Shown: positions 1 to 64,000 of the stretch, piece after piece | Layout of the letters: each line of letters begins with the position of its first letter | How positions within the stretch are numbered: the stretch's first letter is position 1 | Virus record (IMG/VR): IMGVR_UViG_3300045110_000277 | Span: 22,080-86,079 of that record | Reading direction: 5' to 3' (one strand) | Origin: a virus | DNA: 64,000 bases | The notes under the pieces: generated by a model | Seen by the model: the letters and a program-made list of their open reading frames with translations, nothing else | Databases searched by the model: none | Told to the model about the DNA's origin: nothing | Made by a program: the position numbers and the translations under genes

Positions 1-49
1 GAGAGGGTCCCTGCCTTGTGGTCTTAGGCAGGGGCCCTCTCCGTTTGTT
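1..49 (+). terminator. Probable intrinsic terminator (likely after an upstream head gene)
   Basis: GAGAGGGTCCCTGCCT...AGGCAGGGGCCCTCTC hairpin (1-41) followed by CGTTTGTT. Confidence 0.7.
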
Positions 50-88
50 CGGGCCCCGCCCGGCCGATATCTCCCTCGGGAGGCCGGT

Positions 89-328
89 ATGAGCGGCGAG
101 GAACGTGAGTTCGACCCGGATGACCCGTCCAAGATCATGCGGGTGTACCTGAGCAAGGTCGAGAACGGCGTGGAGTCCACCGCCGAGATCTCCGTCCCGG
201 GCCCCTACCACCCCGAGATCCTCGAAGACCTGTGCCGCAAGGCGCTGATCACCCTGGGCGGCATCTTCTCCGAGGAGGAGACCGCCGACTACCTCCAGGA
301 GATGTTCGACGAAGATCCGGCGCCCTAG
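89..328 (+). CDS. Small acidic hypothetical protein
   Basis: GGAGG RBS, GC3-rich codons. Confidence 0.7.
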   Translation: MSGEEREFDPDDPSKIMRVYLSKVENGVESTAEISVPGPYHPEILEDLCRKALITLGGIFSEEETADYLQEMFDEDPAP

Positions 329-338
329 CCGCCGAAGA
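312..338 (+). promoter_or_regulatory. Candidate sigma28/WhiG-type late promoter
   Basis: AAGA-N15-GCCGAAGA upstream of ORF 390. Confidence 0.5.
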
Positions 339-389
339 CCTCGGTACTGCACCTGCCGCCCCCTGCAAAGGGCACACCGAGGAGACCCG

Positions 390-920
390 ATGGCCAGCAC
401 GAAGCTGAAGCCCCGCAACGACCACGAGGAGATCTGGGAGGTCCAGATCCCCGGCACGATCTACCTGCAGGTCACCACCCACAACCGGCACGGCCAGTCG
501 ATGGACGCCGACCTGGCGCTGGGCCCGAACAAGGTCGGCCACCAGTTCCGCATCTCCGACGCCGACCGGGTGATGAACCAGGAGCGCATCCAGGACTCGA
601 TCAACGACCCGTTCACCAACGGGATGCTGATCCGCTGCGACGCCGACCAGCAGGCCGACGAGGACACCGCCTCCGACCAGGCGCTGTCGGCCGCCGACCT
701 GACGCTGATCTTCGACCAGCACGGCGCGGTGTTCGAGAACGCCATCCGCCCGCTCGGCGAGATCAACCTGCGCCGGCTGCTGGACATCGGCTCGGCGATG
801 GACGCCTCCCACAAGCAGATCGAGACCTTGGAGGAGCTGATCCGCGAGCGGTACGGCAAGGGCGGGGCGCAGGACCTCGACCAGGCCCAGCTGCTGTCAG
901 GCGGGCTGCTCCCCGGCTGA
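390..920 (+). CDS. Hypothetical protein (virion module)
   Basis: GAGGAG RBS, clean codon bias. Confidence 0.8.
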   Translation: MASTKLKPRNDHEEIWEVQIPGTIYLQVTTHNRHGQSMDADLALGPNKVGHQFRISDADRVMNQERIQDSINDPFTNGMLIRCDADQQADEDTASDQALSAADLTLIFDQHGAVFENAIRPLGEINLRRLLDIGSAMDASHKQIETLEELIRERYGKGGAQDLDQAQLLSGGLLPG

Positions 921-994
921 GACCTGCGGGGGGCCGCTGGCTGCCGCACCTGGGCGATGCAGGCGCCCGACCGCGACCGAGCCGCGGCCCCCCG

Positions 995-1021
995 CAGATA
1001 CCCCACCCCTGCAGCCGATGA
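995..1021 (+). promoter_or_regulatory. Candidate sigma28/WhiG-type late promoter
   Basis: CAGA-N15-GCCGATGA upstream of ORF 1054. Confidence 0.55.
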
Positions 1022-1053
1022 CCTGATCAGACCGCTCCAGGGAGGACCGCCTG

Positions 1054-1833
1054 ATGACCGAGACCGTGCCGCACATCCGCATCACCGTCGGCAACTCGTC
1101 GCCGCACGAGCTGTTCGACCACGACCCGGAGAACCTCGGGGACCAGTACCGTCTCCAGGTCCGCGGTGGCGAGGTCATCTCGACCCCGGACGGCGAGCCG
1201 GACATCCACCGGGTGCCGCTGGAGCTGGGCAACAACACGGTCATCGAGTGGCCGCACGAGTCGCCCATCGACCACCTGCTGCCGACCATCAAGCAGCTGT
1301 GGGGCAAGCACTCCGCCGACCCGGGCACCTGGGTGGTCATCGAGAACGACGGCGACGACCCGGCTCGCGCGGCCTTGGTGAAGGCGCTCCTGGAGGCGTA
1401 CTTCAACATCCGGCAGCCGGACCCGGGCGAGATCACCGCGCTGGTGACCAACGCGGGCCTGGACTTCATCGCCAAGCAGCTCTCGGGCGGCACGGCGTCG
1501 GCGACAGCGGTGGCGAAGTGGATGGCCCTGACGGCCAACGCCTCGGCGGCGTCCGCCTCGGACACCACGCTGACCGCGGAGATCGCCACCGGCGGCGGTG
1601 GCCTGATCCGCGCCGTGGCCACGTACGCACACACCGGCTCGGCGAGCACGTACACGCTGACCATCACGTACACGGCGAACGGCTCGGACTCCCTGCCGGT
1701 CACCATCGCCAAGATGGGCGTGTTCGACGCGGCCTCCACCGGCAACCTGGTCTACGAGACGCTGCTCTCGGCGACCGCCACGCTGACCGCCTCAGGTGAC
1801 CAGCTCACCGTGACGGAGACGGTCACGATCTGA
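1054..1833 (+). CDS. Putative virion fibre/collar-type structural protein
   Basis: C-terminal Thr/Ala-rich beta domain (LVTNAGLD...MGVFDAASTGNL...GDQLTVT) typical of phage fibre/collar proteins. Confidence 0.6.
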   Translation: MTETVPHIRITVGNSSPHELFDHDPENLGDQYRLQVRGGEVISTPDGEPDIHRVPLELGNNTVIEWPHESPIDHLLPTIKQLWGKHSADPGTWVVIENDGDDPARAALVKALLEAYFNIRQPDPGEITALVTNAGLDFIAKQLSGGTASATAVAKWMALTANASAASASDTTLTAEIATGGGGLIRAVATYAHTGSASTYTLTITYTANGSDSLPVTIAKMGVFDAASTGNLVYETLLSATATLTASGDQLTVTETVTI

Positions 1834-1835
1834 CC

Positions 1836-2192
1836 ATGGCGCTGATCCTGGCCGACCGGGTGAAGGACACGTCGACCACAACCGGGACCGGCACCCTGAC
1901 GCTGGCTAACAGCGCGCCCGCGGGCTTCCAGACCTTCGGGTCGGTGATGGCCGACGGGGACGTGTGTTGGTACGCCCTGGTCGACTCCTCGGGCGCGTGG
2001 GAGACCGGCATCGGCACGTACACGGCCAGCGGCACGCACCTGAGCAGGGACACGGTGTTCTCCAGCTCGAACGCGAACGCGCTGGTGAACATCGCGGCTG
2101 GCACCACGACCGTCTTCCTCACGATGCCGGCCAAGCAGGCCATGACCCAAGGCGTAGCCGTCGCAACCGCCCTCGGCTGGGCCGGAAACTAG
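1836..2192 (+). CDS. Putative fibre-associated virion protein
   Basis: ADRVKDTSTTTGTGTLTL...WETGIGTY...LSRDTV..SSN motif common in phage fibre N-termini. Confidence 0.65.
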   Translation: MALILADRVKDTSTTTGTGTLTLANSAPAGFQTFGSVMADGDVCWYALVDSSGAWETGIGTYTASGTHLSRDTVFSSSNANALVNIAAGTTTVFLTMPAKQAMTQGVAVATALGWAGN

Positions 2193-2201
2193 GAGCTGAG
2201 C

Positions 2202-2657
2202 ATGGCCGCCAACCAGAGCCCGATCTTCACTCTGACGCCGAAGATCGGTCGCAAGGCGTGGACCTCCTCGACGACGGCGAACACCAAGTCCGACGGCGCG
2301 GGCACCATCGGCACCGACATCCTGCTGGTGTTCACCGGCGGCACCAACGGATCGTTCCTGAACCGGGTGCGGCTGTCCCCGTACGCCTCGGCCGCGGGCA
2401 CCGCGACCACCCCGACCGTCGCGCGGCTGTACCTGTCGACGCAGACCTCCTCGACGACAACGGCCGCTGACACCTCGCTGTTCGCGGAGGCGGCCTGCCC
2501 GGCCCAGACCGCTGACCAGGCGACCACGGCGACGAACTTCATCGAGATCCCGTGCGGCTTCTACATCCCGTCCACGATCAGCCTGCTGGTGTCGATGCAC
2601 CACGCCGCAGCTGCCAACACCGGCTGGCAGTTCATCGCCTTCTACGGCGACTACTGA
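2202..2657 (+). CDS. Putative fibre-associated virion protein
   Basis: MAANxSPIF start and GDY end, a recurrent small structural family; RBS AGGAG. Confidence 0.6.
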   Translation: MAANQSPIFTLTPKIGRKAWTSSTTANTKSDGAGTIGTDILLVFTGGTNGSFLNRVRLSPYASAAGTATTPTVARLYLSTQTSSTTTAADTSLFAEAACPAQTADQATTATNFIEIPCGFYIPSTISLLVSMHHAAAANTGWQFIAFYGDY

Positions 2658-2663
2658 GCCGCC

Positions 2664-3584
2664 GTGTTCGAGGACTACCTGGACGTTCTCGGCCAGTCCC
2701 GGGCGGACGTGCAGCTGTTCAAGGCCGGGGCCAACGCGCAGACGTGGCGCAAGCCCCGCGGCGCGCAGATGCTGCACATCGTGCTGTTCACCGCTGGTGG
2801 CGGTGGCGGCGGTGGGATGACCGGCCTGACGGCGACGGTGCGCGGTGGTGGCGGTGGCGGCGGCGGCGGCGCGATCATCCAGGCGATCATCCCGCTGTAC
2901 TACCTGCCTGACGTGCTGTACCTGTCGGTGCCCCGTGGTGGCGCGGGTGGCGCGGCGACGGTGAACGGCTCGGCAGGCAGCATCCAGTCGCTGGTGTTGA
3001 CCAACAACGTGACGCCCGCGGCTCCGGCGGGAAGCGACATCGTGCTCGGTGGCCAGGCCGGCTTCCTCGGCGCCGGGGGTACGGCCGGCTCTACGGGCGG
3101 CTCGGCGTCCGGTGGCTCGGGTGCGGGCGCTTCCAACGCCAACGGCGGCTGGGCGGTGATGGGCATCCGCAGCTTCCTGGCTGGCGGGAACGGCGGCGCG
3201 GGCGGTGTGGTCGGTGGCGGTGCGGGCACGGGCCTCACCATCGCCGGTGCGTCGCCGTACCGGATCTTCGGCGGCGCTGGCGGGGCGACAACGCCCGCTG
3301 GCAACAACGACTTCGCCGGCGGCGGCTTCACCGGCGCGGGCCTGTTCCCCAGCACGGCAGGCGGCACGGCCGGTGGCGGCAAGGGCGACGGGTCCCCGGC
3401 CTACTTCAACGGCTCCCTGGTCGTCTACGGCGGCACGGGTGGCGGCTCAGCGGGCGCTGGGACCGGCGGCGACGGTCAGGACGGTGGGTACCCGGGCGGC
3501 GGTGGTGGCGGCGGTGGCGGCGGCATCACGGGCGGCAAGGGCGGCAAGGGCGGCGACGGGCTCACGATAATGATTGCCTGGTGA
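2664..3584 (+). CDS. Glycine-rich virion protein, paralogue 1
   Basis: Poly-Gly blocks; ends GGDGLxxxxW. Confidence 0.8.
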   Translation: MFEDYLDVLGQSRADVQLFKAGANAQTWRKPRGAQMLHIVLFTAGGGGGGGMTGLTATVRGGGGGGGGGAIIQAIIPLYYLPDVLYLSVPRGGAGGAATVNGSAGSIQSLVLTNNVTPAAPAGSDIVLGGQAGFLGAGGTAGSTGGSASGGSGAGASNANGGWAVMGIRSFLAGGNGGAGGVVGGGAGTGLTIAGASPYRIFGGAGGATTPAGNNDFAGGGFTGAGLFPSTAGGTAGGGKGDGSPAYFNGSLVVYGGTGGGSAGAGTGGDGQDGGYPGGGGGGGGGGITGGKGGKGGDGLTIMIAW

Positions 3585-3588
3585 GCTG

Positions 3589-4527
3589 ATGTTCCTCGAC
3601 GCGATGGACGCACCGCCGTTCAACCTCGGCGCCAGCGACCTGCAGGTGTTCAAGGCGCAGGCGCCGGGCACCCAGGTCTGGCAACAGTGGCAGCGCCGAC
3701 GCGGCGACACCATGTGCATGATCACCTGCCTGGGCGCGGGCGGCTCTGGTGCGGGCGGCATGACCGGTGCGACCGGCTCGGTCCGCGGTGGCGGTGGCGG
3801 TGGTGGCAGCGGAGCGGTCGCCCGGCTGCTCATCCCGGTCTTCTTCCTGCCCGACACGCTGTTCATCAACGTGGGCAAGGGCGGGGCCGCGGTCGCCGCG
3901 GTTGCCGCGGGGAACCCGGGCAGTCTCAGCTACGTCAGCGTGGCCCCGAACACCACCGCGACCAACATCCTGCTGCAGTCCGGCGCGGCGGCAGCTACGG
4001 CGGCCACGGCGGGCTCCACGGGCGGCTCGGCGGCTGGCGGGGCGGCGGAGACCATCTCCACCATCGCGCTGTGCCTGCTGGCGAACCTGGGCATCGTGGA
4101 GTTCGCGGCCGGGCGGGCGGGGGCCATCGGCGGGGTGGTCGGCGGCGGGGCGGGCACCGCGATCACGTGGAACGCGGCGACGTACCCGATCCAGTCCGGC
4201 TCGGGTGGCGGGACCACGCCGGCGGCCAACAGCCAGTTCGCCGGCGGGGCCCAGACCGGCTCCGGCTTCACGCTGCCAACGGTCGCTGGCGGCGCGTCTG
4301 GTGGCAACCCGGGCGACGGCACCATGGGCCCGCCGAACAACGGGGTCGGTGGGTGGGCCTCCTACGGCGGCGTCGGTGGTGGCACCGGCGGGGCCGCCGG
4401 TCAGGTCGGTGGCAAGGGTGCAGACGCCGCGGGGTACGGCGGTGGCGGTGGCGGTGGAGGCGGTGGCGTGACCGGCGGTGGCGGTGGGGCCGGAGGCGAC
4501 GGCCTGGTCACCATCGTCAGCTGGTAG
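3589..4527 (+). CDS. Glycine-rich virion protein, paralogue 2
   Basis: Same architecture as 2664 and 4563; ATG at 3589. Confidence 0.8.
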   Translation: MFLDAMDAPPFNLGASDLQVFKAQAPGTQVWQQWQRRRGDTMCMITCLGAGGSGAGGMTGATGSVRGGGGGGGSGAVARLLIPVFFLPDTLFINVGKGGAAVAAVAAGNPGSLSYVSVAPNTTATNILLQSGAAAATAATAGSTGGSAAGGAAETISTIALCLLANLGIVEFAAGRAGAIGGVVGGGAGTAITWNAATYPIQSGSGGGTTPAANSQFAGGAQTGSGFTLPTVAGGASGGNPGDGTMGPPNNGVGGWASYGGVGGGTGGAAGQVGGKGADAAGYGGGGGGGGGGVTGGGGGAGGDGLVTIVSW

Positions 4528-4528
4528 C

Positions 4529-4555
4529 CAGATGACCCTTCCGCCGAGCCGATAG
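4529..4555 (+). promoter_or_regulatory. Candidate sigma28/WhiG-type late promoter (possibly leaderless)
   Basis: CAGA-N15-GCCGATAG, 7 nt before ATG 4563. Confidence 0.6.
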
Positions 4556-4562
4556 GACGAGC

Positions 4563-5462
4563 ATGTACCAGGACCACTTCGGCTTCCCGCCGCCAGCTCC
4601 TGGGGACACGCAGGTCTTCCGCGCCGGACCGATCTGGGACACCTGGCACAAGCGTCGCGGCGACACGATGCTGTACATCGTCGCCTTCGGCTCGGCCGGC
4701 GGCGGGGGCGGCGGCAAGACCAACGCCATCGGCAACGCGCGAGGCGGCGGCGGCGGGGGCGGCTCGGGCGCCATCATGCGCCTGCTCATCCCGCTCTACC
4801 TGGTGCCCGACATCCTGTACGTCTTCGTCGGCCGGGGCGGCGCCGGTGGCACGCCGGGTAACCCGGGCTCCTCGGGCGACTTCAGCCTGGTCAGCTTCCA
4901 GCCGTCCACCTCGCTCGACGTGCTGGTCAAGACCGGGAACGCGGTGGCCGGCGGCGGGGCGGCCGGCACGACCGGCTCCAACGCTGGTGGCTCGGCCGGC
5001 ACCATCGCCACGCTGGCGAACTGCCCGATGGCCGCCTTCGGCATGGCCAACTTCATCGCCGGGAAGATCGGTGCGGCGTCCGGCGCGAGCACCGGTGCGG
5101 CCGGGCTCAACAACACCATCGCCACCACGCACCAGCTGAACGGCGGTGCGGGCGGCGGCACCACGCCCACCGGCAACACCGAGTTCGCGGGCGGCGACCA
5201 GACCGGGGCGGGCATCTTCCCGACGGTCACCGGCGGCGCGGGTGGCGGCAACCCTGGGCCCGGGGCGGGCGGACTGCTGCTGGACCGCCCGTTCATGTCC
5301 TACGGCGGCTCAGGCGGTGGCACGGGCGGCGCGGCAGCGACCGTTGGCGGCCGTGGTGGAAACGGTGCCGTCGGCTCCGGCGGTGGCGGCGGTGGCGGGG
5401 GTGTCACCGGCGGGACCGGTGGCTCCGGCGGCGACGGCCTCGTGCTGATGACGAGCTGGTGA
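4563..5462 (+). CDS. Glycine-rich virion protein, paralogue 3
   Basis: Same architecture as the two preceding genes. Confidence 0.8.
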   Translation: MYQDHFGFPPPAPGDTQVFRAGPIWDTWHKRRGDTMLYIVAFGSAGGGGGGKTNAIGNARGGGGGGGSGAIMRLLIPLYLVPDILYVFVGRGGAGGTPGNPGSSGDFSLVSFQPSTSLDVLVKTGNAVAGGGAAGTTGSNAGGSAGTIATLANCPMAAFGMANFIAGKIGAASGASTGAAGLNNTIATTHQLNGGAGGGTTPTGNTEFAGGDQTGAGIFPTVTGGAGGGNPGPGAGGLLLDRPFMSYGGSGGGTGGAAATVGGRGGNGAVGSGGGGGGGGVTGGTGGSGGDGLVLMTSW

Positions 5463-5465
5463 GCC

Positions 5466-7355
5466 GTGGCCTTCGGCGGCGATAGCGCCTTCTCCGAGTA
5501 CCCGTTCGCCGCACAGGCGGCCGGGCAGCAGCTCACGCGCACCACTTCTGACGACGCGACGGTCAGCGACTCGGTGGCGCGCTCTGTGGTCCTCGCGCGC
5601 ACTACGTCGGACGCGGTGGGCTCCATCGCGGCCGTTCCAGCCAACGCGACGATCATCATGGGCGCGGCTGGCTGGATTACCAGCGGCACCGGCAACAGCC
5701 ACCCCATCGTGATGACCATTCCGGCCGGGGCCCGGGTCAACGACCGGGTGTACATGGCGTTCGGCGAGAACGGTGGCGTCGCCATTCCCGTTCCGACCGG
5801 GTGGCGGCCGATCCTGGTTCCCGCTGCGTACAACGGCAACATCCTCAGCTGCGCCATCTTCGAGCGGGACGCGCTGCTCGGGGTGGGCGAGGCTGGCTCC
5901 ACGGTCACCGTCGACATCGGCCAGAGCCGGGTGCAGATCGGCGTGATCTTCACCAGCGACGGCGACCTGGACGCGGTGAGCGCGGTCAGCAACCAGACCT
6001 CGCTGCAGTCCACGAACACGGTGCCCGCGGTCACCCCGGTCACTGACAACGCGCTGCTGCTGGAGATCGCGTTCCTGGTCTCCACCACGAACGCCCAGAC
6101 GTACACGAGCACGCCACCGACCGGCTACAGCACGCTGTTCGACCAATGCACCTCGAACGCGGGCGCGAACAAGAACATCGAGATCTTCATCGCCAGCAAG
6201 CAGCTGTCCGGCCAGAAGACGATCTCGCAGGGTCCGACCTTCTCCACCCCGTCGGTGCAGACAGAATCGGTGGTGGTGTCGCTGACGTTGACCCAGGCCG
6301 CCAAGGAGCGGGCGGTCGCCAACGTCGGCCGGTTCGCCTCGACCAGCGACAACGCCACGGTCAGCGAGACGGCGGTGCGCTCCGCCGAGGTGTACGCCCG
6401 CACGACCGCCGACAGCGTGCCCGTCAGCGAGAGCCTGGCCCGTACTGCACAGGTGTTCAGCCGCACCACGAGTGACTCGGTGGTGGTCTCCGAGGCGCTG
6501 TCCAGCCACGTCACGGTGGCCCGCACCACGGCCGACTCCGTGGTGGTCAGCGAGGCCGCGGTCCGCTCCGCTGACAACTACTCGCGCACGGCCTCCGAGA
6601 CTGCCACGGTCTCCGAGACGGTTGCCCGGTCGCTGCTGCAGGCTCGCGCCCCGTCGGACGCCGTGTCCGTCTCGGACACCACCACCCGCGTGGTCGCCCA
6701 GTCCCGTACTACCTCGGACAACGCCACGGTCTCCGACGTGGCCTCCGGCGTCATCGGCGGCAACCTGCACCTCACGCGCACCGCGTCGGACTCGATCAGC
6801 ACCAGCGAGTCGGTGGCCCGGATCGTCGTCCTGCCCCGCGCGGTGGCCGCTTCGGTGCCCGTCAGCGAGAGCCTGGCCCGCACCGCGCAGGTCTTCGCCC
6901 GGTCCACCTCGGACAGCGTGGCCGTCGTCGAGTCGGCGACCCGCTCGGCCGAGGTCTTCGCTCGCACGAGCTCGGACAGCGTGCCGGTCTCGGATGCCAA
7001 CGCTCGTTCGCAGCATGACTTCAGGTCGACTGGGGAGTCGGTCCCGGTCAGTGAGGCGGCGACTCGGGCTTCCCAGGCGTTCGCCCGGACGACGGCCGAC
7101 ACCGCCGTGGGAGCCGCCTCGGTCTCCTCGCACACCGCCGCGTCGCGCACCACGTCGGACTCGTTCGCGGTCGGCACCAGCACGCCCACCCCGGTGTACG
7201 TGCCGTCCATCAAGGATCCGGAGATCGAGGAGGCCGGCGCCCTGGTTGGCGTCACCACCACGGGCGTGGTGCTCGGCGTGACCACCACGAGCGTGCTGCT
7301 CGCATCGCCCACGCTCGGCGCCGATATCGACCCCATCGACACGATGACTCGCTGA
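5466..7355 (+). CDS. Repeat-containing fibre/stalk protein
   Basis: About 16 copies of a ~19-aa RTTSDSVxVSExxxR repeat around a globular insert. Confidence 0.75.
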   Translation: MAFGGDSAFSEYPFAAQAAGQQLTRTTSDDATVSDSVARSVVLARTTSDAVGSIAAVPANATIIMGAAGWITSGTGNSHPIVMTIPAGARVNDRVYMAFGENGGVAIPVPTGWRPILVPAAYNGNILSCAIFERDALLGVGEAGSTVTVDIGQSRVQIGVIFTSDGDLDAVSAVSNQTSLQSTNTVPAVTPVTDNALLLEIAFLVSTTNAQTYTSTPPTGYSTLFDQCTSNAGANKNIEIFIASKQLSGQKTISQGPTFSTPSVQTESVVVSLTLTQAAKERAVANVGRFASTSDNATVSETAVRSAEVYARTTADSVPVSESLARTAQVFSRTTSDSVVVSEALSSHVTVARTTADSVVVSEAAVRSADNYSRTASETATVSETVARSLLQARAPSDAVSVSDTTTRVVAQSRTTSDNATVSDVASGVIGGNLHLTRTASDSISTSESVARIVVLPRAVAASVPVSESLARTAQVFARSTSDSVAVVESATRSAEVFARTSSDSVPVSDANARSQHDFRSTGESVPVSEAATRASQAFARTTADTAVGAASVSSHTAASRTTSDSFAVGTSTPTPVYVPSIKDPEIEEAGALVGVTTTGVVLGVTTTSVLLASPTLGADIDPIDTMTR

Positions 7356-7364
7356 GAGGCTGCG

Positions 7365-7727
7365 ATGACCGTCCAGACCGTCCACATGAAGCAGAACGAC
7401 CTGCTTCCGCAGCTCCAGGCGACCCTGACCAGCACCGACCCGATCACGGGCGTGGTGTCCAACGTCGACCTGACCACGGCCACGTTGATCCACTTCTACA
7501 TGAAGAACGCGATCAGCGGACTGAAGGTCTCGGCGCTGGCGGTGCGCGCGGTGGACCAGTCGGTCGACACCGGGCAGGTCACGTACACCTGGCAGGGCAC
7601 CGACACCGACACGGCCGGGAAGTTCCAGGGCGAGTTCGAGGTGGTCTGGGCGAGCGGTAAGCGGGAGACGTTCCCGAACGACAGCTACTTCATCATCAAC
7701 ATCCACGCCGACCTCGGGAACGCCTGA
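7365..7727 (+). CDS. BppU-like (baseplate upper N-terminal domain) protein
   Basis: MKQNDLLPxLQATL...GQVTYTW...DTDTAG.F.GEFEV.W..G..ETFPN signature. Confidence 0.7.
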   Translation: MTVQTVHMKQNDLLPQLQATLTSTDPITGVVSNVDLTTATLIHFYMKNAISGLKVSALAVRAVDQSVDTGQVTYTWQGTDTDTAGKFQGEFEVVWASGKRETFPNDSYFIINIHADLGNA

Positions 7728-7747
7728 TGGCGCAGAACTTGCGCCAC

Positions 7748-7774
7748 CAGTTCCCTGCCGTCCCGAGCCGATGA
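7748..7774 (+). promoter_or_regulatory. Candidate sigma28/WhiG-type late promoter (possibly leaderless)
   Basis: CAGT-N15-GCCGATGA, 7 nt before ATG 7782. Confidence 0.6.
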
Positions 7775-7781
7775 GGAAGCC

Positions 7782-8330
7782 ATGACCACACTCGCTCCGC
7801 TGATCCCGGCGCTCAAGCGCGAGGTGTCAGGACCCGGTGAGTTCGACGCCGACTTCCCGTCCTCCGACGACGGCGAGCTGCTCGGCGGACTCGCGGATGC
7901 CTTCGGCCAGGCCCAGCTCGACGGCTTCTTCGGCACGGTCACTCTCGACCTGGTGACGGTGGAGACCGACAAGGACCTGAGCATCGCCGCACAGCAGCTG
8001 GTGGTCATCTACGCGGGCGAGCGCATCCTGCGCAGCAAGCTCCGCAACCTGAACACCAAGACGCTGTACAAGGCTGGCGGCGTGGAGTACGCGACGGAGA
8101 ACAGCGCCGGCGCGATCACCCAGCTGCTCAAGGACATCCAGGCGCGCAAGCAGCAGCTGCTCGACCAGATCCTGCGGATCGGCCGGGCGCAGAACGCGGT
8201 CCACGTCACCGACGGCTACCTGATCCGCAGCCAGGGCTACTTCCCGCTGGGGATGTGGGGCGAGTTCGGCGGGTTCTTCGGCTACGAGATCGGCGGCCTC
8301 GGCGGCTCGATGACTGGCCTTCTGTTCTGA
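7782..8330 (+). CDS. Putative head-to-tail adaptor
   Basis: Size, helical character, KAGGVEY motif, position ahead of tail genes. Confidence 0.55.
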   Translation: MTTLAPLIPALKREVSGPGEFDADFPSSDDGELLGGLADAFGQAQLDGFFGTVTLDLVTVETDKDLSIAAQQLVVIYAGERILRSKLRNLNTKTLYKAGGVEYATENSAGAITQLLKDIQARKQQLLDQILRIGRAQNAVHVTDGYLIRSQGYFPLGMWGEFGGFFGYEIGGLGGSMTGLLF

Positions 8331-8360
8331 GACGTGCGACGACGCGAGGCGGTGAGGTAG

Positions 8361-8807
8361 ATGGCGAACCCTGGGATCTCGGGCTTCGACGCTGCTGCCG
8401 TGCGCGCTGGGCTCCGTCTGGCCATGCAGGTGGGGCTGCCCATCACGGCGTCCGAGCGGCCGACCTTCTTCATGCCGCAGACCGTCACCGCCACCGGCCA
8501 CAACCTGGACGGCTCCAAGGTGCCGTTCGACCCGACGGTGCAGCCCACCAGGTCCGCGCGCCAGACGCACCAGGTGCCGTGCGCCATCGAGTACGCCGAT
8601 GGCACCGGGAAGATTGCGGCGCTCGGGATCATCGACCCGGCGACCGTGGTGCTGACGCTGCTCGACGAGGACTACGCGACCGTGCGGGGCTTCGAGTTCG
8701 TCGTCATCACCGGCCAGAAGTTCTTCTACCGCAGCACGGAGCCGGGCCAGGGCCTGGTGGATGTGGGCATCTGGCGCGTCCGCTGCGTCTCGGAGGATGA
8801 GGGATGA
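8361..8807 (+). CDS. Putative head-to-tail stopper
   Basis: Synteny and size. Confidence 0.45.
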   Translation: MANPGISGFDAAAVRAGLRLAMQVGLPITASERPTFFMPQTVTATGHNLDGSKVPFDPTVQPTRSARQTHQVPCAIEYADGTGKIAALGIIDPATVVLTLLDEDYATVRGFEFVVITGQKFFYRSTEPGQGLVDVGIWRVRCVSEDEG

Positions 8808-9343
8808 GCTACATCCGCGGCCAGGAGCGCATGGTCATCCAGACGACCATCGACTACGTGACGGCCAGCCTGACCACGCTGGGCTGGTTCCTGACGGCCG
8901 GCTCGCTGCCGTACGGCGCGCAGTACCCGGTGCAGATCGTCGACGACCTGCCCGACCTGGAGAAGGCCATCGCGCCGAACACCGTGTCCATCGTGGAGGG
9001 CAAGACCCTCGACGACGAGCCTGGCGAGCTGGGTGCGTCCGGTGGCGGTCTACACCTGACCAAGCAGGTCATCTTCGTGGACGTGTTCGGCGAGAACATC
9101 GGCATGGCCAAGGCCATCGCCGCCGACGTGCGCGCGATCCTGACCGGCAAGCTGGACAGCCCGGTGACCAGCCGCTTCCAGGTGCTCAAGGACTACTCGG
9201 TCAACCCCGCGGTGGGCACGACCGCGCTGATCGAGTACCAGGACATCGAGATGGACCGCCCGCTCAACCAGGAGTTCCAGAAGACCTGGATGACGCTGCA
9301 CGTCACCGCGGAGCTCCAGTGGACGGGGCACGAGCACTCGTGA
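8804..9343 (+). CDS. Putative tail terminator
   Basis: Synteny; IFVDVFGEN...AKAIAADVRAIL pattern. Confidence 0.5.
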   Translation: MSYIRGQERMVIQTTIDYVTASLTTLGWFLTAGSLPYGAQYPVQIVDDLPDLEKAIAPNTVSIVEGKTLDDEPGELGASGGGLHLTKQVIFVDVFGENIGMAKAIAADVRAILTGKLDSPVTSRFQVLKDYSVNPAVGTTALIEYQDIEMDRPLNQEFQKTWMTLHVTAELQWTGHEHS

Positions 9344-9630
9344 GCGCAGGCAGCTACGCGCAGAAGGTGGCGGTCGAGCAGCGCAAGCGGCTCGTCGGCT
9401 CGGTCATGGCCATGGTCGAGCGGGACGTGTACCCGCACCTGCCAGCGGACGTTCGCACCGCCTTCAGGAACAAGCTGCTGCAGTCCGTCGGGGTCTACCA
9501 CGACTTCGTGCTGGACAGCCTGAAGGCCGCCATCGAGGACAGCGACACCACGCTGAACGAGGCGGTCATCGAGGCCCTCGGTGAGCTGGCCAACGAGACC
9601 CGGATGCTGCGCGAGCTGAGGGAGGGCTGA
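9340..9630 (+). CDS. Hypothetical protein
   Basis: GTG overlapping the previous stop; codon bias. Confidence 0.7.
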   Translation: MSAGSYAQKVAVEQRKRLVGSVMAMVERDVYPHLPADVRTAFRNKLLQSVGVYHDFVLDSLKAAIEDSDTTLNEAVIEALGELANETRMLRELREG

Positions 9631-10445
9631 TGGCGAACGCTGGGTCGTTCACCACCGGCACCGGCCCGCGCTCGGGCTCGGCCAACCGGGCCAAGCAGCT
9701 GAGCTGGGGCGTCGGCAACTACGAGTTCCTGGACTCCGAGGCGTCCAAGGTCAACCTGTACTGGCGGGCCATCGAGTACGGCTCCGACGTGATGGTCGGC
9801 CGGTTCCTGGGCGGTGGCTGGGCCGGGGCCGGCGGCGGTCGGGGCGCTCGGCACGGCCAGGAGCTGACCGCCTTCGGCGAGGGCTCCGGCCAGCAGTTCA
9901 TCCCGTACTCGGCCACGATGCGGACCTTCGAGGATGCCCTGCACTCGGCGCGGGCCGCTCGTGAGGTGATGCGCGCCCAGGGCGCCCACTTCGGCGGCCG
10001 CACCGGCAAGGTCGGTAAGGGCAACCCGGGCCCCTCGACGCTGGGCCTCATCACCAAGCCCATCGAGGCCCACGAGGCGTACGCCAAGGCGTTCAAGGAG
10101 TTCGACGTGGTGGCCCAGGAGCGGGAGGCCATCTACGCGGTCTTCGGGACCATCGTCCGGCAGGCCCAGACCCGCAGCGCCCCGCAGTACAAGGTCGGGG
10201 TCGCCAACATCCCGAACTTCATGACCGTCTCGGTGCTGTCCAGCATCAACCTGAAGAAGCTGGCCAACGACATGACCAGCGACGCCATCGGGTCCTTCTC
10301 CGAGCGGCTCACCGCGGTCCATCGGGAGCTGGCCATCCGGCTCCAGGAGCTGGTGGCCTCCAACCTCGTGCTCGTCCGACCGGGCGTGTCCAGCGGCCAG
10401 CTGAGGAGGGCGGTCCTCGACCCGCGAAACCGCTTCCCGCAGTAG
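9630..10445 (+). CDS. Hypothetical neck/tail completion-type protein
   Basis: Basic protein with YWRAIEYGS motif, between connector genes and tail tube. Confidence 0.45.
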   Translation: MANAGSFTTGTGPRSGSANRAKQLSWGVGNYEFLDSEASKVNLYWRAIEYGSDVMVGRFLGGGWAGAGGGRGARHGQELTAFGEGSGQQFIPYSATMRTFEDALHSARAAREVMRAQGAHFGGRTGKVGKGNPGPSTLGLITKPIEAHEAYAKAFKEFDVVAQEREAIYAVFGTIVRQAQTRSAPQYKVGVANIPNFMTVSVLSSINLKKLANDMTSDAIGSFSERLTAVHRELAIRLQELVASNLVLVRPGVSSGQLRRAVLDPRNRFPQ

Positions 10446-10452
10446 CCGGGCC

Positions 10453-10479
10453 AAGTTCGATCCCCGACTCCGCCGAAAC
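10453..10479 (+). promoter_or_regulatory. Candidate sigma28/WhiG-type late promoter for the major tail gene
   Basis: AAGT-N15-GCCGAAAC then AAGGAGG RBS. Confidence 0.55.
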
Positions 10480-10499
10480 CCCCTCCAAGGAGGCCACAG

Positions 10500-12158
10500 A
10501 TGGCGATCAAGGCTGGCAACATCGTCCACGTCGGTAACGACACGTACCTGATCAACCGCATCCAGACGGGCGGTCCCGGCCAGGTCAACATCAAGCGCGA
10601 GACGGTCCGAGAGGTCGGCAACTACCTCTCGGTCGGTCAGGTCGTGGACACTCCCGACCTGTCCTTCTCGCTGGAGTCCTACGACGTGAGCTGCGCCCTG
10701 GAGGCGCTGATGCTCGACGAGGACCCGACGATCACCCACACGTACGACCTCTCCGCCGCCGTGCCCCTGAACATCAAGGGCGCGTTCAAGGGCGGGCTGA
10801 CGGCGACCTCCCCGTACGCCACGGTCGACTCGGTGGCCATCCCGTACCTCCTGCTGGAGTCGATGGCCTACAAGTTCGGGCTCAAGACCGACGCCAGCCA
10901 GACGGCCACCCTGAAGGGTGACTCGATCTACTACAACCCGGGCTCGACGTACATCGAGTCTGCGGCCGGTCTCGGCCAGCCCGCGGTGGCCACGGTCACC
11001 AACAAGGCGCTGACCTCCAACGTCGCCACGCTGACGGTGGGCTCCTCGCACGGCATCGCGGTCGGCCACGTCATCACGGTGGCCGGCGTCGACTCCACGT
11101 TCAACGGGACCAACCTGGTCGTGACCGCGGTGGCCTCCACCACGATCAGCTACGCGGTCGTCCACGCGAACGTCGGCTCGACGGGCGCCTCGGGCACGGT
11201 CACCACGACCGGCCAGGAGATCGTCACGGCGCACGCGGCCTACGCGGTCACCGAGGGCGGCGTCGTCCGGCGCACGCTGTCGGTGGGCACCAAGACCCGC
11301 CGGCTGAACCTGGGCACCGACTACACCGAGACCTACGGCGGCGTCACCGCCGAGGCCGCGGTGACCACGGTCCACACCATCGGGGCTCTGGCGGCCACCG
11401 ACCGGCTGCGCATCATGTACGCCTCGCCCACGGTCGAGTCGTTCCTGCAGACGGTCCACGCGGTTGTCACGGGCACGGCGGGCACCATCACCGGGGCCAC
11501 CTCGGTGTCGGGCACCAGCCTCCTGGTCAACGCGACCGCGCTGTACGCCGTCGGCGACGTGATCATCATCGACGACGGGCTGGGCACGGTCGAGCTGGTC
11601 AAGGTGTCGGCCATCTCCGGGACGGTGGGTGCGCAGACGCTGACCGTCTCCGCGCTGACCCAGAACCACCTCGACGGGGCGGCCATCGCCACGTACGTGC
11701 CGACCGTCCGCCCGGCCGCGATCCGTGGGCGCGACATCGACGTGTACATCAACAGCGTCAAGAAGATCAGCGTCCAGAGCGTGGACCTGACCTGGAAGGT
11801 GACGCTGGAGCCGGACGAGGAGTTCGGCAACTACCACTACGTCGACCAGGACTTCGAGGTCCCCGACGTGTCCGGCACCATCGACTTCAAGCCGCGTGAC
11901 GCCGCGGAGATGCTGGCCCTGATGCAGCAGCTCGCGGGTGTCACCGACGCGCTGCAGTCGGCGCCGGCCACCTCGGCCCCCGCGATCCGCGTGGACATCT
12001 GCCTGAAGAACCCGGTCGACGGCCGGATCCTCAAGCGGCTGATGGTGCCGGACGCACGGTTCGACATGCCCGGCTACTCCGCGAAGGTCCTGCAGAAGCT
12101 GGACTTCTCGGCGAAGTTCACGTCCGACACCGGAGCCCTGACGGTCTCCGACAGCTGA
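10500..12158 (+). CDS. Major tail (tube) protein with inserted accessory domains
   Basis: Strong RBS, position before chaperone and tape measure; Thr/Val-rich central inserts. Confidence 0.7.
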   Translation: MAIKAGNIVHVGNDTYLINRIQTGGPGQVNIKRETVREVGNYLSVGQVVDTPDLSFSLESYDVSCALEALMLDEDPTITHTYDLSAAVPLNIKGAFKGGLTATSPYATVDSVAIPYLLLESMAYKFGLKTDASQTATLKGDSIYYNPGSTYIESAAGLGQPAVATVTNKALTSNVATLTVGSSHGIAVGHVITVAGVDSTFNGTNLVVTAVASTTISYAVVHANVGSTGASGTVTTTGQEIVTAHAAYAVTEGGVVRRTLSVGTKTRRLNLGTDYTETYGGVTAEAAVTTVHTIGALAATDRLRIMYASPTVESFLQTVHAVVTGTAGTITGATSVSGTSLLVNATALYAVGDVIIIDDGLGTVELVKVSAISGTVGAQTLTVSALTQNHLDGAAIATYVPTVRPAAIRGRDIDVYINSVKKISVQSVDLTWKVTLEPDEEFGNYHYVDQDFEVPDVSGTIDFKPRDAAEMLALMQQLAGVTDALQSAPATSAPAIRVDICLKNPVDGRILKRLMVPDARFDMPGYSAKVLQKLDFSAKFTSDTGALTVSDS

Positions 12159-12283
12159 TCTCGACGACGGCCGGGTGCGACCGGCCGTTGGCACCACCAC
12201 TGGAACTGGATGAGCGGCCGGGCCCCTTTGAAGCTGGGGGCTCGGCCGCTGCCCTAAGGGGCTGGACCCGAGACAGGAGAGCC

Positions 12284-13156
12284 ATGAGCACAGACTTCGC
12301 CCGGCTGACCGACCTCTTTCAGGAGGGCACGGTCCTGGAGCTGTCCAAGGGCGAGCAGACCATCACGGTCTGGATCAACAAGCTGAGCCCCTTCGAGATG
12401 GAGGAGGCCCGCCAGGACGGCCGCGTGGCGCGAGCCCGGCTGGTGCTGGCGCTGAAGGAGATCGGCTCCCCGGAGTACGTGCTGTTCCGGTCCTCGATGG
12501 ACGACATCTCCGACGAGGCGCTGATCCACACGCTGCTGGAGGCCCGCTCCAACGAGTGGGTCGCGCAGGCGGTCCGCGACATCCGCTCCGACAAGGACTG
12601 GACCGAGCGAGTCGAGGTGATCGAGCAGTCCAGCGAGCTGGTGGGGCGCCCGGCCGACGACCCCGAGGTCAAGCTGATGTCGAAGTTGGCCGTGGAGTAC
12701 ACCGAGCACGTCCAGCAGATGGCTGCGGACTCCCGCGAGGAGGAGAGGGCGGTGCTGCTGGGCGCCTCCCGGGCCCAGCTGGAAGCCAAGTACGAGGAGT
12801 CGTACCTGGAACAGCGCGGGCTGACTGCGTTCACCGTCGAGTACCAGCGCACCGAGGTCTTCCACGCCGTCCGCGAGTGCAAGGCGACCAGGCGCGACGA
12901 CACGTGGGACCACGACCTGTGCAACCACAACCAGCGGGTGTGCGCGAACCGGGAGGCGGTGGCGCAGCTGCCCGAGCGGGTCTGGCAGCTGATCCGGCAG
13001 GCCATCGTCGAGCTGAACATGCCCGTGGACGTTGCCCGTTTCATGGCCGCTCCGGCGAGTTCCTCCGCCTCGTTGGAGCAGCCAAGCGAAGCGGTGGAGG
13101 AGTCCACAGCCTCTATCCCGGAGGAGACCCCCGTCGAGCCGGCTGGGATCTCGTAA
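12284..13156 (+). CDS. Tail assembly chaperone (gpG-like)
   Basis: Between tail tube and tape measure; AGGAG RBS before ATG 12284. Confidence 0.7.
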   Translation: MSTDFARLTDLFQEGTVLELSKGEQTITVWINKLSPFEMEEARQDGRVARARLVLALKEIGSPEYVLFRSSMDDISDEALIHTLLEARSNEWVAQAVRDIRSDKDWTERVEVIEQSSELVGRPADDPEVKLMSKLAVEYTEHVQQMAADSREEERAVLLGASRAQLEAKYEESYLEQRGLTAFTVEYQRTEVFHAVRECKATRRDDTWDHDLCNHNQRVCANREAVAQLPERVWQLIRQAIVELNMPVDVARFMAAPASSSASLEQPSEAVEESTASIPEETPVEPAGIS

Positions 13157-13371
13157 CCGCCGCCAACGAAGCACTTCTGATCTTGGGGTACTGGGAGGTC
13201 CCCGAAGACGAGCAGCCACCGATGGAGCTGTACGGCAACGACGACCGGCTAGCCCAGTGGTGGGAGGACGTGAAGGCGATCCGGGCCGAGAAGTACAAGA
13301 CGCCGGGCAAGGAACCGCTCGAAGAAGTGCCCCTGATGCAGAACGAGCTGGAACTGCCGAAGTTCTGGTAG
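13040..13371 (+). CDS. Tail assembly chaperone extension (gpT-like, -1 frame)
   Basis: Protein-like -1 frame (EDEQPPMELYGNDDRLAQWWEDV) with no obvious own start. Confidence 0.55.
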
Positions 13372-13419
13372 CGGAGCAGACGCCAACGACCGTTGGCACC
13401 GAGACGAGGAGGTGACTGG

Positions 13420-16400
13420 GTGGCCGAGAACGTCGAAATCAACGTAACCGCCAACGCCTCGTCGCTCGGCACGGCTGCCGCGGACATCGAGCGCCTCGAC
13501 GCCGCGCTCGCGCTGCTGGGCAGCCGGTCGTCCGCCGGGGCCGCGGTCGCCGCCACCCTCGGTGAGATCGCCAGCGGGGCGGTCACCGCCACCGGCTTCC
13601 TGGAGGAGTTCCTCGCCACCGCCGAGAGCGGGTCCGCTGGGGCAGCCTCGGCGCTGCGCAGCCTCATCACCCAGGTCGAGGCGTACGTGGGCGCCCAGGA
13701 GGCCGCAGCGGTCGCCCAGCAGGCTGCCAATGGCGAGGCGGCGACCGCCTACGAGCGGGTCGTGCTGGGCGCTGGGGCGGCCGTACAGGCCACGGAGGCC
13801 CAGACCGCAGCGGTGACCCTGCTGACGGCCGCGAACGCGGAGCTGGCCAAGGTCGAGGCGCAGGTCTCCATCGAGCGCGAGCGGGCCGCGGCCAAGGCGT
13901 CCATCGCGGCGGCCCCGAACATCGGCACGAACGTCGCCGGCAACGCGGTCGGCTCTGCGGCCGGCATCGGCGGGTTCGTCGCCGGCCAGGACAGCCGCTT
14001 GAAGGACGCCGAGGCCCGCGCGATCCAGCTGCTCAACGAGCGCGGCGTCGCGGACGCCCAGCTGATCCTCTACACCACGGCGCTGGGCAAGGCCGCCCTG
14101 GCGGCGGTGGCCACCGAGGAAGCCTTCGTCGACATCCAGTCCAAGGACAACGCGGCCACCCAGACGCTGATCCGGTCCAAGAGCGCGGCGGTCGCAGCCC
14201 AGGACAAGCTGAACATCCTGGCCGCCGAGGACGTGTCCAGCGGCGGGCGCGGCCGGGGCGGCGGCAACTTCTCTGGGCTGTCGGACAGCTCCGGTGGCAG
14301 CTTCCTGGGCCAGCTCGGGACCACGTTCAAGTACATCGCCTTCTACCAGGTGTTCCAGCTGCTGCTGACCACGTTCAAGGACAGCGTGGAGGCGTCGGCC
14401 AACTACGACCGCGCGGTCACGAACCTGGGCATCGCGCTCGCGGGCACCGACGTGGACGCGGGCAACCTGGCGAACAGCCTGGGCCAGATCGGCACCCGGG
14501 CCGGCATCGCGGCGTCCGAGGCGGTCGCGGCCGGCACGCAGTACCGCCGGGCGTTCCCCTCCGCCGACCCGACGCAGGCGGCGCTGGCCGGCGCGAGCAC
14601 CATCTCGACGCTGGCCGTGATCGGTGACCCGAAGACGGCGCAGGCCAACAGCGCCGACGTGCTCGCGGTGCTGGCCAACTACAACCTCGGGATCGAGGGC
14701 ACCACCCGGGTGCTGGACGCGGCCACCGCTGCCGCGCAGGCGTTCGGGCTGTCCGGCCCCAACGACGTGCTGCCGGGCCTGGCCCAGATCTCCGACGTGG
14801 GCGCCGCGCAGGGCTTCTCGCCCGAGGAGCTGGCCGCCACCGTCGCCACCATCGTGCAGCGCACGTCGGAGACCAGTCAGGCCGCGGCCGGGGAGCTGCA
14901 GCGATTCCTGGGCCGTGAGGGCGGCAACGCCGTCCAGCAGGTCTTCGCCAGCTTCGGGGTCGACACGACCAAGAAGTTCGCCGACGAGCTGCGCCAGTTC
15001 GAGCCCATCTTCGAGCAGCTGACCGCGGCCCAGCAGCAGGCGGTCGTCTCCGAGCTGGGCGGTGGCCGGGCGGCCCCGGCCGTGCAGGCCGTGCTCGACA
15101 CGTACAAGCAGATCGAGCAGGTCGCCACCGCCGACAACGCGGGCAAGGCGCAGGAGCAGGAGATCGCCCGCCTGGCCGACCTGAAGGGCCTGCTGACCCA
15201 GATCGGCGGTGACTTCCAGGAGCTGTACAAGGACATCGGCTCGTCCGGCATCGGGGTCATCTTCGGGGTTGCCCTGCAGGAGCTGGACCCGCTGCTCAAG
15301 GGCGTCGATGACCTGCTCCAGCTGTGGAACGAGATGCCCGGCCCGATCAAGCAGATCACCGCGGCGGTCGTCGAGCTGTCGGTGGCGCTGGCGCTGCTCG
15401 GCAAGGGTGAGGGCGTCGGCCTGCTTGGGTCCATCGGCGCCGGTGGCTCCAAGGTGCTCGGCAAGCTCGGGCTGGGTGGGCTGCTCGGCGGCGGTGGCGA
15501 GGCGGCGGGACTCGCTGGAGCTGCGGGCGGCGACCTGTCAACGGTCATTGGCACCTCCGAGATCGGCGCTGCCACCGGTGGCCTGGAGGGCGTGGCGGCC
15601 GGTGGCGGGGCGGTGGCCACGCTGGTGCCGTACATCGCCCCGGCCATCGTCGGGCTGATCGCGCTCGGCGCGTGGAAGGACATCAACGACAAGACGAACA
15701 AGGCGATTGCCGACGCGGGCACCGCCAAGCAGCTGGACTCGGCGGACTCCGCTGCGGCGTACAAGGACCTGGCGTCGAAGTTCGCCACCGCCAAGACCGA
15801 GGTGCCGACCGGCTTCGTCACGTCGCTGTTCGGCAAGGGCGTCGAGAACGACCAGCTGATCGCCGACCTCGACAAGCTGCAGAAGTTCGCCGAGGCGCAG
15901 TCCAAGGCGTACTCCGACGCGGCAGCCGCACGGGGCACCGGCACGGCGTTCACCAACAACGGCGAGGTCGACTTCCAGGGCCTGTTCACCTCGCTGCACG
16001 GCTCGGGCCAGTCCAGCGCGGAGATGCTGAAGCAGCTCACCGACGCGATCTTCGGGCTGGGCGGTGCGGCGGGCACCACGGCGCAGCGACTGGTCAACGA
16101 CAAGGGCACCATCGACGCGCTCGCTCGCGGTGCGACGGCGACCGGTTTCGACAAGCTGTTCAATGAGCGGCTGCCGATCCCCGGTGGCCCGGTGGTCGCC
16201 TTCGACGGCATCGGCAACCCGGCCATCCCCGGCTCGCAGTCGGTGCAGTCGCCCAGCCTGAACGACCAGAACTCCCAGGCGCAGAAGCTGTTCGAGGCTG
16301 GCGTCAACGAGTCGATCACCAAGGCTGCCTCGACGCTGCCGGCCGGTGCGCCGCTGAACGCCAGCACCATCGCGGCGATGAAGGCGGCGGCCGACAAGTT

Positions 16401-17985
16401 CGCCGAGTCGACGTTCCCGAAGGCGCAGCTGCCGACGGCCATCAAGACGATCAACGACAACATCGACAAGACGTACGCGACCCTGCAGGCCGGGCTCGCC
16501 GCGCTCGCCAGCGGCAAGGGCATCAGCGACACCCAGCTCGCGTCGCTGTTCGGTGGCGGCGGCTACGTGCAGGCCGTGCAGGACACGATCTCCGGCATCG
16601 GCTCCCTGACCAACTTCGTGGAGCAGACCCGGCAGGGCAACCAGCTGCTGCTGACCGCCCAGCACGCCCTGCAGATCGCGCTGGCCAGCGGGAAGGCCGC
16701 CGACATCGACCAGGCCCGTGCCGGGCTGGCGCTGGCCCAGGCACAGGTCGACCAGCAGGCGGTGTCCAACGCGCAGCAGCTGATCGCGCACATCAAGGCG
16801 ACGCAGGGCAACACGGCGCGGGCGCGGGCGGCCATCGTTCAGGTCGAGCGCCAGCTGGTGGGAACGCTCGCTGGTAACCAGGACGTAAACGGTCTCATCG
16901 CCGCGTTCGCCAACATGGACAAGGCGACCATCGCCTCGGTGGTGCGCTCCGCGGAGGCCGCGGTGCAGGCGGCGAAGGCGGCCGACGACGCGGCGAAGGA
17001 CATCATCGCCAAGAGCGCGGAGGCGGCCCAGCTTGCGGCCAACTACGCGGCCGGCTTCGGCGTCGCGCCGGCTACCGCTGCGGCGAACACCCCGGGCGCG
17101 AAGGCTGCGGACAAGGCGTACAACGATGCGCTGGCCCGGCTGGCGGCCATCAAGACCGCGGCCGGGGTGGCCTCTCCGAGCGGGTCGGACCTGAAGTTCC
17201 CGAAGCCCAGCGGTGGCGGCGACACGGCGGCGCAGATCGCTGCGGCCAAGGCGTCGGCTGCGGCCATCGCCGGGGACGCGATCTCCGAGGCGCAGGCCGC
17301 GGTGAGGGCCGCGCAGATCAACCTCGGTGCGGCCAAGAAGGGCAGCGTCGAGTTCTACAACGACCTGAAGGCGCTGCACGACGCGCAGTACCAACTGGCC
17401 ACCGCCGAGCAGACCCTGGCCAACCAGGCGCTGGCGCTGCGCGGCGACGTGACGGACCCGCTCGTGCAGGCCCGGGACAAGGTGATCGCCGACCGCAACA
17501 AGCTGGCGTACGACCGGGCGCGCGGGGCGAACACGACCGCGGATGCCTTGCAGCTCAAGCAGGATCAGGCCGCGCAGGAGAAGACGGCGTTCGAGCAGAA
17601 GTTCTCCGACGAGCAGACCGCGTACCAGCTGAACCAGATCAGCTACCAGAGCTACATCAACTACCTGGAGGCCCAGCACAACCTGCTGACGGCCGTTCAC
17701 AAGAAGACCCGCGACCAGATCGACGAGCTCAACCAGGTCGACTCGGCGTTGCAGGCCGCGCAGCAGCAGCTGTCCGGCCAGTTCAACATCGGCGCGATCC
17801 AGCTGCCGACCATCTACGAGGTGCGTCGGTCCATCGCGGCAACGGCCGCTGGCACCACGTACCAGGGCTCGACGCAGAACACGATCTACATCACCGGCAC
17901 GGACACCGCTGCCGTCAAGAAGGTCATCCAGGACGTGCTGGGCCCCACCGCCTCGCAGACGCGCACCGTCGCCGGAAGGAAGTAA
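13420..17985 (+). CDS. Tape measure protein
   Basis: About 1520 aa, Ala/Gly-rich and helical; AGGAGG RBS before GTG 13420. Confidence 0.9.
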   Translation: MAENVEINVTANASSLGTAAADIERLDAALALLGSRSSAGAAVAATLGEIASGAVTATGFLEEFLATAESGSAGAASALRSLITQVEAYVGAQEAAAVAQQAANGEAATAYERVVLGAGAAVQATEAQTAAVTLLTAANAELAKVEAQVSIERERAAAKASIAAAPNIGTNVAGNAVGSAAGIGGFVAGQDSRLKDAEARAIQLLNERGVADAQLILYTTALGKAALAAVATEEAFVDIQSKDNAATQTLIRSKSAAVAAQDKLNILAAEDVSSGGRGRGGGNFSGLSDSSGGSFLGQLGTTFKYIAFYQVFQLLLTTFKDSVEASANYDRAVTNLGIALAGTDVDAGNLANSLGQIGTRAGIAASEAVAAGTQYRRAFPSADPTQAALAGASTISTLAVIGDPKTAQANSADVLAVLANYNLGIEGTTRVLDAATAAAQAFGLSGPNDVLPGLAQISDVGAAQGFSPEELAATVATIVQRTSETSQAAAGELQRFLGREGGNAVQQVFASFGVDTTKKFADELRQFEPIFEQLTAAQQQAVVSELGGGRAAPAVQAVLDTYKQIEQVATADNAGKAQEQEIARLADLKGLLTQIGGDFQELYKDIGSSGIGVIFGVALQELDPLLKGVDDLLQLWNEMPGPIKQITAAVVELSVALALLGKGEGVGLLGSIGAGGSKVLGKLGLGGLLGGGGEAAGLAGAAGGDLSTVIGTSEIGAATGGLEGVAAGGGAVATLVPYIAPAIVGLIALGAWKDINDKTNKAIADAGTAKQLDSADSAAAYKDLASKFATAKTEVPTGFVTSLFGKGVENDQLIADLDKLQKFAEAQSKAYSDAAAARGTGTAFTNNGEVDFQGLFTSLHGSGQSSAEMLKQLTDAIFGLGGAAGTTAQRLVNDKGTIDALARGATATGFDKLFNERLPIPGGPVVAFDGIGNPAIPGSQSVQSPSLNDQNSQAQKLFEAGVNESITKAASTLPAGAPLNASTIAAMKAAADKFAESTFPKAQLPTAIKTINDNIDKTYATLQAGLAALASGKGISDTQLASLFGGGGYVQAVQDTISGIGSLTNFVEQTRQGNQLLLTAQHALQIALASGKAADIDQARAGLALAQAQVDQQAVSNAQQLIAHIKATQGNTARARAAIVQVERQLVGTLAGNQDVNGLIAAFANMDKATIASVVRSAEAAVQAAKAADDAAKDIIAKSAEAAQLAANYAAGFGVAPATAAANTPGAKAADKAYNDALARLAAIKTAAGVASPSGSDLKFPKPSGGGDTAAQIAAAKASAAAIAGDAISEAQAAVRAAQINLGAAKKGSVEFYNDLKALHDAQYQLATAEQTLANQALALRGDVTDPLVQARDKVIADRNKLAYDRARGANTTADALQLKQDQAAQEKTAFEQKFSDEQTAYQLNQISYQSYINYLEAQHNLLTAVHKKTRDQIDELNQVDSALQAAQQQLSGQFNIGAIQLPTIYEVRRSIAATAAGTTYQGSTQNTIYITGTDTAAVKKVIQDVLGPTASQTRTVAGRK

Positions 17986-17988
17986 CCC

Positions 17989-18420
17989 ATGATCCACAAG
18001 GTGTATGGCAGCTCGCTGATCACCATGGTGAACGGCGAGTGGGCCTTCATCGGCGGCTCCGTCAAGGCGCTGCTGTGCTCCGCCTCGTACACGCCGAACC
18101 AGGACACGCACAAGTACCGCAGCGACCTCACCAACGAGCTGAGCACCGCTGGTGGCTACACCGCGGGCGGCGTCGTGCTGGGCACCAAGAGCACGCCGTA
18201 CACGGCGCTGACCAAGACGATGGCGTTGCTGTGCGCCAACATCGTCTACTCGGCGGTCACCCTGTCGGCGCGGTACTGCATCATCTACCTCGACACCGGG
18301 GTGAGCGGCACGAGTCCGCTGATCAGCTACATCGACTTCGGGTCCACGCAGTCACCGTCGAGCCAGAACCTCCAGCTGACCATCAACGCCGCCGGGCTGA
18401 TCACCTACCAGGTGGCGTAG
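17989..18420 (+). CDS. Minor tail protein
   Basis: VKALLC...YTPNQDTH...GYTAGG..L...PLISYIDFG family motif. Confidence 0.7.
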   Translation: MIHKVYGSSLITMVNGEWAFIGGSVKALLCSASYTPNQDTHKYRSDLTNELSTAGGYTAGGVVLGTKSTPYTALTKTMALLCANIVYSAVTLSARYCIIYLDTGVSGTSPLISYIDFGSTQSPSSQNLQLTINAAGLITYQVA

Positions 18421-18426
18421 CCGCCG

Positions 18427-20886
18427 ATGACTCTGTTCACGCGCACCGCCTCGGACAGCGCCGCTGTCTCCGAGTCGGTTGCGCGCGTGTGCAGGCACCC
18501 GCGCAGCACGTCGGACAGCGTGCCCGTCGCCGAGGCGCACACCCGGTCTGTCCACCGGTTCAAGACGACCTCGGACTCGGCGGTGGTGTCCGAGTCGAAC
18601 ATCATCCTGGGTCCGCTGATCAACCTGAGCGTGCCGGTCGGTGGGGTGAACGCGGCGACCGGCCAGCTGCCGACGGAGGTGCTCGGCGCGTACTACGAGG
18701 TGGCCCTGGCAGCGGCCGTTGGCGCCTACGCTTCCGGCCAGCCGGTCGGGATCTACCTGGGCGCGCTGAGCTACATCTTCGACTTCGACTGCCCCGAGGT
18801 GCAGGTCGGTGGCCGGCTGCCGTCGCTGTTCGTCGGCACCCCCGGGGTGGACGGGGACTTCTTCGGCCTGCCGATCATCTTGTCCGGGCTCAGTGGCACC
18901 GGGACGTTCAGTCTGCAGGGTGCCACGGTGGAGACCGGCGAGCAGGACGCGCTGAACGCCCTGGAGCCCACCGGCGGCCGGGTGGTGGTGCCGACCGCGA
19001 TCCAGATCGGCGCGACGGTCAACGTGCCGGACGCGACCCCGGCCAGCTTCACCGCGGTGCAGGCCACCATCGGCCCGCTGACGGTGCGCCGGGTGTTCTC
19101 CTCCAGCCTGCCCACGCACATGCCCGCGGGCATCGCGGGCATCGTCGCGTTCTACTCGTTCAAGTCGAACACGACCATCCAGGACCTCATCAACGGCGTG
19201 CATGACGCGGCGGTGCGAACGCTCGTTCAGAGCCTGCCCAACGGCACGTACCTGACCAGCTACCACGAGCCCGAGAACGACATGGACGGCGACACCTTCG
19301 TCGCGCTCATGGACCACCTGTATCCGCTGGTGAAGTCGATCAACCCGACGATCCAGTTCGGCCCGGTCTACATGACGTACTGGTGGCGCCCGTCGCTGTC
19401 GGGCGTGGGCAAGCCGGGCAACGGTCACAACCCGCAGCCGAAGGACTCGTGGGAGCCGCACGACTACGACTTCCTGGGGTGTGACAACTACGCGCAGCCG
19501 CCGCAGACCCCGCTGGAGCTGGCCTCCGACACGACGTTCCAGAACTGGTACACCTGGGCGAAGGCGAAGGCGAACGCGGCCAACGTGCCGGTGTGCATCG
19601 TGGAGTACGGCGCGGGCGCGATCACCTCGGGCATGACCGGGGGCGAGCGGGCCACCATGGAGGCTGCTCGCGCGGTCGTCATCGCCAACGACGGCACGTA
19701 CGTGGCCAGCGAGCCCACCATCGGCATGTGGCTGCTGTGGGACGGCACCGGCGCTGCTGGTGACTGGTTCCTGCACGACAGCGCCAGCCAGGCCGCGTGG
19801 GCGGCCATCGCCTCGGGCGGCAGCACCACCGGCACGGCGTTCGCGGGCATCGGCGACAAGAGCATCTGGATGCAGTTCACCGCGCCGCTGGACGGCACCT
19901 TCACCTTCACGGTGGACGACGCCTCGACGCCGGACTACCGGCTGGCCATCTACCACGGCGAGGCCATCGACGACCCGGCGATGGTGCTGCTCGGCGAGGT
20001 GTTCGCCAACGGCTCGACGGACCCGACGCTCTCGGTGGAGTTCAGCCGGGGCGAGTCGTACTACGTCTACGTCAACAAGGTCGACGGCACGAGCACCACG
20101 TACCCGCTGCAGAGCTACACCTGGTCGTTCGGCCCGGCCGTGCTCGGCCCGGTGCTGACCATCGACCCGAACATCCTGGACCGGGTGCCAACGGGCCTTG
20201 TCGTCTCGTTGGTGAACATGCTCGACGGCGGTGAGGCGGTCGACTTCACCCTGGTCGGCAACGCCAGCGTGCTGGCCACCTTGCAGGCCGACGAGCAGGG
20301 CACCATCGTCGGCGTCACGGTGCCGCTGGGTCTGCCGCTGTCGGCGGGCACGTACACCCTGCAGGCCACCGGCGAGTCCTCCGGCCGCGTCGGCTCCTGC
20401 ACCTTCCAGCTGCTCAACGACCCGATGACTCGGCCGGCGCCGCCGCCCGACGACGTGCCGGTCTCGCCGCCAACGCAGGTTGGCATCCAGCGGTGGGTGT
20501 TCCAGGACCCGATGCCCGGCGGCCTGGCCACGCTGGTGTTCCCGGCGAACCCGGAGAAGGCGAGCAGCTTCTACGCCCCGGTGCCGGTCACGGTCGAGCA
20601 CACCGTCGCGCAGGACGGCACCGCGGTGGTCTGGGAGGGCGCACCCACGGCGCTGGCCGCGCAGTTCAGCGGCTACACCACCGACGAGACGTTCTACCTG
20701 GCGGTCGAGGCGTACGCCGCGCTGAACCGCAAGTTCTACCTGATCGACCACCGCAGCAAGGTGTGGGTGGTCGCGCTGACCAGCTTCGGCCCGGACCGGC
20801 GCATCGTGCAGCCGGTGCATCAGACCGACTCGTCGTGGGCGTGCAACTACACCGCGACCGTGATGATCTTTGCGGGGCCGATGTGA
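18427..20886 (+). CDS. Minor tail protein with GH26-like glycoside hydrolase domain
   Basis: YHEPEND, DFLGCDNY and IVEYG clan GH-A motifs; N-terminal RTxSDS repeats. Confidence 0.65.
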   Translation: MTLFTRTASDSAAVSESVARVCRHPRSTSDSVPVAEAHTRSVHRFKTTSDSAVVSESNIILGPLINLSVPVGGVNAATGQLPTEVLGAYYEVALAAAVGAYASGQPVGIYLGALSYIFDFDCPEVQVGGRLPSLFVGTPGVDGDFFGLPIILSGLSGTGTFSLQGATVETGEQDALNALEPTGGRVVVPTAIQIGATVNVPDATPASFTAVQATIGPLTVRRVFSSSLPTHMPAGIAGIVAFYSFKSNTTIQDLINGVHDAAVRTLVQSLPNGTYLTSYHEPENDMDGDTFVALMDHLYPLVKSINPTIQFGPVYMTYWWRPSLSGVGKPGNGHNPQPKDSWEPHDYDFLGCDNYAQPPQTPLELASDTTFQNWYTWAKAKANAANVPVCIVEYGAGAITSGMTGGERATMEAARAVVIANDGTYVASEPTIGMWLLWDGTGAAGDWFLHDSASQAAWAAIASGGSTTGTAFAGIGDKSIWMQFTAPLDGTFTFTVDDASTPDYRLAIYHGEAIDDPAMVLLGEVFANGSTDPTLSVEFSRGESYYVYVNKVDGTSTTYPLQSYTWSFGPAVLGPVLTIDPNILDRVPTGLVVSLVNMLDGGEAVDFTLVGNASVLATLQADEQGTIVGVTVPLGLPLSAGTYTLQATGESSGRVGSCTFQLLNDPMTRPAPPPDDVPVSPPTQVGIQRWVFQDPMPGGLATLVFPANPEKASSFYAPVPVTVEHTVAQDGTAVVWEGAPTALAAQFSGYTTDETFYLAVEAYAALNRKFYLIDHRSKVWVVALTSFGPDRRIVQPVHQTDSSWACNYTATVMIFAGPM

Positions 20887-22181
20887 CGCAGCGGTGGACG
20901 TTCCTGGACCCCGACAACGGCGTCGTGGAGTACGTGTTCGAGCGCAACCCGAAGCAGGTCGGCTCGCCGTACCCGAACAAGAAGCTCGACACGTTGAGCA
21001 CCGGTGCCACCGCGACGCCGAACATCCGCGGGTTGAAGCAGCCGGACACCCCGGTCGAGTGGTCGTTCACCGGCACCCTGGCCAGCCAGGCGATGTACGA
21101 CCAGCTGCTGTCGTGGTCGGCGGTGCGCAAGCTCGTGCAGGTCATCGACGACCTGGGCCGCACGTACAACATCCTGCCGACCGGCGTGGAGTTCTCCGAC
21201 CGCGCGCCGACTCCGCGGCACCCGGTGCGCTACGAGTACACCTTCAAGGCGTTGCTGTTCCCGACGCTGGTCACGCCCAACCCGGTAGCCATCGACCAGC
21301 CGGTGTTTGTCGGGCGCCCCATCCTCGACCCGCCGTCGTACGTGCCGTCCGACCCGAGCCTGCCGACCCCGCCGGAGACCACGCCGGGCACGCCGGTGCC
21401 GCCCGTCACGCCGCCGACGCCGCCCGGAGCGGACGCCACGATCAAGTGGGGCTCGGCCTTCGGCTCGAACCTGTCCTGGCAGCTGACCAACTTCCCGGCA
21501 GCCAAGAGCGCGCGGCACTTCACCACGCCGATCACGCTGTACAGCAGCAGCTCGGCCAGTCACCGGATGCCGACGCCCGCGGAGATCTGGGAGTCGGCCA
21601 AGCCCGACCCGGCGTCGGTGATCAACGGCTCGATGAACAGCCTCATCGACGCCTGGATCGCCAGCTGGACCCGCGACGTGGTGCTCACCTTCTGGCACGA
21701 GCCCGAGCAGGGCCAGCCCAACTACCGGGTACCGCCGGCCACCTGGGTACCGATGCAGCGGGTGCTGCTCGCTCGCGTCGCCGCGGTGGGCAACTCGCAC
21801 GTGAAGACCGCGGGCATCCTGATGAGCTACACGCTGAGCTTTGGCAACAGCCGGGTCGACTCGTACTTCAAGCCCAGCGGCACGCTGATCGGCTTCGACT
21901 ACTACGCCTTCGACTGCTACAAGCCGGCGCACACGATCCTGGCGATGAACTGGGCGCAGAGCAACGGCGTCGCCTGGGCCATCCCGGAGTGGGGCACCAG
22001 CACCGGCCCTGGTGGGGACGCGGACACCAAGGCGCAGCTGATCCAGATGGTCTCCGACGTGTCGGGTTACAAGCCGCACGCAGTCATGTACTTCGACGCC
22101 CCGGTCGGCCCGCACCTGAGCCCCCTGCTGATCAACGCTCCGCTGACCGACTCGTACCTGAAGGGACTGGCCGGCCCATGA
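20883..22181 (+). CDS. Distal-tail-like protein fused to a GH26-like domain
   Basis: N-terminal tail domain, Pro/Thr linker, then FWHEPE, FDYYAFDCY, IPEWG. Confidence 0.6.
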   Translation: MTQRWTFLDPDNGVVEYVFERNPKQVGSPYPNKKLDTLSTGATATPNIRGLKQPDTPVEWSFTGTLASQAMYDQLLSWSAVRKLVQVIDDLGRTYNILPTGVEFSDRAPTPRHPVRYEYTFKALLFPTLVTPNPVAIDQPVFVGRPILDPPSYVPSDPSLPTPPETTPGTPVPPVTPPTPPGADATIKWGSAFGSNLSWQLTNFPAAKSARHFTTPITLYSSSSASHRMPTPAEIWESAKPDPASVINGSMNSLIDAWIASWTRDVVLTFWHEPEQGQPNYRVPPATWVPMQRVLLARVAAVGNSHVKTAGILMSYTLSFGNSRVDSYFKPSGTLIGFDYYAFDCYKPAHTILAMNWAQSNGVAWAIPEWGTSTGPGGDADTKAQLIQMVSDVSGYKPHAVMYFDAPVGPHLSPLLINAPLTDSYLKGLAGP

Positions 22182-24355
22182 GGCTCGTGACCGACGACAC
22201 CAACGCCGCGTGGCAGGCCGCTTTCAAGGGCGGTGACACGCGACCGGTCGTTCGCGCGACCATCCAGAAGATGGACGTGAAGCTGTGCCCGTACAAGCGG
22301 CCCACGCAGAACGGGGTCGCGGGCAACAGCGGTGTCTTCGCCAGCGCCATCTTCGGCCAGGACTTCCAGCCGGTCGAGCTACCCAACCTGGCCAGCGTGA
22401 AGTGGACGCGCTCGGTGGACCAGGACGTGGCCCAATGCGACATCGTGATCTGGAACACCGAGCGCCTGGCGGTCGGCGAGGTGCCACCCGACGACGTGAG
22501 CTTCGACAAGCCCGGCTACATGACGTTCAACCGCGGCGTGGACCCGGCCGCCGTCAGCCGGTGGGGGTACGCGGCCAATGGCTGGCGTGACCTGCTGGTG
22601 CCCGACCGGATCATCCGCACCTTTGAGGGCTACGGCTTCGACCCGTCAGTCACCCCGGAGGCCGACCCGAACCTGTACCCCTCCGGTGTGTGGCTGATCG
22701 ACGACGTGGAGTACAGCGCCGACGGCACGATCAAGGTGTCCTGCCGCGACATGGGCCGGGTGCTGCTCGACCAAATCTTCTTCCCGCCGGTCGTGCCGTT
22801 CAGCGAGTACCCGTTCACCTGGATCCCGGACCAGACGGTGCCCGGCCCGCCGAAGCTGACCACCTCCAGCGGGTGGAAGCGCCCGGTGTACGAGACCGAC
22901 TCGGGCATCCCGTACATCGGCAAGGGCTTCACCGACGGGTCGTTCCCCTACGTCGACTCCACCGGTGCGGTGCTGGGCCACCATGGGCGCTACGCCTTCG
23001 ACACCAACGTGGCGAGCTACTGGCTCTCGGTCGGCAACGAGGCCAGCTGGAGCTCGGCGTTCGAGTACGTGCAGGGTGCCATCAGCGGCGCTGTCCACGC
23101 GGTGCAGCTGAAGACCTGGGGCGGTCCGTACCTGGTCTACGTCAGCCTGTGGGATGGCAGCAAGTGGCTGGGCAGCCGCAAGATCCCTTACCGCGCAAGG
23201 GTTGTGGACACCAACGCCGATATCCCGTTCGTCGACTCGTTCACCGCGGGCAAGTCGACAACGACCGTTCGCGCCCTGCCCAAGGCGTACGCCGGCATCA
23301 CCAAGATCCGGCTCACCTTCACCGACCTCTACAACAGCGGCATCGGCGAGTTCAAGTACCGCGCGGGCTGCTACGACATCCAGGTCAACGAGTCGGTGGT
23401 CACCAGCACGCCCACCACGATGGTCATCGGGAACATGGCCGACTACACCGACATCGTGAAGTGGGTCTGCGCGTGGGGCGGGTTCTTCTGGCCCGACGAG
23501 TCCACCGGCTTCGACTATCTGACCAACGCGGACGGGACGACAACGAACGTTGTCGCCTCCACCCCGGATCCCGTGCTGCCCACTGGGCGGGTGTGGGGCG
23601 ACTTCGAGGGGACGGGCACCAACAGCCTGATCCCGCTCACCCCGGACATCTGGGACAAGAAGCCGCTGATGGACTCGATCACGTACGTGCGCAACATCGT
23701 CAACTTCATCTTCTTCATCGACGAGACCGGCGGCGTGGTCTGGCGGAGCCCGAACATCTGGCAGGAGGGCAACTACATCGGCGGTGGGCTCAACGACGCC
23801 GATATCGGCCGGACCACCGAGGGCCGCACGTCCACGGTGTACGTCATCGACGAGCAGGACACCATCCTGGGGCTGCGGCCCAAGCTGAGCAGCCGGGCGA
23901 TGCGCGAGCGGTACTTCGTGGCCAACACCGACGGCGCGTTCGGCGCGGTGTCACCGCCCATCGGCAGCGTCAGCTACAACCCGTACCCGTCGGGGCTGCG
24001 CCGGGTGGCCGGCTGGACTGACCAGCACTTCTCCACGCAGGCGGAGTGCCAGATCATGGCCGACCTGATCGCGGTCCGCTCGATGTTCGAGTACCGCACC
24101 AACGTGGTCACCGTGCCCGGCAACCCGGGCCTGCAGGTGGACGACCAGGTGCGGATCATGGAGCGGGTCACCGGCGAGACGTACCTGCACTACGTCCGGG
24201 GCATCACCAGCGACTGGGACGCCAAGAGCGGCAAGTGGACGTACGAGATCGAGACCCACTGGCTGGGCCTGACGCCGTTCAGCAACTGGGCGTTCGACCC
24301 GTCGCTGCTGTCGGCTGAGACCAAGCAGTACCTCACGGCATTGGGGAAGATCTGA
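22178..24355 (+). CDS. Baseplate hub / tail tip protein
   Basis: VPGNPGLQVDDQV and FFIDETGGVVW hub-type motifs; ATG 22178. Confidence 0.7.
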   Translation: MRLVTDDTNAAWQAAFKGGDTRPVVRATIQKMDVKLCPYKRPTQNGVAGNSGVFASAIFGQDFQPVELPNLASVKWTRSVDQDVAQCDIVIWNTERLAVGEVPPDDVSFDKPGYMTFNRGVDPAAVSRWGYAANGWRDLLVPDRIIRTFEGYGFDPSVTPEADPNLYPSGVWLIDDVEYSADGTIKVSCRDMGRVLLDQIFFPPVVPFSEYPFTWIPDQTVPGPPKLTTSSGWKRPVYETDSGIPYIGKGFTDGSFPYVDSTGAVLGHHGRYAFDTNVASYWLSVGNEASWSSAFEYVQGAISGAVHAVQLKTWGGPYLVYVSLWDGSKWLGSRKIPYRARVVDTNADIPFVDSFTAGKSTTTVRALPKAYAGITKIRLTFTDLYNSGIGEFKYRAGCYDIQVNESVVTSTPTTMVIGNMADYTDIVKWVCAWGGFFWPDESTGFDYLTNADGTTTNVVASTPDPVLPTGRVWGDFEGTGTNSLIPLTPDIWDKKPLMDSITYVRNIVNFIFFIDETGGVVWRSPNIWQEGNYIGGGLNDADIGRTTEGRTSTVYVIDEQDTILGLRPKLSSRAMRERYFVANTDGAFGAVSPPIGSVSYNPYPSGLRRVAGWTDQHFSTQAECQIMADLIAVRSMFEYRTNVVTVPGNPGLQVDDQVRIMERVTGETYLHYVRGITSDWDAKSGKWTYEIETHWLGLTPFSNWAFDPSLLSAETKQYLTALGKI

Positions 24356-24783
24356 TGGCCTTCGACGCTTGGCGTCACCTCAAGGACGTGGGTGACAGCG
24401 ACGACCGGCACCGGGAGAACAGCTCGCGGCTGGCGCACGCCTACATCCGCACCGACTCCACCGGGTGGGGCGAGGTCACCTACGACAACCCGTTCGTGTT
24501 CGGCGTGCGGTTCATCGACAAGCCGTACGTGGCCTACAGCTTCGACGTGGACGACACCACCGACGTGGTGGACACCCGGTACCCGCGGGCGTGCGGGTTC
24601 ATCTACCGCTGGCAGATCGACTCCCGCGGCTTCTACACCGGGGCGTACATGGCGGTCACTGTGGACGACCAGTCCACGTTCATCACCGCGGTCGGCGACA
24701 GCCCGAACTACCTGCTGCACCACCACTTCTCCTTCTCGGGCATCGCCATGAAGTCGGTGCCCGACTACCTGGCGCAGGGCTAG
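24355..24783 (+). CDS. Minor tail protein
   Basis: Translationally coupled; beta-rich. Confidence 0.55.
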   Translation: MAFDAWRHLKDVGDSDDRHRENSSRLAHAYIRTDSTGWGEVTYDNPFVFGVRFIDKPYVAYSFDVDDTTDVVDTRYPRACGFIYRWQIDSRGFYTGAYMAVTVDDQSTFITAVGDSPNYLLHHHFSFSGIAMKSVPDYLAQG

Positions 24784-24785
24784 CC

Positions 24786-25604
24786 GTGGTCTGGGGGCCG
24801 TGGCTTCCGTCGCCGCAGATCGTGGTGACGGCGACCATGCCGTGGGAGCAGGTGCAGGGCGCGGAGTCGTTCGTCCACCACGGCGACACCACCGTCGACC
24901 CGTTGCAGATCGGGTCGACGCAGGCTTCCGTGCAGGCGACCGGCGGGTCGGACGCGGCCTTTGAGTCGCCCAACTCGATGCCCGGCCTGGCCGTACCGTG
25001 GACCGCCACGATGTTGCAGGACTTCAGCTTCTTCACCATGTCGGTGACGTACTCGGTGGCCTACAACCGGGCCATCATCGACTGCTCGCCGACGTTGAAC
25101 AGCTACCCGACGCCGGACGACAACGCGGTCGGGGTGCTCGGCGACATCCAGATGCACGGGGGCACCGACACGTTCGTGGCGTGGCAGACCGGCTCGATGG
25201 ACTGGACCCCGCTGGTCGACTTCGGCGCGACGTTCGGGCTGCGGCTGCGCCAGACGCCCTACGTCAACGCCAGCTCGTTCTTCTGGGACCCCTACGACGA
25301 CACCGGTCGCTTCGCCGAGCTGACCGCCGCCGACGTGGTGGACATCCCGCCGTACCCCGCCGCCGACTTCTCGATCTGGTGCCAGCCCGCGTTCGACTAC
25401 TCCGCCATCAGCGAGTCCGACCTGGTGACCGTGTTCTCCGGGCTGGACGAGGCCGGCGGCTCGTGGGCGCTGAACAGCATCACCTTGCAGGCCGTGGTCC
25501 AGCCGCCCGACTACCGTCAATGGCTGGACCTGGTGCCCAACCTCAGCGGCGGCATCCAGCAGCCGGTCGTCCACTTCATCACCACGCGGAGGCGGCTCGG
25601 ATGA
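24786..25604 (+). CDS. Putative minor tail / receptor-binding protein
   Basis: GTG 24786; acidic, aromatic-rich. Confidence 0.5.
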   Translation: MVWGPWLPSPQIVVTATMPWEQVQGAESFVHHGDTTVDPLQIGSTQASVQATGGSDAAFESPNSMPGLAVPWTATMLQDFSFFTMSVTYSVAYNRAIIDCSPTLNSYPTPDDNAVGVLGDIQMHGGTDTFVAWQTGSMDWTPLVDFGATFGLRLRQTPYVNASSFFWDPYDDTGRFAELTAADVVDIPPYPAADFSIWCQPAFDYSAISESDLVTVFSGLDEAGGSWALNSITLQAVVQPPDYRQWLDLVPNLSGGIQQPVVHFITTRRRLG

Positions 25605-26149
25605 CGTACGACTGGTTCGACAACAGCACCTCTGGCGGCTTCGGCGACTACGGCATCTGCAGCGAGGGCGTCATCGAGCGCGGCTCGGGCGGTGCGCACA
25701 TCGGGCAGTTCACCGAGGGCATCTTCTTCGGGAACGGGACGCCAACGGCCCTTGTCGGCGGGGAGCGCGTCTGCCGGCCGCCGACCGGGACGGGGCACTT
25801 CCTGCGCCACCTGGTCGTGTGGTGGACCGACGCCTCGATGACCACCAGCGTGGACGGCACCCATGACCTGTACGACACCGACTACCTGAAGACGGTGGAC
25901 CCGGCGTACCCCACGGGTTACAGCGGCGACGACATCACCGCCAGCCTGACCGCGCCAGCCGGGGCCACGTACTGGTCGTGGGCCATCCTCGACGAGGGCC
26001 CGTACGACGGCAGCGGGACGACCAGCTCCGACCCGGGCTCGTACTCGCCGTACACCGCTGCTGATACCGCGGTGGCCCTCCTGAGCGCCTGCTCCGCGGC
26101 TCCCGATCTGTCGGGGTTCGTCCATGCGGGTGAAGTCCACTTCTCGTAG
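25601..26149 (+). CDS. Hypothetical virion protein
   Basis: ATGA overlap; C-terminus (PDLSG...VHF) resembles that of the preceding gene. Confidence 0.55.
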   Translation: MTYDWFDNSTSGGFGDYGICSEGVIERGSGGAHIGQFTEGIFFGNGTPTALVGGERVCRPPTGTGHFLRHLVVWWTDASMTTSVDGTHDLYDTDYLKTVDPAYPTGYSGDDITASLTAPAGATYWSWAILDEGPYDGSGTTSSDPGSYSPYTAADTAVALLSACSAAPDLSGFVHAGEVHFS

Positions 26150-26235
26150 GACCTCTGGCCGGTGTCAGATTCGCCCCGGCTGGGGACGATGGACACATGA
26201 GATGCGAACGCTCGTTGGCGGGGAGGAACTGGGTC

Positions 26236-26748
26236 GTGACGATGCTGGGCTTGGGGCTTCCCGATCTGCCTCCACACCCGGCCACGGCCGGAGCGTCCCT
26301 GGTCGTTAGCGGGGTCGGCACCGTCGTCGCGGTCCTCAGCTCCACCATCGAGGAGAATGCAGCCGTTCGCAGCATCCTGTTCATCGGTGGCATCTGCGCC
26401 GCCCTGGCCGGCATCGCGGTACTGGCCCGCACGGTGGCCAAGGGCGCGTTCTGGGGCGTCCGGGCAGCGGACGGCATGGGGGACTTGATGGGTGACCCGA
26501 AGGCGAATCCGCCCGTCCCTGGTCTGGGCGACCGGATGGAGCGGATGGAGGCCACGGTCGACGACGTGCAGCGAACGCTCAAGGGCAAGGTGGAGCAGGA
26601 CGCTGCGCGAGCCGAGCAGGACGACGAGCGGTGGCGCAAGGTCGACCAGATGCACGACCGACAGACCGAGATCCACGACTTGCTCAGCAAGCTCGCAGGG
26701 AACGCCGGACCGGCTGACCGCGAGCCCCCCGATGAGGAGCTTGCCTGA
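26236..26748 (+). CDS. Two-TM membrane protein with coiled C-terminus (lysis region)
   Basis: Two hydrophobic segments; GGAGG RBS. Confidence 0.65.
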   Translation: MTMLGLGLPDLPPHPATAGASLVVSGVGTVVAVLSSTIEENAAVRSILFIGGICAALAGIAVLARTVAKGAFWGVRAADGMGDLMGDPKANPPVPGLGDRMERMEATVDDVQRTLKGKVEQDAARAEQDDERWRKVDQMHDRQTEIHDLLSKLAGNAGPADREPPDEELA

Positions 26749-27110
26749 TGGCTGACCACGCAGCGCCCGGCACCGGATGGCTGAACCTGCTCGACAAGGT
26801 ACCTCCGGCCGTGCGGCACGCCCTCATCCTGCTCATCGGTGCTGGCCTGAGCTACGCCTCGGCGCACCTGCCGGACCTGCACCTCCAGCAGCCGTACCCG
26901 AACTTGCTCGGCGGCGCGCTGGCGATGCTCCTGCTGATCGTCACCCCGCTCACCTCGCAGTACGGCGTGGGCAAGAAGGTGGACGACGCGGCCCAGGCCC
27001 AGGCGGACCTGGACGCAGCCGTACAGCTCGTGCTGGGGGCGGCCAAGGACGCTGCAGCTGCCAAGCTGGGCGCGCCAACGGACGTTGCCGTCCAGCCTCC
27101 TGTGGCATAG
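26748..27110 (+). CDS. Putative holin
   Basis: Two TM segments, TPLTxQYGVG motif, end of virion module. Confidence 0.55.
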   Translation: MADHAAPGTGWLNLLDKVPPAVRHALILLIGAGLSYASAHLPDLHLQQPYPNLLGGALAMLLLIVTPLTSQYGVGKKVDDAAQAQADLDAAVQLVLGAAKDAAAAKLGAPTDVAVQPPVA

Positions 27111-27315
27111 CCCACGGAACCGAATGGCTCTTGTGTGCGTCGCCTGTGGACGACGAACGGGAGCGTGTCCACAGATTCTGCTGATCCGGTAACAAACTCG
27201 GCGCGGCGGCTTGTAACCGTGTCCAAAGGGGTTATGGTCTCCTTCGCGCCAGACCCTGCGTGATCGACCGATCACCTTTCCCTGGGAGCTGGCTGTCTAA
27301 ACAGGGGAGGCTCGG

Positions 27316-27540
27316 GTGCTGGAAGCGGTACCCGAGTTGATCGGGGACGGGGCCGAGTCGCTACAGGCGGCGCTCAGCTACCTACTGGCTGCTATCGGTC
27401 CTGCCTCCCTGTTCAACCTCAAGACCGCCGTCGAGGCCGCTCGGGTCGACGGTGTAAGCGGTGAGCTGACGATCCACGTGCCCCGCAAGGTCGGAGAGCG
27501 CGTCGAGGTCGACTGGCAGTCCAACGCCCGGCCCCGCTGA
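27316..27540 (+). CDS. Small hypothetical protein
   Basis: GGGGAGG RBS; atypical codon usage. Confidence 0.5.
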   Translation: MLEAVPELIGDGAESLQAALSYLLAAIGPASLFNLKTAVEAARVDGVSGELTIHVPRKVGERVEVDWQSNARPR

Positions 27541-27968
27541 CTCACATCGTGGACAATCTTGAGCCCGAGTCTGGGTCCATTTGAGCGTAGACGGGCTGCC
27601 AACGCTCGTTGACATAGGTACTTTGGGCTAGGACCTTGCGCTCTGTCGGACCCTGTGGTTAGAGTCCGGGTCACTCGTTCGGCCGGTTCGCATCCCCCGT
27701 CGTTCCGGCTGGATGGGGCTCCTCCCGGGAGAGCGGGTCTCGCTTCACCCCGGGAGGGGCATCAACTTCACAGGTCGGTGACGACCACCAGGCACGCGGC
27801 AAGAGCCGGTGCGTGGGCCATCCCCGAGAAGACTCGGAGGGCGGCGATCAAGGTAGGGCTTCGGCCCTGTCCTGGTCGTCGCCCTTTGCGTTACTCGGGA
27901 GCGGCCATGCACACGCTCGGCGTCATTGCGTTCGTCATCACATGCCTGTTCATTGCGGCCCTCGCGCT

Positions 27969-28847
27969 GTGATCATCCGGCAGTCCGATCTTGCGGCGTA
28001 CGCCAGGTGCGCACGCCAGAGCAAGCTCGGCAAGGACTCTGCTGCGGGCATCATCGAGCCCGAGCGGCAGCTGAGCGCCACCGTCTACGGCACGGTGATG
28101 CACCACGCCCTGCAGGTCATGGAGACCCGGCACCACAACGGCGACTCTGACGCGGGCGACGTGGCGGTGGCCACCTTCGAGCACTACTGGCACCCGGACC
28201 ACATGGCCGACCTGACCCAGCCCGGTGATCAGACGCTGCGCGTGGACGAGTGGATCGCCCGGCAGACCTACGGCGGGATGCTGACCAAGGGCCGCCTGGC
28301 CCTGCGCGCGCACTACGAGTACCTCAAGGGCGACGTGGGCGAGCTGCTGGCCTTGGAGCTGCCCTTCCTGCTGCCGCTGGGTGACCTCGGGCTGCCGTAC
28401 GGCGAGCACCAGCTGCGCGGCATGGTCGACCGGCTGTCCCTGCGCAAGGTGAGCGGCAAGAAGTTCCTCAACCTGGAGGACTTCAAGACCGGCAAGCAGC
28501 CCACCTACCTGCGGTACAGCGTGCAGTTCACCTCGTACGCCTGGGCGTCCCTCCAGCCAGCCTTCTGGGACCCGTGGGGCGCCGACGCCGAGGACATGCG
28601 GGCGAGGACCCAGGCGCTGCCCCGGCGCGGCACGTGGATCGACATGAAGGTCGGCAAGCGAGTGGACGCCGGCTGGCGTGGACCCCAGGACTACGACCGC
28701 CTCATGGTCGCCCTGGCCGAGTACGTCCGGGCCGTCGAGCTGGGTGTCTACCCGCTCTCGATGACCGGCGAGAACTGCACGTACTGCCCCTTCCGTGACG
28801 CCTGTGCTGGCGTCCCCGTGCCCGATGAGGACCACGGTCGGCCATGA
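27969..28847 (+). CDS. PD-(D/E)XK RecB/Cas4-like exonuclease
   Basis: YARC, GTVMHHAL, LRGMVDRL, EDFKTG, QxxxY and CTYCPFRDAC Fe-S motif. Confidence 0.85.
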   Translation: MIIRQSDLAAYARCARQSKLGKDSAAGIIEPERQLSATVYGTVMHHALQVMETRHHNGDSDAGDVAVATFEHYWHPDHMADLTQPGDQTLRVDEWIARQTYGGMLTKGRLALRAHYEYLKGDVGELLALELPFLLPLGDLGLPYGEHQLRGMVDRLSLRKVSGKKFLNLEDFKTGKQPTYLRYSVQFTSYAWASLQPAFWDPWGADAEDMRARTQALPRRGTWIDMKVGKRVDAGWRGPQDYDRLMVALAEYVRAVELGVYPLSMTGENCTYCPFRDACAGVPVPDEDHGRP

Positions 28848-28870
28848 GATTCGATTGGAGAACCTGCCTC

Positions 28871-29512
28871 ATGTCCCTCAAGAGCGAGCTCTACAAGGAG
28901 CTCGGTGAGCTGGAGGACGCCAACGGGCGTCTGCGTGCTGCGATGGCTTCCTGCGAGCAGGAGCTGACCGAGACCCGGCTCGGTCGGGACGAGGCGCTGG
29001 CCCGTGAGTCCGACGCCAACGCCCACAACACCGCGCTGCAGGAGTCGCTGGAGCGGGCACGCCTGCAGCGCACCGACCTGCGTGAGCTGCTGCTGGCGGC
29101 GCGAACGACCATCAGCGAGCAGAAGCGTGACAACGAGCGTTTGACACTGGAGGGCAAGCTCCTCCTCGACCGCATCCAGGCGGTCCACACGCTGACCTGC
29201 CCGGACTGCTGGCCGGACGGCGTGATGTTCACCGGCCTGGGCCCGACCGGCTACGAGACGGAGACCGGCAGGGAGGTCCAGCAGGCCACCCCGTGGAGCC
29301 CGTGCGACAGGCACACCGCGGAGGTGCGCCACGCGGAGTTCCAGAGCCGCATCCTCGTGATGCCGTTCGAGCCGGCGCCGGGCCAGGCCGAGGACGGGTC
29401 CATCGACGACGCCGAGACGTACTTCGGCGAGGGCACCCACCTGGGCCTGGCCGAGCAGGCGGGCAAGGCGTTCCGTGACGCGGCGAACGCCGAGGGGATG
29501 CCGCAGCCGTGA
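28871..29512 (+). CDS. Coiled-coil hypothetical protein with CxxC
   Basis: Heptad-rich N-terminus. Confidence 0.7.
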   Translation: MSLKSELYKELGELEDANGRLRAAMASCEQELTETRLGRDEALARESDANAHNTALQESLERARLQRTDLRELLLAARTTISEQKRDNERLTLEGKLLLDRIQAVHTLTCPDCWPDGVMFTGLGPTGYETETGREVQQATPWSPCDRHTAEVRHAEFQSRILVMPFEPAPGQAEDGSIDDAETYFGEGTHLGLAEQAGKAFRDAANAEGMPQP

Positions 29513-29937
29513 CGTACGCCGCTGAGACGACGGTGACGGTGGGCCGGTCGCAGGAGGAGATCGTCAAGACCCTCATGCGGTACCGCGTCGACCAGTACAG
29601 CTTCGGCGCTGGCCGTACGTCGGCCATGGTCGAGTTCCTCATCAGCGGCTACCCCGTGCGCATCGCCGTGCCGGTCCCAGCCCGGCCCGAGCACCCGAAG
29701 ATGAAGTCGCCAACGACCGGTCGCATGGTCGACGCCGAGAAGGCGTGGGACCAGGTGGTGCGCCAGCGGTGGCGTGCGCTGCTGCTGCTCATCAAGGCGA
29801 ACCTCGAAGCCGTCGAGATGAACCTGCTCACGGTGGACCAGGCGTTCATGGCCTACCTCGTGACCGGCGACGGCAAGGTCCTCGGCGACACGGTGCTCCC
29901 GCAGTACGGCCGCGCGCTGAAGCAGCTGGAGGCGTGA
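29509..29937 (+). CDS. Conserved phage hypothetical protein
   Basis: YAAETTV...RSQEEI...RQRWRALLLLIKAxLEAVE. Confidence 0.75.
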   Translation: MTYAAETTVTVGRSQEEIVKTLMRYRVDQYSFGAGRTSAMVEFLISGYPVRIAVPVPARPEHPKMKSPTTGRMVDAEKAWDQVVRQRWRALLLLIKANLEAVEMNLLTVDQAFMAYLVTGDGKVLGDTVLPQYGRALKQLEA

Positions 29938-30221
29938 TGGACCTCCCGTTCCCGTACGACTCCTCGCTGAGCCTGGCCACAACGATGGGCAGCAAGTGGG
30001 GCGTGGGCACCACGCACGCCACGTACACCGGCCTCAAGGACGACATCTGGGGTCGCCAGCAGCACCTGCTGTGCAGCGACAAGCCGCTGCGCGGTCGGGT
30101 CGTCAAGAGCCGCACCTCCCTGAAGGTGCTGCGCGAACGAGTCCTGTGTGCCAAGTGCCGTCAACGCCTGTTGGCGCCAGCAAGCCGGAGATCCGCATGA
30201 CGATCATGGATGGAGATACCC

Positions 30222-30467
30222 ATGCCCGGACAGACCTCGGCAGCCCGGGACGCGATGCGGTCGCTGGTCCACCGCTTCGCGTACCACCCGCCGACGAGCC
30301 CACAGAGGGTGAAGGAGCACGAGCAGGCGAGGCAGAAGGTGCGCCTGCTGGCTCAGCACTTCCAGCGTTCGTTGCCGGAGGGCCGGGAGAAGGCCCTGGT
30401 GATGACGAAGCTGGAGGAGGCCCTGTTCTGGGCGAACGCAGCCGTGGCAAGGCAGTCCGACGACTGA
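30222..30467 (+). CDS. Acb2/Tad1-like cyclic-nucleotide sponge (anti-defence)
   Basis: RFAYHPP...PEGREKALVMTKLEEALFWANAAVAR hairpin signature. Confidence 0.7.
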   Translation: MPGQTSAARDAMRSLVHRFAYHPPTSPQRVKEHEQARQKVRLLAQHFQRSLPEGREKALVMTKLEEALFWANAAVARQSDD

Positions 30468-30699
30468 GCGCCGTCCCGGTCATCCGGGCGTCGCGCCAGG
30501 CCCTCCAAGCGGAGGTGCTCCTCGACTACCTGGGCCACGGCCAGGTGTCGCTGAACGTCCGCATCAGCCGGGGTGACCCGGAGCTGGTCAAGGCGCTCAA
30601 ACCGTTGCAGGCGCTGCTCGTTGCCCGCGCCAAGGCGGCCGTCTCACACATCGCTGACAGCTAACGGCTGACGGCTGACGGATCGAGAGAGAAGGAACC

Positions 30700-32139
30700 A
30701 TGCTGTTGATCAAGACGACCGGCATCGAGGACTACCTCGATGGCGGCGAGGGTCGGGTGAAGGCTCTGATCCAGGGCCAGCCCGGCTCGGGCAAGACGCG
30801 CTCGGCGTCGTTCTGGCCCAAGCCGCTGCTGCTCGACTGCGAGGACGGCCGCATGTCGGTCGCTGACCGGGGCATCGACTACGCCCGGATCGAGTCCTCG
30901 GAGGACATGAAGGCCGCGCTGAAGCTGGCGTGGATGGAGACCCAGAAGCCGGTCGAGGAGCGGCGCTGGATGACCCTGATCATCGACACGCTGGACTCGT
31001 ACCAGCGGATCGTGATCCAGGAGCGGCTCAAGGTCACCGGCAACGAGGGCCTGTCGGGCTGGGCGGACTGGGGCTACCTCGACGGGAAGATGCAGACGCT
31101 CGTCAGCGCGCTCCAGGCGCTGCGCATGAACGTCGTCGTCAACCTCCACGTCAAGGAGACCAAGGTCGGCGAGGACGAGGAGGGCAAGGGCGGCTACCTC
31201 GTCCAGGGCCCGAAGCTGAAGGGCGACCTGCGCGAGCAGATCGGTGCCGAGTTCGACCTGGTGGGCCACATGGGCACCACCTTCGAGAGCAACGGCGAGG
31301 AGCGCACGCAGGTCCGAGGCGTCCAGTGGCACGCCACGCCGGATCGGCCGGGCCTGAAGGACCGCTCGGGCACGTTGCCGAAGTGGACCCCGGTCACCTT
31401 CACCGACGACGACTACTACGGGCTGTTCTCCCGGCTGATCGAGAAGGCTGAGACGCTCCAGGAGTCCCGGGTGGTGCAGGAGGTCGAGACCGAGGCGCTG
31501 CCTCAGCCGGTGGGCCCGATGGCCGGGGGCCCGGTGGCGGCCAAGAAGGCTGCGGCTGCTCCGCCGGCGAAGAAGGCCGCAGCGGCACAGGTGCCAACGC
31601 CCGTTGACACCCCGCCCGCAGCTGCAGCTGTGCCGGCGGCACCTGCAGCTCGGGCTGTTCCGGCTGCAGCCAAGCCGGTCATCGGTGGCGCGAGTTCTGC
31701 GCCAGCCGCTGCACCCGTCGAGGCCCCAGCAGTTGTGGCCGAACCGGTGGCGGAGCCCCAGCCTGAGCCTGAGCCGACGGTCGAGGAAGCCGTCGCAACG
31801 GTGGAGGAGGCGCTCGGAGGCACGGTTATCTCCGAGCCCGCACCTGCCGATGGGCCAACGGTGACACCTGCCGAGGCACCTGCTGCCCCGGCCCCGGTCG
31901 CACCGGCTGCTGAGTCCACCGACTTCCCCGCCTGCGGTCAGGGCCGGGACGCCGACGTGGAGAACCCCGTACCCGGCTGCGGCAAGGTGCTGCGGATCGG
32001 CAAGGGACCTGACGGGTCGCTCGTCATCGACGACCCCGACGAGAACCCGGACCTCATCGAGATCGCCGGGCTGAAGACGCGGACGTGGCTGTGCAACAGC
32101 GACTTCGCTACCTACCGCGCCAACGCGAAGAAGGGCTGA
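30700..32139 (+). CDS. Sak4-like (AAA_24) recombination ATPase with long C-terminal extension
   Basis: GQPGSGKT, PKPLLLDCEDG, IIDTLD, LKDRSG. Confidence 0.85.
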   Translation: MLLIKTTGIEDYLDGGEGRVKALIQGQPGSGKTRSASFWPKPLLLDCEDGRMSVADRGIDYARIESSEDMKAALKLAWMETQKPVEERRWMTLIIDTLDSYQRIVIQERLKVTGNEGLSGWADWGYLDGKMQTLVSALQALRMNVVVNLHVKETKVGEDEEGKGGYLVQGPKLKGDLREQIGAEFDLVGHMGTTFESNGEERTQVRGVQWHATPDRPGLKDRSGTLPKWTPVTFTDDDYYGLFSRLIEKAETLQESRVVQEVETEALPQPVGPMAGGPVAAKKAAAAPPAKKAAAAQVPTPVDTPPAAAAVPAAPAARAVPAAAKPVIGGASSAPAAAPVEAPAVVAEPVAEPQPEPEPTVEEAVATVEEALGGTVISEPAPADGPTVTPAEAPAAPAPVAPAAESTDFPACGQGRDADVENPVPGCGKVLRIGKGPDGSLVIDDPDENPDLIEIAGLKTRTWLCNSDFATYRANAKKG

Positions 32140-32145
32140 CCTGCC

Positions 32146-32631
32146 ATGCCGAAGGGCACCGTTACCGAAGCCGTCAACTACCCGATCCCGACCGAGACCC
32201 TCTGCCCGGCCAAGCTCCAGAGCGTGGACGAGGTGACCGTCCCCTTCACGTACAAGAAGGGCGACAAGGTGGGTCAGCAGGGCTCGTTCAACAAGTGGAC
32301 GTGGACCTTCAAGATCTACGAGGGCCCGTACGCAGGCATGACCGTCGAGGGCTCGTCCGAGCCCAACGTCACCAACGCGGACACCCCGAGCGGCTTCCTC
32401 GCTCTGGCCCGGCCGTGGTACGAGACCCTGCTCGGCCGCGAGCTGCGCCTGGGTGAGGCCGTGGACACCGACGTGCTGCTCGGCCTGCCGTGCCAGATCA
32501 CGGTGAAGCACCTGGATCCCCGGCCGAAGCGTGACGGCGACGGCTTCTGGTTCAACACCGAGGTCGAGGACGTGCTGCCCGCGAAGAAGAACGCGGACGG
32601 CACCGTGGCGTACGACGAGCCGCCCTTCTAG
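32146..32631 (+). CDS. Phage ssDNA-binding-like protein
   Basis: Follows Sak4; acidic DEPPF tail. Confidence 0.65.
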   Translation: MPKGTVTEAVNYPIPTETLCPAKLQSVDEVTVPFTYKKGDKVGQQGSFNKWTWTFKIYEGPYAGMTVEGSSEPNVTNADTPSGFLALARPWYETLLGRELRLGEAVDTDVLLGLPCQITVKHLDPRPKRDGDGFWFNTEVEDVLPAKKNADGTVAYDEPPF

Positions 32632-32638
32632 CAAGACT

Positions 32639-32679
32639 CCGTTGCGGCCCTCTGGTCCCGAGTCGGAGGGCCGCAACGG
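32639..32679 (+). terminator. Strong hairpin (terminator or processing site)
   Basis: CCGTTGCGGCCCTC...GAGGGCCGCAACGG 14-bp perfect stem. Confidence 0.65.
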
Positions 32680-32714
32680 TCCTTGGCATCCGCAAGTCCA
32701 TCCCCAGCCGAGGA

Positions 32715-34622
32715 GTGTTCGTGGAAGACGCCATCGCCTATCTCGCCAGCAAGGCCATCCGTGTGGCCCGCGGTCCTGGTGAGGAGGTCATCGTCCACTG
32801 TCTGTTCTGCCCGGACGGTGACCCCAAGGGCAAGGGCAAGATGTACGTCAACGCCGACACCTGGCTGTACGACTGCAAGCGGTGCGGCACTCGGGGCAAC
32901 CGCAAGACCCTCATGCGCCACTTCGGCGACGAGGACGTGGTGGAGTACATGCCGGGGCTGAACCCGGCGATGCGGCGCAAGGCTCTGTCGGAGGCCACCG
33001 ACATCGCAGCCGAGATGCTGCTGGAGAACCAGCCGATCCTGGACCAGCTCAAGGCCCGCGGCCTGTCCATGCGAACCATCGTTGACGCCCGGCTGGGCTA
33101 CGTGCCCACCGGCTGGAGCCTGTGCGGCTCGTTGAAGTCGACGAACGTGGTCGCCGACCTGATCGCCTCGGGCCTGATGACCGAGAAGGGCCAGGACTTC
33201 CTGGCCAACCGGATCACCATCCCGTACCAGTCGCACGGCGACGTGGTGCAGCTCCGGGGCAAGGACCCACAGCCTGGCGGCAAGTACCTGACGCCCACGG
33301 GTGACGCGGTGCGGCTATACAACGCCGACCGGCTCCAGGACGCGCTCGACGTGATCATCGTGGAGGGGGAGTTCGATGCGCTCGTCCTCCAGCAACACCT
33401 CCAGCTGAGTGGCGACTCGAAGCTGATGGCGACAGCGGTCGTTGGCATCCCTGGCGCTGAAGCACTTCCGACGGGCTTCCTCTCCTACTTCGAGGGCGCC
33501 CGTCGGGTGTACGTGGCGCTGGACCCCGACGACACGGGGATGCGGGCGGCGATCCGCATCAAGGACCTGCTGGGTAGCAAGGCCCGTATCGTCCACCTGC
33601 CCGAGGACCTGCCCAAGTGCGACTGGTCAGAGTTCTTCTCGGCCCGGGGCAAGACCTGGCGTGACGTGGTGCCGCTGCTGGCTGCTGCTGACTCCGAGGG
33701 CCGCAGGCTGTGGACCATCGGTGACGCGGAGACCTCGTGGCGCTACGTCGAGGACGAGGTGGGCGGCGTCAAGCTGGGCTTCCCAGAGCTGGACGACTGG
33801 ATGGACCCAGGCATGAAGCCGGGCCAGGTGTTGATCCCGCTGGCGAAGACGGGCGTTGGCAAGACCAACTTCCTGTGCAACGTGGCCTGGTACACCCGCA
33901 CCCGCCCGCTGCTGTACGTCACGTTGGAGATGACGCGCGCCGAGATCTACGAGCGGCTGCGGCGCATCGCGTTCTTCTGGAACCCGCTCTACACCGACGA
34001 GCAGATCCGCGAGGAGTTCAAGCTCCTGCGCATCGTGGACCAGAACAGGCTCAAGGAGGGCGACCTGGCCCGGCTGTGCGAGGAGTACGCCGAGGAGGTC
34101 GGCATCGCCCCGCAGCTGGCGTTCGTGGACTACCTGGGCTACTACGCCAAGGGCGTCAAGGGCACCGGGCTGTACGAGAAGACCACCAACGCGGCGATGA
34201 GCTTGAAGGAGGACGCCAAGGGTGCGTTCGTCTCGCTGATCACCCCGCACCAGGTGAACCGTTCGGCGGACGACGGCAAGCCGCTGGACATGGACGACGC
34301 GCGTGACTCCGGTGCGGTCGAGGAGACGGCCGACATGATCATCAGCCTGTACGCGCCGGCGGACTCGGTGAAGGCGGTCGACGGGCGCCCCACGTCAGCG
34401 ACCGTTCGCACCCAGATCCTGAAGAACCGCAACGGGCCCAAGGGGATGGCGGCGTCGTTCACGTTCAGCAACGCCTCGCTGGTGCTGGTCCCGGCGAACA
34501 CTCCAGCCGCACAGCTCTGCGAGGAGGAGAACCGGATGATCTGGCGCGGTGCCAAGTACCCGGAGGTCCGGGCCTTCCGTCGTGGCGGCGAGCACGCCGA
34601 CCGACAGCTGCGGCTGGCGTGA
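32715..34622 (+). CDS. DNA primase-helicase (Zn finger, TOPRIM, SF4 helicase)
   Basis: CLFC/CKRC, EGEFD, DPDDTG, AKTGVGKT, VDYLG, LKNRNG. Confidence 0.92.
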   Translation: MFVEDAIAYLASKAIRVARGPGEEVIVHCLFCPDGDPKGKGKMYVNADTWLYDCKRCGTRGNRKTLMRHFGDEDVVEYMPGLNPAMRRKALSEATDIAAEMLLENQPILDQLKARGLSMRTIVDARLGYVPTGWSLCGSLKSTNVVADLIASGLMTEKGQDFLANRITIPYQSHGDVVQLRGKDPQPGGKYLTPTGDAVRLYNADRLQDALDVIIVEGEFDALVLQQHLQLSGDSKLMATAVVGIPGAEALPTGFLSYFEGARRVYVALDPDDTGMRAAIRIKDLLGSKARIVHLPEDLPKCDWSEFFSARGKTWRDVVPLLAAADSEGRRLWTIGDAETSWRYVEDEVGGVKLGFPELDDWMDPGMKPGQVLIPLAKTGVGKTNFLCNVAWYTRTRPLLYVTLEMTRAEIYERLRRIAFFWNPLYTDEQIREEFKLLRIVDQNRLKEGDLARLCEEYAEEVGIAPQLAFVDYLGYYAKGVKGTGLYEKTTNAAMSLKEDAKGAFVSLITPHQVNRSADDGKPLDMDDARDSGAVEETADMIISLYAPADSVKAVDGRPTSATVRTQILKNRNGPKGMAASFTFSNASLVLVPANTPAAQLCEEENRMIWRGAKYPEVRAFRRGGEHADRQLRLA

Positions 34623-34623
34623 C

Positions 34624-34851
34624 ATGGCCTACGTCCGGCCGCCGACGCCCGTTGGCACCGCACCCACAGAGCGGGAGATCGAGGTCGCCCAGCTCGTAGC
34701 GATGGGCCACAGCAACAAGGTGATCGGCAAGCGGTTGTACCTGTCCGAGGACACCGTGAAGACCCACCTGCGGCACCTGTCCGCACGGCTGGGCACCAAG
34801 AGCAGGGCGCACACGGTGATGGTGCTGCTGCGACGGGGGCTGATCCGGTGA
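34624..34851 (+). CDS. Stand-alone LuxR HTH, BldM-like DNA-binding domain
   Basis: TEREIEV...GHSNKVIGKRLYLSEDTVKTH...RAHTV...RGLIR; no receiver domain. Confidence 0.8.
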   Translation: MAYVRPPTPVGTAPTEREIEVAQLVAMGHSNKVIGKRLYLSEDTVKTHLRHLSARLGTKSRAHTVMVLLRRGLIR

Positions 34852-35063
34852 GAGCCTCGCTGATCGAGAAGCCGCTGACGGCCCGGGAGATCGAGGTCAT
34901 CCAGCTGATCGCGGACGGCCATGGCAACCGGGAGGTCGCCGAGCGGCTGCACTTGTCCCCGCTGACGATCAAGAGCCACCTGGCCCGCATCGCGTTCAAG
35001 CTGGGCAACGGCTCGCGCGCAGCCCAGGTCGCCATCGCTTGGCGGAGGGGGCTGCTGCGATGA
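34848..35063 (+). CDS. Stand-alone LuxR HTH, WhiI-like DNA-binding domain
   Basis: LTAREIEV...LSPLTIKSHLARIAFKLG..SRAAQVAIA; no receiver domain. Confidence 0.8.
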   Translation: MRASLIEKPLTAREIEVIQLIADGHGNREVAERLHLSPLTIKSHLARIAFKLGNGSRAAQVAIAWRRGLLR

Positions 35064-35527
35064 ACGACTACACCCGTTGGCAGCACCACGACCCGACGAC
35101 CCACGGCGAGCTGTACGACATGCTCCGCTGGATGTTCGGGCTCGGCTCGTGGGATGAGGTCACCGCCGAGGAGCCGTACTTCAAGGCGCGCGGCACCGAG
35201 ATGGGCAAGCTGAAGCGGACGATGACCGCCCGCCAGGTGGGCATCCCCGAGGCCGTGCTGGCCGCCCGGTACTGCTACCGGCACCGCATCCCGGTGCTGT
35301 GGACCACGGAGATCTTCAAGCACCTGGCTGCTGCGCGCCGCGAGGCCGCTGAGTTCGCCCGCGGTGACATCCAGCGGGAGATGGAGGCCGCCATCAGGTG
35401 CGAACGCTCGTTGGCACGTGCTTCGAGCGACGACTGGGTGAGCCGGCTGACCCGGGCCCAGGGCGACTACCGAAGGGAGGTGCTCGACTCATGGCGGCTC
35501 AGCCAGCAGACGCAGGCGGTGTCCTGA
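35060..35527 (+). CDS. Hypothetical protein
   Basis: ATGA-coupled; codon bias. Confidence 0.7.
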   Translation: MNDYTRWQHHDPTTHGELYDMLRWMFGLGSWDEVTAEEPYFKARGTEMGKLKRTMTARQVGIPEAVLAARYCYRHRIPVLWTTEIFKHLAAARREAAEFARGDIQREMEAAIRCERSLARASSDDWVSRLTRAQGDYRREVLDSWRLSQQTQAVS

Positions 35528-37142
35528 TCCCGTTCCCGGGCCCGGAGCGCACGTGCTTCGTGTGCCCCCACCACGAGGACACGACAGACGAGGACAACGG
35601 GCTGGCGTCGTGGTGCTCCGCATGGGAGCAGCCCATCGACAGCGAGACGTACGAGGCAGAGGACTGCTCCCTGTTCGAGATCGACCGAGAGAAGGTGCTC
35701 CCGATATGAGAGCGAAACTGCTCGACCCGACAGAGCACTACCCGATCCCGATCATGCACCGCCAGCGGTTCCGGGGCTCCGGCATCACGCTGGGCTGCAC
35801 CCACGCGGACTGCCGCTGGGTGCTGGACCGGCAGCTCATCCTGGGCGAGGACCTGAAGGAGCTGTTCGCCCTGTTCCACCCGCACGAGCCAACGGACGTT
35901 CGCAACGTGGGCATCCTCGGACATCCAGGGGCCGCCGACGGCCTGGACCTGCCGCAGCGCAGCGAGGACGCGCCGATCCCGTACGAGCCGGTGGTCATCG
36001 AGCAGCCGGTGGTCACGGTGCGTGAGCCGTTCGTCGAGGCGGTCGAGGCGCTGAACGACCGGTACCCAGCGAAGAAGCAGAAGACCGCGAAGGCCCCGTG
36101 TCACAACGACCGTTGCAGCCTGGGCTACAACCATCTCGGCCGCTGCGACGCCAGCACGACCAAGGTTAGCGACTGCCCGTGTCCAGCGACGATGCGGTAC
36201 TCGCTTCGGAAGATCTACTACCCGGAGTGCCCGGTGCATGGGGCCGACTCGTGAGCGCCGAGCGGTGCGAGAAGACGGACCTGCTCGTGGACCAGTGTGG
36301 CTGCGACATCCACCGGCCGCCCGTCAACGTGCCCTTCATGGCCCGCTACCCGGGCTACTGCTACACGTGCGACAAGCCGTTCGTGGCTGGCGACAAGATC
36401 CGCGAGAACGAGCTGGGCCAGTACGCCCATGCGAGCCACCGATGACCCGCGCTGGGGTCAGCGACATCATCCTCGGCGTCCTGCTCGTGGCCGGTGTCGT
36501 CTGGGTGTGGCGGGACGCGACCAGGGAAGCCCGTGAGCACAAGTTCGTGGAGGAGGTGGAGGCATGGCGACGCACGTACAGCCAGGGGTGACCCCGAGCA
36601 TGATCCACGAGTGGCGGACCAGCGTGATGGCGGTCGGCCCCGAGCACTACGAGGTCACCTGGTGCATCCGGCACGGCGAGGTGGCCAAGACGGCGATCTT
36701 GGTGGCGAGTCACCCGATCCTGGCGGGCTACCGGTGAAGCTCCTGTGCTGGCTGCTGCGCGGCCACGACTACAAGCTGCGGTGGGCCCTCATGGAGATCC
36801 GCTGCACCCGCTGCGGGGCCAAGCTCTGATGCCAGCAAAGCAAACGCTGGAGACCCGGCGTGTCCCGACGTTCCACGCCCACGGTTGCTGCAACTGTGGC
36901 CGTAGGTACCAGGACGCCTGCGCGACACCCCTGCACAACGGCCATTGCAACACCTGCTCTCTGGGGCACCCGCCCTCGCTCACGGACAACAACTACCTGC
37001 CCAAAGCCTGCTGCCGAGTGGCCAGCCGCCTGATGACGACGGTCGATGACCACAAGCGGTGGGCCCTGGGTGGCGAGGGGCCCTGGTACCGCTGCTTCAC
37101 CTGCTCACGCACGCACCCGTTCAACCCAGCCGAGAGGAAGCC

Positions 37143-37613
37143 ATGAGTGCCCAGCCCGAGGAGGTCGCGGCCGCCCTGGCTTCGGTCCCGACCGACCCGT
37201 TCCAGCCCGTCGTCGTCCCGACGATCCCAGCCCCGGCTGTCGCCGGCGCCCCAGTCGCGGCACCTCCCGTGGCGCCAACGCCCGCTGCCATCCCCACGGC
37301 CGCAGCTGCCCTCCCGACTTTCGAGGGCGCCAAGGTCGAGCGGGTCGCGCTCAAGATCAGCGGCGCGGCGACCGTGGAGATGTACGACCGGCAGCTTCCC
37401 AACGCTGACCCGCGTGATGTGCAGGGCCTGGTGTCCCTGGACGACCGGGTACGCCTGGTCGGGGACTACCGCGTCGTCGGCGTCCACTTCGTGGTGGACC
37501 CCAAGACGGGTGACGCCGTGCGGATGCAGATCTTGAAGCCGCTGGAGCTGGAGATCTGCCCGTGGGACCCGTCCGACCCGACGGACACGGGGATCGTGCG
37601 AGCCCGGCCATGA
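37143..37613 (+). CDS. Hypothetical protein, Pro/Ala-rich N-terminus
   Basis: GAGGAA RBS; codon bias. Confidence 0.7.
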   Translation: MSAQPEEVAAALASVPTDPFQPVVVPTIPAPAVAGAPVAAPPVAPTPAAIPTAAAALPTFEGAKVERVALKISGAATVEMYDRQLPNADPRDVQGLVSLDDRVRLVGDYRVVGVHFVVDPKTGDAVRMQILKPLELEICPWDPSDPTDTGIVRARP

Positions 37614-37809
37614 CGCCGGAGGGCGTCCGCAGCAAGGAGAACGCGCGAACGCTCGTTCGTGAGGCAGCCGTGGAGCTGGAGCTGGCCATCCACTACGCCG
37701 AGCGGCACCCGTCAGACCCGTCCGGGTCGCATGACCTGGACTACCGCCAGGACAACTTCGGTGAGGCGCTCGACTGCTACGTGCGCTTCGTGACGCAGGG
37801 AGTAACCAC

Positions 37810-38139
37810 GTGAGCAACGCCCGGCACGCCCACCCGCTCGGCCCAGGGGTCGAGGCGGCCATCGCCCAGGCTGAGGCCCAGCAGAAGAACGCGGACGTGA
37901 TGGCCCAGCTGCCCGAGATGGTCCGACCGCAGCCGTACCCGAAGGCCATCGGTATCGGCATCGAGGAGTGGGGCGGCGAACGAGTGTTCGCACTCCAGGT
38001 CTTCTCAGCTCACGGGATCCGGGTGCTGCACTTCACCCCGGACGAGTGGGACGGGCTCAACCAACAGGTGCAGGCCCGCATGGTCGAGTGCCGTACCGGC
38101 CTGCAGGTCGCGCACGGCGGCATCCCGCTGCTCGGCTGA
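37810..38139 (+). CDS. Hypothetical protein
   Basis: GGGAG RBS. Confidence 0.65.
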   Translation: MSNARHAHPLGPGVEAAIAQAEAQQKNADVMAQLPEMVRPQPYPKAIGIGIEEWGGERVFALQVFSAHGIRVLHFTPDEWDGLNQQVQARMVECRTGLQVAHGGIPLLG

Positions 38140-38396
38140 TGAACCGGGCGGACATCCTGGCCGAGGCGGCTCGTCTGACCACCGAGGACCGGGACAAGGA
38201 CTACGGGGACCCGCTGACCAACCACAAGCGGATCGCCAAGCTGTGGTCGGTGGTGCTGGGGCACAAGGTGACCCCGGCCCAGGTGGCGCTGTGCATGGTG
38301 CAGGTCAAGGTGGCCCGGCTGATCGTGACGCCTGACCACACCGACAGCAACGTGGACGGCGCCGCGTACCTGGCCATCGCAGGGGAGATCGTCTGA
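38139..38396 (+). CDS. DUF6378-like protein
   Basis: ILxEAxxL...DRxxDYGDP..NH.RIA.LWS...VALCM...KVARL...DSxVDGAAY. Confidence 0.8.
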   Translation: MNRADILAEAARLTTEDRDKDYGDPLTNHKRIAKLWSVVLGHKVTPAQVALCMVQVKVARLIVTPDHTDSNVDGAAYLAIAGEIV

Positions 38397-39127
38397 TGGC
38401 CAAGGTGATCGCCGGGGTCTGCGACGAGTGCGGTGCCGCGGCGCCTCACCCGCAGGTCCACGAGGGCTGGCACGCACAGCTGGAGCGGCTCCTTCGGGTG
38501 CCAACGAGCGTTGGCGCCAAGGTTGCGCCAGATCTCGCCGGCGGGATGCGGTCCGGCTTCGGCCAGGGCAGGTACCCGATCCCGCAGGAGGAGCACGAGG
38601 TACCGACCGACTTCATCGCCCCGCACCCGACCGAGCCCGCTCGGGCACCGTTCGAGGACAGCAGCCCGGAGGGCATCCACGCCGCACAGGAGGCGCTCGC
38701 GCACCTGGCACCGCGGGGCGAGGGGATGGACCGGTGAGCCCGATGGGCAGGGACCGCGCTCTGTGCAACGGCCCCGGGTGCGACAGGACGTACCGCGTGG
38801 CGGCCCGCCCAGGCCCCGACCCGCTGCACCACTTCTGCTCGCAGGAGTGCCTCGACCGGTACAACGCGCTGTACAAGCGGAAGGTGCTGCGGTGAGCCAG
38901 GTGATCCGGTCCATCTTCTTCGGCGATGGGCTCGTCGAGATCGTCTACATGGACCTGCCAGCGGACGTTCGCGCCAACGGCACCCTGGCCCAGTCGCACA
39001 CGCTGTCCATCGACACCGAGCACGGGGACTACGACACCGAGCGGGAGGCCGTGGAGGAGGCCGCGCTCGCCTTGCTGCGGGACGCGCTGGAGGACTTCCA
39101 CGCCCCGCCCGCCGTCTTGCCTGGGGA

Positions 39128-39592
39128 GTGATCGTGTCTACCGAGTTGGAGACCGAGACCGTCCGATACCTCCGTGGGGAGGTGGACGCTGTGGCCGAGA
39201 AGCTCGTGGACATCACGATCAGGTGCGCGAAGTGCTTGAAGGCCGGGCAGTACGCGCCCACGGGCGTTCGCGTCACGGTGCTCAGCAACCTGGGCTGCTA
39301 CTACGAGTTCTTCTGCCAGTCCACAGCCTGCCGGGCCTACAACAAGGCGTGGCTGGACCTGGAGCCGGCGACGAAGCTGCACGACGCCGGGGTGCCAACG
39401 AGGGTCATCGACGTGCCCGCTGAGGTCGGCGAGCACCCGCACCCGGACGCCCCCGGCCTGTCCGAAGACGACTTGCACGTGTTCCTGCGGTACCTCAAGC
39501 ACATCGAGGACGTTGCGGAGGGGGAAGCTGATGAAGCTGGAGCGGTTCATCGAGTGCCTCGAAAGCATCGGCGAGCGGACCCGAAAGGCTGA
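39128..39592 (+). CDS. Hypothetical Cys-containing protein
   Basis: CxxC and CxxxxC motifs. Confidence 0.6.
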   Translation: MIVSTELETETVRYLRGEVDAVAEKLVDITIRCAKCLKAGQYAPTGVRVTVLSNLGCYYEFFCQSTACRAYNKAWLDLEPATKLHDAGVPTRVIDVPAEVGEHPHPDAPGLSEDDLHVFLRYLKHIEDVAEGEADEAGAVHRVPRKHRRADPKG

Positions 39593-39876
39593 CGAGGCCG
39601 ATGAGTAGGTGCGTCCACGTCTGGCTGGGTCACATCTGCCTGGCGTGCGGCGCGTGGGACGGCAAGGACATGGAGGGCAGCTCTGAAGAACCTGCCGGCG
39701 GCCCAGGTGGCTGACCTAGACGCCAACGACCGTTCGCAGGGGCCGACATGCCTGGAGGTGTTGGTCTTCAGGGCTGGCGAGGTCTTCCCGGAGGACCACG
39801 GCGACATCGTGATCGGCTGCGATCTGCTCATCGACGGGCACGTGGAGCACGCGGGCGACGGCTGGAGGTGGACCGG

Positions 39877-40251
39877 GTGAGTCACCTGCGCCTGGTCCAG
39901 CCGTACTCGAAGGACGAGCAGACCGGCGACGGTGACGCTCAAGCAGAGACGAAGGCGGTGCCAGCGGCCGTTCGTGCCGCGGTGCTGGAGCGAGATGGCC
40001 ACAGCTGCCGGGTATGCGGGTCGTACGCGAAGGAGCCCGCGGTCCACCACATCAGCTACCGCTCGGAGGGCGGGCTGCACGTGGTGGAGAACCTGGTCAC
40101 GGTCCACTGGATGTACGAGCCCCGGTGCCACGAGAGGGCACACGCAGACAAGGGCCTGTGGCAGCCGCTGCTGGCCGAGGTCGTGAAGCACGACGGGATG
40201 ACCGCCATGGGCCTGCTGAGGCGCTACCGGGCAGCACAGGGGTGCTCGTGA
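39877..40251 (+). CDS. HNH endonuclease
   Basis: RAAVLERDGHSCRVCG...HHISYRSEGG...NL...CHERAH. Confidence 0.85.
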   Translation: MSHLRLVQPYSKDEQTGDGDAQAETKAVPAAVRAAVLERDGHSCRVCGSYAKEPAVHHISYRSEGGLHVVENLVTVHWMYEPRCHERAHADKGLWQPLLAEVVKHDGMTAMGLLRRYRAAQGCS

Positions 40252-40632
40252 CGTACCGCGAGCCTCCCGAGGGCTGGTTGCAGTTCGGCACGCACGCCGT
40301 GCTGCCCATCGTCCCGCCGCTGCTGTTCAGCGAGGAGCGGGATGAGGTGGGAGATCCGCTCTGGGAACGGGCGTTGACACCCAAGGATGTCGCCGACTTC
40401 CTCTGGAGCATCGGCCACGTGACCTCGTTCACCGCCGTGCGCGACCACTACAAGCTGAAGTGGACCTCGTGAGCCGGCACGCGCGGGACGCCAGCGACCA
40501 TCCGTACGCGGAGGCGTTGGAGTGCCTCGACGAGCTGACCCAGATGCTGCTGGACACCGCGCGGGACGTGGAGTGGGCCAGGCAGGGCGGCTGTTACCCG
40601 TGGGAGTACCCGAAGCCTGGAGGTAGGCACGC

Positions 40633-41379
40633 ATGACAGACCTGGCCGAGACGTGGGCCGAGTACGGAGCCACCCGCAGCCCGGTGGCGAGGGACGCCCT
40701 GATCTTGGCGTACCGCCCGCTGGTCAGGTACGTGGCGGCCCGGCTGGCCCAGGGCCTGCCAGCGTCCGTTGAGGTCCAGGATCTCGCCAGCTACGGGGTC
40801 TTCGGGCTGATCGACGCCATCGAGAAGTACGAGATCGGGCGGGTGAAGTTCGAGACGTACGCGATCCAGCGGATCCGAGGAGCCATCCTCGACGAGCTTC
40901 GAGCCCTGGACTGGGCGCCAAGGTCCGTTCGCAGCAAGGCTCGTGCCATCGAGCGTGAGCTCAGCCGGCTGGAGCACGAGCTCGGGCGCACCCCGTCGGA
41001 GGAGGAGCTGGCAACGGCCGTTGGCGTTTCGGCGCAAGACCTGCGCCGCAGCTTGAGCCAGCTCCGCCTGGCCCAGACGGACAGCCTGGACCGCAGCGTG
41101 GCCGGGCCGGACGACACGGGCTCGACGCTGGCCGACCGGGTGGAGGACCGTTCGGACATCACGTTGACTCCGCAGATGGAGGAGGCCGGACGCCTGCTTT
41201 CTGAGGGTATTGCTCGACTTCCGGACCGCGAACGCACGTTCATGGCCCTGTACTACTTCGAGGGCCTGACGCTGGCGGACATCGGCGTCACCCTGCGGGT
41301 CTCGGAGTCGCGGGTCTGCCAGCTCCATACCCGGGCGGCGGTGGCGCTCCAGCGGATCCTCGCTGGGCAACTGGTCTGA
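40633..41379 (+). CDS. whiG: FliA/WhiG-family RNA polymerase sigma factor
   Basis: GVFGLIDAIEK, KFETYAxxRIRGAIxDELRALDWxPRSVR, LYYFEGLTLADIG...SESRVCQLHT. Confidence 0.9.
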   Translation: MTDLAETWAEYGATRSPVARDALILAYRPLVRYVAARLAQGLPASVEVQDLASYGVFGLIDAIEKYEIGRVKFETYAIQRIRGAILDELRALDWAPRSVRSKARAIERELSRLEHELGRTPSEEELATAVGVSAQDLRRSLSQLRLAQTDSLDRSVAGPDDTGSTLADRVEDRSDITLTPQMEEAGRLLSEGIARLPDRERTFMALYYFEGLTLADIGVTLRVSESRVCQLHTRAAVALQRILAGQLV

Positions 41380-41444
41380 GTTCATCGCCCGTTTGGCCGA
41401 TGACCCTGGCGTTGACTCGGGCCACCCGTATGAGGGGGCAAGCC

Positions 41445-41693
41445 GTGGGGTTCGCAGCAAGCATCGAGAAGGCCAAGGCTAAGCAGGACACCAGGAACCG
41501 GAAGTGCTCAGTCCTTCTGGCGCTGGAGAGCATGACTCCGAAGGACCGGGCGGCGCTGACCGCCAGCCTGCTGGACGACGAGATCCGACACGCGACCATC
41601 GAGACGGCGCTGCGGGAGTCGGGGATCACCTACTGCAAGGCCGGGACCATCTCCCGGCATCGTTCCGGTGGCTGCTCGTGTGGTGACTCCTGA
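41445..41693 (+). CDS. Small Cys/His protein preceding the phosphoesterase
   Basis: CSV...TISRHRSGGCSC. Confidence 0.65.
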   Translation: MGFAASIEKAKAKQDTRNRKCSVLLALESMTPKDRAALTASLLDDEIRHATIETALRESGITYCKAGTISRHRSGGCSCGDS

Positions 41694-42721
41694 TGGACCT
41701 CACCCCGGAAGCGATGGCGGCCCGGCAGCTGATCGCGGAGCTGCGCACGGCGCTCGTTGGCACCCAGCGGGAGCTGCGCAAGCAGAAGGACCGCACCGAC
41801 CTGCTGGTCGAGGCCGTGATCCAGGGCTGCCGCGAGGCCATCCTCGCTCAAGGCCCGCTGCCAACGGTCGTTCGCACCAAGACGGCTCGCCGACCTGCAG
41901 CTGCCGGCAAGCCGGAGGTCGCGCTCTGGGCGCTGACCGACTGGCAGGGCTACAAGGTCACCCCGTCGTACGACAGCGCGGTCATGCGCGAGCGCGTGAT
42001 GCTGTACTGCGACAAGGCCGAGGCCATCACGAACATCCAGCGCAACGACCACCCGGTGGACGAGTGCGTGGTCACGTTCGGCGGCGACATGGTGGAGGGG
42101 CTGTTCAACTTCCCGAGCCAGGTCCACGAGATTGAGGCCACCCTGTTCACGCAGTACGTCGGGGTGTCCAGGCTGATCGTGGACACGGTGCGCAGGGCGC
42201 TGGCGATCTACGACAAGGTGACCGTGGTCGCGGAGTGGGGCAACCATGGGCGCATCGGCAGCAAGCGGGATGCGGTCCCGCGCAGCGACAACGTGGACCG
42301 CATGTGCTACGAGCTTGCCCGGCAGCTACTGGACGGCGAGCCGAGGCTGGTGTGGCAGGACTGCCCGGAGGACATCCAGCGCATCGAGGTCGGGAACTAC
42401 CGGGCGCTGCTCATCCACGGTGACGAGATCGGGCGCAACGGCTTCGCCTCGCCAATGACCATTGTCGCCCATTGCAACCGCTGGAGGAGCGGGGCGTACC
42501 CGTGGGACTTCCGCGACGTGTACGTGGGTCACTACCACACGCACGCCGAGTGGCCCATGGCCAACGGCCTGGGCTCGGTCTACCAAACGGGCAGCACGGA
42601 GTCGGAGAACAGGTACGCCGGGGTGATGCTGGCCGCGCAGGCGATCCCGTCGCAGCGGCTGCACTTCATCGACCCGGAGCGGGGCAGAGTCACCGCTGGG
42701 TACAAGGTCTGGCTGGCGTAG
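41693..42721 (+). CDS. Calcineurin-like metallophosphoesterase
   Basis: TDWQ, GGDMVEG, GNHG, IHGD, GHYH. Confidence 0.85.
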   Translation: MDLTPEAMAARQLIAELRTALVGTQRELRKQKDRTDLLVEAVIQGCREAILAQGPLPTVVRTKTARRPAAAGKPEVALWALTDWQGYKVTPSYDSAVMRERVMLYCDKAEAITNIQRNDHPVDECVVTFGGDMVEGLFNFPSQVHEIEATLFTQYVGVSRLIVDTVRRALAIYDKVTVVAEWGNHGRIGSKRDAVPRSDNVDRMCYELARQLLDGEPRLVWQDCPEDIQRIEVGNYRALLIHGDEIGRNGFASPMTIVAHCNRWRSGAYPWDFRDVYVGHYHTHAEWPMANGLGSVYQTGSTESENRYAGVMLAAQAIPSQRLHFIDPERGRVTAGYKVWLA

Positions 42722-42744
42722 GTCGCCAGAAATATTCAGCACGC

Positions 42745-42780
42745 CAAGAGCCCGGCCTCCCTAGAGAGACCGGGCTCTTG
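42745..42780. terminator. Terminator between converging genome arms
   Basis: CAAGAGCCCGG...CCGGGCTCTTG 11-bp stem. Confidence 0.75.
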
Positions 42781-42820
42781 CGCCCTTCCTATGGTGAACG
42801 GACCGGCAGGATCGTGCCGA

Positions 42821-43351
42821 TCAGCAGGACGTGACGGCCGCGAGCAGCGCGTCGGGGTCGGCGTACTGCGAGTTGTACGAGCCGTTGTCGTAGGACGTGT
42901 TGCCGTACTGGTCGTACGGGCCGAAGTCGTACACCGCGTAGGCGTACTTGGTGGCTCCGGTCGGTGCCGTGAAGTAGGCCGGGTTGGGGTCGATGTCCCC
43001 GTCGAACGCGGTCCACCACGCGGCGTTGTAGAGGTCGTTGCGGACACCCTGCGGGCCGTACACGACGTTGTTGCTGTTGTCGAACCACACGACCTCGACG
43101 AGGATCGCGTCGGGGTTCAGACCGGCCGGGTCGGCGGGCTTGCAGACCTTCCCGCCACCGGGGACCGACGCGAGGCCGGTGGTGTACGAGTCGAGCGTGT
43201 CGCCCGAGCCGCCCATGTTGTCCGCGCCCCACCAACCACCCGAGCCGCCGTCCTGCCAGGTGTAGGTACTGGCGAAGGCGGGCGACCCGCCGAACAGGGC
43301 GGCGACACCGATGATGGCGCCGACCATCAACATCTTGCTGCGAAGCCTCAC
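42821..43351 (-). CDS. Secreted acidic protein
   Basis: Signal peptide ending PAFA; GGAGG RBS. Confidence 0.75.
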   Translation of the reverse strand: MRLRSKMLMVGAIIGVAALFGGSPAFASTYTWQDGGSGGWWGADNMGGSGDTLDSYTTGLASVPGGGKVCKPADPAGLNPDAILVEVVWFDNSNNVVYGPQGVRNDLYNAAWWTAFDGDIDPNPAYFTAPTGATKYAYAVYDFGPYDQYGNTSYDNGSYNSQYADPDALLAAVTSC

Positions 43352-43400
43352 GGGCTTCCTCCTTGCTTCCCGAGTACGTGCGGCGAGTACCGCACACCCA

Positions 43401-43430
43401 ACTGTAACGTGTCCGTTTGGACTACGACAA
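43401..43430 (-). promoter_or_regulatory. Candidate sigma70/HrdB-type promoter
   Basis: TTGTCG-N18-TACAGT on the minus strand. Confidence 0.5.
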
Positions 43431-43449
43431 GACCCTAGAAATATTTGGT

Positions 43450-43780
43450 ACTGACCGACGGGGCGGTGCCTAGAAGGGTGGCCAAATGACCACCTGCACA
43501 GGCCGTAGAGCGGGTGCGCCCGCTCATGCTGGGGAAGGTTAGAGCCCTATACCACCGTCAACCCACGGGTCCTCTTTGCGGAGGTTCACCGCTCCCACCA
43601 CCATCCGTCGGCCTTGGGCACAACTCCCCGGCTGGGTTCGACGCCAGCCTCAGGCGGGGGAGCCAGATTTCCCGGGACAGCTACTCACCTTGGGCTCAGG
43701 GTCGGTGCGCACCGACCCATGGCTTCCGACGAGGTTCCGTTCCCGACCACCCTGCGCACACACCGCCACGCAGGGAAGCT
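43450..43780 (-). ncRNA. Candidate structured non-coding RNA
   Basis: At least six stems in an ORF-poor gap; G-U wobbles favour the minus strand. Confidence 0.45.
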
Positions 43781-43957
43781 CGCGCACTCTAGTAGACCTC
43801 TCGCCCGGTCGACGGGCCAGCGGTGAGCATGTAGTCGAGCAGCATGATCAGCGCGGCGGTGCCCAGCCCGATAGCCACGGCCAGGCCCAGCACGATGAGC
43901 ACGTACTGCCACCAGCGGAACGGTCCATCGGGTCGTCCCGCTTCTTGCGGCGGCGCC

Positions 43958-45073
43958 TCACCGGAGCAGGGCGTTCACGCGGTCGCGCATGATGAGCGGC
44001 TTGTCCTCGGGACCCTTGACGTACGGGTCGATCCAGATGACGCGGTGCGACCACTCGCCCTCCACCTTGCACGGCTGCTTGCGCCAGTGACCCCGGACGA
44101 TCCAGCGGTGCTGCCAGTCCACGCCCTCACCCTCGGGGTGCGGCACGCCCTCCCGGCGACGCAGCTCGATGACGGTGACCCGCTGGTCAGGTAGCCCAGC
44201 ACGCCGCAGCTGACGACGCAGCGGGCGCGGGGTGTCGAGCACACTCAGGTCCACGATGGGCTGCTGCATCAGCCGCCACAGGGCCAGCAGGGTGGCGCTT
44301 GTCGGGTCCCTGCCGGTGGAGTGGACCGGGACGGTGCTCTCGCCCTTGTCGTTGGTGGTGGCGCCCTTGGCGATGCCGTGCAGGTCGACCGCCTCGGGCG
44401 AGAACATCGAGAGGTTGCCCTCCGAGTCGCGGAAGTAGCTCACCAAATCGGGCCTGTCAACGAGCGTTGCCATCGTCACCCCGCGGGGCAGCGGCTGGCC
44501 GAACTGGAACGCGGCCAGGTGGGACATGGAGAACTTGGGCAGCCGGGCGAAGGCGTCACCCAGGTCCTCGCGCAGCAGGACGTTCATCATGTCGGTCTTG
44601 TCGTCCTTGTCGGTGAGCATGTAGACCTCGACGATCCCGCCGACTGCGGCCCACACCAGGGCGTTGGTGGTCAGGAACCGGCCGCGAATGTCCATGTACC
44701 CCAACGGCTTCGGCAGCCACATGAAGCCGGCCATCGTTGGCAGGTCTTCGATGACGATGGCCTCATCGGGCATCGACTCGCCTGCACCGCGGGCCAGGTC
44801 GAGCATGTGCGGTGCGACGTAGAACGTCTCGCCGACCTCCAGGTAGCGGCGCATCCGGGCTGCCAGGGCCTGCCCGTCGCCTTTCAGGTAGCTGGGCAGC
44901 TGGCCGATGGCGGGCATCGGGACCGGCGTCATCTCCCCGTTGGGCCGCCGGTACTGCGACAGGTCCTCGCCGCGCTGGCTGCGCAAGAACCCGTCGAGGT
45001 AGTCCTGGCTGTAGCCGGCGTCGAGGTCCTCGCGCAGCAGGCGCTTGGCGTGCAGCGCGTCAAGCGGTGGCAT
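43958..45073 (-). CDS. Conserved actinophage hypothetical protein
   Basis: C-terminal HRWIVRGHWRKQ...WIDPYVKGP motif. Confidence 0.8.
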   Translation of the reverse strand: MPPLDALHAKRLLREDLDAGYSQDYLDGFLRSQRGEDLSQYRRPNGEMTPVPMPAIGQLPSYLKGDGQALAARMRRYLEVGETFYVAPHMLDLARGAGESMPDEAIVIEDLPTMAGFMWLPKPLGYMDIRGRFLTTNALVWAAVGGIVEVYMLTDKDDKTDMMNVLLREDLGDAFARLPKFSMSHLAAFQFGQPLPRGVTMATLVDRPDLVSYFRDSEGNLSMFSPEAVDLHGIAKGATTNDKGESTVPVHSTGRDPTSATLLALWRLMQQPIVDLSVLDTPRPLRRQLRRAGLPDQRVTVIELRRREGVPHPEGEGVDWQHRWIVRGHWRKQPCKVEGEWSHRVIWIDPYVKGPEDKPLIMRDRVNALLR

Positions 45074-45522
45074 CCCAGACCCCCCTTGACCGGCTGGATG
45101 ACCGAGCCCGACAGGCGAGCGGCGTCCCACGGGTACAGCCCGAAGGCGTCGGGCCACACCAGCTGCAACGCCTCGACCTCCTTCTCCCAGCACACGTGGG
45201 CGATGCGCAGGTCGGACACGTCCTCCATGCGAACGACCATCAGCGGGTGGCTGGCGACGCCCTGCACCGGCTGGTTGACGACCAGCAGGCCCTCGCGCAG
45301 CTTCTCGGCCGCGTTGTTCAGCAGCAGGCCAGCGAGCCGGGAGTCCAGCCCGTAGATGGCCAGCTCCGGCAGGTCGGCCAGCCCGAGGCCCACGGTGTAG
45401 GCGAAGGGCACGTTGGCACCTTCGCCGAACACCGCGACGTTCATGTGCCCGGACTTCTCGACGGCCTCGGCGACCCGCACCATCACGTCCAGCTGGTTGT
45501 CCACGGGGAAGCGGTCAGTCAT
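44929..45522 (-). CDS. DUF4262-like protein
   Basis: PFAYTVGL...LPELAIYGL...LLN, LQLVWPD..G.YPW. Confidence 0.75.
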   Translation of the reverse strand: MTDRFPVDNQLDVMVRVAEAVEKSGHMNVAVFGEGANVPFAYTVGLGLADLPELAIYGLDSRLAGLLLNNAAEKLREGLLVVNQPVQGVASHPLMVVRMEDVSDLRIAHVCWEKEVEALQLVWPDAFGLYPWDAARLSGSVIQPVKGGLGCHRLTRCTPSACCARTSTPATARTTSTGSCAASAARTCRSTGGPTGR

Positions 45523-46032
45523 CCTTGCCACCCCACCCTCCGGGGATGCGGTCGGTGGCGTACCCGTCGCGCGGGTCGCGGGTCGGCGGCACCTCGTCGA
45601 GGTTCACGTACTCCAGCGACGGCCAGTGGGCCATGCCGATGAACGCCTCCTGGTCGTCCTCGGTGAGCATCACCCGCTCGACGGGCGGCGTGGCGCTGCG
45701 GTCGCCGGGGCTCCACTGGCGGTGCCCTGCCGGGTAGCCGACCAGTCGCATGTCGTCGTTGTGCAGGATGGCGACGCCGATGTCGGTCACGCGAACGACC
45801 GTTGCCGTCCCCTCGTACGGCGGCCGCTGGATCTTGAGCACGTCCCCGACCACGGGCAGCCGGTTGGTGGGCGGCGCGAACTCGGTGGGCGGAACGTCTG
45901 GCCCGGCGACCGCGCCGGTGGCGGTGTGGACCCATGTCGGGCCGCTGCCGCCGGGCACCTTCTTGACCTCCAGCTTGCACGTCGCGCAGACCAGCCCGTC
46001 GTGCGTCTCGATGGGTGCTGCCTTGTGGATGC

Positions 46033-46398
46033 TCACGCTGCTGCCTCCTTGTGTGCGTCGTTGTAGGCAGCGCGGACGGCCTCGGGGATCTTGCCCCGCG
46101 GTCCGACCTCGAAGCCCCGGCTGAGAGCCCACGTGCGGATCTCCTTGTTGTGCTGGGCGGTGGCCCGACTGTTGTCCCGCTTGCCGCTGTCCGGGATCGG
46201 CGCCGTGGCCTTGCGCGCCTTGCCCTTGGCGACCAGCCTGCCCGCCCGCAGGTACGGGTCCAGCGCAACGGTGAAGTCGCGCAGGTGCTCGGCGGACAGG
46301 TCGATCTGGTAGGTGTCGCCGGACACTGACAGGAACGTCAGCGTCTGCACCGCCTCCGCGCTGCCGTCGATGTCGTCGATCAACATGATCTTCTGCAT
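46033..46398 (-). CDS. lsr2: Lsr2-like nucleoid-associated protein
   Basis: LIDDIDG, YQIDLS, IRTWA...G.EV..RGKIP..V..AY. Confidence 0.9.
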   Translation of the reverse strand: MQKIMLIDDIDGSAEAVQTLTFLSVSGDTYQIDLSAEHLRDFTVALDPYLRAGRLVAKGKARKATAPIPDSGKRDNSRATAQHNKEIRTWALSRGFEVGPRGKIPEAVRAAYNDAHKEAAA

Positions 46399-46749
46399 CA
46401 GCGTGTCCTCTCCCAATGCTCCTTGCGCACGTCCACCGGGTGGATGCGCTGCCCGTCGATCCCGTGGGTCAGATACCCGTCGGGGTAGGCGATGCGAGCG
46501 TGCGTGGCCGGCTCCATCGACGGCAGCCGGAACACCTGCGTCTTGACGGCGCTGCACCTGATGCACTCGAACACCCGGGTCGCCTCGATCAGCGTGCCCC
46601 GAGTGTTCTCCACCAGGTCGTAGTCGCCGGACCAGTCCCACTGGTGCCCGGTCATCCCGCGTCGGCAGAGCAGGAAGTCGGTGTTCACGTCGGCCAACGG
46701 GATCTTGGCCCGACTCCGCGTCCGCCTCTGTGCCAGCTTGGTAGCCACG

Positions 46750-47460
46750 TCAGCTCCTCTCTGCCGCCTGGGCCTGGTCCGCGAAGCAGGTCCAGGTGCC
46801 GTCGTCGTTCTGATCTGCGTTCTCGGTGGTGACGGCGATGCCGCACACCTTGCACACGTCGTCGGTGCCCTCCCCGCCCGTATCCGCATCCTGCACGGCC
46901 GAAGCGGTGAGGTCGGAGTCTTGGGCGGGGAGGGAGTCCTCGGCGGGCTGGGCTGGAGCTGACCGGTCGAACCTGTCAACGACCGTTGGCGGCAGGTCCT
47001 TCTTCGGCGCTACGTGGCCAGACTCCTCGCGCCACTGTTGCACCGAGTGCGGCTCGGTCGGCCCTTCCGGGCAGCGGCAGAGCCTGATGTGCATCATGCA
47101 CTTCTCGCACGTCGTCCAGCCGATGACCAGCGGGGCCTTGTGGCCGGGCACGTCGTACAGGATCGAGAGCATTGTGTTCGCGTCCCGGAAGGTGTACGAG
47201 CTCTTGAGCTGCTCGCGCAGGTCGATGCGCACCGACTCCTCGACCTGAGGGTCCATCGACGCCCGCTCCGCGGACAGCCGGGATGCACCGACCAGTGGGT
47301 CTCGGATGTCCGCGTGCGTCACGGTGGCGAGCACGTCGTCCATCTCCTTGGCCATGGCGCGCAGCTTGCCCATCACCTTGGACTGGTTCAGGTCGACCTG
47401 CCCTGCCTTGAAGTCGTACATCTCCAGCTGGTCGAGCAGCTCCGTGAGCTGACCTGCCAT
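46750..47460 (-). CDS. Hypothetical protein with Cys clusters
   Basis: CEKC...CRC and CKVC...C. Confidence 0.7.
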   Translation of the reverse strand: MAGQLTELLDQLEMYDFKAGQVDLNQSKVMGKLRAMAKEMDDVLATVTHADIRDPLVGASRLSAERASMDPQVEESVRIDLREQLKSSYTFRDANTMLSILYDVPGHKAPLVIGWTTCEKCMMHIRLCRCPEGPTEPHSVQQWREESGHVAPKKDLPPTVVDRFDRSAPAQPAEDSLPAQDSDLTASAVQDADTGGEGTDDVCKVCGIAVTTENADQNDDGTWTCFADQAQAAERS

Positions 47461-47502
47461 GCGTTCCTCCAAATATTTGTGGCGGGGTAAGGGATTCTGG
47501 CC

Positions 47503-48360
47503 CTAGCCAGCCAGCTGCTTGCGCTCGGTCCGCTCCAACGCGGCGCCTGCCATCAGCTCCTGGGCGGACGGGATGCTGTTGAGCAGGGTGAGCCCTTCGG
47601 GGCCGATCCCGGACATGAGCACGGTGCGCTGAGCGGACAGCCGCTGGCGCTCCAAGGTGAGCAGCGCCCGCTCCAGGTCAGCCTGGCACTCCCGGGCGAC
47701 CTCGTTCAGCGCCTCCTGCAACCCGACCACCTTCACGGTGACCGAGACGGCCAGCGAGGCGATGCCCAGCTCGACGCCAGCAGCGAGCGCGTCGCCGCGC
47801 ATCTTGGCCACGTCGGAGTTGATCCGCTCGGCGTACCGGGACCACTTGGTGGTCCACGTCTCGACCTGCTTGGTCTTGTCTGCCCACTCGGAGCGCACCG
47901 CGTCCTGCCGCTCGGTGAGCACCTCGCTGGCGAACTGCTTGATCTGGGCCTTGAGGCCGGCGAAGTCGTTGTTTACCAGCTGCTCCAGGCTCTTGCGCTC
48001 GCTGGCGGACAGCACCTTGCCGAGCGGGTTGCCCTCGCGCATCTGATCGAGCAGCGCCTGTTGGTCCTCGCTGGGCTCCAGGGTGACGTGCTGGTGCCGC
48101 ATGTAGCTGGTGACGTAGAGCTTCCCGTCGGGCGTGCGGGTTCCGGTGTCGAGCTGCGGCTGGGTGGCGGCTGCCTCGAAGTCACGGTTGTCGTGGTCGG
48201 CCGTGTGGTACTCGATCATCCGGTCCTTGTTCCACTTGCTGAGCTGCCACGGGTGGCCGTGGTACTGCTGGATGTGCGACCGCAGGTCCTTCGCGGTCAT
48301 CCCCTCCCACGGGGCCACCGGGTGCGGCGGCAGTGGCGTCTCGGTCACAGTCTCGGTCAC
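47503..48360 (-). CDS. Hypothetical coiled-coil protein
   Basis: GAGGAG RBS; codon bias. Confidence 0.75.
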   Translation of the reverse strand: MTETVTETPLPPHPVAPWEGMTAKDLRSHIQQYHGHPWQLSKWNKDRMIEYHTADHDNRDFEAAATQPQLDTGTRTPDGKLYVTSYMRHQHVTLEPSEDQQALLDQMREGNPLGKVLSASERKSLEQLVNNDFAGLKAQIKQFASEVLTERQDAVRSEWADKTKQVETWTTKWSRYAERINSDVAKMRGDALAAGVELGIASLAVSVTVKVVGLQEALNEVARECQADLERALLTLERQRLSAQRTVLMSGIGPEGLTLLNSIPSAQELMAGAALERTERKQLAG

Positions 48361-48887
48361 AGGTGCTCCTCGGGTGGGTCCTGGTAGGTGATCAGGTCCA
48401 TCGCCATCGCCAGTCGCAGCGGGGTGATGTCGGTGCCGTAGGCGTCGAAGTAGCCACGGCAGACGGCGCGGTCGCCGTCGAGCGTCGCGTGGCAGGTGAG
48501 CGCCGTGTCCTTGCTGTGGTTCTCATGCACCAGGTCTGCCAACCTGCCGGGCATGAGCTGCATCAGGTTGCCGGGTCGGAACACGCACGTCCTGCACCGG
48601 TCGGCGAGCACGTGGACGGTGCCCGAGTGGTAAGGGCCGCGGACCCTACTCATCGAACGGGAACAGCGGCGCGATGGAGATCTCGATGCCGGTCTCACCC
48701 TCGAACTCCTTCTGCAGGGTGGCCTGGCGGTGCAGCGCCTCCGGTGCCGTGGTCGGTCCATACGCGGTGCGGTGGGCCATGTCGGCCACGATGACCACGT
48801 ACGGCTGGTTCAGCTCCTCAGCGGCGGCCTGGGTCTCCAGGTCGGTGAGTAGCTGCCCGGCAGCCTCCAGTACCTCTCTGGGCACGC

Positions 48888-49952
48888 TCATGCGCTCATC
48901 GCCTCCTCGACCAGGGCCTGCGCCCTCTCGAAGCCCATGCCGGTCAGTTCCCGGCCCTTGCTGGTCACCTGCACCATGCCCTTCTGGATCAGCAGCTTCT
49001 CGGTGATCCTCAGCTGCTCCTCGTCCAGCAGGGCCCGCAGCGTGCCGATGCCCGCGTGGCCGCCGTAGCCGTACAGCCCGGTCAGGTAGCCCTGGGCCAG
49101 CTGGTCGAGCCCGTCGTCGGTGAGCCGGCCCCACTCCAGGGCCATCGACAGGTCGTAGCCCTCCGGGCCGAGCGACGGGCCGTCGGTCAGGGTGATGTTG
49201 CGGACGCTGATCAGCAGCATCCCCATCCGCCGCGGGTTGTTGTTGCAGGCCATGGCGATGCGGGTCAGCCAGTCCTGCTCCTCGGGTAGCGGCAGGCCGT
49301 CGGTGGTGCCGAAGCCGAGCCGCCTGGCGTGCGCCAGGGCGATCAGCGCGGCCTCCTCGTCGGTGTACGGGTCGAGCACCGGTCGCAGCACGAACCGGTC
49401 GAGGATGGTCTCGGGCAGCTTCTGCGCGTCGGTGGTGGCGCCGATGATCGTGATGCCGGGCGAGGTGACAACGCCCGTTGGCGTCACCAGTTCGCCGTCC
49501 TGCATCAGCTGGAGCAGCCACTCGCCGCGAGCCTTGCCGCGGTTGAAGATGCGGTGGATCTCGTCCAGGAACAGCACGTCGCCGCGTCGCATCGCGTGCA
49601 GCGCAGCCTTGACTTCCCGGTCACCGACGAGCCCGCCAAGCTCCACCATGCCGACTCCGAGCCGGTGTGCGGTGAGCTTGGCGAGTGTGGTCTTGCCGAT
49701 GCCGGGCGTACCGGACGAGAGCAGCATGTGGTCCATCACCGTGCCGGTCTTGCGTGCGGCGGTGATCGCGGTGAGGATCTGCAACCGCGCCGTCTCCTGG
49801 CCCACGAAGTCGGGGAAGGACTGCGGGTAAGGGCCGTCGCCGAATATTTCTGCGCCGACTTTGCGCTTGGGCCCTAGCCCCGCCTTACCGTTCGCCATGT
49901 CGCCACGGGCCAGCCGCCACGCGGCCATCTGCATCCCGGGGATGTACGTCAT
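48888..49952 (-). CDS. ruvB: RuvB-like Holliday junction branch migration ATPase
   Basis: PxSFxDFVGQE, DHMLL..GTPGIGKTTLA, GDVLFLDEIHR, TIIGATT, LDRF, C-terminal TxKGR. Confidence 0.85.
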   Translation of the reverse strand: MTYIPGMQMAAWRLARGDMANGKAGLGPKRKVGAEIFGDGPYPQSFPDFVGQETARLQILTAITAARKTGTVMDHMLLSSGTPGIGKTTLAKLTAHRLGVGMVELGGLVGDREVKAALHAMRRGDVLFLDEIHRIFNRGKARGEWLLQLMQDGELVTPTGVVTSPGITIIGATTDAQKLPETILDRFVLRPVLDPYTDEEAALIALAHARRLGFGTTDGLPLPEEQDWLTRIAMACNNNPRRMGMLLISVRNITLTDGPSLGPEGYDLSMALEWGRLTDDGLDQLAQGYLTGLYGYGGHAGIGTLRALLDEEQLRITEKLLIQKGMVQVTSKGRELTGMGFERAQALVEEAMSA

Positions 49953-50250
49953 TCGTCCTCACCTCCCAGCAGATCCGACACGTTGTCGGGGATCTCGATT
50001 GCGGACACGATGGTCTCTGCGGCCTCCTCGGACAGCCGGTGGTCCGGCTTTGGCATGATCGTGTTGTTCGGCGCATCACAGGTGAGCACCGCGTCGATGA
50101 TGCCTCTCAGCGACATTAGGTTGACCTTGACCAAGATGAGCGGGCAGTCGTCCAGGCACAGGTCGTAGACGGTGGTCACCGACGCCATCAGCTCGCTGAT
50201 AGCGACCTGGGACGCAGCGTCGATCTTCTCGAACGGAGTGCCGCCCTCAC

Positions 50251-50652
50251 TCACGGGCTCGCCTCCACTAGCTCGGCCCACGGGTCTTCGCCGTTTGGGC
50301 TGTTGTTCCATGAGCAGTTGTTGCACGACACCCACATCACGTCAGTCTGGGTGTCGGGCTGCTCATCGGCTGCGTGCTCGATGTAGGCGTGATCCATCTT
50401 CTTGTTGCGCCACACCTGGTCTACCGCCAGCGTGCTGGTGGAGCGCATGATCAGGTGCTCGCCGCTCTTGCAGACAGGGCAGGCCATGCGCGTGTACTCC
50501 GCCTCGAAGGCGGTCTGGTCGTCGATGTCGACCTCGCCACCCTGGGACAGCAGGTCGAGCATCACGCCCCGTGCGTCGTTCTGCATCTCCTCCTCGGTGG
50601 CGTCGTCCTCCACGTCCACGTTGATCGTCAGGGTCGCGTCGACCGACTTCAT
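50251..50652 (-). CDS. Hypothetical Zn-ribbon protein
   Basis: CPVC...CNNC. Confidence 0.65.
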   Translation of the reverse strand: MKSVDATLTINVDVEDDATEEEMQNDARGVMLDLLSQGGEVDIDDQTAFEAEYTRMACPVCKSGEHLIMRSTSTLAVDQVWRNKKMDHAYIEHAADEQPDTQTDVMWVSCNNCSWNNSPNGEDPWAELVEASP

Positions 50653-51206
50653 CGGGCGCCCTCCATGGCCATGTGCAGCACGTCCTCGACGAACTCCAGC
50701 TGACCGTCCGCCTTGAGAACGGACGTTCGCAGCGTCTCCAGCTGCTCCCGGAGGCCGTTGCGGACCTGGAACGCCTGCGCCTGCTCCTCCTGGGTGCCGT
50801 ACGCCAGCCGGCGCACCCGGTCCACCTCGCCGGAGAAGTCGAGGAACACGTTGGCGACGGCCTGCTCGCGGGTGACGCTGATCGGCTTGGCACCGGCGTT
50901 GATCCCGGCGCTCTCCAGCAGGTCACGGGCGAACGAGTCGATCTTCTGCTTGCCGTCCCCGGCCCGCTCCGAGTAGCCCTTGTGCCGCTTCTCGTACAGC
51001 TTCCGGTCGATGGCGGCCTGCGCCTCGATCTCGTTGCCGAACACGGCCACCTGGTTCTGGCCCTTGGAGCCGCGCCGTCCCCACTGGAACAGGACGCGCA
51101 CGTCGGTGCTCTCGTCGTCCTCGATCAGGTAGGCCCGGTAGAACTTGTCGCTGTTGACGCCGGGGTCCTGGTAGCTGACCTGCTCGACGGTGCCGTGGTA
51201 CGTCAT
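50649..51206 (-). CDS. WGR-domain protein
   Basis: NSDKFY...QWGRRGSKGQ...EKRHKGY. Confidence 0.85.
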   Translation of the reverse strand: MTYHGTVEQVSYQDPGVNSDKFYRAYLIEDDESTDVRVLFQWGRRGSKGQNQVAVFGNEIEAQAAIDRKLYEKRHKGYSERAGDGKQKIDSFARDLLESAGINAGAKPISVTREQAVANVFLDFSGEVDRVRRLAYGTQEEQAQAFQVRNGLREQLETLRTSVLKADGQLEFVEDVLHMAMEGAR

Positions 51207-51841
51207 GCGTCCCTCTCTCTCACGTCCTGGAAGGTGATCTCGTCCTCGATCATGTTCAGGGACTCGACCTCGTTCTCGTCCTTGGCGATGGCCTCACGGG
51301 CTGCTCGCCTGGCCGACGCCTCGTCCGGCCCCTCCACGTCGATGCGGATGGTGTCGACCTGCCGGCGGGTGCCGTAGACGGACCACCTGCGAACGACCGT
51401 TGGCGTCTCGACCAGCCCGGCCTCCCGCAGCTTCTCGATGCTCGCTGCGGGCTCCGCGTCGTGGTCGCCACCCCACCACCACTCGGCCACCTCGTGCTGC
51501 CAGCCGTCGGGCGTCAGCGTGATCGGGTAGCCGCAGCCGCAGAACGTGCGCGGGAAGGTGTCGGGGTCCGCCTCGGGCTCGGGCGTCACCCACGCCTCGG
51601 CCTCAGATGTCATAGCTCAGCAGCCCCCGTCCCTGCCAATACTCGTTGCGCACCAAGGCGGATGCCAGGGCGAGCTGGTCGGCCAGGTTCAGCAGCCGGC
51701 GGTTGACCTCGGCCGCTCCCGGCTTGCGCTCCAACGACTTGTCGTCGATGGTCGAGCCGTCCAGGCGCCGCGTCTCGTTCACGCAGTCGCCGAGGATCTC
51801 CTGGACGCGCTCCAGGTCGACGATCTCCTTCGTGCTGGCCA

Positions 51842-52849
51842 TCACGACTCCATCTGCTTGCGGAGGTCGGCTTCCAGCGACAGCAGGGCGTCGGACGCCA
51901 GCTCTGCTGCCCCAGCGGTCCGCTCCTGGGTGACCCGCAGCGTCCGGCCGTACTCGGTGGCCTTGCGCATCACGGTGTTGTACTGCTCCTTGAGCTTGCG
52001 GTGCATCTCCGGCGTGAGCGTCTTGCGGGTGCCCCGGACCTTCTGGATCGCGGCCACGACCTCGCCCAGCTCCTTAGCCGCCTCGGCCTGGAACGCCTCG
52101 ATGACCTCCTCGCGCATGGCCTTGAGCTCCGGCAGCGGGAACAGGGTCATCGAGCCGCCGTCGAGGCCACGAGCGAACTTCTGGAGTGCCTCCAGCTCCG
52201 TCGTGCGGGTGCTGTGGACGAAGTAGACGCCCGAGCGCATCATCACGCCGTTGAGGTAGCCCACGTAGTCCCGCAGGATGCCCCGGACCTTGTTGCCGTC
52301 CCAGGTGTCCCGGTAGAGCGGGAAGCACGTCTCGACCTCCTCCAGGGCCTTGAGCAGCTCCACGCGCTCGCCGGCTTCGATGGTCGCGCTGCCGGGGCCG
52401 AAGGGGACGAGGGACGTGCGCAGCCGGCTGGTGCCCTTCTGCACCTTGCCGCCACGGGTCACGTCCCGGTAGAACACCAGCTCGCCCACCTTGTCGTAGC
52501 CCAGCTCCTTCTGCTTGGCGTCCCGCACCTTGCGGGTGACCTGGCGCAGGACGGTCTCCTCGTCCCGGCTGACCTCGTGGATCAGCAGCTCCGCCTCCAG
52601 GTCGCCGGGCAGCGGGTACTTGCGCCCGTGAATCTCCTGGCTGGCCTTCTCGAAGGCGTTGATCGACTTGTTGTCCGGCGGCAGCACGGACGGGTTCAGG
52701 TTGAGCAGGTCGAACGACTGCTTCACGTGGTCCACGTCGTACGGCTTGTCTTCGACGCCGTACCACAGGATGTTGCCCAGCACGCAGTCGGCCGGGAGCG
52801 CCTGGGTGGTGTCGATGTACTTGCGCAGGTCGCTCTTGGGAGCGGTCAC
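51842..52849 (-). CDS. Conserved hypothetical protein (DUF6744-like)
   Basis: LGNILWY N-terminus and RSGVYFV motif; family recalled from memory. Confidence 0.55.
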   Translation of the reverse strand: MTAPKSDLRKYIDTTQALPADCVLGNILWYGVEDKPYDVDHVKQSFDLLNLNPSVLPPDNKSINAFEKASQEIHGRKYPLPGDLEAELLIHEVSRDEETVLRQVTRKVRDAKQKELGYDKVGELVFYRDVTRGGKVQKGTSRLRTSLVPFGPGSATIEAGERVELLKALEEVETCFPLYRDTWDGNKVRGILRDYVGYLNGVMMRSGVYFVHSTRTTELEALQKFARGLDGGSMTLFPLPELKAMREEVIEAFQAEAAKELGEVVAAIQKVRGTRKTLTPEMHRKLKEQYNTVMRKATEYGRTLRVTQERTAGAAELASDALLSLEADLRKQMES

Positions 52850-52880
52850 TCTCTCACCTCCGTTAGGTGAATCGTGTCCA

Positions 52881-52909
52881 AACGTACACGGACAGACGGT
52901 GGGTCACAA
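52881..52909 (-). promoter_or_regulatory. Candidate sigma70/HrdB-type promoter
   Basis: TTGTGA-N17-TACGTT upstream of 52849. Confidence 0.55.
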
Positions 52910-53298
52910 CAGGATCGGCGCCCGGACCCGGTGGGCGAGCTTGTTGCCGTGCCGGTCATTGCCGTCGGCGTCGACCGTGAACGTCAGCCCACCGACGGTG
53001 AGGGTCTGCTGGCCCCGGTAGCCGGGCGCCTCGACCACCTTGTCGATGACCTGCACTCCCATGGAGCCGACGACCCTGATCTCCATGCCCTCCTCCCACG
53101 GCGGCGTCTCCAGCGGCCTCGGCGTGTCCGCCTTGATCACCCACCATTGGGTGTCGGCGTAGTGCAGCTCGGCGTAGTTCGAGGCGTCCTCGGAGTCATC
53201 GAACGGCCCGGTGAAGTTCAGGCCGCCCTCCCCGTCCCGGTTGCTGAACGGGTCGCCGGTGACCAGCAGCCAGCACTCCGGGATGTCGTAGTCCCCGG

Positions 53299-53745
53299 TC
53301 ACGGCTGCGTCGCCAGCAGGGTCCAGGAGCACTCGCTGTTGACGCTCAGCTTCACCAGCCCGGCGCTGCCCTGCGTGGTGTCCTTGCCGGCCTTGCCCAG
53401 CTCATTGGCCAGGATGTTGAAGTTGTCGCCCTCGTCGGTGACGATGAAGTTGCCGGACCCGCCGAACGCCTTGCAGTTGTACGTGTAGTGCAGCGTCCAG
53501 TCGTCGGTCGCGGTGAACGACTTGAGGTTCTTGATCCCGTTGCCGTGGACCGACAGCAGGTTCACGATCTTGGTCGCCGGGACGATGGACGTGGCCGGGG
53601 TGCTGGCCTGGGTGCTGGCCGGCGTTGGTGCGTCGACCGGTGAACTGGCCGGGATCGGAGCGCCGGTTGGCGCCGAGGCGACCGTGCAGCCGGTGATGCC
53701 AACGAGCGTTGACACGACCACCGCTGCGAGCTTGAGCTTGTGCAT
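53299..53745 (-). CDS. Lipoprotein
   Basis: MHKLKLAAVVVSTLVGITGC lipobox; Pro/Thr linker. Confidence 0.8.
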   Translation of the reverse strand: MHKLKLAAVVVSTLVGITGCTVASAPTGAPIPASSPVDAPTPASTQASTPATSIVPATKIVNLLSVHGNGIKNLKSFTATDDWTLHYTYNCKAFGGSGNFIVTDEGDNFNILANELGKAGKDTTQGSAGLVKLSVNSECSWTLLATQP

Positions 53746-53758
53746 GAACCCTCCCGAG

Positions 53759-55357
53759 TTAGATGGTGCGGAACACGTCGGCCATGACCCGCGGGTCGCT
53801 GGCCAACTCTGTGATCTCCCGTACGTTGTCGCTGATCTGCTCCATCGCCCCGGAGTACGAGCACCCAATGGCGATTCCGTAACACTGGAGCGAGGTCTTG
53901 TCCTTGAGCCCGTTCCAGCGGTGCATGAACTCCTCGTCCATCGCCCCGTAGGCGTCATCGGACATGAACACGATGTCCGGCTTGGGCAGGTCCTGGTCGG
54001 CGTACTCCTGCACGATGTCGAGCGCCAGGGTGAGTGGCCTCTCGTAGTTGGTCCCGCCCCCCCAGAAGTGCTCGGTCATCTCCAACACCTGGGTGAGCAC
54101 GTTGGTGCCCTTCGGGAACCGGAGCGTGATCTGCTGGCCGCTGGACGAGAAGCCGATGTAGATGAAGTCCCGGTTGCGGTGCCGGGCCTGGTCGAGCATG
54201 GCCAGGGCGAGCGCCTTGGACCACGCCTCCCGGGTGCCACCGGCCACGTCTGGCGTGCCCATCGAGCCGGACTCATCGACCACGCAGATGATCGGGCCCT
54301 GGCCGAGCCGCTCGATGCCACGCACGTCGTACGTGAGCAGCTGCTGCTCCGTGTACCGCAGCCAGAACAGGGTCTCCAGCTCCGGGCTGGCCAGGTTCAG
54401 GTACTCGCCAGCGGTCAGCCGCTCCAGGTTGTCGGAGAAGGTGACGCCGTGGACCTCGGTCGCCGCGTTGATGACCCGCTTGCGGCTCTCCGCCTGCTGG
54501 ACCATCTTGAACTGGCCGAGCAGCTTGAGGAAGGACGCGAGCCGGTTGTTCTTGAGCCGCTGAGCCAGCTTGGCCCGCTCCTCGAACGGCATCTTCTTGA
54601 GCTCGCCGTCCTCCACGCCGAACGCTGAGGCCAGGGCCTGCTCCTCGTCGAGGTCTGCGGTGGTCTCCGCAGCCTTGGCCCGCAGGGCAGCCTTCATACC
54701 CGCTGCGGCCTGTGCTGCGCCGTCAGCGGTGGCCTGGGCCAGCTGCTGGAGCTTCTGCCTGTCCCCGGCGAACTGGTCGAGCTTGGCCTGTAGCTCACCC
54801 TGGGCCTTGGACGGCGGCCCGTTCGGGTCGGTCATCGGACCCATGCCGAGCAGGTCGATCAGGTCCTGGATCTCCTGGCCGAGCTGGTCGAGCGCGTCCT
54901 GGGCTGCCTGCTGCTCCCCAGCCGCCTCCTCGGTTAGCCGCTGCGCCTGACCCAGCGCCTCCTCGATCACGTCCTTCATCGAGATCATGGCCATGGCCGA
55001 GCCGTAGTTGTCGCCCTGGGCGTGCTGGCGCAGGGCCATGAACTCGGCCATGTCGCCGATCTCCACGATCACCGCGTTGAGCCCCTGGTGCGACGGCTTC
55101 ATCTCGTCGCTTGGGGTGATGTTGGGCACCGCCTTGAACAGCAGGCCGAACAGGTCCTGCATGAACTGAGCCACGTAGTCGTGCTTGCGGCCCATGTCGA
55201 CCTCGATGCGCTTGATCGCGGGCACGTTGTCCCGCAGCTCCTCGAAGTCGCGCAGGTCGAACCGGTCCATGGACACCGAGTCCTCGCGGACCGGGACCTT
55301 GACCTCGCCGATCAGGTCCTTGCCCTCGGCGATCAGCTTGGCCAGGAAGTCACTCAT
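53759..55357 (-). CDS. VWA-domain protein (ViaA-like)
   Basis: MIDAS DESGSM, GGGTNY, DIVFMSD. Confidence 0.88.
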   Translation of the reverse strand: MSDFLAKLIAEGKDLIGEVKVPVREDSVSMDRFDLRDFEELRDNVPAIKRIEVDMGRKHDYVAQFMQDLFGLLFKAVPNITPSDEMKPSHQGLNAVIVEIGDMAEFMALRQHAQGDNYGSAMAMISMKDVIEEALGQAQRLTEEAAGEQQAAQDALDQLGQEIQDLIDLLGMGPMTDPNGPPSKAQGELQAKLDQFAGDRQKLQQLAQATADGAAQAAAGMKAALRAKAAETTADLDEEQALASAFGVEDGELKKMPFEERAKLAQRLKNNRLASFLKLLGQFKMVQQAESRKRVINAATEVHGVTFSDNLERLTAGEYLNLASPELETLFWLRYTEQQLLTYDVRGIERLGQGPIICVVDESGSMGTPDVAGGTREAWSKALALAMLDQARHRNRDFIYIGFSSSGQQITLRFPKGTNVLTQVLEMTEHFWGGGTNYERPLTLALDIVQEYADQDLPKPDIVFMSDDAYGAMDEEFMHRWNGLKDKTSLQCYGIAIGCSYSGAMEQISDNVREITELASDPRVMADVFRTI

Positions 55358-55812
55358 CGTTGCTCACCTCCTCATCGTGTACCGGGCATGGGACGAGCGC
55401 GTCGCACAAGCAGTCCTCGTCCTTGTTGCAGGTGCAGGAGCCGTCGATCCAGTCGCCACCACAGTCGAGGCAGCAGGCTGCGTCCGGTCCGCTGTGGCCC
55501 GCCATGAGCGAGCAGATGGTGCCGGCCATGAAGTCCTGGCCGCACAGCACCCGGTTGCGGTAGTCCTCGTAGTGCATCGCCCCGCAGTTGTCGCCGACCT
55601 TGTGCTCGATGCCGTCCTCGCCGAAGTGCCGGTAGCCACGCATGGCCTGCAAACGCCCGTTGGCGTCCAGCCAGGCGTCCGCCTCAGCCTGCGAGCTGAA
55701 CGCCGGGATGCTCACGAGAGCACCTTGACCACGACGACGGCGGCGACAGCCCAGACGGCTGCGCAGCCCGCGAGGGTGGCGACCCAGACGAGCAAGCCCT
55801 TGGTGACGCGCT

Positions 55813-56310
55813 TCATGCGTCACCTGCCACGAGCCGCTCGAAGCAGTCGAACAGCCCGTTCTCATGCTCCTCGGGCACGCCCCAGCTGGCCTCGCCGGTG
55901 TCCTTGTCGATGGTGATCGACTCGGCACCACGATCCCGGCTGAACCAGGCCACCATGCGCACGTCGGCGTGCCGGTGACCCTCGCAGGTCTGTGTCACGC
56001 CGTCCTCGGTCAGAATCGCCTCGCCTGTCGCCTCCGGGTCCTCGATGATCCGGTGGACCTTGAAGGAGACGATCAGGCTGGCGGCCAGGTCGATCACGGC
56101 TCCGTACACGCGCTGGTAGTTGGCCACCCAGAACTGCGGCGACCGCTGACCGTCGGTCAGCACGTGCATCTCGATCACCTCGAAGTCGCTGTCCAGCAGG
56201 ACGACGACGGGCTCCATGTCGTCCCACGCCGTCCTGCTGTTCAGCTCCGCGACCTGCTCCAAAGCGATGCAGGCGCGCAGGTCGAGGTGCTCCGGCGCGC
56301 CCGGGATCAC
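55813..56310 (-). CDS. Hypothetical protein
   Basis: Coupled to the ATPase gene. Confidence 0.65.
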   Translation of the reverse strand: MIPGAPEHLDLRACIALEQVAELNSRTAWDDMEPVVVLLDSDFEVIEMHVLTDGQRSPQFWVANYQRVYGAVIDLAASLIVSFKVHRIIEDPEATGEAILTEDGVTQTCEGHRHADVRMVAWFSRDRGAESITIDKDTGEASWGVPEEHENGLFDCFERLVAGDA

Positions 56311-57506
56311 TTGAGGACCGACGGGTCCATGTCCAGCAGGTCCACGTACAGGGACCGCTTGACCGCCGCGAGCTTGTCGGCCACCTCATCGAGCTTGGTG
56401 GTGGAGCGACCGGCCGCGATCATCTCCTGCCGCTTCTGCTGCAGGTCGGTGAGGATCAGCTTGAGCTTGCCGTTGGCCTCGGTGCCGTACGCACCGCGCG
56501 CCTCCGACGACTGGCCCTTCACGTCGCGGATGCCACGGGCGATCTCCTCGATGTCGTCCAGGAGCGCCATGGCCGCCTCGGCTGCCGGGTTGGCCACCGA
56601 CAGCGTGGCCCGCTCGACCTGCTGCACCTGCACCGGGGTGTCCCACAGCGCGTAGCGCAGCACCTGGATGTCGTCCTCCTCCACCTGGTCGCGGCCCTGG
56701 AGGAACGCGCTGGCCTGGAGCAGGCTCATCGACTGCTTCCACCGCCTGTCCGACGGGACGATCTCCAGCGCGTGCAGGTTGTCGCGCAGCCGCAGGATGG
56801 CCTCCTGCACGTCCAGCGGGATGCCGATGCCGGGCACCACGTTGTCGATCACGTCGGCCAGGTCCTTGAAGTCCACCGTGGCCTCGCCGGGCACCGGGGA
56901 CAGGTCGCCCGTCAGCATCGCAGCGAAGTTGCCGGACTCCTGCAGGTAGTCGACGATCACCCGGACGAGCACCCGGTCGTACAGCGCCGCAGCGTCGTCG
57001 CCTTCGGGCAGCTCATTGGTGCCACCGATGCAGGAGTACAGCGGGCAGTCGATCCACGACCGACCACCGTTGACCTGGTGCAGCCTGCGCTCCAGCAGGA
57101 CCGAGAGCAGGTCGTGGCCCAGCGTCGGGCTCATCTTGAACCACTCGTCCAGCATGGCGAAGTTGACGCTGGGCAGGAAGCCCGCGTACTTGCGGTGCAG
57201 GTCGCCGTGGTCCCTCAGCTGCGGGATGTCGTACGGGCCGAGGATGGCCTCTGCCGGCCTGGTCTTGGACAGCAGCGCCTCGAAGTAGAGCGCGTCGATG
57301 AACCGGCGGAAGATCTCCCGGCACAGCGCCGACTTGGCGGTCCCGGGCGGGCCGAGCAGCGAGACGTGCTGCTTGGCCAGGACGCCGAGGATGATGGCGA
57401 CGATCACGTGGCGGCGCTCCAGGAACTTCGCGCTCACCTCGTCGATCATCGTGTTCAGCGTGACGGCCACCGGGTGAGCGGTGGACGGCAGGGTCTGTAC
57501 GGTCAT
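56307..57506 (-). CDS. MoxR/RavA-family AAA+ ATPase
   Basis: LLGPPGTAKS, LDEWFK, TNELPE, ALYDR, SDRRW. Confidence 0.92.
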   Translation of the reverse strand: MTVQTLPSTAHPVAVTLNTMIDEVSAKFLERRHVIVAIILGVLAKQHVSLLGPPGTAKSALCREIFRRFIDALYFEALLSKTRPAEAILGPYDIPQLRDHGDLHRKYAGFLPSVNFAMLDEWFKMSPTLGHDLLSVLLERRLHQVNGGRSWIDCPLYSCIGGTNELPEGDDAAALYDRVLVRVIVDYLQESGNFAAMLTGDLSPVPGEATVDFKDLADVIDNVVPGIGIPLDVQEAILRLRDNLHALEIVPSDRRWKQSMSLLQASAFLQGRDQVEEDDIQVLRYALWDTPVQVQQVERATLSVANPAAEAAMALLDDIEEIARGIRDVKGQSSEARGAYGTEANGKLKLILTDLQQKRQEMIAAGRSTTKLDEVADKLAAVKRSLYVDLLDMDPSVLK

Positions 57507-57555
57507 GCAAGCACCTCCGTTGAGTGCGGTGTTGATGCGAACGCCCGTTGGCGTC

Positions 57556-58485
57556 TCACATCGTGGGGATCTGGTCGAGCTGGTCCATCGTTGCGTCCGT
57601 CACCGACAGGTCGGTGCGGAGTCCCTTGTAGACGGGGAACCGGAGCTGCCCGTCCTTGGACTTGTTCAGGCACTCGATCTCACAGACCACCGGCCTGCCC
57701 TCATCCAGCTCCTTCTTGAGGTAGTCGATCTCGGCGCCCTTCATGCCGGTGCCGACCCGACCGATCTTGACCGGCTGGTTGGCCGAGTCGAGGAGCACCA
57801 GGAACATCGCACCGAAGTGCGCCCTGGCGCCCTCGCCGGGCTCATAGCCAACGCCGATGGCCGTGATCGAGCGCAGCGCCTTGAACTTGGTCCAGTCGCT
57901 GAACCGGCCACCGCGGTACTGCGAGCGAGGGTGCTTGGCGATCACACCCTCCATGCCCATCTCCTTCACGGTGTCGAAGAAGCCGGGGTCACGGCTGACC
58001 ACGCTGGACTGCAAGATGCCAGTGATCGGCACCTGCTCCAACAGTTGGCGACGGTCCCGGTAGGGCAGGTGGCGCGTGTCCATGCCGTCCACGTAGAGCA
58101 CGTCGAAGGCGATGAAGAACACCGGCACCTGGCGCATCGCTGCGGCCACGTCGGCTGGCTTGGTCTGCTTGTCCCGCTTGGCCGTGTCCTGGAACGATCC
58201 GGACTGCGCGACGATCTCGCCGTCGAGGATCACCGGGTCGGGCCCCAGGCACTCGAACGCAGCGCACAGGTCGGGGTAGCGGTGTGTCACGTCGCGGCCG
58301 GAGCGGTTGCGGAGCGTGAGCCCGGCACCGTCCCAGAACGCCAGCGTGCGCACGCCGTCCAGCTTGATGTCGAAGATCCAGTCCCGCAGGTCGGTGATCT
58401 TGACACCGGGCTTGGGTGGTGCGGCCAGCATCGGGATGATCGTCTTGCCGAAGCTGGCGAACGCCACCGGGTCCATCACTGTCAT
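57556..58485 (-). CDS. ATP-dependent DNA ligase (LigD/LigC ligase-like)
   Basis: KLDGVR, LDGEIV, AFDVLY, EGVIAK, WTKFK, LRFPVY. Confidence 0.92.
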   Translation of the reverse strand: MTVMDPVAFASFGKTIIPMLAAPPKPGVKITDLRDWIFDIKLDGVRTLAFWDGAGLTLRNRSGRDVTHRYPDLCAAFECLGPDPVILDGEIVAQSGSFQDTAKRDKQTKPADVAAAMRQVPVFFIAFDVLYVDGMDTRHLPYRDRRQLLEQVPITGILQSSVVSRDPGFFDTVKEMGMEGVIAKHPRSQYRGGRFSDWTKFKALRSITAIGVGYEPGEGARAHFGAMFLVLLDSANQPVKIGRVGTGMKGAEIDYLKKELDEGRPVVCEIECLNKSKDGQLRFPVYKGLRTDLSVTDATMDQLDQIPTM

Positions 58486-59327
58486 GCACTCACCTTGGCC
58501 TTCCTGGCCGGTTTGGCCTGCGCTGCCTGGGCCTGCTCGACGGCTGCTGCCAGCTGGGCCATGAGGTCCACGCCGCCAGCGGGCGTTGGCGTCCTGCCCT
58601 CGGACTTGGGACGCTCGCCGACGATGCCCGCGACCGCCTCCTTGCTGGCGATCAGGTCAGCCAGCGCAGCGGCGTAGGTGTCGGCGTACGTGGCCGGGTC
58701 GAACGGCTGCATCATCATCGGCAGCAGCAGGTCCACCTGGGCCTGCATCGGCGCCGGGATGGGTGGGATCATCGGCTCGACGATGGCGATGTCCTCGGTG
58801 CGGTACTGCTGCTCCATCACCAGCGCGTCGCCGAACGTGCCGAACCGGAACAGGCTGGCACGGCTGGTCGGCGTCCACAGGCCCAGCAGCACGATCTCCG
58901 GGTGCCGGGTGATGGTGTCGTGGAGCATCGCGTACGCCTGGGTCTGCGCCGGGTCGCTGGGCTGGAGCGCGTAGATCGAGCCGCCGGGCAGGATCTTGCC
59001 CTCGACGCCCTCGACCGGGTGCGGAGTGAGGCCGATGACCTTCTTGGTGGCGCCGAGCGTCGCGCTCTTGGCCTCGGCCACCTCGTCCTGCTCGACCACC
59101 ACGAACTGCTCGCCGACCAGCTTGGCCTTCTTGATGCTGGTGTAGGGCACCTCGTCGCCGGACGACTGGCACACGCGCTTCTGGTTGATGGTGGCCGGTG
59201 CGTGCTCGTGGCCACAGCCGCCCGTGCAGACCTGCTTGAGCGACTCCTCCTTGCGTACTGCGGTGTCCACGTCGGCGATCATGGTGACCATGCCGAGCTG
59301 GACGACGATGCCCTTGCGGAACGCCAT
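58482..59327 (-). CDS. ku: Ku-like DNA end-binding protein
   Basis: QLGMVTM...INQKRVC...EVPYTSIKKA...FVVV..DEV; AYAML; FDP..YADTY; VDLMAQL. Confidence 0.82.
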   Translation of the reverse strand: MAFRKGIVVQLGMVTMIADVDTAVRKEESLKQVCTGGCGHEHAPATINQKRVCQSSGDEVPYTSIKKAKLVGEQFVVVEQDEVAEAKSATLGATKKVIGLTPHPVEGVEGKILPGGSIYALQPSDPAQTQAYAMLHDTITRHPEIVLLGLWTPTSRASLFRFGTFGDALVMEQQYRTEDIAIVEPMIPPIPAPMQAQVDLLLPMMMQPFDPATYADTYAAALADLIASKEAVAGIVGERPKSEGRTPTPAGGVDLMAQLAAAVEQAQAAQAKPARKAKVSA

Positions 59328-59756
59328 GCCAACCTCCCGAGTTGGTTGTGCCCAAACGTACTATGTCTGACTGACCAGTACGGCCTCTCCGTCCATCTCG
59401 GCCACCGTGGCACCGGCTGCGACCAGCGCGCTGGCGTGCTCGGCACCGTGGTGACCACAGAGCGTGAGCGTCTGTCCGTTGCTGAGCGTGACCACGAACA
59501 GCGCCCGGAACCCGCAGCGGTCACATGCCTCCACTGGTTGCCTCCCCCGGGTGTCGGAGCACGATGACCTGGAAGCGTCGGCCGATGTGCTCGGCCTCCG
59601 ATGCCCAGTCTGCGGCCTCCGCGCTGTTGCGGAACGGGCCGTACAGGCCCTGCCTGGTGCGCACGGCGTACAGCACGCTGCTGTGTCGCCAGTTGCCCTT
59701 GGGTAGCTGGCAGATCGAGCAGTACAGTCCGCTGTCGTCTGGGTTGAACTCATGCC

Positions 59757-60614
59757 TCATGCGTCGGCCTCCTTCTTGGCCTTGCGGGTCTCGTGGTCGA
59801 CGCGCAGCACCACGCGCCACGCGGTTGTGCCCAGCGGTCGCCGGCCACCCTTGGTCGCCACCGGCCCGGTGATGAGGCGCTGGCGGAAGTAGTCACGCAG
59901 CGCACGCCTCTCGGCGTCCAGCCCCACGCCCATCCGGGCGTACCCAGCGTCGTAGACCGCAGCCTGCACCAGCCCCACGACCCACTCCCGGTTGATCAGG
60001 TGGTTGATCAGGTGCTGGGTGCTGCCCAGCTGGTCACCGACCGTGGTGGTGTGATTCACCGGCCTCACGCACATCACACAGTCGGTGGTCACGGGCGCCA
60101 CTCCGAGCCGAGCGTCGAACGCGCCGTACTCCTTGACGTAGGCCGTGATCAGCTTGGTGATCTTGGCGTTGTGGATGTCCTGCATCTTGCGGAGGGGGTC
60201 CGACAGCCCGCCCGACTTGACCTGCCAACGACCGTTGGCGTCCCGCTCGAACGTGATCCCCTCGTCGAAGCACATCGGCTCATGCCAGTCCGCGCCGGTC
60301 TCGGGCGAGTAGGTGAAGTAGTGGACCACCCACCGTCCGCGGTCGCTGTTGAGCCGCAGGTCCTGCGGGGTGTGGCCGTTGATCCGCTCAGCGGTGGTCT
60401 GGGTGTACCAGCCACCGGCGCGCAGCATGATCGAGCCGTCGGGGAAGTAGGACACGATGGCCGTGTCGTGCAGCCTGACCACAATGATGTCCTCGGCCAG
60501 CCGCTCGACGTAGGTGTTGTTGGCCACCTTGCGGCTGGTGCGCGCCAGCAGCTGTGACGCAGGGCCGTCAGCGAGGAACGCCTCGGCCTCTTGGTACGTG
60601 CGGATCACGTGCAT
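59757..60614 (-). CDS. Hypothetical early protein
   Basis: GGGAGG RBS; VRLHDTAIV...GGWYTQTTAERIN. Confidence 0.75.
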   Translation of the reverse strand: MHVIRTYQEAEAFLADGPASQLLARTSRKVANNTYVERLAEDIIVVRLHDTAIVSYFPDGSIMLRAGGWYTQTTAERINGHTPQDLRLNSDRGRWVVHYFTYSPETGADWHEPMCFDEGITFERDANGRWQVKSGGLSDPLRKMQDIHNAKITKLITAYVKEYGAFDARLGVAPVTTDCVMCVRPVNHTTTVGDQLGSTQHLINHLINREWVVGLVQAAVYDAGYARMGVGLDAERRALRDYFRQRLITGPVATKGGRRPLGTTAWRVVLRVDHETRKAKKEADA

Positions 60615-60646
60615 GGTCACCTCCCGTTGAAGTGTGGTGCCGGCCT

Positions 60647-60848
60647 CGTCAACGCCAGACATCTCGGCCGGGTCGATGATCCCTCTGCTTCACTACCTCC
60701 ACCTGTCGCCTACCGTGTCCTGGGCATCGTCGAGTGGAGGCAGGATGCCAGCGCGCCCTTTCCACCCCGAGCGTGATTGCTTGCTCAGCGGCTTCTCAGA
60801 CGACCTCCACCAAGGTCTTCGGCCTGGACCGAGGCTGAGACGTTGACG
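60647..60848 (-). ncRNA. Candidate pseudoknotted structured RNA / leader
   Basis: 10-bp closing stem, internal hairpins, 10-bp loop-downstream pairing. Confidence 0.45.
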
Positions 60849-60999
60849 GGATCAGGCCAGGGAACGCATCTGGGAATGACCGGCGTACGTCCGGTGCTAC
60901 CACGCTGCGATGTAACCCGTTCCTGCTCGCTGATCGAGCAGGACTCTTGTGTGCGTCGCCTCACCCCCACCCGTCGAGGGTGGGGCGACGCGCGACAGG

Positions 61000-61915
61000 T
61001 CAGCCGCGAGGGATGCCCTCGTGGAACAGCCAGTCGGTCGGCAGGTCGCCGCCGTGCGACAGGTGGGCGTCGAGCGCGGTGAACGTTTCGAGCCCGCGCT
61101 CCATGAGCAGGCCCAACGGCTGCCCGCTCTGCAATGCCACGTTGGCTTCCAGCACCAGCTGGCGTAGCTCAGCTAGTGCCTCATCAGGGTCCATCACTCC
61201 TCCTCGGCGAGCCTGTCTTCGATGTCCTCACCCTGAGCGATGGCCCACTCGCGCACCTTGGTGAGCATGTGGATCAGCCGGTCAGCGTCGGCCTCCAGCG
61301 AGGCCACGTCCTCGGCTGTGCTGGCGCTTGGCTCCATGATCGTGTTGATGGCGAAGATGCCAGCCGAGATGGCCTCGACCGCAGTCACCGGCTCGCCTGG
61401 TGCGTGCTCATCGCCGGTCACCGGGCACACCCAGCCGAACATGGAGGTCCAGACGATCTGCACCTCACCGCTCAGGGCCTTCTCGGGTACCTGGGCGATG
61501 GGGCAGCCGCAGTCCTTGCACCGGGTGCCGCTGGCCGGGTGGCTGCTCATGCGCCCTCCGTCTCCACGTGCAGGAAGTCCCGGCCGAACTGCCGTTCGTA
61601 GGCCACAGCCGCAGCAACGAGTGTTGGCGCGATGTCGCTCATCCGCTCAACGGCCGTTGGCAACATCGCCACGTACCGCTGGCAGATCACCTCGAACAGC
61701 CTGAGCCGCTCGGTGAACGACAGCAGGGTGCCGTCGTCGCGTGGCCCAGGGATGCTGGCGACGGACTGCTCGCCGTAGCCTCCGTGGGCGATGCTGATGC
61801 GTCCACCCAGCCACTCGCCGTTGTAGTTGAACGACAGCAGGTAGGTGGCGTCGTAGTAGGTGACGTGGGCGTGGAAGTCCGCGTCCGGGTGGTCGGTGGG
61901 GTCTTCGAGGCTCAT
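61000..61915 (-). CDS. Three small coupled early ORFs (61000-61197, 61194-61550, 61547-61915)
   Basis: Start/stop overlaps; 61000 ORF has the common MDPxxAL...LDxxL..GG.LP..W pattern. Confidence 0.65.
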
Positions 61916-62466
61916 GCGGGCATCACCTGAACCTCCAGCACGTGCGGGTCCTTGGCGACCTTGCGGGCCTCACGCTGGGCGATCCGCTCACCCAGGTAGG
62001 TCAGGCTGTCCCAGCGGACCAGGAGCCCGTCGCTCGTGCGCGTCCGGCAGTACAGCCGGAACCTCGCTTCGGCGCTCACGGGAGCGGTCGGTAGGAGACG
62101 ATCTCGCCCGGGTGGCGCTTGCAGATGGCCAGGACGGTGGACTGCTTGGCGACGATGGGCTTGCGCCGACCGACGAGGTACAGCTCGGCGTTCATGGGGG
62201 CCTCCAGTGGTCCCGTTGACCGTGGATGGATGGTAGTACCTTTGAGCAGATAGATCGAGGGTCCCGATAGCCGTCAGGCGAGGTGGTACCCACAGCATCC
62301 GAGGTTGTGCCGCATTGAGTCGGGTCAGCCCTCAGGCTGGTGGTCGGCGCGCGGCAGAGGCTGGCGGCCTCTTGTCGGAAACGAGTCCGTGCATCCTGCG
62401 TGGTGCTAGTTGGTGCGGTACAGCATTGGAGTGCCCTTCTGTGCTGCCCCGTTGGCAGACGGGAGC

Positions 62467-62509
62467 GTGCCCGGCCCAGGACTCGAACCTGGAGAACCCA
62501 CATCCGGGC
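62467..62509 (-). other. tRNA-like minihelix (acceptor stem + T arm only)
   Basis: GCCCGGA-TGTGGGTTCT-CCAGG TTCGAGT CCTGG-GCCGGGC-A. Confidence 0.6.
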
Positions 62510-62583
62510 TGCGAACGGCCGTTCGCGTCAGGCCATGTGCCGGCCGACGTACCACTCGGCGAGCCGGCACAGGTAGAACGCGA

Positions 62584-62757
62584 TCACTGGTCGGCGTTGG
62601 TGTAGACGGCCAGCAGGGCCAGGCCCCGCTCGACGCGCTGGCGGTCGGCCTGCTCGTCACGGCCGACCTTGCGACCACGGGTGAAGCACAGGCTGTGGCT
62701 GATGACCAGCACCACGACCAGGAGAGCCCACAGGCCGCTGATCTCGTGTCCGTGCAT
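62584..62757 (-). CDS. Small single-TM protein
   Basis: MHGHEISGLWALLVVVLVI; 57 aa. Confidence 0.55.
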   Translation of the reverse strand: MHGHEISGLWALLVVVLVISHSLCFTRGRKVGRDEQADRQRVERGLALLAVYTNADQ

Positions 62758-62928
62758 GGCTTCCGTCCCTTCGTCAGTCGAGCCCCGTTGGCTCGCATGG
62801 CTGCACGAACGCTGGCACCTCGCTGATGATGATGGGTGTCTCAGCGGGCAGGGCTCGTGCAGCCGTGCCAGCCCAGGGCTACCCGTCGCAGGGCAGCCCT
62901 GGGGGCTTGTTGCTCGTGCAGGTGCGGG

Positions 62929-63381
62929 CTACTGCCGGACGCTGGCGAGCAGGGCGTCGAGGTCGACCACCTTGCGGGTGGAGGACCCAGAACCGACCTC
63001 GGGCACGGTCGTGAGACCGACCTTGAGGTTCCAGTCGCCGCTCTTGGTGATGGAGATGCTCGCCGAGAGGTTGCGCACCTCACCGGTGGTCGGGTCGAAC
63101 GTGACGGGACCAGTGCCGTAGACGCGCGGACGCTGGTCCTCGGGCTTCACGCCGTCGGCCAGCACGCCGTCCTTGGTCATGCCGGTGAGGCCGTGGGTCA
63201 GGATGAAGTCCTGGCCCTCGTACTGGATGACGCTGGGCAGGGTGTCCGCCAGCGCCGGGATCGCCGATCCGAAGCCGGGGTTCGTGCCGAAGGCGAACCA
63301 GGTCTTGTCCTTGCCCTTGACCTGGCGCTCCTGCAGCGGGATGTCCTGGCCGCAGACCGTGATGATGCGGTATCCGAGCAT
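62929..63381 (-). CDS. Hypothetical early protein
   Basis: AGGAG RBS before ATG 63381; strong codon bias. Confidence 0.75.
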   Translation of the reverse strand: MLGYRIITVCGQDIPLQERQVKGKDKTWFAFGTNPGFGSAIPALADTLPSVIQYEGQDFILTHGLTGMTKDGVLADGVKPEDQRPRVYGTGPVTFDPTTGEVRNLSASISITKSGDWNLKVGLTTVPEVGSGSSTRKVVDLDALLASVRQ

Positions 63382-64000
63382 GGCTGTCTCCTGACAGCTC
63401 GTGCCGTCGGCCCGTTGCCGATGGCCCACCGACACCAACGCTCGTTGGCATCGGAAGGTCGTCATCTCCAGCATCGGGCACCGCTCGTGCGGATGGCAGT
63501 CCGCGCGGGTACTCGTGAATCGTGATGGCTGTGCCACTAGCAGCTGGCTAGGCCATCTTCATGCTCGTGGAGTCGGGCTGCCACCCTCGTCCACCACTGA
63601 CTACCTACCTTCGGCAGTCAGAAGCCTGTTGCGCTCAAGGAGTCGCTCGTAGTTCGCGCGCTCCTGCTTGGTCATTCGGACACGTACACCCCTGCGCTGG
63701 GCTCGTGCAGCCTTGCGCATGTGGCGCACGAAAGATCCCTGGGAGACCATCGGTCTCACCTCGCTCGTGTCGCTCGTGCTCGTTTGCGCTGAAGTTAGCG
63801 CGCGCTAAGCATTGTGACGCTGGGTCACCGGGCCGCTACGGCGGGTGACCGTTACCCTCCGCGCCCGCGTGGGCGCCGTGCGTGCGCGCCCGCACCCGTT
63901 GGGGCGCGTGCGTGCTCTCACCCTCACCCGCGCCCCGTGGGGCGACGCGCGACACCCTGGCGCCGTGCGCCGTGTCCGTTGCGTGGGGGAAGCGGGGCGC

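What the first reader, a model, noticed from the sequence alone, without database searches (positions are those of the whole stretch)
312..26192. Sigma28/WhiG-type promoters precede virion genes: the captured sporulation sigma may be the late sigma
Seen: at short gene junctions the same spacing recurs: AAGA-N15-GCCGAAGA (312), CAGA-N15-GCCGATGA (995), CAGA-N15-GCCGATAG (4529), CAGT-N15-GCCGATGA (7748), AAGT-N15-GCCGAAAC (10453) and CAGA-N15-GACGATGG (26166). GCCGATAT (63) and GCCGATGA (41396, just after the sigma gene) have poorer -35 matches. Two sites end exactly 7 nt before an ATG, suggesting leaderless mRNA. Established: sigma28 promoters are TAAA-N15-GCCGATAA. Inference: late transcription depends on the phage WhiG-like sigma, or can also use host WhiG, which would tie virion production to host development.
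Basis: partly seen in the sequence, partly recalled or inferred. Interest (0 to 1): 0.82.

Follow-up and report, generated by a model that had tools for sequence, protein, structure and literature searches.

The report
Sigma-28-type late promoters in a soil phage
An uncultured soil phage of high-GC bacteria carries its own flagellar/sporulation-type sigma factor, and a matching two-part promoter-like signal sits in front of its late gene blocks, so the phage probably switches on particle production with its own sigma.

Summary
All six strings are at the stated coordinates. They are not chance. Both are intergenic, on the gene strand, 21 and 6 nt before gene starts; 0.009 such hits were expected there.

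Consensus of the 8 core sites: (C/A)AG(A/T)T-N14-GCCGA(T/A). The -10 half and the spacing are sigma-28/WhiG-like. The -35 half is not TAAA.

Related viral contigs carry similar boxes at the same gene junctions. These include a box exactly 7 nt before the start codon of one conserved gene in 3 of 7 relatives.

The record encodes one FliA/WhiG-family sigma. It is not a recent Streptomyces capture: it lies in its own clade, 48-53% identical to cellular homologues. The host is unknown.

Sigma-less relatives keep similar boxes, so a host sigma may also read them.

Nothing here shows transcription; no RNA run was listed. An earlier follow-up in this scan, on a neighbouring finding in this same DNA, reached the same reading of the sigma.

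Verdict: a real motif, most likely late promoters, and a new variant of the known phage-sigma strategy.

The parts
312..338 (+). Core site 1. -35-like AAGAT at 312-316, 14-nt gap, -10-like GCCGAAGA at 331-338. The -35 half lies in the last codons of gene 89-328. The next start codon, at 390, is 51 nt after the box.
   Evidence: 21.6-21.7 bits.
995..1021 (+). Core site 2. CAGAT at 995-999 and GCCGATGA at 1014-1021, 32 nt before the ATG at 1054. The 3' arm of a long hairpin (924-997) ends inside the -35 half.
4529..4555 (+). Core site 3. CAGAT follows the stop codon at 4525-4527 after one base. GCCGATAG at 4548-4555 is followed by exactly 7 nt and then the ATG at 4563 of a 299-aa tail-fibre-like gene. 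This is the geometry of a leaderless transcript.
   Evidence: PHROG tail-fibre and minor-tail hits, E 1.5e-6 to 3e-4.
7748..7774 (+). Core site 4. CAGTT and GCCGATGA at 7767-7774, then exactly 7 nt, then the ATG at 7782. The hairpin 7728-7746 ends 2 nt before the -35 half. A GAGGAAG Shine-Dalgarno-like string overlaps the box end.
   Evidence: The same arrangement of box, 7 nt and start codon precedes the orthologous gene in L007, L010 and L013.
10453..10479 (+). Core site 5. AAGTT and GCCGAAAC at 10472-10479, 20 nt before the ATG at 10500 of the 552-aa gene. That gene is tail-tube-like, which is a lead only. It has its own AAGGAGG ribosome site.
   Evidence: A two-block box lies upstream of the orthologue in 5 of 7 assessable relatives.
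26166..26192 (+). Core site 6 and the weakest -10. CAGAT and GACGATGG at 26185-26192, after the last large tail gene. A copy of the record-wide palindrome (about 26205-26222) lies just downstream. The likely start is the GTG at 26236, which has a GGAGGA ribosome site.
   Evidence: (19.4 bits).
63..70 (+). Doubtful site. A good -10-like box, GCCGATAT, lies 18 nt before the ATG at 89 and just after a terminator-like hairpin (1-41, then a T-rich tail) that follows the capsid-like gene. No phage-type -35 half sits at the right distance.
   Evidence: Not among the hits listed (lowest listed 11.6 bits).
41378..41403 (+). Candidate site with a spacer 1 nt shorter. GAGTT and GCCGATGA at 41396-41403, immediately after the sigma gene's stop codon and 41 nt before the next gene (41445).
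   Evidence: 15.8 bits, which is within the noise range by score, but the site is intergenic and on the gene strand.
40633..41379 (+). The only sigma-70-family gene of the record: 248 aa, FliA/WhiG (sigma-28) family, with regions 2, 3 and 4.
   Evidence: Pfam regions 2, 3 and 4. TIGR02479 scores 229.6 bits, above its 189.6 cut-off; the WhiG equivalog NF004935 scores 274.5, below its 343 cut-off; 6pfv, E 5e-67; one match in the record.

Best explanation
The eight core sites are promoters of the sigma-28 (FliA/WhiG) class that head the late transcription units of this phage. Six lie in the window. Two lie upstream of it, at record 4853 and 14957. Their consensus is (C/A)AG(A/T)T-N14-GCCGA(T/A)(G/A)N.

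Proposed course of events:
1. Host RNA polymerase with its housekeeping sigma first reads promoters of the TTGnnn-N16-18-TAnnnT type. These lie only in the non-structural blocks, one of which holds the phage sigma gene at 40633-41379.
2. The phage sigma then joins host core polymerase.
3. That holoenzyme starts transcription 7-8 nt downstream of each GCCGA box, in front of the portal-size gene, tail fibre, head-tail joining, tail tube and end-of-tail gene blocks. Two weaker sites with a shorter spacer would add the lysis cassette and the capsid block.
4. At three core sites (window 4529 and 7748, record 14957) the start would fall on the A of the start codon and give a leaderless mRNA.

Shown here: the motif, its orientation, its placement, its conservation in relatives, the family of the sigma, and the conservation of its DNA-contact residues.

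Inferred only: that the sites are promoters, that the phage sigma rather than a host sigma reads them, and the order in time.
For: Motif:
- 8 sites score 18 bits or more with a fixed spacer. All 8 are intergenic and on the gene strand, 6-51 nt before a start codon.
- Two of them were found out of sample.
- The two halves are coupled. Of the 18 GCCGA[AT] boxes that are intergenic and on the gene strand, 7 carry [CA]AG[AT]T at the fixed distance. The 8th core site has GACGA instead.
- GCCGAT[AG] on the gene strand is intergenic in 11 of 25 cases (binomial P 3e-5). On the opposite strand the figure is 3 of 51.

Setting:
- Hairpins end at or just before the -35 half at 924-997 and 7728-7746. This is the terminator-then-promoter layout.

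Geometry:
- In the solved P. aeruginosa sigma-28 open complex the -10 is GCCGATAA at -15 to -8 and TAAA sits 15 nt upstream (PMC12784957, passages). That is the phage spacing, and it puts +1 on the ATG at the 7-nt sites.

Sigma:
- It belongs to the FliA/WhiG family.
- The residues that make base contacts in that structure (R97, S224, Q228) are R97, S226 and Q230 in the phage protein. They are invariant in the 10-sequence alignment.

Relatives:
- In 8 related loci (137.6 kb, 8.1% intergenic), AG[AT]T-N14-GCCGA on the gene strand is intergenic in 4 of 4 cases. On the other strand it is intergenic in 0 of 4.
- Box, 7 nt and start codon precede the orthologue of gene 7782 in 3 of 7 relatives. A fourth has a one-mismatch box.
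- The record with the sigma has 8 matrix hits of 18 bits or more. Four larger sigma-less relatives have 0.

Two promoter classes:
- TTGnnn-N16-18-TAnnnT occurs 8 times, 8 of 8 intergenic. None lies between record 9,141 and 49,189, the structural block.
Against: - There is no transcript evidence: no RNA run holder was listed.
- The -35 half differs from every published sigma-28/WhiG consensus (TAAA; T(A/C)AA-N16; CTCA-N16-17).
- Four larger relatives lack any FliA/WhiG or sigma-70 region-2 match over the family cut-off (one, G007, has a sub-cut-off region-2 match of 20.4 bits). One of them, G005, is rated 100% complete by CheckV. They still carry similar boxes, so the phage sigma is not needed for such boxes to exist.
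- The comparison of 8 hits against 0 is one genome against four distant ones. Each relative may use its own variant of the motif.
- At 7748 a Shine-Dalgarno-like GAGGAAG overlaps the box. GCCGAGGA strings, which are ribosome sites, also pile up 6-7 nt before starts. The 7-nt distance is therefore partly confounded.
- The label 'late/virion genes' rests on weak hits: endolysin E 8e-36 is solid, but terminase is 1.9e-4, major head 1e-4 and tail fibre 1.5e-6. In one search, 0 of 10 proteins hit Pfam.
- The intergenic calls depend on my own codon-score gene caller.
Confidence: 0.6

Rival explanations
1. The sites are sigma-28-type promoters, but the host's own WhiG/FliA-family sigma reads them. 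The phage sigma would then be a back-up, a booster, or a tool aimed at host genes. Particle production would follow the host's developmental or motility state.
For: - Sigma-less relatives keep two-block boxes at the same junctions. They include G005 (104 kb, CheckV 100%). Its orthologue of gene 7782 is preceded by GAGTT-N14-GCCGATAG, then 7 nt, then GTG.
- A low-GC relative (L009) has a textbook TAAA-N15-GCCGATAT upstream of the tail-tube orthologue.
- WhiG1 and WhiG2 homologues are reported to recognise similar promoters and to substitute for each other in S. venezuelae (PMC13595943, passages).
Against: - The record that carries the sigma has by far the most and the best sites: 8 of 18 bits or more, against 0 in the four relatives.
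- Its -35 half differs from both published actinobacterial consensus forms.
- Host WhiG-type sigmas are normally held inactive by anti-sigmas. This is established for RsiG with c-di-GMP (PMC7005675, passages). That is a poor basis for a lytic programme.
- The host and its sigma set are unknown.
Confidence: 0.22
2. The motif is real and functional but is not a sigma-28 promoter. It could be the binding site of another phage or host protein, such as an activator or a different alternative sigma, or a processing signal that happens to contain GCCGA.
For: - The -35 half does not match TAAA.
- Extra GAGCAGAT copies lie upstream of the site at record 14957, and CAGATCAGAT lies at record 597. Such repeats could be protein-binding repeats.
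- Copies of a record-wide palindrome abut several sites, so other regulators act there.
Against: - The layout is that of sigma-dependent promoters: two short conserved blocks, a non-conserved spacer of fixed length, strict orientation, and a position 6-51 nt before start codons.
- The invariant CGA inside GCCGA is the hallmark of the sigma-28 family.
- A sigma of that family is encoded in the same record.
Confidence: 0.13
3. The sites are chance matches in GC-rich DNA in which GCCGA is frequent.
For: - GCCGA occurs 650 times in the record.
- The loose pattern is only 8 against about 4 expected.
- Single shuffle hits reached 22.7 bits.
Against: - 8 of 8 on the gene strand and 7 of 8 intergenic.
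- The refined pattern: 7 observed against 0.2 expected.
- Out-of-sample recovery of two sites, with 0.009 expected.
- Intergenic restriction repeated in independent related contigs.
Confidence: 0.03

Closest known systems
Sigma-28 (FliA / SigD / WhiG) promoters of bacteria, consensus TAAA-N15-GCCGATAA. In Actinomycetota the reported forms are T(A/C)AA-N16-GCCGATAA for WhiG2 and CTCA-N16-17-GCCGAACT for WhiG1 (10.64898/2026.01.14.699351 = PMC13595943, passages).
   Same: - GCCGA with an invariant CGA in the -10 half: 7 of 8 sites have GCCGA and 1 has GACGA.
- T or A after it.
- The 15-nt distance between the 4-mer and the box is the classical one.
- Read with a 17-nt spacer, the -35 4-mer ends in CA (5 of 8) or AA (3 of 8), like the last two letters of CTCA.
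- The three shorter-spacer candidates read CTCA, GTCA and CTGA at N16.
   Different: - No site has TAAA or T(A/C)AA.
- Only one candidate (record 597) has an exact CTCA.
- The conserved -35 core is AG(A/T)T.
- These promoters sit in a phage, before particle genes, not before flagellar or sporulation genes.
Phage-encoded sigma factors that switch host polymerase to middle or late phage promoters: Bacillus phage SPO1 gp28 and gp33/34, coliphage phiEco32 and Salmonella phage 7-11 sigma, T4 gp55. I saw abstracts only, in the search listings: PMC8948821, PMC12276001, PMC13401047, PMC2988020.
   Same: One phage-borne sigma, a set of matching phage promoters before late genes, and host-type promoters before the early genes.
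   Different: - Those sigmas are highly diverged or phage-specific.
- This one is a full three-domain member of the cellular sigma-28 family, about 50% identical to cellular WhiG/FliA.
- It reads, if at all, a -10 element shared with host regulons.
- My searches (and passages of 10.1101/2021.11.12.468384) found no report of a phage FliA/WhiG sigma or of sigma-28-type phage late promoters.
Streptomyces venezuelae WhiG held by RsiG and c-di-GMP (PDB 6pfv and 6pfj; PMC7005675, passages).
   Same: Best solved relative, E 5e-67, aligned over residues 2-244. The -10 reading segment DW.PRSVR.KAR is the same pattern.
   Different: - The phage protein lacks about 25 N-terminal residues.
- Of the three c-di-GMP contact residues (K57, G61, R62; PMC13595943, passages) the phage has R32, A36 and R37.
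- The glycine, said to tolerate no side chain, is alanine. Control by an RsiG-type anti-sigma is therefore doubtful; this is an inference.

Membership tests
Sigma-28 / WhiG-type promoter | -10 element GCCGA with an invariant central CGA | tested here: met
   8 of 8 core sites have CGA; 7 of 8 have GCCGA and 1 has GACGA. The criterion is taken from 10.64898/2026.01.14.699351.
Sigma-28 / WhiG-type promoter | -35 element TAAA (or T(A/C)AA, or CTCA in Actinomycetota) | tested here: not met
   TAAA-N14-16-GCCGA occurs 0 times in the record. The core sites read CAGA five times, AAGT twice and AAGA once. Only the candidate at record 597 has CTCA-N16.
Sigma-28 / WhiG-type promoter | Spacer of 15-17 nt between the -35 4-mer and the -10 8-mer | tested here: met
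   The spacer is 15 nt in 8 of 8 core sites. The P. aeruginosa fliC promoter has the same spacing.
Sigma-28 / WhiG-type promoter | Transcription starts 7-8 nt downstream of the box and depends on a sigma-28-family sigma | not testable with these tools
   No RNA run was listed. This needs 5'-end mapping and in vitro transcription.
FliA/WhiG family sigma factor (the gene at 40633-41379) | Score above the family model's curated cut-off, with regions 2, 3 and 4 | tested here: met
   TIGR02479 scores 229.6 bits against a cut-off of 189.6. Pfam regions 2, 3 and 4 are all above their cut-offs.
WhiG proper (Streptomyces-type, RsiG-controlled; WhiG2) | Score above the WhiG equivalog cut-off, placement inside the cellular WhiG clade, and the c-di-GMP contact glycine | tested here: not met
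   NF004935 scores 274.5 bits, below its 343 cut-off. The sigma lies in a 7-row clade (SH-aLRT 98) outside the 84-row cellular clade (a quick tree). G61 of the S. venezuelae protein is Ala36 here.
Phage sigma cascade (early host-type promoters, late phage-sigma promoters) | Two promoter classes divided between early and late gene blocks | tested here: inconclusive
   The division is seen. TTGnnn-N16-18-TAnnnT is intergenic in 8 of 8 cases and absent from the structural block. The GCCGA sites lie in the structural and lysis blocks. Timing itself is not testable here. The E. coli-style promoter scan was uninformative.

The most novel reading that the evidence does not exclude
A whole group of soil actinophages drives particle genes from sigma-28/WhiG-type promoters, several of them leaderless. 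Most members have no sigma gene and so must borrow the host's WhiG/FliA sigma. That sigma is released only when the host enters sporulation or motility, under c-di-GMP or another anti-sigma control. Their virion production would therefore be gated by host development. This phage has escaped the gate by carrying its own copy, which lacks the c-di-GMP contact glycine and so is probably insensitive to the anti-sigma.
Probability: 0.22. Interest if true: 0.82.

Novelty: new variant of a known kind. Interest (0 to 1): 0.6.

Why it matters
Phage-borne sigma factors that redirect host polymerase to late genes are classic. The known ones are phage-specific or highly diverged proteins.

Here a near-cellular member of the flagellar/sporulation sigma family appears to have been taken over for that job, together with promoters that keep the family's -10 signature. 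If confirmed, three things follow:
1. It would give a compact sigma-and-promoter pair for high-GC bacteria that may be orthogonal to host promoters.
2. It would give a natural test of how -35 specificity shifts within the sigma-28 family while the base-contact residues stay the same.
3. Through the sigma-less relatives, it would make testable the question of whether some actinophages tie their late genes to host development or motility signalling.

The limit is that the phage is uncultured and its host is unknown. The first tests would therefore have to be done in vitro or in a surrogate host.

Tried and rejected
- Cultured-phage relatives. Megablast of window 1-12000 found none. tblastn with the sigma and the 552-aa protein gave only distant hits.
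- RNA evidence. No RNA holder was listed. There were two DNA holders only, one of them probably the source sample.
- Closer sigma relatives.
  - The cluster look-up gave no names.
  - Scans of viral contigs, genome contigs and metagenome contigs returned only homologues of 54% identity or less.
  - The test of whether this sigma clade co-occurs with the motif therefore could not be run.
- Promoter and terminator scan. The E. coli-type scan found 0, 0 and 1 sigma-70-like sites and terminators at shuffle level. It is uninformative for this GC-rich DNA. I replaced it with my own folds and a TTGnnn/TAnnnT scan.
- Unbiased two-block word count. AGAT-N14-GCCGA and CAGA-N15-GCCGA came top (4 of 4 intergenic each). 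No single word survives correction for about 150,000 words.
- Unbiased 6- and 7-mer ranking. It places CAGATT, CCGATA and GCCGATA among the top 14, next to stop-codon, ribosome-site and palindrome words. This supports the motif but does not settle it.
- Variable-spacer scan. The background rises to 16.8 bits, so the shorter-spacer candidates (record 597 and 19897, window 41378) cannot be told from noise by score.
- Other viral contigs with sigma-28-family genes. The evidence is mixed. L032 has 13 GCCGAT[AT] boxes against 5.1 expected. L038 and L041 have GCCGATAA just upstream of their sigma gene. L023 has 0 boxes, and L027 and L034 have none that are intergenic.
- Function of the promoter-led genes. 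0 of 10 proteins hit Pfam. The ESM Atlas gave a tail-tube lead only.
- Rejected reading: a recent capture of Streptomyces whiG.
- Supplementary files of papers were not opened. Promoter tables in supplements of PMC13595943 and PMC7005675 may bear on the -35 comparison.

Full report
WHAT THE DNA IS

The window is the right-hand 64 kb (record positions 22080-86079) of an 86,079-bp IMG/VR virus record. The record is classed as linear, and CheckV rates it 74% complete. GC content is 66-74%. The only run holding all of its sampled words is a soil metagenome, probably the source sample.

No cultured phage is close. Megablast found nothing, and protein searches gave only distant hits.

I called genes with my own codon-score method, and every 'intergenic' statement below depends on it. 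Genes run on the + strand from record 661 to 64800 and on the - strand from 64900 to 85460. By these.2% of the record is intergenic.

THE OBSERVATION

All six strings are at the stated coordinates with a 15-nt spacer. The two extra boxes, at 63 and 41396, are also there. The boxes at 4529 and 7748 each end exactly 7 nt before an ATG.

IS IT MORE THAN CHANCE?

- GCCGA alone is frequent: 483 in the window and 650 in the record.
- Its placement is not random: 8 of 8 on the gene strand and 7 of 8 intergenic.
- The base after the 4-mer is T in every case. [CA]AG[AT]T-N14-GCCGA[AT] occurs 7 times against 0.17-0.23 expected.
A matrix from the six window sites was scanned over both strands of the whole record.
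  - Its best non-training hits were record 4851 (20.2 bits) and 14955 (19.6 bits).
  - Both lie outside the window, are intergenic and sit on the gene strand. By they are 21 and 6 nt before gene starts.
  - The next hits scored 15.1 and then 10.8 bits.
  - A position-independent model expects 0.009 hits of 19.5 bits or more in that 22-kb part.
- Against this, second-order Markov shuffles of the whole record gave 0.91 hits of 15 bits or more per shuffle, and once a hit of 22.7 bits. A single hit means little; eight of 18 bits or more do.
- The -10 word alone is also placed non-randomly. GCCGAT[AG] on the gene strand is intergenic in 11 of 25 cases (P 3e-5), against 3 of 51 on the other strand.
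- Unbiased two-block and k-mer counts put words of this motif at or near the top, but without formal significance after correction.
- With a variable spacer the background rises to 16.8 bits. The candidates with a spacer 1 nt shorter therefore remain candidates. They are record 597 before the endolysin cassette, record 19897 before the capsid block, and window 41378 after the sigma gene.

ANATOMY

The eight core sites have this composition:

| Position | Content |
|---|---|
| -35 half, letter 1 | C in 5, A in 3 |
| -35 half, letters 2-3 | A and G in all 8 |
| -35 half, letter 4 | A in 5, T in 3 |
| -35 half, letter 5 | T in all 8 |
| Gap | 14 unconserved, C-rich bases |
| -10 half, letter 1 | G in all 8 |
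| -10 half, letter 2 | C in 7, A in 1 |
| -10 half, letters 3-5 | C, G and A in all 8 |
| -10 half, letter 6 | T in 5, A in 3 |
| -10 half, letter 7 | G in 5, A in 3 |

The distance from the end of the box to the next start codon is 6, 7, 7, 20, 21, 32, 43 and 51 nt.

Hairpins end at or just before the -35 half at 924-997 and 7728-7746. A terminator-like hairpin (1-41, followed by a T-rich tail) follows the capsid-like gene. This is the layout of gene, then terminator, then promoter, then gene.

In the solved P. aeruginosa sigma-28 open complex the -10 is GCCGATAA at -15 to -8, and the -35 is TCTAAAG at -36 to -30 (PMC12784957, passages). The phage 4-mer therefore occupies the TAAA position with the same 15-nt spacer. 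A box followed by 7 nt places +1 on the A of the ATG. Three core sites (window 4529 and 7748; record 14957 with 6 nt) would then give leaderless mRNAs, which is an inference.

One caveat applies. At 7748 a GAGGAAG ribosome-site-like string overlaps the box. Plain GCCGAGGA ribosome sites also pile up 6-7 nt before starts.

WHAT THE SITES PRECEDE

| Gene (coordinates) | Evidence |
|---|---|
| Record 804-1577 | Endolysin, E 8e-36 |
| Record 12856-14487 | Large terminase, weak, 1.9e-4 |
| Record 21080-22054 | Major head protein, weak, 1e-4 |
| Window 4563-5462 | Tail fibre or minor tail, 1.5e-6 to 3e-4 |
| Window 10500-12158 (552 aa) | Resembles phage tail-tube clusters in the ESM Atlas; a lead only |
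| Window 10500-12158 (552 aa) | Short match to 'major tail protein' genes of Microbacterium phages |

Otherwise the proteins are orphans: 0 of 10 hit Pfam. A 1,521-aa gene of tape-measure size follows the tube gene.

'Virion genes' is thus mostly an argument from gene order and size. The core sites lie before these blocks:
- an 89-aa gene and a virion-protein-like gene (record 4853);
- the block holding a portal-size 597-aa gene (record 14957);
- the genes at window 390 and 1054;
- the tail-fibre-like gene (4563);
- a conserved five-gene block (7782);
- the tube-like gene (10500);
- two small genes after the last large tail genes (26236).

THE SIGMA

The record has one sigma-70-family gene, at window 40633-41379.

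- It scores above the FliA/WhiG family cut-off but below the WhiG equivalog cut-off.
- Its best solved relative is S. venezuelae WhiG, E 5e-67.
- The residues that make base contacts in the P. aeruginosa complex (R97, S224, Q228) align with phage R97, S226 and Q230. I read the +5 chain offset from the alignment. These residues are invariant in the 10-sequence alignment.
- Its closest database relatives are five unnamed proteins of 248-255 aa, 60-72% identical. In the alignment they, like it, lack the N-terminal extension of cellular homologues.
- Cellular homologues from Acidimicrobiia, Geodermatophilaceae, Frankiales, Streptomyces and others are all 48-54% identical.
- In a quick maximum-likelihood tree of 109 rows (no rows removed; several long viral branches flagged), the window's sigma sits in a clade of 7 (SH-aLRT 98). 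That clade lies outside the 84-row cellular clade, which contains all 17 Kitasatosporales.
- It is therefore not a recent capture from Streptomyces, and the host is unknown.
- Of the three c-di-GMP contact residues of S. venezuelae WhiG (K57, G61, R62; PMC13595943, passages) the phage has R32, A36 and R37. The glycine said to allow no side chain is alanine. This suggests, by inference, freedom from an RsiG-type anti-sigma.

RELATIVES

The 552-aa protein found nine viral contigs, 41-60% identical. L005 and L006 show the same sequence in the 120 nt upstream of that gene, so I counted them once. The gene order from window 7782 to 13156 is kept in them.

- Tail-tube orthologue. A two-block box lies upstream in 5 of 7 assessable loci.

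  | Locus | Box | Distance before the start |
  |---|---|---|
  | L007 | CAGT-N15-GCCGACAT | about 20 nt |
  | L008 | GAGT-N14-GCCGAAAC | about 27 nt |
  | L009 (47% GC) | TAAA-N15-GCCGATAT | 92 nt |
  | L010 | GAAA-N15-GCCGAAGG | about 116 nt |
  | L013 | CAGA-N15-GCCGAAGC | about 52 nt |

  L011 has a box without a -35 match, L005 has none, and L012 is cut off.
- Orthologue of gene 7782. A box, exactly 7 nt and then an in-frame start codon are found in L007, L010 and L013. L005 has CCCGACAT, 7 nt and then ATG. L008, L009 and L011 have nothing of the kind.
- Pooled count. Over 137.6 kb of eight loci (8.1% intergenic), AG[AT]T-N14-GCCGA on the gene strand is intergenic in 4 of 4 cases. On the other strand it is intergenic in 0 of 4.
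- Sigma genes in the relatives. None of the nine contigs has a FliA/WhiG match; one, G007, has a weak partial hit to the sigma's N-terminal part (E 9e-6, query residues 3-84). Most are fragments. Four larger records were also searched with the region-2 and FliA/WhiG family models. G007 gave a region-2 match below the cut-off (20.4 bits, E 3.5e-5); the other three, which include G005 (104 kb, CheckV 100%), gave none, and none of the four matched the FliA/WhiG model.
- Matrix hits. The four larger records have 0 hits of 18 bits or more against 8 in this record. They have 0-3 hits of 15 bits or more, and only those of G005 and G009 are at junctions.

This cuts two ways. The many strong sites go with the sigma gene. 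But the promoter type exists without it, so a host sigma may serve in the relatives.

A SECOND PROMOTER CLASS

TTGnnn-N16-18-TAnnnT occurs 8 times in the record, all 8 intergenic and 0 in genes. The sites are at record 3856, 8521 and 8773, and at window 27211, 27636, 43401, 52881 and 59699. None lies inside the structural block.

The + strand block that begins after window 27636 contains the sigma gene. This fits an order of early host-sigma transcription followed by late phage-sigma transcription. The order itself is an inference.

COMPARISON WITH WHAT IS KNOWN

The sites work like sigma-28/WhiG promoters in the -10 half and in spacing. They fail the -35 criterion: TAAA-N14-16-GCCGA occurs 0 times.

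The published actinobacterial forms are T(A/C)AA-N16 and CTCA-N16-17. Read with a 17-nt spacer, the phage 4-mers end in CA or AA. The three shorter-spacer candidates read CTCA, GTCA and CTGA at N16. The nearest published form is therefore the flagellar WhiG1 type, but only loosely.

The strategy is that of phage sigma cascades (SPO1, phiEco32, 7-11, T4). For these I saw only the abstracts listed.

I found no report of a phage FliA/WhiG sigma or of sigma-28-type phage late promoters. This rests on the searches. It also rests on passages of 10.1101/2021.11.12.468384, which does not mention FliA or WhiG. Subscription journals and supplementary files were not covered.

EARLIER NOTES OF THIS SCAN

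A follow-up on a neighbouring finding in this same DNA already read the sigma as probably running the phage's late genes (e1-6113055). First-reader notes describe palindromes that abut these promoters (e1-6113048) and a possible escape from the anti-sigma (e1-6113047). I checked the sigma family, the glycine change and three palindrome adjacencies myself.

VERDICT

The motif is real. It is most likely a set of late promoters of a sigma-28-like class (about 0.8 for a sigma-28-class promoter of either reader). The phage's own sigma is the likeliest reader (0.6), and a host sigma is a live alternative (0.22). The links to 'sporulation' and 'Streptomyces' are not supported. This is a new variant of a known kind, and I score its interest at 0.6.

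Noticed in passing
Window about 12175, 13382, 26205, 32690, 38510, 39730, 57535, 62500 and 63430; record about 150, 560, 5180, 8640, 11420, 14900, 19850 and 19880: A palindrome of about 16-18 bp, of the form GC(C/G)AACG-NN-CGTT(C/G)GC, recurs in at least 15 intergenic regions on both arms. Two tandem copies end just before the -35 half of the candidate capsid-block site. One copy lies about 12 nt after the box at 26166. A similar palindrome sits directly before the -35 half in the related contig L007. It looks like an operator for a regulator that acts on some of these promoters.
   Followed up: partly
Record 3856, 8521 and 8773; window 27211, 27636, 43401, 52881 and 59699: TTGnnn-N16-18-TAnnnT, the housekeeping-sigma type, occurs 8 times in the record. 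All 8 are intergenic, all lie outside the structural block, and several lie at the heads of the non-structural gene blocks.
   Followed up: partly
Window 40633-41379, residue 36 of the sigma: The glycine of S. venezuelae WhiG that packs against c-di-GMP (G61) is alanine here. It is A, V or L in 5 of the 7 sequences of the sigma's own clade. The three cellular sequences in the same alignment keep glycine. This suggests independence from an RsiG-type anti-sigma.
   Followed up: partly
Record 14905-14960 and 590-606 (upstream of the window): Three copies of GAGCAGAT lie within about 50 nt upstream of the portal-block site, and only the last is at promoter distance. A tandem CAGATCAGAT lies at the lysis-cassette candidate. 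These may be spare -35 halves or binding repeats.
   Followed up: no
L032:11635-14733; L038:7821-7844 and 9874; L041:9960 and 11988; L037:12104: Unrelated lower-GC viral contigs carry their own sigma-28-family genes and also show GCCGATA-type boxes. Two in L032 read TAAA-N15-GCCGATAC. L038 and L041 have GCCGATAA just upstream of the sigma gene. Several boxes lie 7 nt before a called start. L023, L027 and L034 show none that are intergenic. Phage sigma-28 systems may be more widespread.
   Followed up: partly
G005 (L045-L050): 9156, 30347, 46771, 79193 and 99821: In the sigma-less, reportedly complete relative, 5 of the 26 GCCGA boxes that lie within 60 nt of a called start are exactly 7 nt from it, and none of these five contains a ribosome-site string. 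One of them reads TAAC-N16-GCCGACAC.
   Followed up: no
Window 2664-7355: Several consecutive genes between the capsid and tail blocks are glycine-rich, with GGC/GGT-rich runs encoding poly-Gly or collagen-like stretches. They share internal DNA repeats (one search found 69-92% matches among them).
   Followed up: no

Follow-up and report, generated by a model that had tools for sequence, protein, structure and literature searches.

A dispersed palindrome in an actinobacterial phage is under DNA-level selection and is probably bound by a dimeric protein

The actinobacterial phage studied here carries a palindrome of 16-22 bp about once per kb, coding sequence included, and this array is under DNA-level selection. 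With a probability of about 0.8 or higher, some dimeric protein binds the palindromes. The interpretation given in the initial annotation, made from the window alone, was as a whole partly supported.

Materials and methods

The DNA studied was IMG/VR record IMGVR_UViG_3300045110_000277, positions 22,080 to 86,079 (64,000 nt; the window), from a whole phage genome of 86,079 bp. Window sites are given as 16-mers, whose start is the core start minus 3. Expected numbers of exact cores were means over 100 dinucleotide shuffles of the window, and matrix-site expectations were taken from first-order Markov sequence. A 22-bp matrix (G.TGCSAACGNNCGTTSGCA.C) was used to call near-matches, at scores ≥12 bits. 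Coding sequence was controlled by a synonymous-codon shuffle, in which every protein was kept, and by a codon-order shuffle. Motif counts in relatives were compared with reversed-pattern controls.

Results

The exact core (AACGNNCGTT) was found 33 times in the window against 0.38 expected (maximum 2 in the shuffles), which bears out the excess over chance first reported, and 43 times in the genome. The matrix returned 77 sites genome-wide against ~1 expected, and matrix sites and exact cores in the window numbered 63 (Table 1). All 32 exact-core starts in the initial annotation were correct and a single exact copy had been overlooked (41228-41243); 19 of its 20 near-matches reached 12 bits, with 61613 below, and 11 further near-matches were added (12177, 15537, 16860, 17838, 20187, 25741, 28919, 32672, 39256, 40758 and 40917). 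The tape measure gene, described as free of copies, is free of exact cores but holds three of these near-matches (15537, 16860, 17838).

Most copies were intragenic, as had been claimed (25 of 33 window cores), yet per base cores were ~6 times denser in intergenic than in genic DNA, and the non-coding 9% of the genome holds 16 of the 43. Within genes, 27 cores were seen against 0.65 (maximum 4) after synonymous-codon shuffling and 0.24 after codon-order shuffling; codon-aware shuffles did not reproduce the counts, and the proposed DNA-level selection was confirmed by the synonymous-codon control. Proteins permitted a core at 130 positions, and 27 (21%) really carry one; the reading-frame bias of the sites arises because 109 of the 130 are T-x-V. 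The reported overlap with rare codons was also found, sites containing 35 of the 81 GTT codons of the genome (43%), 22 of 88 CCA, 7 of 72 CGA and 5 of 34 ACA.

Arm symmetry at flank positions equalled the independent-arm expectation (e.g., 22 observed and 21.9 expected of 43), and mixed-arm sites folded no better than shuffles. Since the two arms vary independently, the palindrome was taken as a protein site and not a hairpin, in keeping with the two-fold symmetric (dimeric) reader suggested at the outset. Its reader on double-stranded DNA would be two DNA-binding domains arranged with two-fold symmetry.

Table 1. Palindrome sites in the window (window coordinates) and the mini-LexA gene (genome coordinates).
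Feature	Sequence	Position	Strand	Bits	Context
near-match	GACAACGGCCGCTGAC	2456..2471	.	16.8	ORF 2202-2657(+), frame 2
near-match	GACAACGCCCGCTGGC	3287..3302	.	15.5	ORF 2664-3584(+), frame 2
near-match	GCCAACGGTCGCTGGC	4275..4290	.	19.7	ORF 3589-4527(+), frame 2
near-match	GGCAGCGACCGTTGGC	5333..5348	.	13.3	ORF 4563-5462(+), frame 2
exact core	GCCAACGCTCGTTCGC	6996..7011	.	29.3	ORF 5466-7355(+), frame 0
near-match	GCCAGCGGACGTTCGC	9441..9456	.	17.1	ORF 9340-9630(+), frame 2
near-match	GCGACCGGCCGTTGGC	12177..12192	.	19.5	intergenic, stop codon 18 nt before
exact core	GCCAACGACCGTTGGC	13382..13397	.	28.3	perfect 16-bp palindrome; intergenic, 10 nt past stop codon, 22 nt before tape measure start
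near-match	GTCAACGGTCATTGGC	15537..15552	.	21.2	tape measure ORF 13420-17985(+), frame 2
near-match	GGGAACGCTCGCTGGT	16860..16875	.	13.4	tape measure ORF, frame 2
near-match	GGCAACGGCCGCTGGC	17838..17853	.	14.1	tape measure ORF, frame 2
near-match	GGCAGCGGCCGTTGGC	18708..18723	.	14.2	ORF 18520-20886(+), frame 2
exact core	GCGAACGCTCGTTCAG	19215..19230	.	22.6	ORF 18520-20886(+), frame 2
near-match	GCCAACGGGCCTTGTC	20187..20202	.	18.7	ORF 18520-20886(+), frame 2
near-match	GCCAACGCAGGTTGGC	20469..20484	.	19.4	ORF 18520-20886(+), frame 2
near-match	GCGACCGGTCGTTCGC	22240..22255	.	14.6	ORF 22187-24355(+), frame 2
exact core	GACAACGACCGTTCGC	23257..23272	.	21.7	ORF 22187-24355(+), frame 2
exact core	GACAACGAACGTTGTC	23539..23554	.	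21.5	ORF 22187-24355(+), frame 2
near-match	GCCAACGGCCCTTGTC	25741..25756	.	17.3	ORF 25601-26149(+), frame 2
exact core	GCGAACGCTCGTTGGC	26204..26219	.	26.0	intergenic, 16 nt before next start, immediately upstream of ribosome-binding site
exact core	GCCAACGGACGTTGCC	27074..27089	.	19.8	ORF 26748-27110(+), frame 2
exact core	GCCAACGCTCGTTGAC	27598..27613	.	26.1	intergenic gap of 366 nt
near-match	GCCAACGGGCGTCTGC	28919..28934	.	14.4	ORF 28871-29512(+), frame 0
exact core	GACAACGAGCGTTTGA	29129..29144	.	12.7	ORF 28871-29512(+), frame 0
near-match	GCCAACGACCGGTCGC	29709..29724	.	17.9	ORF 29509-29937(+), frame 2
near-match	GTCAACGCCTGTTGGC	30160..30175	.	17.4	ORF 29937-30200(+), frame 1
exact core	GCCAACGCCCGTTGAC	31593..31608	.	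26.4	AAA_24 ATPase ORF 30700-32139(+), frame 2
near-match	CGCAACGGTCCTTGGC	32672..32687	.	15.5	intergenic, 33 nt before primase-helicase start
near-match	GCGAACCATCGTTGAC	33071..33086	.	19.6	primase-helicase ORF, frame 2
near-match	GACAGCGGTCGTTGGC	33431..33446	.	19.0	primase-helicase ORF, frame 2
near-match	GTCAGCGACCGTTCGC	34394..34409	.	17.5	primase-helicase ORF, frame 2
near-match	GCCGACGCCCGTTGGC	34641..34656	.	18.2	GerE-type ORF 34624-34851(+), frame 2
exact core	GCGAACGCTCGTTGGC	35400..35415	.	26.4	ORF 35060-35527(+), frame 1
exact core	GCCAACGGACGTTCGC	35888..35903	.	19.0	ORF 35706-36254(+), frame 2
exact core	CACAACGACCGTTGCA	36102..36117	.	12.4	ORF 35706-36254(+), frame 0
near-match	GCCAACGCCCGCTGCC	37274..37289	.	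16.5	ORF 37143-37613(+), frame 2
exact core	GCGAACGCTCGTTCGT	37645..37660	.	16.5	also perfect CGAAC-N4-GTTCG; intergenic, 9 nt before next start
near-match	GCGAACGAGTGTTCGC	37976..37991	.	13.3	ORF 37810-38139(+), frame 1
exact core	GCCAACGAGCGTTGGC	38500..38515	.	26.6	ORF 38396-38737(+), frame 2
near-match	GCCAGCGGACGTTCGC	38957..38972	.	15.2	ORF 38892-39131(+), frame 2
near-match	GCCCACGGGCGTTCGC	39256..39271	.	15.3	ORF 39191-39592(+), frame 2
exact core	GCCAACGACCGTTCGC	39722..39737	.	26.4	intergenic, 23 nt before next start
near-match	GCCAGCGGCCGTTCGT	39960..39975	.	14.5	HNH ORF 39877-40251(+), frame 2
exact core	GGGAACGGGCGTTGAC	40363..40378	.	20.0	ORF 40242-40472(+), frame 1
near-match	GCCAGCGTCCGTTGAG	40758..40773	.	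12.7	sigma-factor ORF 40633-41379(+), frame 2
near-match	GCCAAGGTCCGTTCGC	40917..40932	.	17.6	sigma-factor ORF 40633-41379(+), frame 2
exact core	GGCAACGGCCGTTGGC	41010..41025	.	21.3	sigma-factor ORF 40633-41379(+), frame 2
exact core	GCGAACGCACGTTCAT	41228..41243	.	13.8	core 41231-41240; sigma-factor ORF 40633-41379(+), frame 1
exact core	GCCAACGGTCGTTCGC	41860..41875	.	28.3	exonuclease ORF 41693-42721(+), frame 2
exact core	GTCAACGAGCGTTGCC	44456..44471	.	24.6	ORF 43958-45073(-), frame 2
exact core	GCGAACGACCGTTGCC	45791..45806	.	22.7	ORF 45515-46036(-), frame 2
exact core	GTCAACGACCGTTGGC	46975..46990	.	24.8	ORF 46750-47460(-), frame 2
exact core	GACAACGCCCGTTGGC	49467..49482	.	25.1	RuvB-like ORF 48888-49952(-), frame 2
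exact core	GAGAACGGACGTTCGC	50715..50730	.	21.3	WGR-domain ORF 50649-51206(-), frame 2
exact core	GCGAACGACCGTTGGC	51389..51404	.	26.4	ORF 51203-51589(-), frame 2
exact core	GCCAACGAGCGTTGAC	53698..53713	.	27.4	ORF 53299-53745(-), frame 2
exact core	GCAAACGCCCGTTGGC	55649..55664	.	22.7	ORF 55350-55715(-), frame 0
exact core	GCGAACGCCCGTTGGC	57537..57552	.	27.6	intergenic, 3 nt past ligase stop, 30 nt before MoxR start
near-match	GCCAGCGGGCGTTGGC	58575..58590	.	17.6	Ku ORF 58482-59327(-), frame 2
exact core	GCCAACGACCGTTGGC	60224..60239	.	27.1	ORF 59757-60614(-), frame 0
exact core	CTCAACGGCCGTTGGC	61646..61661	.	16.1	ORF 61547-61915(-), frame 2
exact core	GCGAACGGCCGTTCGC	62511..62526	.	26.0	also perfect CGAAC-N4-GTTCG; intergenic
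exact core	ACCAACGCTCGTTGGC	63434..63449	.	26.2	intergenic, 52 nt upstream of ORF 62929-63381(-), near record's right end
mini-LexA gene, 76 aa		genome 9783-10013			~12 kb left of window, outside window; LexA DNA-binding domain without protease

The same core was kept in ~30 related uncultured phage contigs (0.14-1.0 per kb), and its 8 bases were invariant across the lineage. Among terminase-related loci, 29 of 30 had 0.14-0.73 cores per kb, and five contigs found via the motif had 8-63 cores each (reversed-pattern controls 0-3). An integrated relative in a 5.5-Mb Actinomycetota genome, with a tyrosine integrase at its edge, carried 48 cores across the 46-kb prophage, ending at the prophage edges; 0 cores lay in 18 kb to the left and 2 in 76 kb to the right, and the remaining genome was at control level. 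The sites are lineage-wide and phage-specific. At orthologous places in relative G001, exact cores corresponded to near-matches 20469 and 33071 and a core to 33431; in G009 a core corresponded to near-match 39960. Cores were conserved for sites 35400 and 41010 in G001, 46975 in G013 and, at the orthologous place, 23539 in G012, and site 49467 was identical to its G001 counterpart at 15 of 16 bases.

The LuxR/NarL-type reader proposed initially was rejected: both GerE-type genes (34624-35063) were without counterpart in 5 of 5 relatives tested, one of them a complete 163-kb genome with 63 cores. The parS reading found no support, with no ParB gene and zero ParB_N domains in five genomes of the lineage. 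The echo of LexA boxes held in altered form. With CAACG and not CGAAC as the usual half-site, most sites do not qualify as host SOS boxes; in phage boxes the base preceding AAC is preferentially C and not G, and the inner G/C does not vary. The phage does encode a stand-alone LexA DNA-binding domain (mini-LexA). LexA boxes and the palindrome have the AAC-N4-GTT register in common, the lexA of the prophage host has canonical TCGAAC-N4-GTTCGA boxes in the identical register, and window sites 37645 and 62511 are also perfect CGAAC-N4-GTTCG (host SOS-box type for 37645).

Mini-LexA matched PF01726 (LexA_DNA_bind; E=6.5e-17, profile positions 6-64 of 65) and aligned to the solved LexA N-terminal domains 1lea and 3jso. 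It is a LexA-type winged helix-turn-helix without dimerisation or self-cleavage domain, and would therefore be insensitive to RecA and DNA damage; five genomes of the lineage yielded no Peptidase_S24 domain. The short LexA domain was found in G002-G005, G012, G013, the prophage and 9 further loci, and in none of ~110 unrelated viral loci (0.95 Mb in total); domain and motif occur together in most relatives. A complete 92.7-kb relative (G011) had no short LexA domain and no motif excess (3 cores, control 3), and motif flanks vary between groups with different mini-LexA recognition helices. One mini-LexA copy would occupy each of the two AACG arms; the register, AAC-N4-GTT, is that used by Gram-positive/actinobacterial LexA.

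One motif-bearing subclade (L157, L161, L162, L169 and L172; records G006-G010) argues against mini-LexA as reader. It retains the motif (49 cores in G009 alone), no LexA domain was found in its records (29-81% complete) with PF01726 and two HMMs built here, and the place of the gene is taken in the syntenic slot by a zinc-finger ORF and a VRR-NUC nuclease. Co-occurrence of motif and mini-LexA inside one lineage is shared ancestry and not independent evidence. A LexA domain-only gene, 44% identical, is present in mycobacteriophage Wildcat, yet this phage is without the dispersed palindrome. Weak binding is expected of a LexA head that lacks its dimerisation domain, on the basis of E. coli LexA fragments. 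The mini-LexA recognition helix varies widely across the lineage, and the 8-base core, invariant despite this, would be explained more simply by a more conserved protein as reader. The phage's own mini-LexA is the most likely reader, at about even odds, and the assignment is unproven because the motif-bearing subclade shows no such gene.

Discussion

The closest precedents of the array are the repeats of Cluster O (17 bp) and Cluster EG (18 bp); to our knowledge, the role of these comparable arrays in other actinophages has never been explained. For the present lineage we infer both the identity of the binder and the effect of binding. The mini-LexA gene lies among late and packaging genes, which is not the usual place of immunity repressors and counts against mini-LexA as reader. 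Paired sites were found upstream of its operon in six genomes. The scaffold/capsid operon is preceded in nearly all relatives by a site, or by two sites ~37-41 bp apart, at a distance of 80-125 bp; a GCCGA[TA]-type -10 element follows 14-33 nt downstream of the site or pair. The majority of sites are at stop-to-start junctions or inside genes.

Function may have two layers, a promoter-flanking minority and a density-dependent majority. The positionally conserved minority would flank sigma-28/WhiG-type promoters of the capsid, packaging and mini-LexA operons, and occupancy of these sites may set promoter activity, autoregulation included. Majority sites appear to turn over fast with density held at 0.3-1 per kb, so that a density-dependent role would fit. 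The sites could act as roadblocks to transcription or silence it, in the manner of stoperators, or could mark phage versus host DNA; stoperator-like silencing and self-marking are both possible functions of the array.

Occurrence of the palindrome and its effect on codon choice

The window corresponds to positions 22080-86079 in a virus record of 86,079 bp (G+C 68.4%). The 10-bp core of the palindrome, AACGNNCGTT, has 33 copies in the window, where 0.38 would be expected, and 43 in the whole record. All 32 core positions listed in the initial annotation were correct, and one copy (41228) had been missed. The core has an AAC-N4-GTT register and lies in a 16-mer with the consensus GCSAACG-N2-CGTTSGC, and GCCAACGACCGTTGGC and GCGAACG...CGTTCGC are two forms of the phage box; the symmetrised consensus spans 22 bp (G.TGC[C/G]AACG-NN-CGTT[G/C]GCA.C). 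Scored with a 22-bp matrix at a threshold of at least 12 bits, the genome held 77 sites, 63 of them in the window, and Markov-simulated sequence held about one. The base before AAC in the half-sites was C in 62% and G in 36%. GAACG was present on both arms at only six sites, and three sites (genome 17856, window 37645 and window 62511) were perfect matches to CGAAC-N4-GTTCG. A variant with 7-3-7 spacing, CCAACGTCCCGTTGG, was seen in the same genome (L001:11440-11470) where gene g11453 of the packaging operon begins, some 30 nt downstream from genome site 11408.

The codon-aware shuffle proposed in the initial annotation did not reproduce the counts: when synonymous codons were shuffled within each gene, 0.65 cores remained (maximum 4), compared with 27 observed in genes. 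An artefact of codon usage or composition was ruled out by this shuffle and by the excess over expectation in the window. Across all proteins, the core could be written by synonymous choice at only 130 positions, and 27 of these (21%) were filled. The genic cores showed a strong frame preference because of availability (109 of the 130 writable positions were x-T-x-V), and therefore no peptide motif is needed. Sites contained 35 of the 81 GTT codons of the genome (43%) and 22 of its 88 CCA codons, in agreement with the earlier remark that copies coincide with rare A/T-ending codons. The copies had also been described as mostly intragenic. By number this holds, with 27 of 43 cores in genes (78 kb), but per base the 16 cores in intergenic DNA (7.9 kb) are approximately six times denser.

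Symmetry and folding of the sites

At the variable flank positions, agreement between the two arms of a site was that of independent draws, both in this phage and in seven relatives, and symmetrised counts gave a two-fold symmetric consensus without orientation. Sites with mixed arms folded like shuffled sequence (z-scores -0.5 to +0.8). No T-run was found downstream of the sites, and no Rfam family matched in the window. Independent arms, weak folding and the lack of T-runs and Rfam matches form the pattern expected of a dimeric DNA-binding protein on two half-sites. We conclude, with a probability of about 0.8 or higher, that the palindromes are strongly selected binding sites of a dimeric protein.

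It is highly improbable that they act as RNA or DNA hairpins, whether as terminators, processing sites or translational stem-loops just 5' of ribosome-binding sites. Such a role would fit the placement of several intergenic copies, 3-50 nt past a stop codon and 9-33 nt ahead of the next start, and perfectly symmetric copies, the only ones to fold well, reached -9 to -11 kcal/mol. However, complementarity between the arms was not selected, mixed-arm sites were no better than shuffles, neither T-runs nor an Rfam match accompanied the sites, and what is conserved is the sequence itself, beyond pairing alone, with most copies inside genes. Mobile palindromes of the REP/MITE type (extragenic hairpin insertions) were rejected on the same independent arms and weak folding, and on the finding that most copies are in frame within genes and leave length unchanged.

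Gene content

Genes were called by codon bias, giving 131 ORFs that cover 91% of the genome and run rightward up to approximately 65 kb and leftward beyond. No close relative was found among GenBank phages by megablast with 8 kb of the window or by tblastn with the primase-helicase. Besides the primase-helicase, recognisable genes include an AAA_24 ATPase and a PD-(D/E)XK nuclease; a full sigma factor, two GerE-only proteins and an HNH endonuclease are also encoded. Ligase and Ku form a self-contained end-joining pair with homologues in four related phage records (G001, G009, G012 and G013). The C5 methyltransferase gene is missing from most relatives. The palindrome as target of this enzyme was rejected, the gene not being common to the relatives; the motif has two CpG, and no link was found.

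Coordinates of selected features of the 86-kb phage (L001, the whole record)
Feature	Coordinates	Strand	Remark
C5 cytosine DNA methyltransferase	L001:1574-2527	+	close to left end
Full sigma factor	window 40633-41379		phage's own
Lsr2	window 46033-46398	-	leftward arm; both domains present
RuvB-like AAA+ ATPase	window 48888-49952	-	leftward arm
WGR-domain protein	window 50649-51206	-	leftward arm
VWA protein	window 53759-55357	-	leftward arm; paired with MoxR
MoxR ATPase	window 56307-57506	-	leftward arm; paired with VWA
ATP-dependent DNA ligase	window 57556-58479	-	adjoins Ku
Ku homologue	window 58482-59327	-	adjoins ligase

Distribution in the lineage and at a prophage edge

Viral contigs were scanned with GCCAACGNNCGTTGGC, one version of the 16-mer. 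Hits were mostly single chance occurrences, yet five related contigs were exposed. Counted over their whole records, these five had 46, 16, 8, 63 and 15 cores; the reversed pattern gave 0-3. They are distant relatives whose structural proteins share 25-78% identity with those of this phage and keep the same gene order. With the large terminase as query, approximately 30 related loci were recovered, and 29 of 30 such loci had 0.14-0.73 cores per kb, with control patterns near zero. One relative, G011, is free of the motif: its complete 92.7-kb genome (49% terminase identity) held three cores against three for the control, and a search of it for a different dispersed palindrome found none.

One relative was found as a prophage in G014, the genome of an uncultured member of the Actinomycetota, on a contig of 622 kb. 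It had 48 cores between 17,983 and 64,008, flanked by none in the 18 kb to the left and two in the 76 kb to the right. Host transporter genes border it on the left, and a tyrosine integrase lies at its right edge. The 5.5-Mb host genome had 98 cores in all; the approximately 50 outside the prophage are at control level (47). Core density in the prophage was approximately 50- to 80-fold that of host DNA, with sharp edges. The array is a lineage-wide, phage-specific mark.

The integrated relative spans 46 kb (G014:C5:17900-64100; L177-L180) and encodes the tyrosine integrase at 62557-63864 and a GH25 lysin at 18528-19523. It is without the whole leftward arm of the 86-kb phage (Ku, ligase, MoxR/VWA and RuvB-like genes). 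No integrase was found in the 86-kb phage by tblastn with the prophage integrase as query.

A LexA-derived candidate reader

Left of the window, genome 9783-10013 encodes a 76-residue stand-alone LexA DNA-binding domain (mini-LexA). It matched almost the whole PF01726 profile (E=6.5e-17, 61.5 bits against a cut-off of 23.7) and aligned to solved LexA N-terminal domains, with PDB LexA hits at E 1e-9 to 4e-7. No S24 protease (PF00717) match was found in this phage or in G004, G009, G012 and G013, and the adjoining ORF (304 aa) was without a Pfam hit. The nearest relatives in a library of 1.8 billion proteins were mostly stand-alone domains of 70-100 residues, and many others were tandem chains of two to four domains. 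The protein search found no longer or fused LexA relatives, which is weak evidence. Among the closest relatives, P0011, P0014, P0016, P0018-P0020 and P0033 had two, three or four LexA domains and no protease; such multi-head chains would be single-chain 'dimers' suited to palindromic or repeated sites. The literature held nothing specific on LexA-domain-only phage proteins or on the motif.

Short LexA heads were encoded in G002-G005, G012, G013, the prophage and nine more loci; in every case the gene precedes the terminase by a few kb. None was found in approximately 110 unrelated viral loci or in motif-free G011. Searching viral contigs with the mini-LexA alignment confirmed no related locus. 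The prophage host has a normal full-length LexA, and TCGAAC-N4-GTTCGA boxes stand at its own lexA promoter (two boxes read, G014). The phage motif thus shares the AAC-N4-GTT register of the host box and differs in its outer and inner bases. The initial annotation had heard an echo of LexA boxes in the spacing; this stands for the register and does not extend to the flanking bases, most half-sites having C rather than G before AAC, and the inner G being fixed.

We give about even odds that mini-LexA is the reader of the sites, and no better, because five loci (records G006-G010) keep the array while neither PF01726 nor two HMMs built here detected a LexA domain in them, because the mini-LexA recognition helix varies widely among relatives while the 8-base core is constant, because mycobacteriophage Wildcat (Cluster V) has a LexA head and no array, and because co-occurrence of head and motif within one lineage is not independent evidence. 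G009, which is 81% complete, held 49 cores; a Pfam screen of its 91 small proteins found WhiB, HTH_17/MerR and a zinc-finger protein and no LexA domain. At L161:6883-7492, at L162:7669-8142 and in G009, the slot upstream of the packaging genes contains a small zinc-finger ORF and a VRR-NUC nuclease, and the syntenic slot of the 86-kb phage contains mini-LexA and a RusA-like resolvase. One module of a 'small DNA-binding protein plus junction nuclease' seems to have been exchanged for another.

Other candidate readers

From the 7-2-7 geometry, LuxR/NarL-type sites had been proposed. LuxR/GerE proteins were rejected as readers: their genes lie in the window, and none of the five motif-bearing relatives tested, among them the complete G004, had counterparts. 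A parS-like role in segregation, also proposed, was discarded along with ParB, as no ParB_N (PF02195) match was found in five genomes of the lineage. HTH_17 was rejected as a universal reader, being absent from the 86-kb phage and from G004.

It is rather unlikely that a different phage-encoded dimeric regulator binds the sites and that mini-LexA has another job, for example on host SOS boxes. That regulator may be an unrecognised small protein or an XRE-type helix-turn-helix protein (genome 12308-12859) encoded just upstream of the large terminase. Persistence of the motif in the subclade without a findable LexA domain speaks for such a protein, as do the invariance of the core beside a varying mini-LexA helix and the presence of the XRE-like gene in every relative examined. 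But the XRE-like gene, g11453, g54225, the HNH gene and the sigma factor gene are all present in motif-free G011 as well, HTH_17 and GerE fail by their distribution, no query protein from the 86-kb phage beats the presence/absence profile of mini-LexA, and the shared AAC-N4-GTT register would become a coincidence.

A reader supplied by the host, either LexA or another conserved actinobacterial factor, is less probable still. The array would then be an SOS-coupled switch or a titrating sponge, and mini-LexA would be a competitor or modulator. The register is that of the host SOS box, three sites match CGAAC-N4-GTTCG perfectly, the core stays the same in phages with different candidate readers of their own, and the subclade without LexA would need no reader of its own. 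Against this, C is the usual base before AAC in the 86-kb phage, and G falls to 6-15% in G001-G004 and 20% in G005, whereas both lexA boxes of G014 have G; the flanks are lineage-specific and unlike TCG; the inner G/C fixed in the phage motif lies outside the host box; and in the host chromosome outside the prophage the core is at control level.

Positional turnover and promoter-linked sites

Intragenic sites mostly changed place: the core was kept at the orthologous position in nine of 116 site-by-relative comparisons, against 1.0 expected. Some intergenic places were filled in nearly every relative. Sites were conserved 80-125 bp 5' of the scaffold/capsid operon, where two copies spaced 37-41 bp apart are common; sites also precede the packaging operon, the large terminase and g22469, and pairs of sites precede the mini-LexA operon. 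At the capsid operon, 14-33 nt separate the end of the palindrome from a conserved downstream GCCGA[TA]A/G element, which we take, from the established consensus, to be the -10 of sigma-28/WhiG-type promoters. The varying distance led us to reject the palindrome as a sigma factor -35 element. Over all genomes and loci scanned (414 sites, from records that partly overlap), a GCCGA[TA] element was nearby in 14% against 8% expected. The few conserved promoter places, together with turnover elsewhere, thus divide the array into a small promoter-linked layer and a large layer kept in number and not in place.

At L001:19877-19935 (left of the window), and at the same junction in approximately 25 related loci, one or two palindrome copies invariably stood upstream of the -10 element (GCCGATAT here) of the scaffold/capsid operon, and their distance from it varied. 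In the 86-kb phage, a GCCGATT element upstream of the mini-LexA operon is bracketed by two sites.

Possible function

Promoter-proximal sites would act as ordinary operators, also in autoregulation. The bulk of the sites would have a density-dependent role, because density is conserved, positions turn over fast and the contrast between prophage and host is sharp. By analogy, roadblock silencing as in stoperators would be the best-known precedent for the bulk sites, and the lineage does have a temperate member; marking of phage DNA for or against a translocating machine may be the more novel alternative. We regard as speculative, and unlikely as a whole, the combined proposal that the DNA-binding head of an SOS repressor was captured and that approximately a fifth of writable codon positions were rewritten to its box, yielding a genome-wide barcode of phage versus host DNA some 50-80 times denser than in the host. 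On this proposal, DNA-damage-independent roadblocks would silence the whole prophage, or a DNA-translocating machine would be steered or blocked.

We consider it improbable that the array is no transcription device but a self-mark or traffic signal, a high-density tag that identifies phage DNA to a translocating machine. A nuclease, a RecBCD/AdnAB-type helicase-nuclease, or the packaging or defence machinery might play that part. Chi and KOPS would be the analogues of the tag, with the difference that the tag is symmetric and therefore independent of direction. The 50- to 80-fold contrast with host DNA at sharp edges is in favour of it, as are density kept while positions turn over (9/116), the location of most sites off promoters (GCCGA[TA] near 14% against 8% expected) and a genome rich in recombination and end-handling genes (Ku, ligase, RuvB-like, RusA, PD-(D/E)XK, exonuclease). 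Known signals of this kind, however, are short, asymmetric and read on a single strand, whereas the information here is symmetric over 16-22 bp with a free central dinucleotide, like the sites of dimeric repressors. The conserved subset lies exactly at promoters, and no candidate machine was identified.

Comparison with known systems

Dyad repeats of 17 bp occur in Cluster O mycobacteriophages (TGTTCGG-N3-CCGAACA; in Corndog TGTTCGGNNNCCGAACA, 34 copies), where a dimeric binder was predicted and the function was unexplained (PMC4351075). In both cases, more than 30 copies of a 7-N-7 palindrome are spread across an actinophage genome of 70-86 kb (here 43 cores and 77 sites in 86 kb), many copies are in short intergenic gaps, approximately a third or more are in genes, most are off promoters, and the phages encode Ku. 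The array here has 16 intergenic and 27 genic cores, and 14% of the 414 sites scanned across genomes and loci are close to a sigma-28-type -10 element. The two differ in spacing (7-2-7 here, 7-3-7 there) and sequence, with the CGAAC-like element reversed. Copies here are degenerate (43 exact cores among 77 in all), unlike the invariant Corndog arms. Here a candidate reader can be named, the lineage is much deeper and has a temperate member, whereas Cluster O is without known lysogens.

Microbacterium phages of Cluster EG have 18-bp inverted repeats, GATCAACCNNGGTTGATC, which are unexplained (PMC7302621). Their register (CAAC-N4-GTTG) and 2-bp centre agree with those here. Like many intergenic copies here, they occupy short gaps between genes, 14-22 bp ahead of start codons, and they are kept across diverged relatives. 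Unlike the present sites, they number only 8-10, lie at one genome end, are almost all associated with start codons and have inner bases CC..GG in place of CG..CG.

The stoperators of Cluster A (L5 gp71, Bxb1 gp69) resemble the array in that dozens of repressor sites run along a temperate genome at comparable density; many lie between genes of one operon, and a block to elongation is the presumed means of silencing. Each stoperator is an asymmetric 13-mer whose orientation follows transcription, and its ligand is a monomeric immunity repressor (PMC4351075). The sites here are symmetric and mostly intragenic, and their candidate reader is unrelated. The lineage includes an integrated prophage; no immunity repressor was identified.

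LexA and the Gram-positive/actinobacterial SOS box (CGAAC-N4-GTTCG) are matched in the winged-helix domain of mini-LexA and in the AAC-N4-GTT register. Mini-LexA differs in being without the S24 protease or dimerisation domain, and the sites differ in having mostly C before AAC and a fixed inner G, and in numbering 77 in one phage, away from DNA-damage genes.

Among cellular systems, Noc (NBS), SlmA (SBS) and MatP (matS) each use tens of palindromes of 12-16 bp, mostly intragenic and bound by a dimeric protein, and the function of the sites depends on how they are distributed and not on gene regulation. Those arrays are 10-100 times sparser and tied to cell division. New here are the extent to which coding sequence has been written, the depth of the lineage, the contrast at the prophage edge and a named LexA-derived candidate reader.

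Significance

Since 2015, dispersed palindromes have been reported from several actinophage clusters, with neither reader nor function assigned. The present lineage is clean material for them, with 43% of GTT codons inside sites, 21% of writable positions filled and approximately 30 diverged relatives; G011, which has neither the motif nor the mini-LexA gene, is a natural negative control, and the integrated member shows the mark ending at the prophage border. Mini-LexA is a concrete, small and easily purified candidate reader. The array also shows the reach of DNA-level constraint on codon choice, and probably on amino-acid choice, in a virus, which matters for recoding and for synthetic phage design. 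If mini-LexA binds the sites, a truncated SOS-repressor head would have been re-used as a damage-insensitive, genome-wide phage regulator, and older unexplained repeats would become testable by analogy. If the barcode proposal is true, it would add a new use of the LexA domain and a mechanism for repeats of the Cluster O and Cluster EG type.

What the first reader, a model, noticed from the sequence alone, without database searches (positions are those of the whole stretch)
34624..41379. Phage-borne sporulation circuit: sigma-WhiG plus tandem receiver-less BldM-like and WhiI-like regulators
Seen: two overlapping ~72-75 aa LuxR-HTH-only genes directly after the primase-helicase, and a full FliA/WhiG sigma about 5.6 kb downstream. 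HTH1 (LSEDTVKTH...RAHTV...RGLIR) matches what I recall of the Streptomyces BldM C-terminus (LSEDTVKTH...DRAHAV...WGLVR). HTH2 (LSPLTIKSHLARIAFKLG..SRAAQVAIA) matches WhiI (LSALTVKSHLARIARKLG..DRAGMVAVA). Established: WhiG transcribes whiI, and BldM-WhiI heterodimers activate late sporulation genes; bldM and whiI are unlinked in Streptomyces. Inference: the phage captured both partners, dropped their receiver domains and co-expresses them, either to force or to block sporulation (for example to favour entrapment in spores) or to run its own late programme. This parallels sporulation sigmas and Spo0A effector domains in Bacillota phages; I know of no actinophage description of it.
Basis: partly seen in the sequence, partly recalled or inferred. 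Interest (0 to 1): 0.92.

Follow-up and report, generated by a model that had tools for sequence, protein, structure and literature searches.

The report
Phage WhiG-type sigma and WhiI/BldM-like regulators
An uncultured soil actinophage carries a WhiG-family sigma factor that most likely runs its own late genes, plus an accessory pair of receiver-less regulators resembling the host developmental regulators BldM and WhiI, which may let it interfere with host development.

Summary
Two translationally coupled GerE/LuxR-only genes (75 and 71 aa) follow the primase-helicase, and a FliA/WhiG-family sigma lies 5.6 kb downstream, on an 86-kb soil viral contig.

The single "captured circuit" reading holds only in part.
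- **Sigma.** It is a core gene of this phage group: relatives at 37-44% identity have it without the HTH pair. Nine sigma28-type promoters (0.22 expected) sit mostly in front of virion genes, so it is most likely the phage's late sigma. It lacks Gly61 and Lys57, two of the three c-di-GMP contacts; all 41 WhiG-type rows keep Gly61. It may therefore escape the anti-sigma RsiG.
- **HTH2.** It falls robustly in the WhiI clade (support 96/94), with 14 of 17 recognition-helix residues identical.
- **HTH1.** Its best cellular matches are BldM orthologues (18 of 20 in an unbiased search; helix 12-13 of 17), but its tree position is weak (89/39).
- **The pair.** It is accessory: a syntenic relative has unrelated small ORFs in that slot. 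BldM and BldM-WhiI boxes are not enriched in the window.
- **Host.** Unknown, so "sporulation" is inferred.

I found no cultured actinophage with these genes, and no paper describing them in the searches I ran.

The parts
32715..34622 (+). Primase-helicase, first gene of the coupled run
   Evidence: Pfam DnaB_C 1.4e-20, Toprim_2 and Toprim_4 about 1e-06. 57% identical homologue in related phage G305.
34624..34851 (+). HTH1: 75-aa receiver-less GerE/LuxR protein, BldM-like recognition helix
   Evidence: GerE 56.4 bits. Best hit in 3 of 3 Streptomyces genomes is BldM (55.5-56.3 bits, 52-53%). 18 of 20 best hits in 151 Actinomycetes genomes are BldM-type. Helix identity 12-13 of 17. Tree placement weak. 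An 81% homologue, P0006, has the same short N-terminus.
34848..35063 (+). HTH2: 71-aa receiver-less GerE/LuxR protein of the WhiI clade
   Evidence: GerE 56.0 bits. Best hit is WhiI in 3 of 3 Streptomyces genomes (61-61.5 bits) and in 5 of 5 other genomes. Clade support 96/83 and 96/94. Helix identity 14 of 17 to Streptomyces WhiI. Start overlaps the HTH1 stop.
35060..35527 (+). 155-aa gene of unknown function, coupled to HTH2 (ATGA); marks the far side of the variable slot
   Evidence: No Pfam or PHROG hit. 35% homologue in G305 directly after two unrelated small ORFs.
40633..41379 (+). WhiG/FliA-family sigma factor, probable late sigma of the phage
   Evidence: TIGR02479 229.6 bits (over cut-off); WhiG equivalog 274.5 (under 343). 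Best PDB match is WhiG 6pfv at 228.9 bits against FliA at 152. Inside the WhiG family against SigB/F-like outgroups (100), on a very long branch. R-A-R at WhiG K57/G61/R62. Homologues in phages G305 and G309 and loci L203 and L204.
313..337 (+). Sigma28-type promoter candidate (AGAT-N14-GCCGAAG)
   Evidence: One of 9 matches against 0.22 expected.
996..1020 (+). Sigma28-type promoter candidate (AGAT-N14-GCCGATG)
   Evidence: followed by GGGAGG and an ATG.
4530..4554 (+). Sigma28-type promoter candidate (AGAT-N14-GCCGATA); ATG 7 nt after the -10 octamer
7749..7773 (+). Sigma28-type promoter candidate (AGTT-N14-GCCGATG); ATG 7 nt after the -10 octamer
10454..10478 (+). Sigma28-type promoter candidate (AGTT-N14-GCCGAAA) 20 nt before the 552-aa virion-module gene
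41379..41402 (+). Sigma28-type motif directly after the sigma gene; its -10 overlaps the next ATG, so its function is doubtful

Best explanation
Two things of different standing sit side by side.

**(1) The sigma.** It is this phage lineage's own late-gene sigma factor, descended from the actinobacterial WhiG/sigma28 family. It is made from the early/middle leftward-to-rightward gene block. It directs RNA polymerase to promoters of the form AG(A/T)T-N13/14-GCCGA(A/T)R in front of virion and lysis-side genes. Because it has Ala at WhiG Gly61 and Arg at Lys57, and the phage encodes no RsiG, it probably cannot be held by the host's c-di-GMP-armed anti-sigma. Because the -10 element is the WhiG one, it could also fire host WhiG promoters such as whiI and whiH (inferred).

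**(2) HTH1 and HTH2.** They are an accessory, co-translated pair of receiver-less NarL/GerE output domains. HTH2 derives from the WhiI lineage. HTH1 is closest to BldM. Their recognition helices differ from each other as those of BldM and WhiI do. Most likely they bind as a heterodimer, needing no signal, to host 7-2-7 sites of the BldM-WhiI type. There they would override or jam the host's late developmental switch.

**Shown:** gene anatomy, family placement, promoter enrichment, presence and absence in relatives.
**Inferred:** heterodimer formation, host targets, direction of the effect, RsiG escape.

The confidence given is for the whole statement. Taken alone, part (1), the late-sigma role, is about 0.7, and part (2), host-directed action of the pair, about 0.4.
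For: **Sigma**
- Family tests.
- Homologues at 37-44% identity in four other viral records, one of them complete with terminal repeats and sharing terminase, portal and mini-LexA.
- 9 promoter matches, all on the + strand, against 0.22 +/- 0.48 in 200 shuffles (maximum 2). Eight lie at genome 4.8-33 kb, where the virion genes are.
- 5 of 15 GCCGA[AT]A sites have a good start 10-60 nt downstream, against a 5.5% background (P = 1e-3).
- The GCCGAT element is kept at the same place before the homologous gene in 4 of 4 related phages.
- R-A-R at the c-di-GMP contact sites, against K-G-R in 35 of 35 WhiG-type rows. Six further rows keep Gly-Arg, five with Lys and one with Arg at position 57.
- The published statement that any side chain at Gly61 clashes (section 6 of bioRxiv 10.64898/2026.01.14.699351).
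- No RsiG motif in any of the six frames.

**HTH pair**
- Coupling.
- WhiI clade at 96/83 and 96/94.
- Unbiased phmmer over 1.84 billion representatives: the 11 single-stretch matches that I fetched from the 150 listed are all WhiI-like, 9 with the exact motif used for the tree label.
- BldM is the best Streptomyces hit, and 18 of 20 best hits across 151 genomes are BldM-type.
- Helix identities: 12-13 of 17 (HTH1-BldM), 14 of 17 (HTH2-WhiI), 7 of 17 (HTH1-HTH2).
- The slot is filled by unrelated ORFs in syntenic G305.
- No BldM-type boxes are enriched in the window, which points away from phage targets of that specificity.
Against: - No experiment, and the host is unknown (source is a soil metagenome).
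- HTH1's clade is weak: 45/0 in the full tree and 89/39 in the reduced tree. The AU test does not reject HTH1+HTH2 as sisters (p = 0.069). Ordinary NarL regulators are 52-55% identical to HTH1.
- Outside the recognition helix the two HTHs are closer to each other (24 of 44) than to BldM (20 of 44) or WhiI (17 of 44) (derived). This fits a duplication with later divergence as well as it fits two captures.
- A 108-aa receiver-less protein (P0010) is HTH1's nearest neighbour, so receiver loss may predate the phage.
- The strict published WhiG2 consensus is not enriched: 1 exact match against 1.64 expected. The phage -35 differs from TAAA, so cross-reading of host promoters is uncertain.
- The promoter pattern was written after looking at this genome.
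- G305's sigma keeps Gly61, so loss of that contact is not a lineage-wide trait.
Confidence: 0.4

Rival explanations
1. Sigma, HTH1 and HTH2 were captured together as one host sporulation module (WhiG -> WhiI + BldM). They act jointly on the host to force or block sporulation.
For: All three have their best cellular matches in that one Streptomyces pathway. WhiG-type promoters precede whiI in 3 of 3 Streptomyces loci and in 3 of 5 other loci examined. The sigma lacks the c-di-GMP contact Gly.
Against: Sigma-bearing relatives lack the pair: 0 of 5 records carry it (G305, G309, G310, G311, G312). G309 has only a weak partial GerE match of 24.4 bits. The sigma is equidistant (47-54%) from 176 cellular WhiGs and sits on a very long branch, so it is not a recent capture. 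It has its own promoter set before virion genes. No sigma28-type -10 lies within 400 nt upstream of HTH1, so the WhiG-to-whiI wiring is not copied.
Confidence: 0.12
2. HTH1 and HTH2 are ordinary phage transcription regulators for the phage's own early-to-middle switch or lysogeny control. Their likeness to BldM and WhiI reflects shared ancestry in the NarL family, with no host target.
For: They sit in the early replication operon. PHROGs holds phage families of GerE-only proteins: phrog_3282 scores 1.4e-09 and 8.3e-14. Other viral contigs carry receiver-less GerE proteins, one with three in 3 kb. HTH1's placement is weak.
Against: No candidate operator for them was found. The one abundant palindrome also occurs in relatives without any GerE gene (0 of 5 records), and it travels with a mini-LexA. 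The pair is missing from a syntenic relative, which is unusual for a core switch. HTH2's recognition helix is 14 of 17 identical to WhiI.
Confidence: 0.28
3. The pair acts as a dominant-negative. Each receiver-less domain pairs with the host partner (HTH2 with BldM, HTH1 with WhiI) or simply occupies the sites. This keeps late development off, so that hyphae stay permissive.
For: Same sequence evidence as the main reading. In addition, infection of S. venezuelae by phage Alderaan coincides with down-regulation of almost all whi genes and bldM (passages of PMC10117723).
Against: From my own knowledge, not tested here: isolated output domains of this family often activate on their own. Nothing in the sequence tells activation from blocking.
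Confidence: 0.2

Closest known systems
[quoted passage not shown]
   Same: Same family: 228.9 bits, about 50% identity over residues 2-244. Regions 2-4 are present. The -10 element of the candidate phage promoters is GCCGA(T/A), as in the WhiG consensus. Three of five sigma-4 RsiG contacts are kept (L, E, L).
   Different: It lacks the first ~25 residues of WhiG. It scores under the equivalog cut-off. It has Arg, Ala, Arg at K57, G61, R62, and Ala and Phe at T235 and Y239. It is phage-borne, on a long branch. The -35 is AG(A/T)T rather than TAAA.
WhiI (atypical response regulator, Streptomyces; PMC4125116)
   Same: The HTH2 output domain lies in the same clade (96/94). Recognition helix is 14 of 17 identical; the whole domain is 31 of 61.
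   Different: No receiver domain at all. It is not behind a WhiG-type promoter. It is closer (58-67%) to WhiI-like proteins of uncultured Actinomycetota than to Streptomyces WhiI (52%).
BldM (orphan response regulator, Streptomyces; PMC4125116)
   Same: Best Streptomyces match of HTH1. Shares SEDTVKTH and 12 of 17 helix residues, and 32-36 of 61 over the domain.
   Different: No receiver domain. Clade membership is unresolved. Ordinary NarL regulators are equally similar.
Phage-encoded sporulation-type sigma factors of Bacillota phages (Schwartz et al., bioRxiv 10.1101/2021.11.12.468384)
   Same: A phage carries a homologue of a host development sigma.
   Different: Those are SigF/SigG/SigK-like sigmas in Bacillota phages. 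In the passages I read, the paper reports only a few sigK-like genes for Actinobacteria phages and has no occurrence of WhiG or FliA. Here the sigma also appears to be the late sigma itself.
GerE of Bacillus subtilis (PDB 1fse)
   Same: A stand-alone ~74-aa LuxR-type HTH acting without a receiver. Both phage proteins match it (36.2 and 28.1 bits).
   Different: GerE is a single cellular gene acting as a homodimer. Here there are two different, coupled genes on a phage.

Membership tests
FliA/WhiG sigma family | Scores over the curated cut-off of NCBIfam TIGR02479 | tested here: met
   229.6 bits against a cut-off of 189.6.
WhiG proper (NCBIfam equivalog NF004935) | Scores over the equivalog cut-off | tested here: not met
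   274.5-274.8 bits against 343.
WhiG2 (RsiG/c-di-GMP-controlled clade) | Conserved c-di-GMP contacts Lys57, Gly61, Arg62 | tested here: not met
   The phage has Arg, Ala, Arg. K-G-R in 35 of 35 WhiG-type rows. Six more rows keep Gly-Arg: five with Lys, one with Arg at 57.
WhiG2 (RsiG/c-di-GMP-controlled clade) | Physical binding to RsiG-c-di-GMP | not testable with these tools
   Needs a two-hybrid or pull-down assay. No multimer modelling is available here.
Sigma28-type promoter use | Cognate promoters with a GCCGA -10 and a spaced -35 in front of target genes | tested here: met
   9 matches against 0.22 expected. The element is conserved before a homologous gene in 4 of 4 phages. That this sigma reads them is inferred.
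GerE/LuxR C-terminal HTH (PF00196) | Scores over the Pfam gathering cut-off | tested here: met
   56.4 and 56.0 bits against 23.5.
WhiI | Output domain inside the WhiI clade | tested here: met
   HTH2: 96/83 (87 rows) and 96/94 (62 rows).
WhiI | Degenerate receiver domain | tested here: not met
   HTH2 is 71 aa with the GerE domain at residues 9-62.
WhiI | Transcribed from a WhiG-dependent promoter | tested here: not met
   No GCCGA(A/T) element within 400 nt upstream of HTH1. The genes are coupled to the primase-helicase.
BldM | Output domain inside the BldM clade | tested here: inconclusive
   Support 45/0 in the full tree and 89/39 in the reduced tree. AU test p = 0.42 for the joint clade.
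BldM | Receiver domain, and the whiD-bldM-sigma-guaB neighbourhood | tested here: not met
   HTH1 is 75 aa and follows a phage primase-helicase.
BldM-WhiI heterodimer | The two proteins bind each other and the site TGnnCCGnnCGGGTGA | not testable with these tools
   Only counted in the window: 21 matches against 18.9 expected, no enrichment.

The most novel reading that the evidence does not exclude
A soil actinophage by-passes both checkpoints of late actinomycete development at once. It makes a WhiG-type sigma that the c-di-GMP-armed anti-sigma RsiG cannot hold. It also makes a signal-independent, receiver-less BldM-WhiI-type heterodimer. Together these let it switch the host's late developmental regulon on or off at will while using the same sigma for its own virion genes.
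Probability: 0.2. Interest if true: 0.85.

Novelty: new variant of a known kind. Interest (0 to 1): 0.6.

Why it matters
Phage-encoded sporulation sigmas are described for Bacillota phages, and WhiB-like regulators for actinophages. I found no description of WhiG-, WhiI- or BldM-type genes on an actinophage (paper searches). None of 50,697 deposited phage records holds a close copy.

If the pair acts on host sites, it gives a natural, minimal, receiver-free version of the only well-studied response-regulator heterodimer. The sigma would be a natural RsiG-blind WhiG. Both can be tested directly in Streptomyces venezuelae.

Even on the sober reading, a WhiG-derived late sigma with a readable promoter set is a useful handle on transcription in an uncultured phage group.

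Tried and rejected
**Negative or uninformative searches**
- Nucleotide searches against deposited phages found nothing.
- PDB sequence searches for the HTHs gave only generic NarL/GerE/VraR hits.
- The word-index search for longer relatives of HTH1 scored only 43 candidates and was uninformative.
- The list from the representative search was dominated by multi-domain proteins. I read only the single-stretch rows, fetching 11 of the 150 listed.

**Ideas tested and rejected**
- The 18-bp palindrome as the HTH operator. Rejected because related records carry it without any GerE gene (0 of 5) and a conserved mini-LexA fits better.
- The strict WhiG2 consensus T(A/C)AA-N15-17-GCCGA. One exact match against 1.64 expected. 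With up to one mismatch, 89 against 49 +/- 9, which I do not trust because shuffles ignore codon structure.

**Scans that did not find close relatives**
- The gp155 scan of viral contigs found no relative.
It returned only a full-length regulator (L207) and a large LuxR protein (L208), not the 2079-base contig.
- Sequencing runs: one soil metagenome holder, which may be the source, and one small-share rhizosphere run that I did not lay. No RNA holder is listed.

**Trees: rows dropped**
- Before the reduced tree I dropped 14 long-branch or viral rows and 12 near-duplicate BldM rows.
- Identical domains were collapsed before the first tree: 135 domains plus 20 other rows gave 87 rows.

**Not done or not possible**
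- HTH1-HTH2 dimer modelling was not possible (single chains only).
- No structure prediction was run.
- Supplements of PMC4125116 (target gene tables and the whiI promoter figure) could not be seen.

**Unpublished genomes**
- The 176-of-301 tally and the 47-54% identity range include the unpublished genomes G009, G017, G026, G032, G034, G038, G045 and G265.
- The K-G-R table includes L149 (G038) and L156 (G009).

Full report
**What is there.**
- The window is bases 22080-86079 of an 86,079-base IMG/VR virus record, CheckV 74% complete. The one full holder among sequencing runs is a soil metagenome.
- The record carries endolysin and DNA methyltransferase genes. It also has an AAA_24 ATPase and a primase-helicase, and exonuclease and clamp-loader genes.
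- The primase-helicase ends at 34622. An ATG at 34624 opens a 75-aa gene (HTH1). Its stop overlaps the GTG of a 71-aa gene (HTH2, 34848-35063). The HTH2 stop overlaps the ATG of a 155-aa gene.
- Each of the two small proteins is a GerE/LuxR domain and nothing more: 56.4 and 56.0 bits against a cut-off of 23.5.
- The 248-aa sigma at 40633-41379 has regions 2, 3 and 4. It passes the FliA_WhiG subfamily model but not the WhiG equivalog model.

**Identifying real BldM and WhiI without typing them from memory.**
- A scan of one genome per species with HTH1 gave 548 relatives.
- In the two Streptomyces loci that I opened (L081, L087) the match is the C-terminus of a response regulator. That regulator lies divergent from a whiB-like gene and is followed by a sigma gene and guaB; groEL lies upstream in L081.
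- Its output domain is identical in all six Streptomyces loci. This fits the published statement that BldM is 100% identical across streptomycetes (Introduction passages of PMC4125116).
- The best HTH2 hit in three Streptomyces genomes is a ~220-aa regulator with a degenerate receiver. It is preceded by TAAA-N16-GCCGAAG in all three. This fits what the same paper says of WhiI and its WhiG promoter.
- The two genes are on different contigs in all three draft genomes.

**HTH2.**
- WhiI is its best hit in 3 of 3 Streptomyces genomes (61-61.5 bits, 51-52%; next best 55.4-56.1).
- WhiI is also its best hit in 5 of 5 further actinomycete genomes (55-58%). Three of those loci have TCAA-N16-GCCGATGG upstream.
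- An index-free phmmer search of 1.84 billion representatives listed 150 proteins. I fetched 11 single-stretch matches from that list (55-67% identity). All carry WhiI-like recognition helices, 9 with the exact motif used as the tree label.
- The names available for these matches are uncultured Actinomycetota and a Candidatus Nanopelagicales MAG.
- In the 87-row tree of GerE domains, HTH2 and its 83% relative lie in a clade with Streptomyces WhiI at 96/83. In the 62-row tree the support is 96/94.
- Recognition-helix identity to Streptomyces WhiI is 14 of 17.

**HTH1.**
- BldM is its best hit in 3 of 3 Streptomyces genomes (55.5-56.3 bits). The margin is 7-8 bits in two genomes and 0.5 bits in the third.
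- In a search of 151 Actinomycetes genomes with no pattern bias, 20 genomes had a hit at E <= 1e-14. Of those 20 hits, 16 carry the exact BldM helix start, 2 a one-residue variant, and 2 are of another type.
- Helix identity to BldM-type proteins is 12-13 of 17.
- The tree is not decisive. Support is 45/0 in the full set and 89/39 with the BldM group in the reduced set. A 19-row clade at 94/91 also holds two ordinary NarL-type regulators.
- AU tests reject neither HTH1 with BldM (p = 0.42) nor HTH1 with HTH2 (log-likelihood 29 lower, p = 0.069).
- HTH1 and HTH2 are 51% identical overall but only 7 of 17 in the helix.

**The sigma.**
- Its best solved relative is WhiG at 228.9 bits, against FliA at 152.
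- In three Streptomyces genomes the WhiG locus scores 220-227 bits and the next sigma 79-86 bits.
- Across 301 Actinomycetes genomes, 176 have a match at E <= 1e-55, all listed ones at 47-54% identity.
- In the tree it is inside the WhiG family against SigB/F-like outgroups (100). Its end branch is 2.42 against a median of 0.045, and it is unresolved within the family.
- So it is an old, fast-evolving phage lineage of WhiG, not a recent pick-up.

**Comparative evidence that separates the sigma from the pair.**
- Viral records found through a palindrome motif turned out to be relatives of this phage. They share terminase (about 67%), portal and a 324-aa virion-module protein (76-78%). G305 also shares the primase-helicase and other replication genes.
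- G305 (52.7 kb, 63% complete) is syntenic through AAA_24, primase-helicase, the 155-aa gene and the sigma (44% identity). Between primase-helicase and the 155-aa gene it has two unrelated small ORFs, and it has no GerE domain anywhere.
- A profile of the two sigmas found further phage copies: G309 (147.7 kb, terminal repeats, 42%; it also shares mini-LexA, terminase and portal), L203 and L204 (37%).
- The GerE family search on these records found only one weak partial match, in G309 (24.4 bits).
- The pair itself recurs only as P0006 and P0009 (81% and 83%). Both are listed with a 2079-base JGI contig.

**Late promoters.**
- While looking for WhiG-type -10 elements I saw GCCGA(T/A)A with AGTT 13-14 nt upstream, directly before virion-side genes.
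- The pattern AG[AT]T-N13/14-GCCGA[AT][AG] has 9 matches, all on the + strand. Expectation is 0.22 +/- 0.48 (maximum 2) in 200 dinucleotide shuffles.
- Five of 15 GCCGA[AT]A sites have a Shine-Dalgarno-preceded start 10-60 nt downstream, against a 5.5% background (P = 1e-3).
- The GCCGAT element keeps its place before the homologous gene in four related phages while the flanks diverge.
- Earlier first-reader notes on this genome describe the same promoter set. I had found it independently, but I used their wording for the final pattern.

**Anti-sigma contacts.**
- Section 6 of bioRxiv 10.64898/2026.01.14.699351 names WhiG Lys57, Gly61 and Arg62 as c-di-GMP contacts. It states that any side chain at position 61 would clash. 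It names Thr235, Leu236, Tyr239, Glu240 and Leu242 as RsiG contacts.
- The phage sigma has Arg, Ala, Arg at the first set and Ala, Leu, Phe, Glu, Leu at the second. All 35 WhiG-type rows have Lys, Gly, Arg. Six more rows keep Gly-Arg: five with Lys, one with Arg at 57.
- G305's sigma has Arg, Gly, Arg.
- No RsiG motif occurs in any frame of the phage.
- Escape from RsiG is an inference from these residues.

**Targets of the pair.**
- The BldM box with up to 3 mismatches occurs 4 times against 8.7 expected. The BldM-WhiI box with up to 2 mismatches occurs 21 times against 18.9 expected.
- So the window is not enriched in such sites. That fits host targets, or a different specificity.

**Literature.**
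- The searches brought no paper describing WhiG, WhiI or BldM homologues on actinophages.
- In the passages I read, PMC10117723 contrasts sporulation sigmas in Firmicutes phages with WhiB-like regulators in actinophages. It also reports down-regulation of whi genes and bldM early in Alderaan infection.
- The Atacama virus preprint mentions a viral LuxR only as a quorum-sensing-type gene.
- Schwartz et al. has no occurrence of WhiG or FliA in its main text.
- Deposited phage genomes hold no actinophage match to any of the three proteins. The best sigma hits are 41-42% in unannotated gut 'Bacteriophage sp.' records. The best HTH hits are 44.6% and 46.8% in non-actinobacterial phages.

**Verdict.**
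- The gene content is real and unusual, but it is not one captured circuit.
- The sigma is best read as the phage's late sigma, with possible spill-over to host WhiG promoters and possible escape from RsiG.
- The HTH pair is an accessory, receiver-less, two-specificity set. Its WhiI ancestry is well supported and its BldM affinity is moderate.
- Host-directed mimicry is the most interesting reading that the data allow, but it is not shown.

Noticed in passing
window-wide, e.g. 6995-7012, 13381-13398, 27597-27614, 31592-31609, 35399-35416, 41859-41876, 53697-53714: An 18-bp palindrome, TGCCAACG-NN-CGTT(G/C)(G/A)CA, gives 64 strand-matches (about 37 sites) against 0.16 expected. It occurs inside genes and between them. 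The same motif recurs in related viral records (3-9 sites each), and 0 of 5 of those records has a GerE gene.
   Followed up: partly
L125:9735-10013 (genome coordinates, before the window): A 92-aa open frame that is only a LexA DNA-binding domain (Pfam 9.1e-17). It is conserved in relatives G306, G307 and G309. It is the better candidate reader of the palindrome.
   Followed up: partly
L195 (G305), primase-helicase homologue: The homologue's open frame is 1025 aa, against 635 aa here. A long insertion interrupts the DnaB-like part and looks like an intein. I ran no family search on it.
   Followed up: no
L007, L009, L010, L011 (other viral contigs): Receiver-less proteins with BldM-type helices (SEDTVKTHARR, or a close variant in L011) and unrelated N-terminal extensions of roughly 60-110 residues. 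L010 holds three GerE reading frames within 3 kb. None has the sigma or primase-helicase in the fetched flanks of up to 10 kb.
   Followed up: partly
P0010 and P0154 (database proteins): Two 108-112-aa HTH-only proteins share an N-terminal helix (MDAA.R.EIL.RY...). One has an HTH1-like domain and the other a WhiI-like domain. P0010 occurs on contigs up to 196 kb. Receiver-less forms may therefore exist outside this phage.
   Followed up: no
window 39748-40251: HNH endonuclease domain (Pfam 8e-06) in a 167-aa ORF, two genes before the sigma. It has a 44% homologue in G305.
   Followed up: no
L003 (viral contig end): The WhiG gene at the end of this 'viral' contig is almost identical to a cellular WhiG (L179, branch lengths 0.006 and 0). 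It is probably host flank of a prophage rather than a phage sigma.
   Followed up: partly
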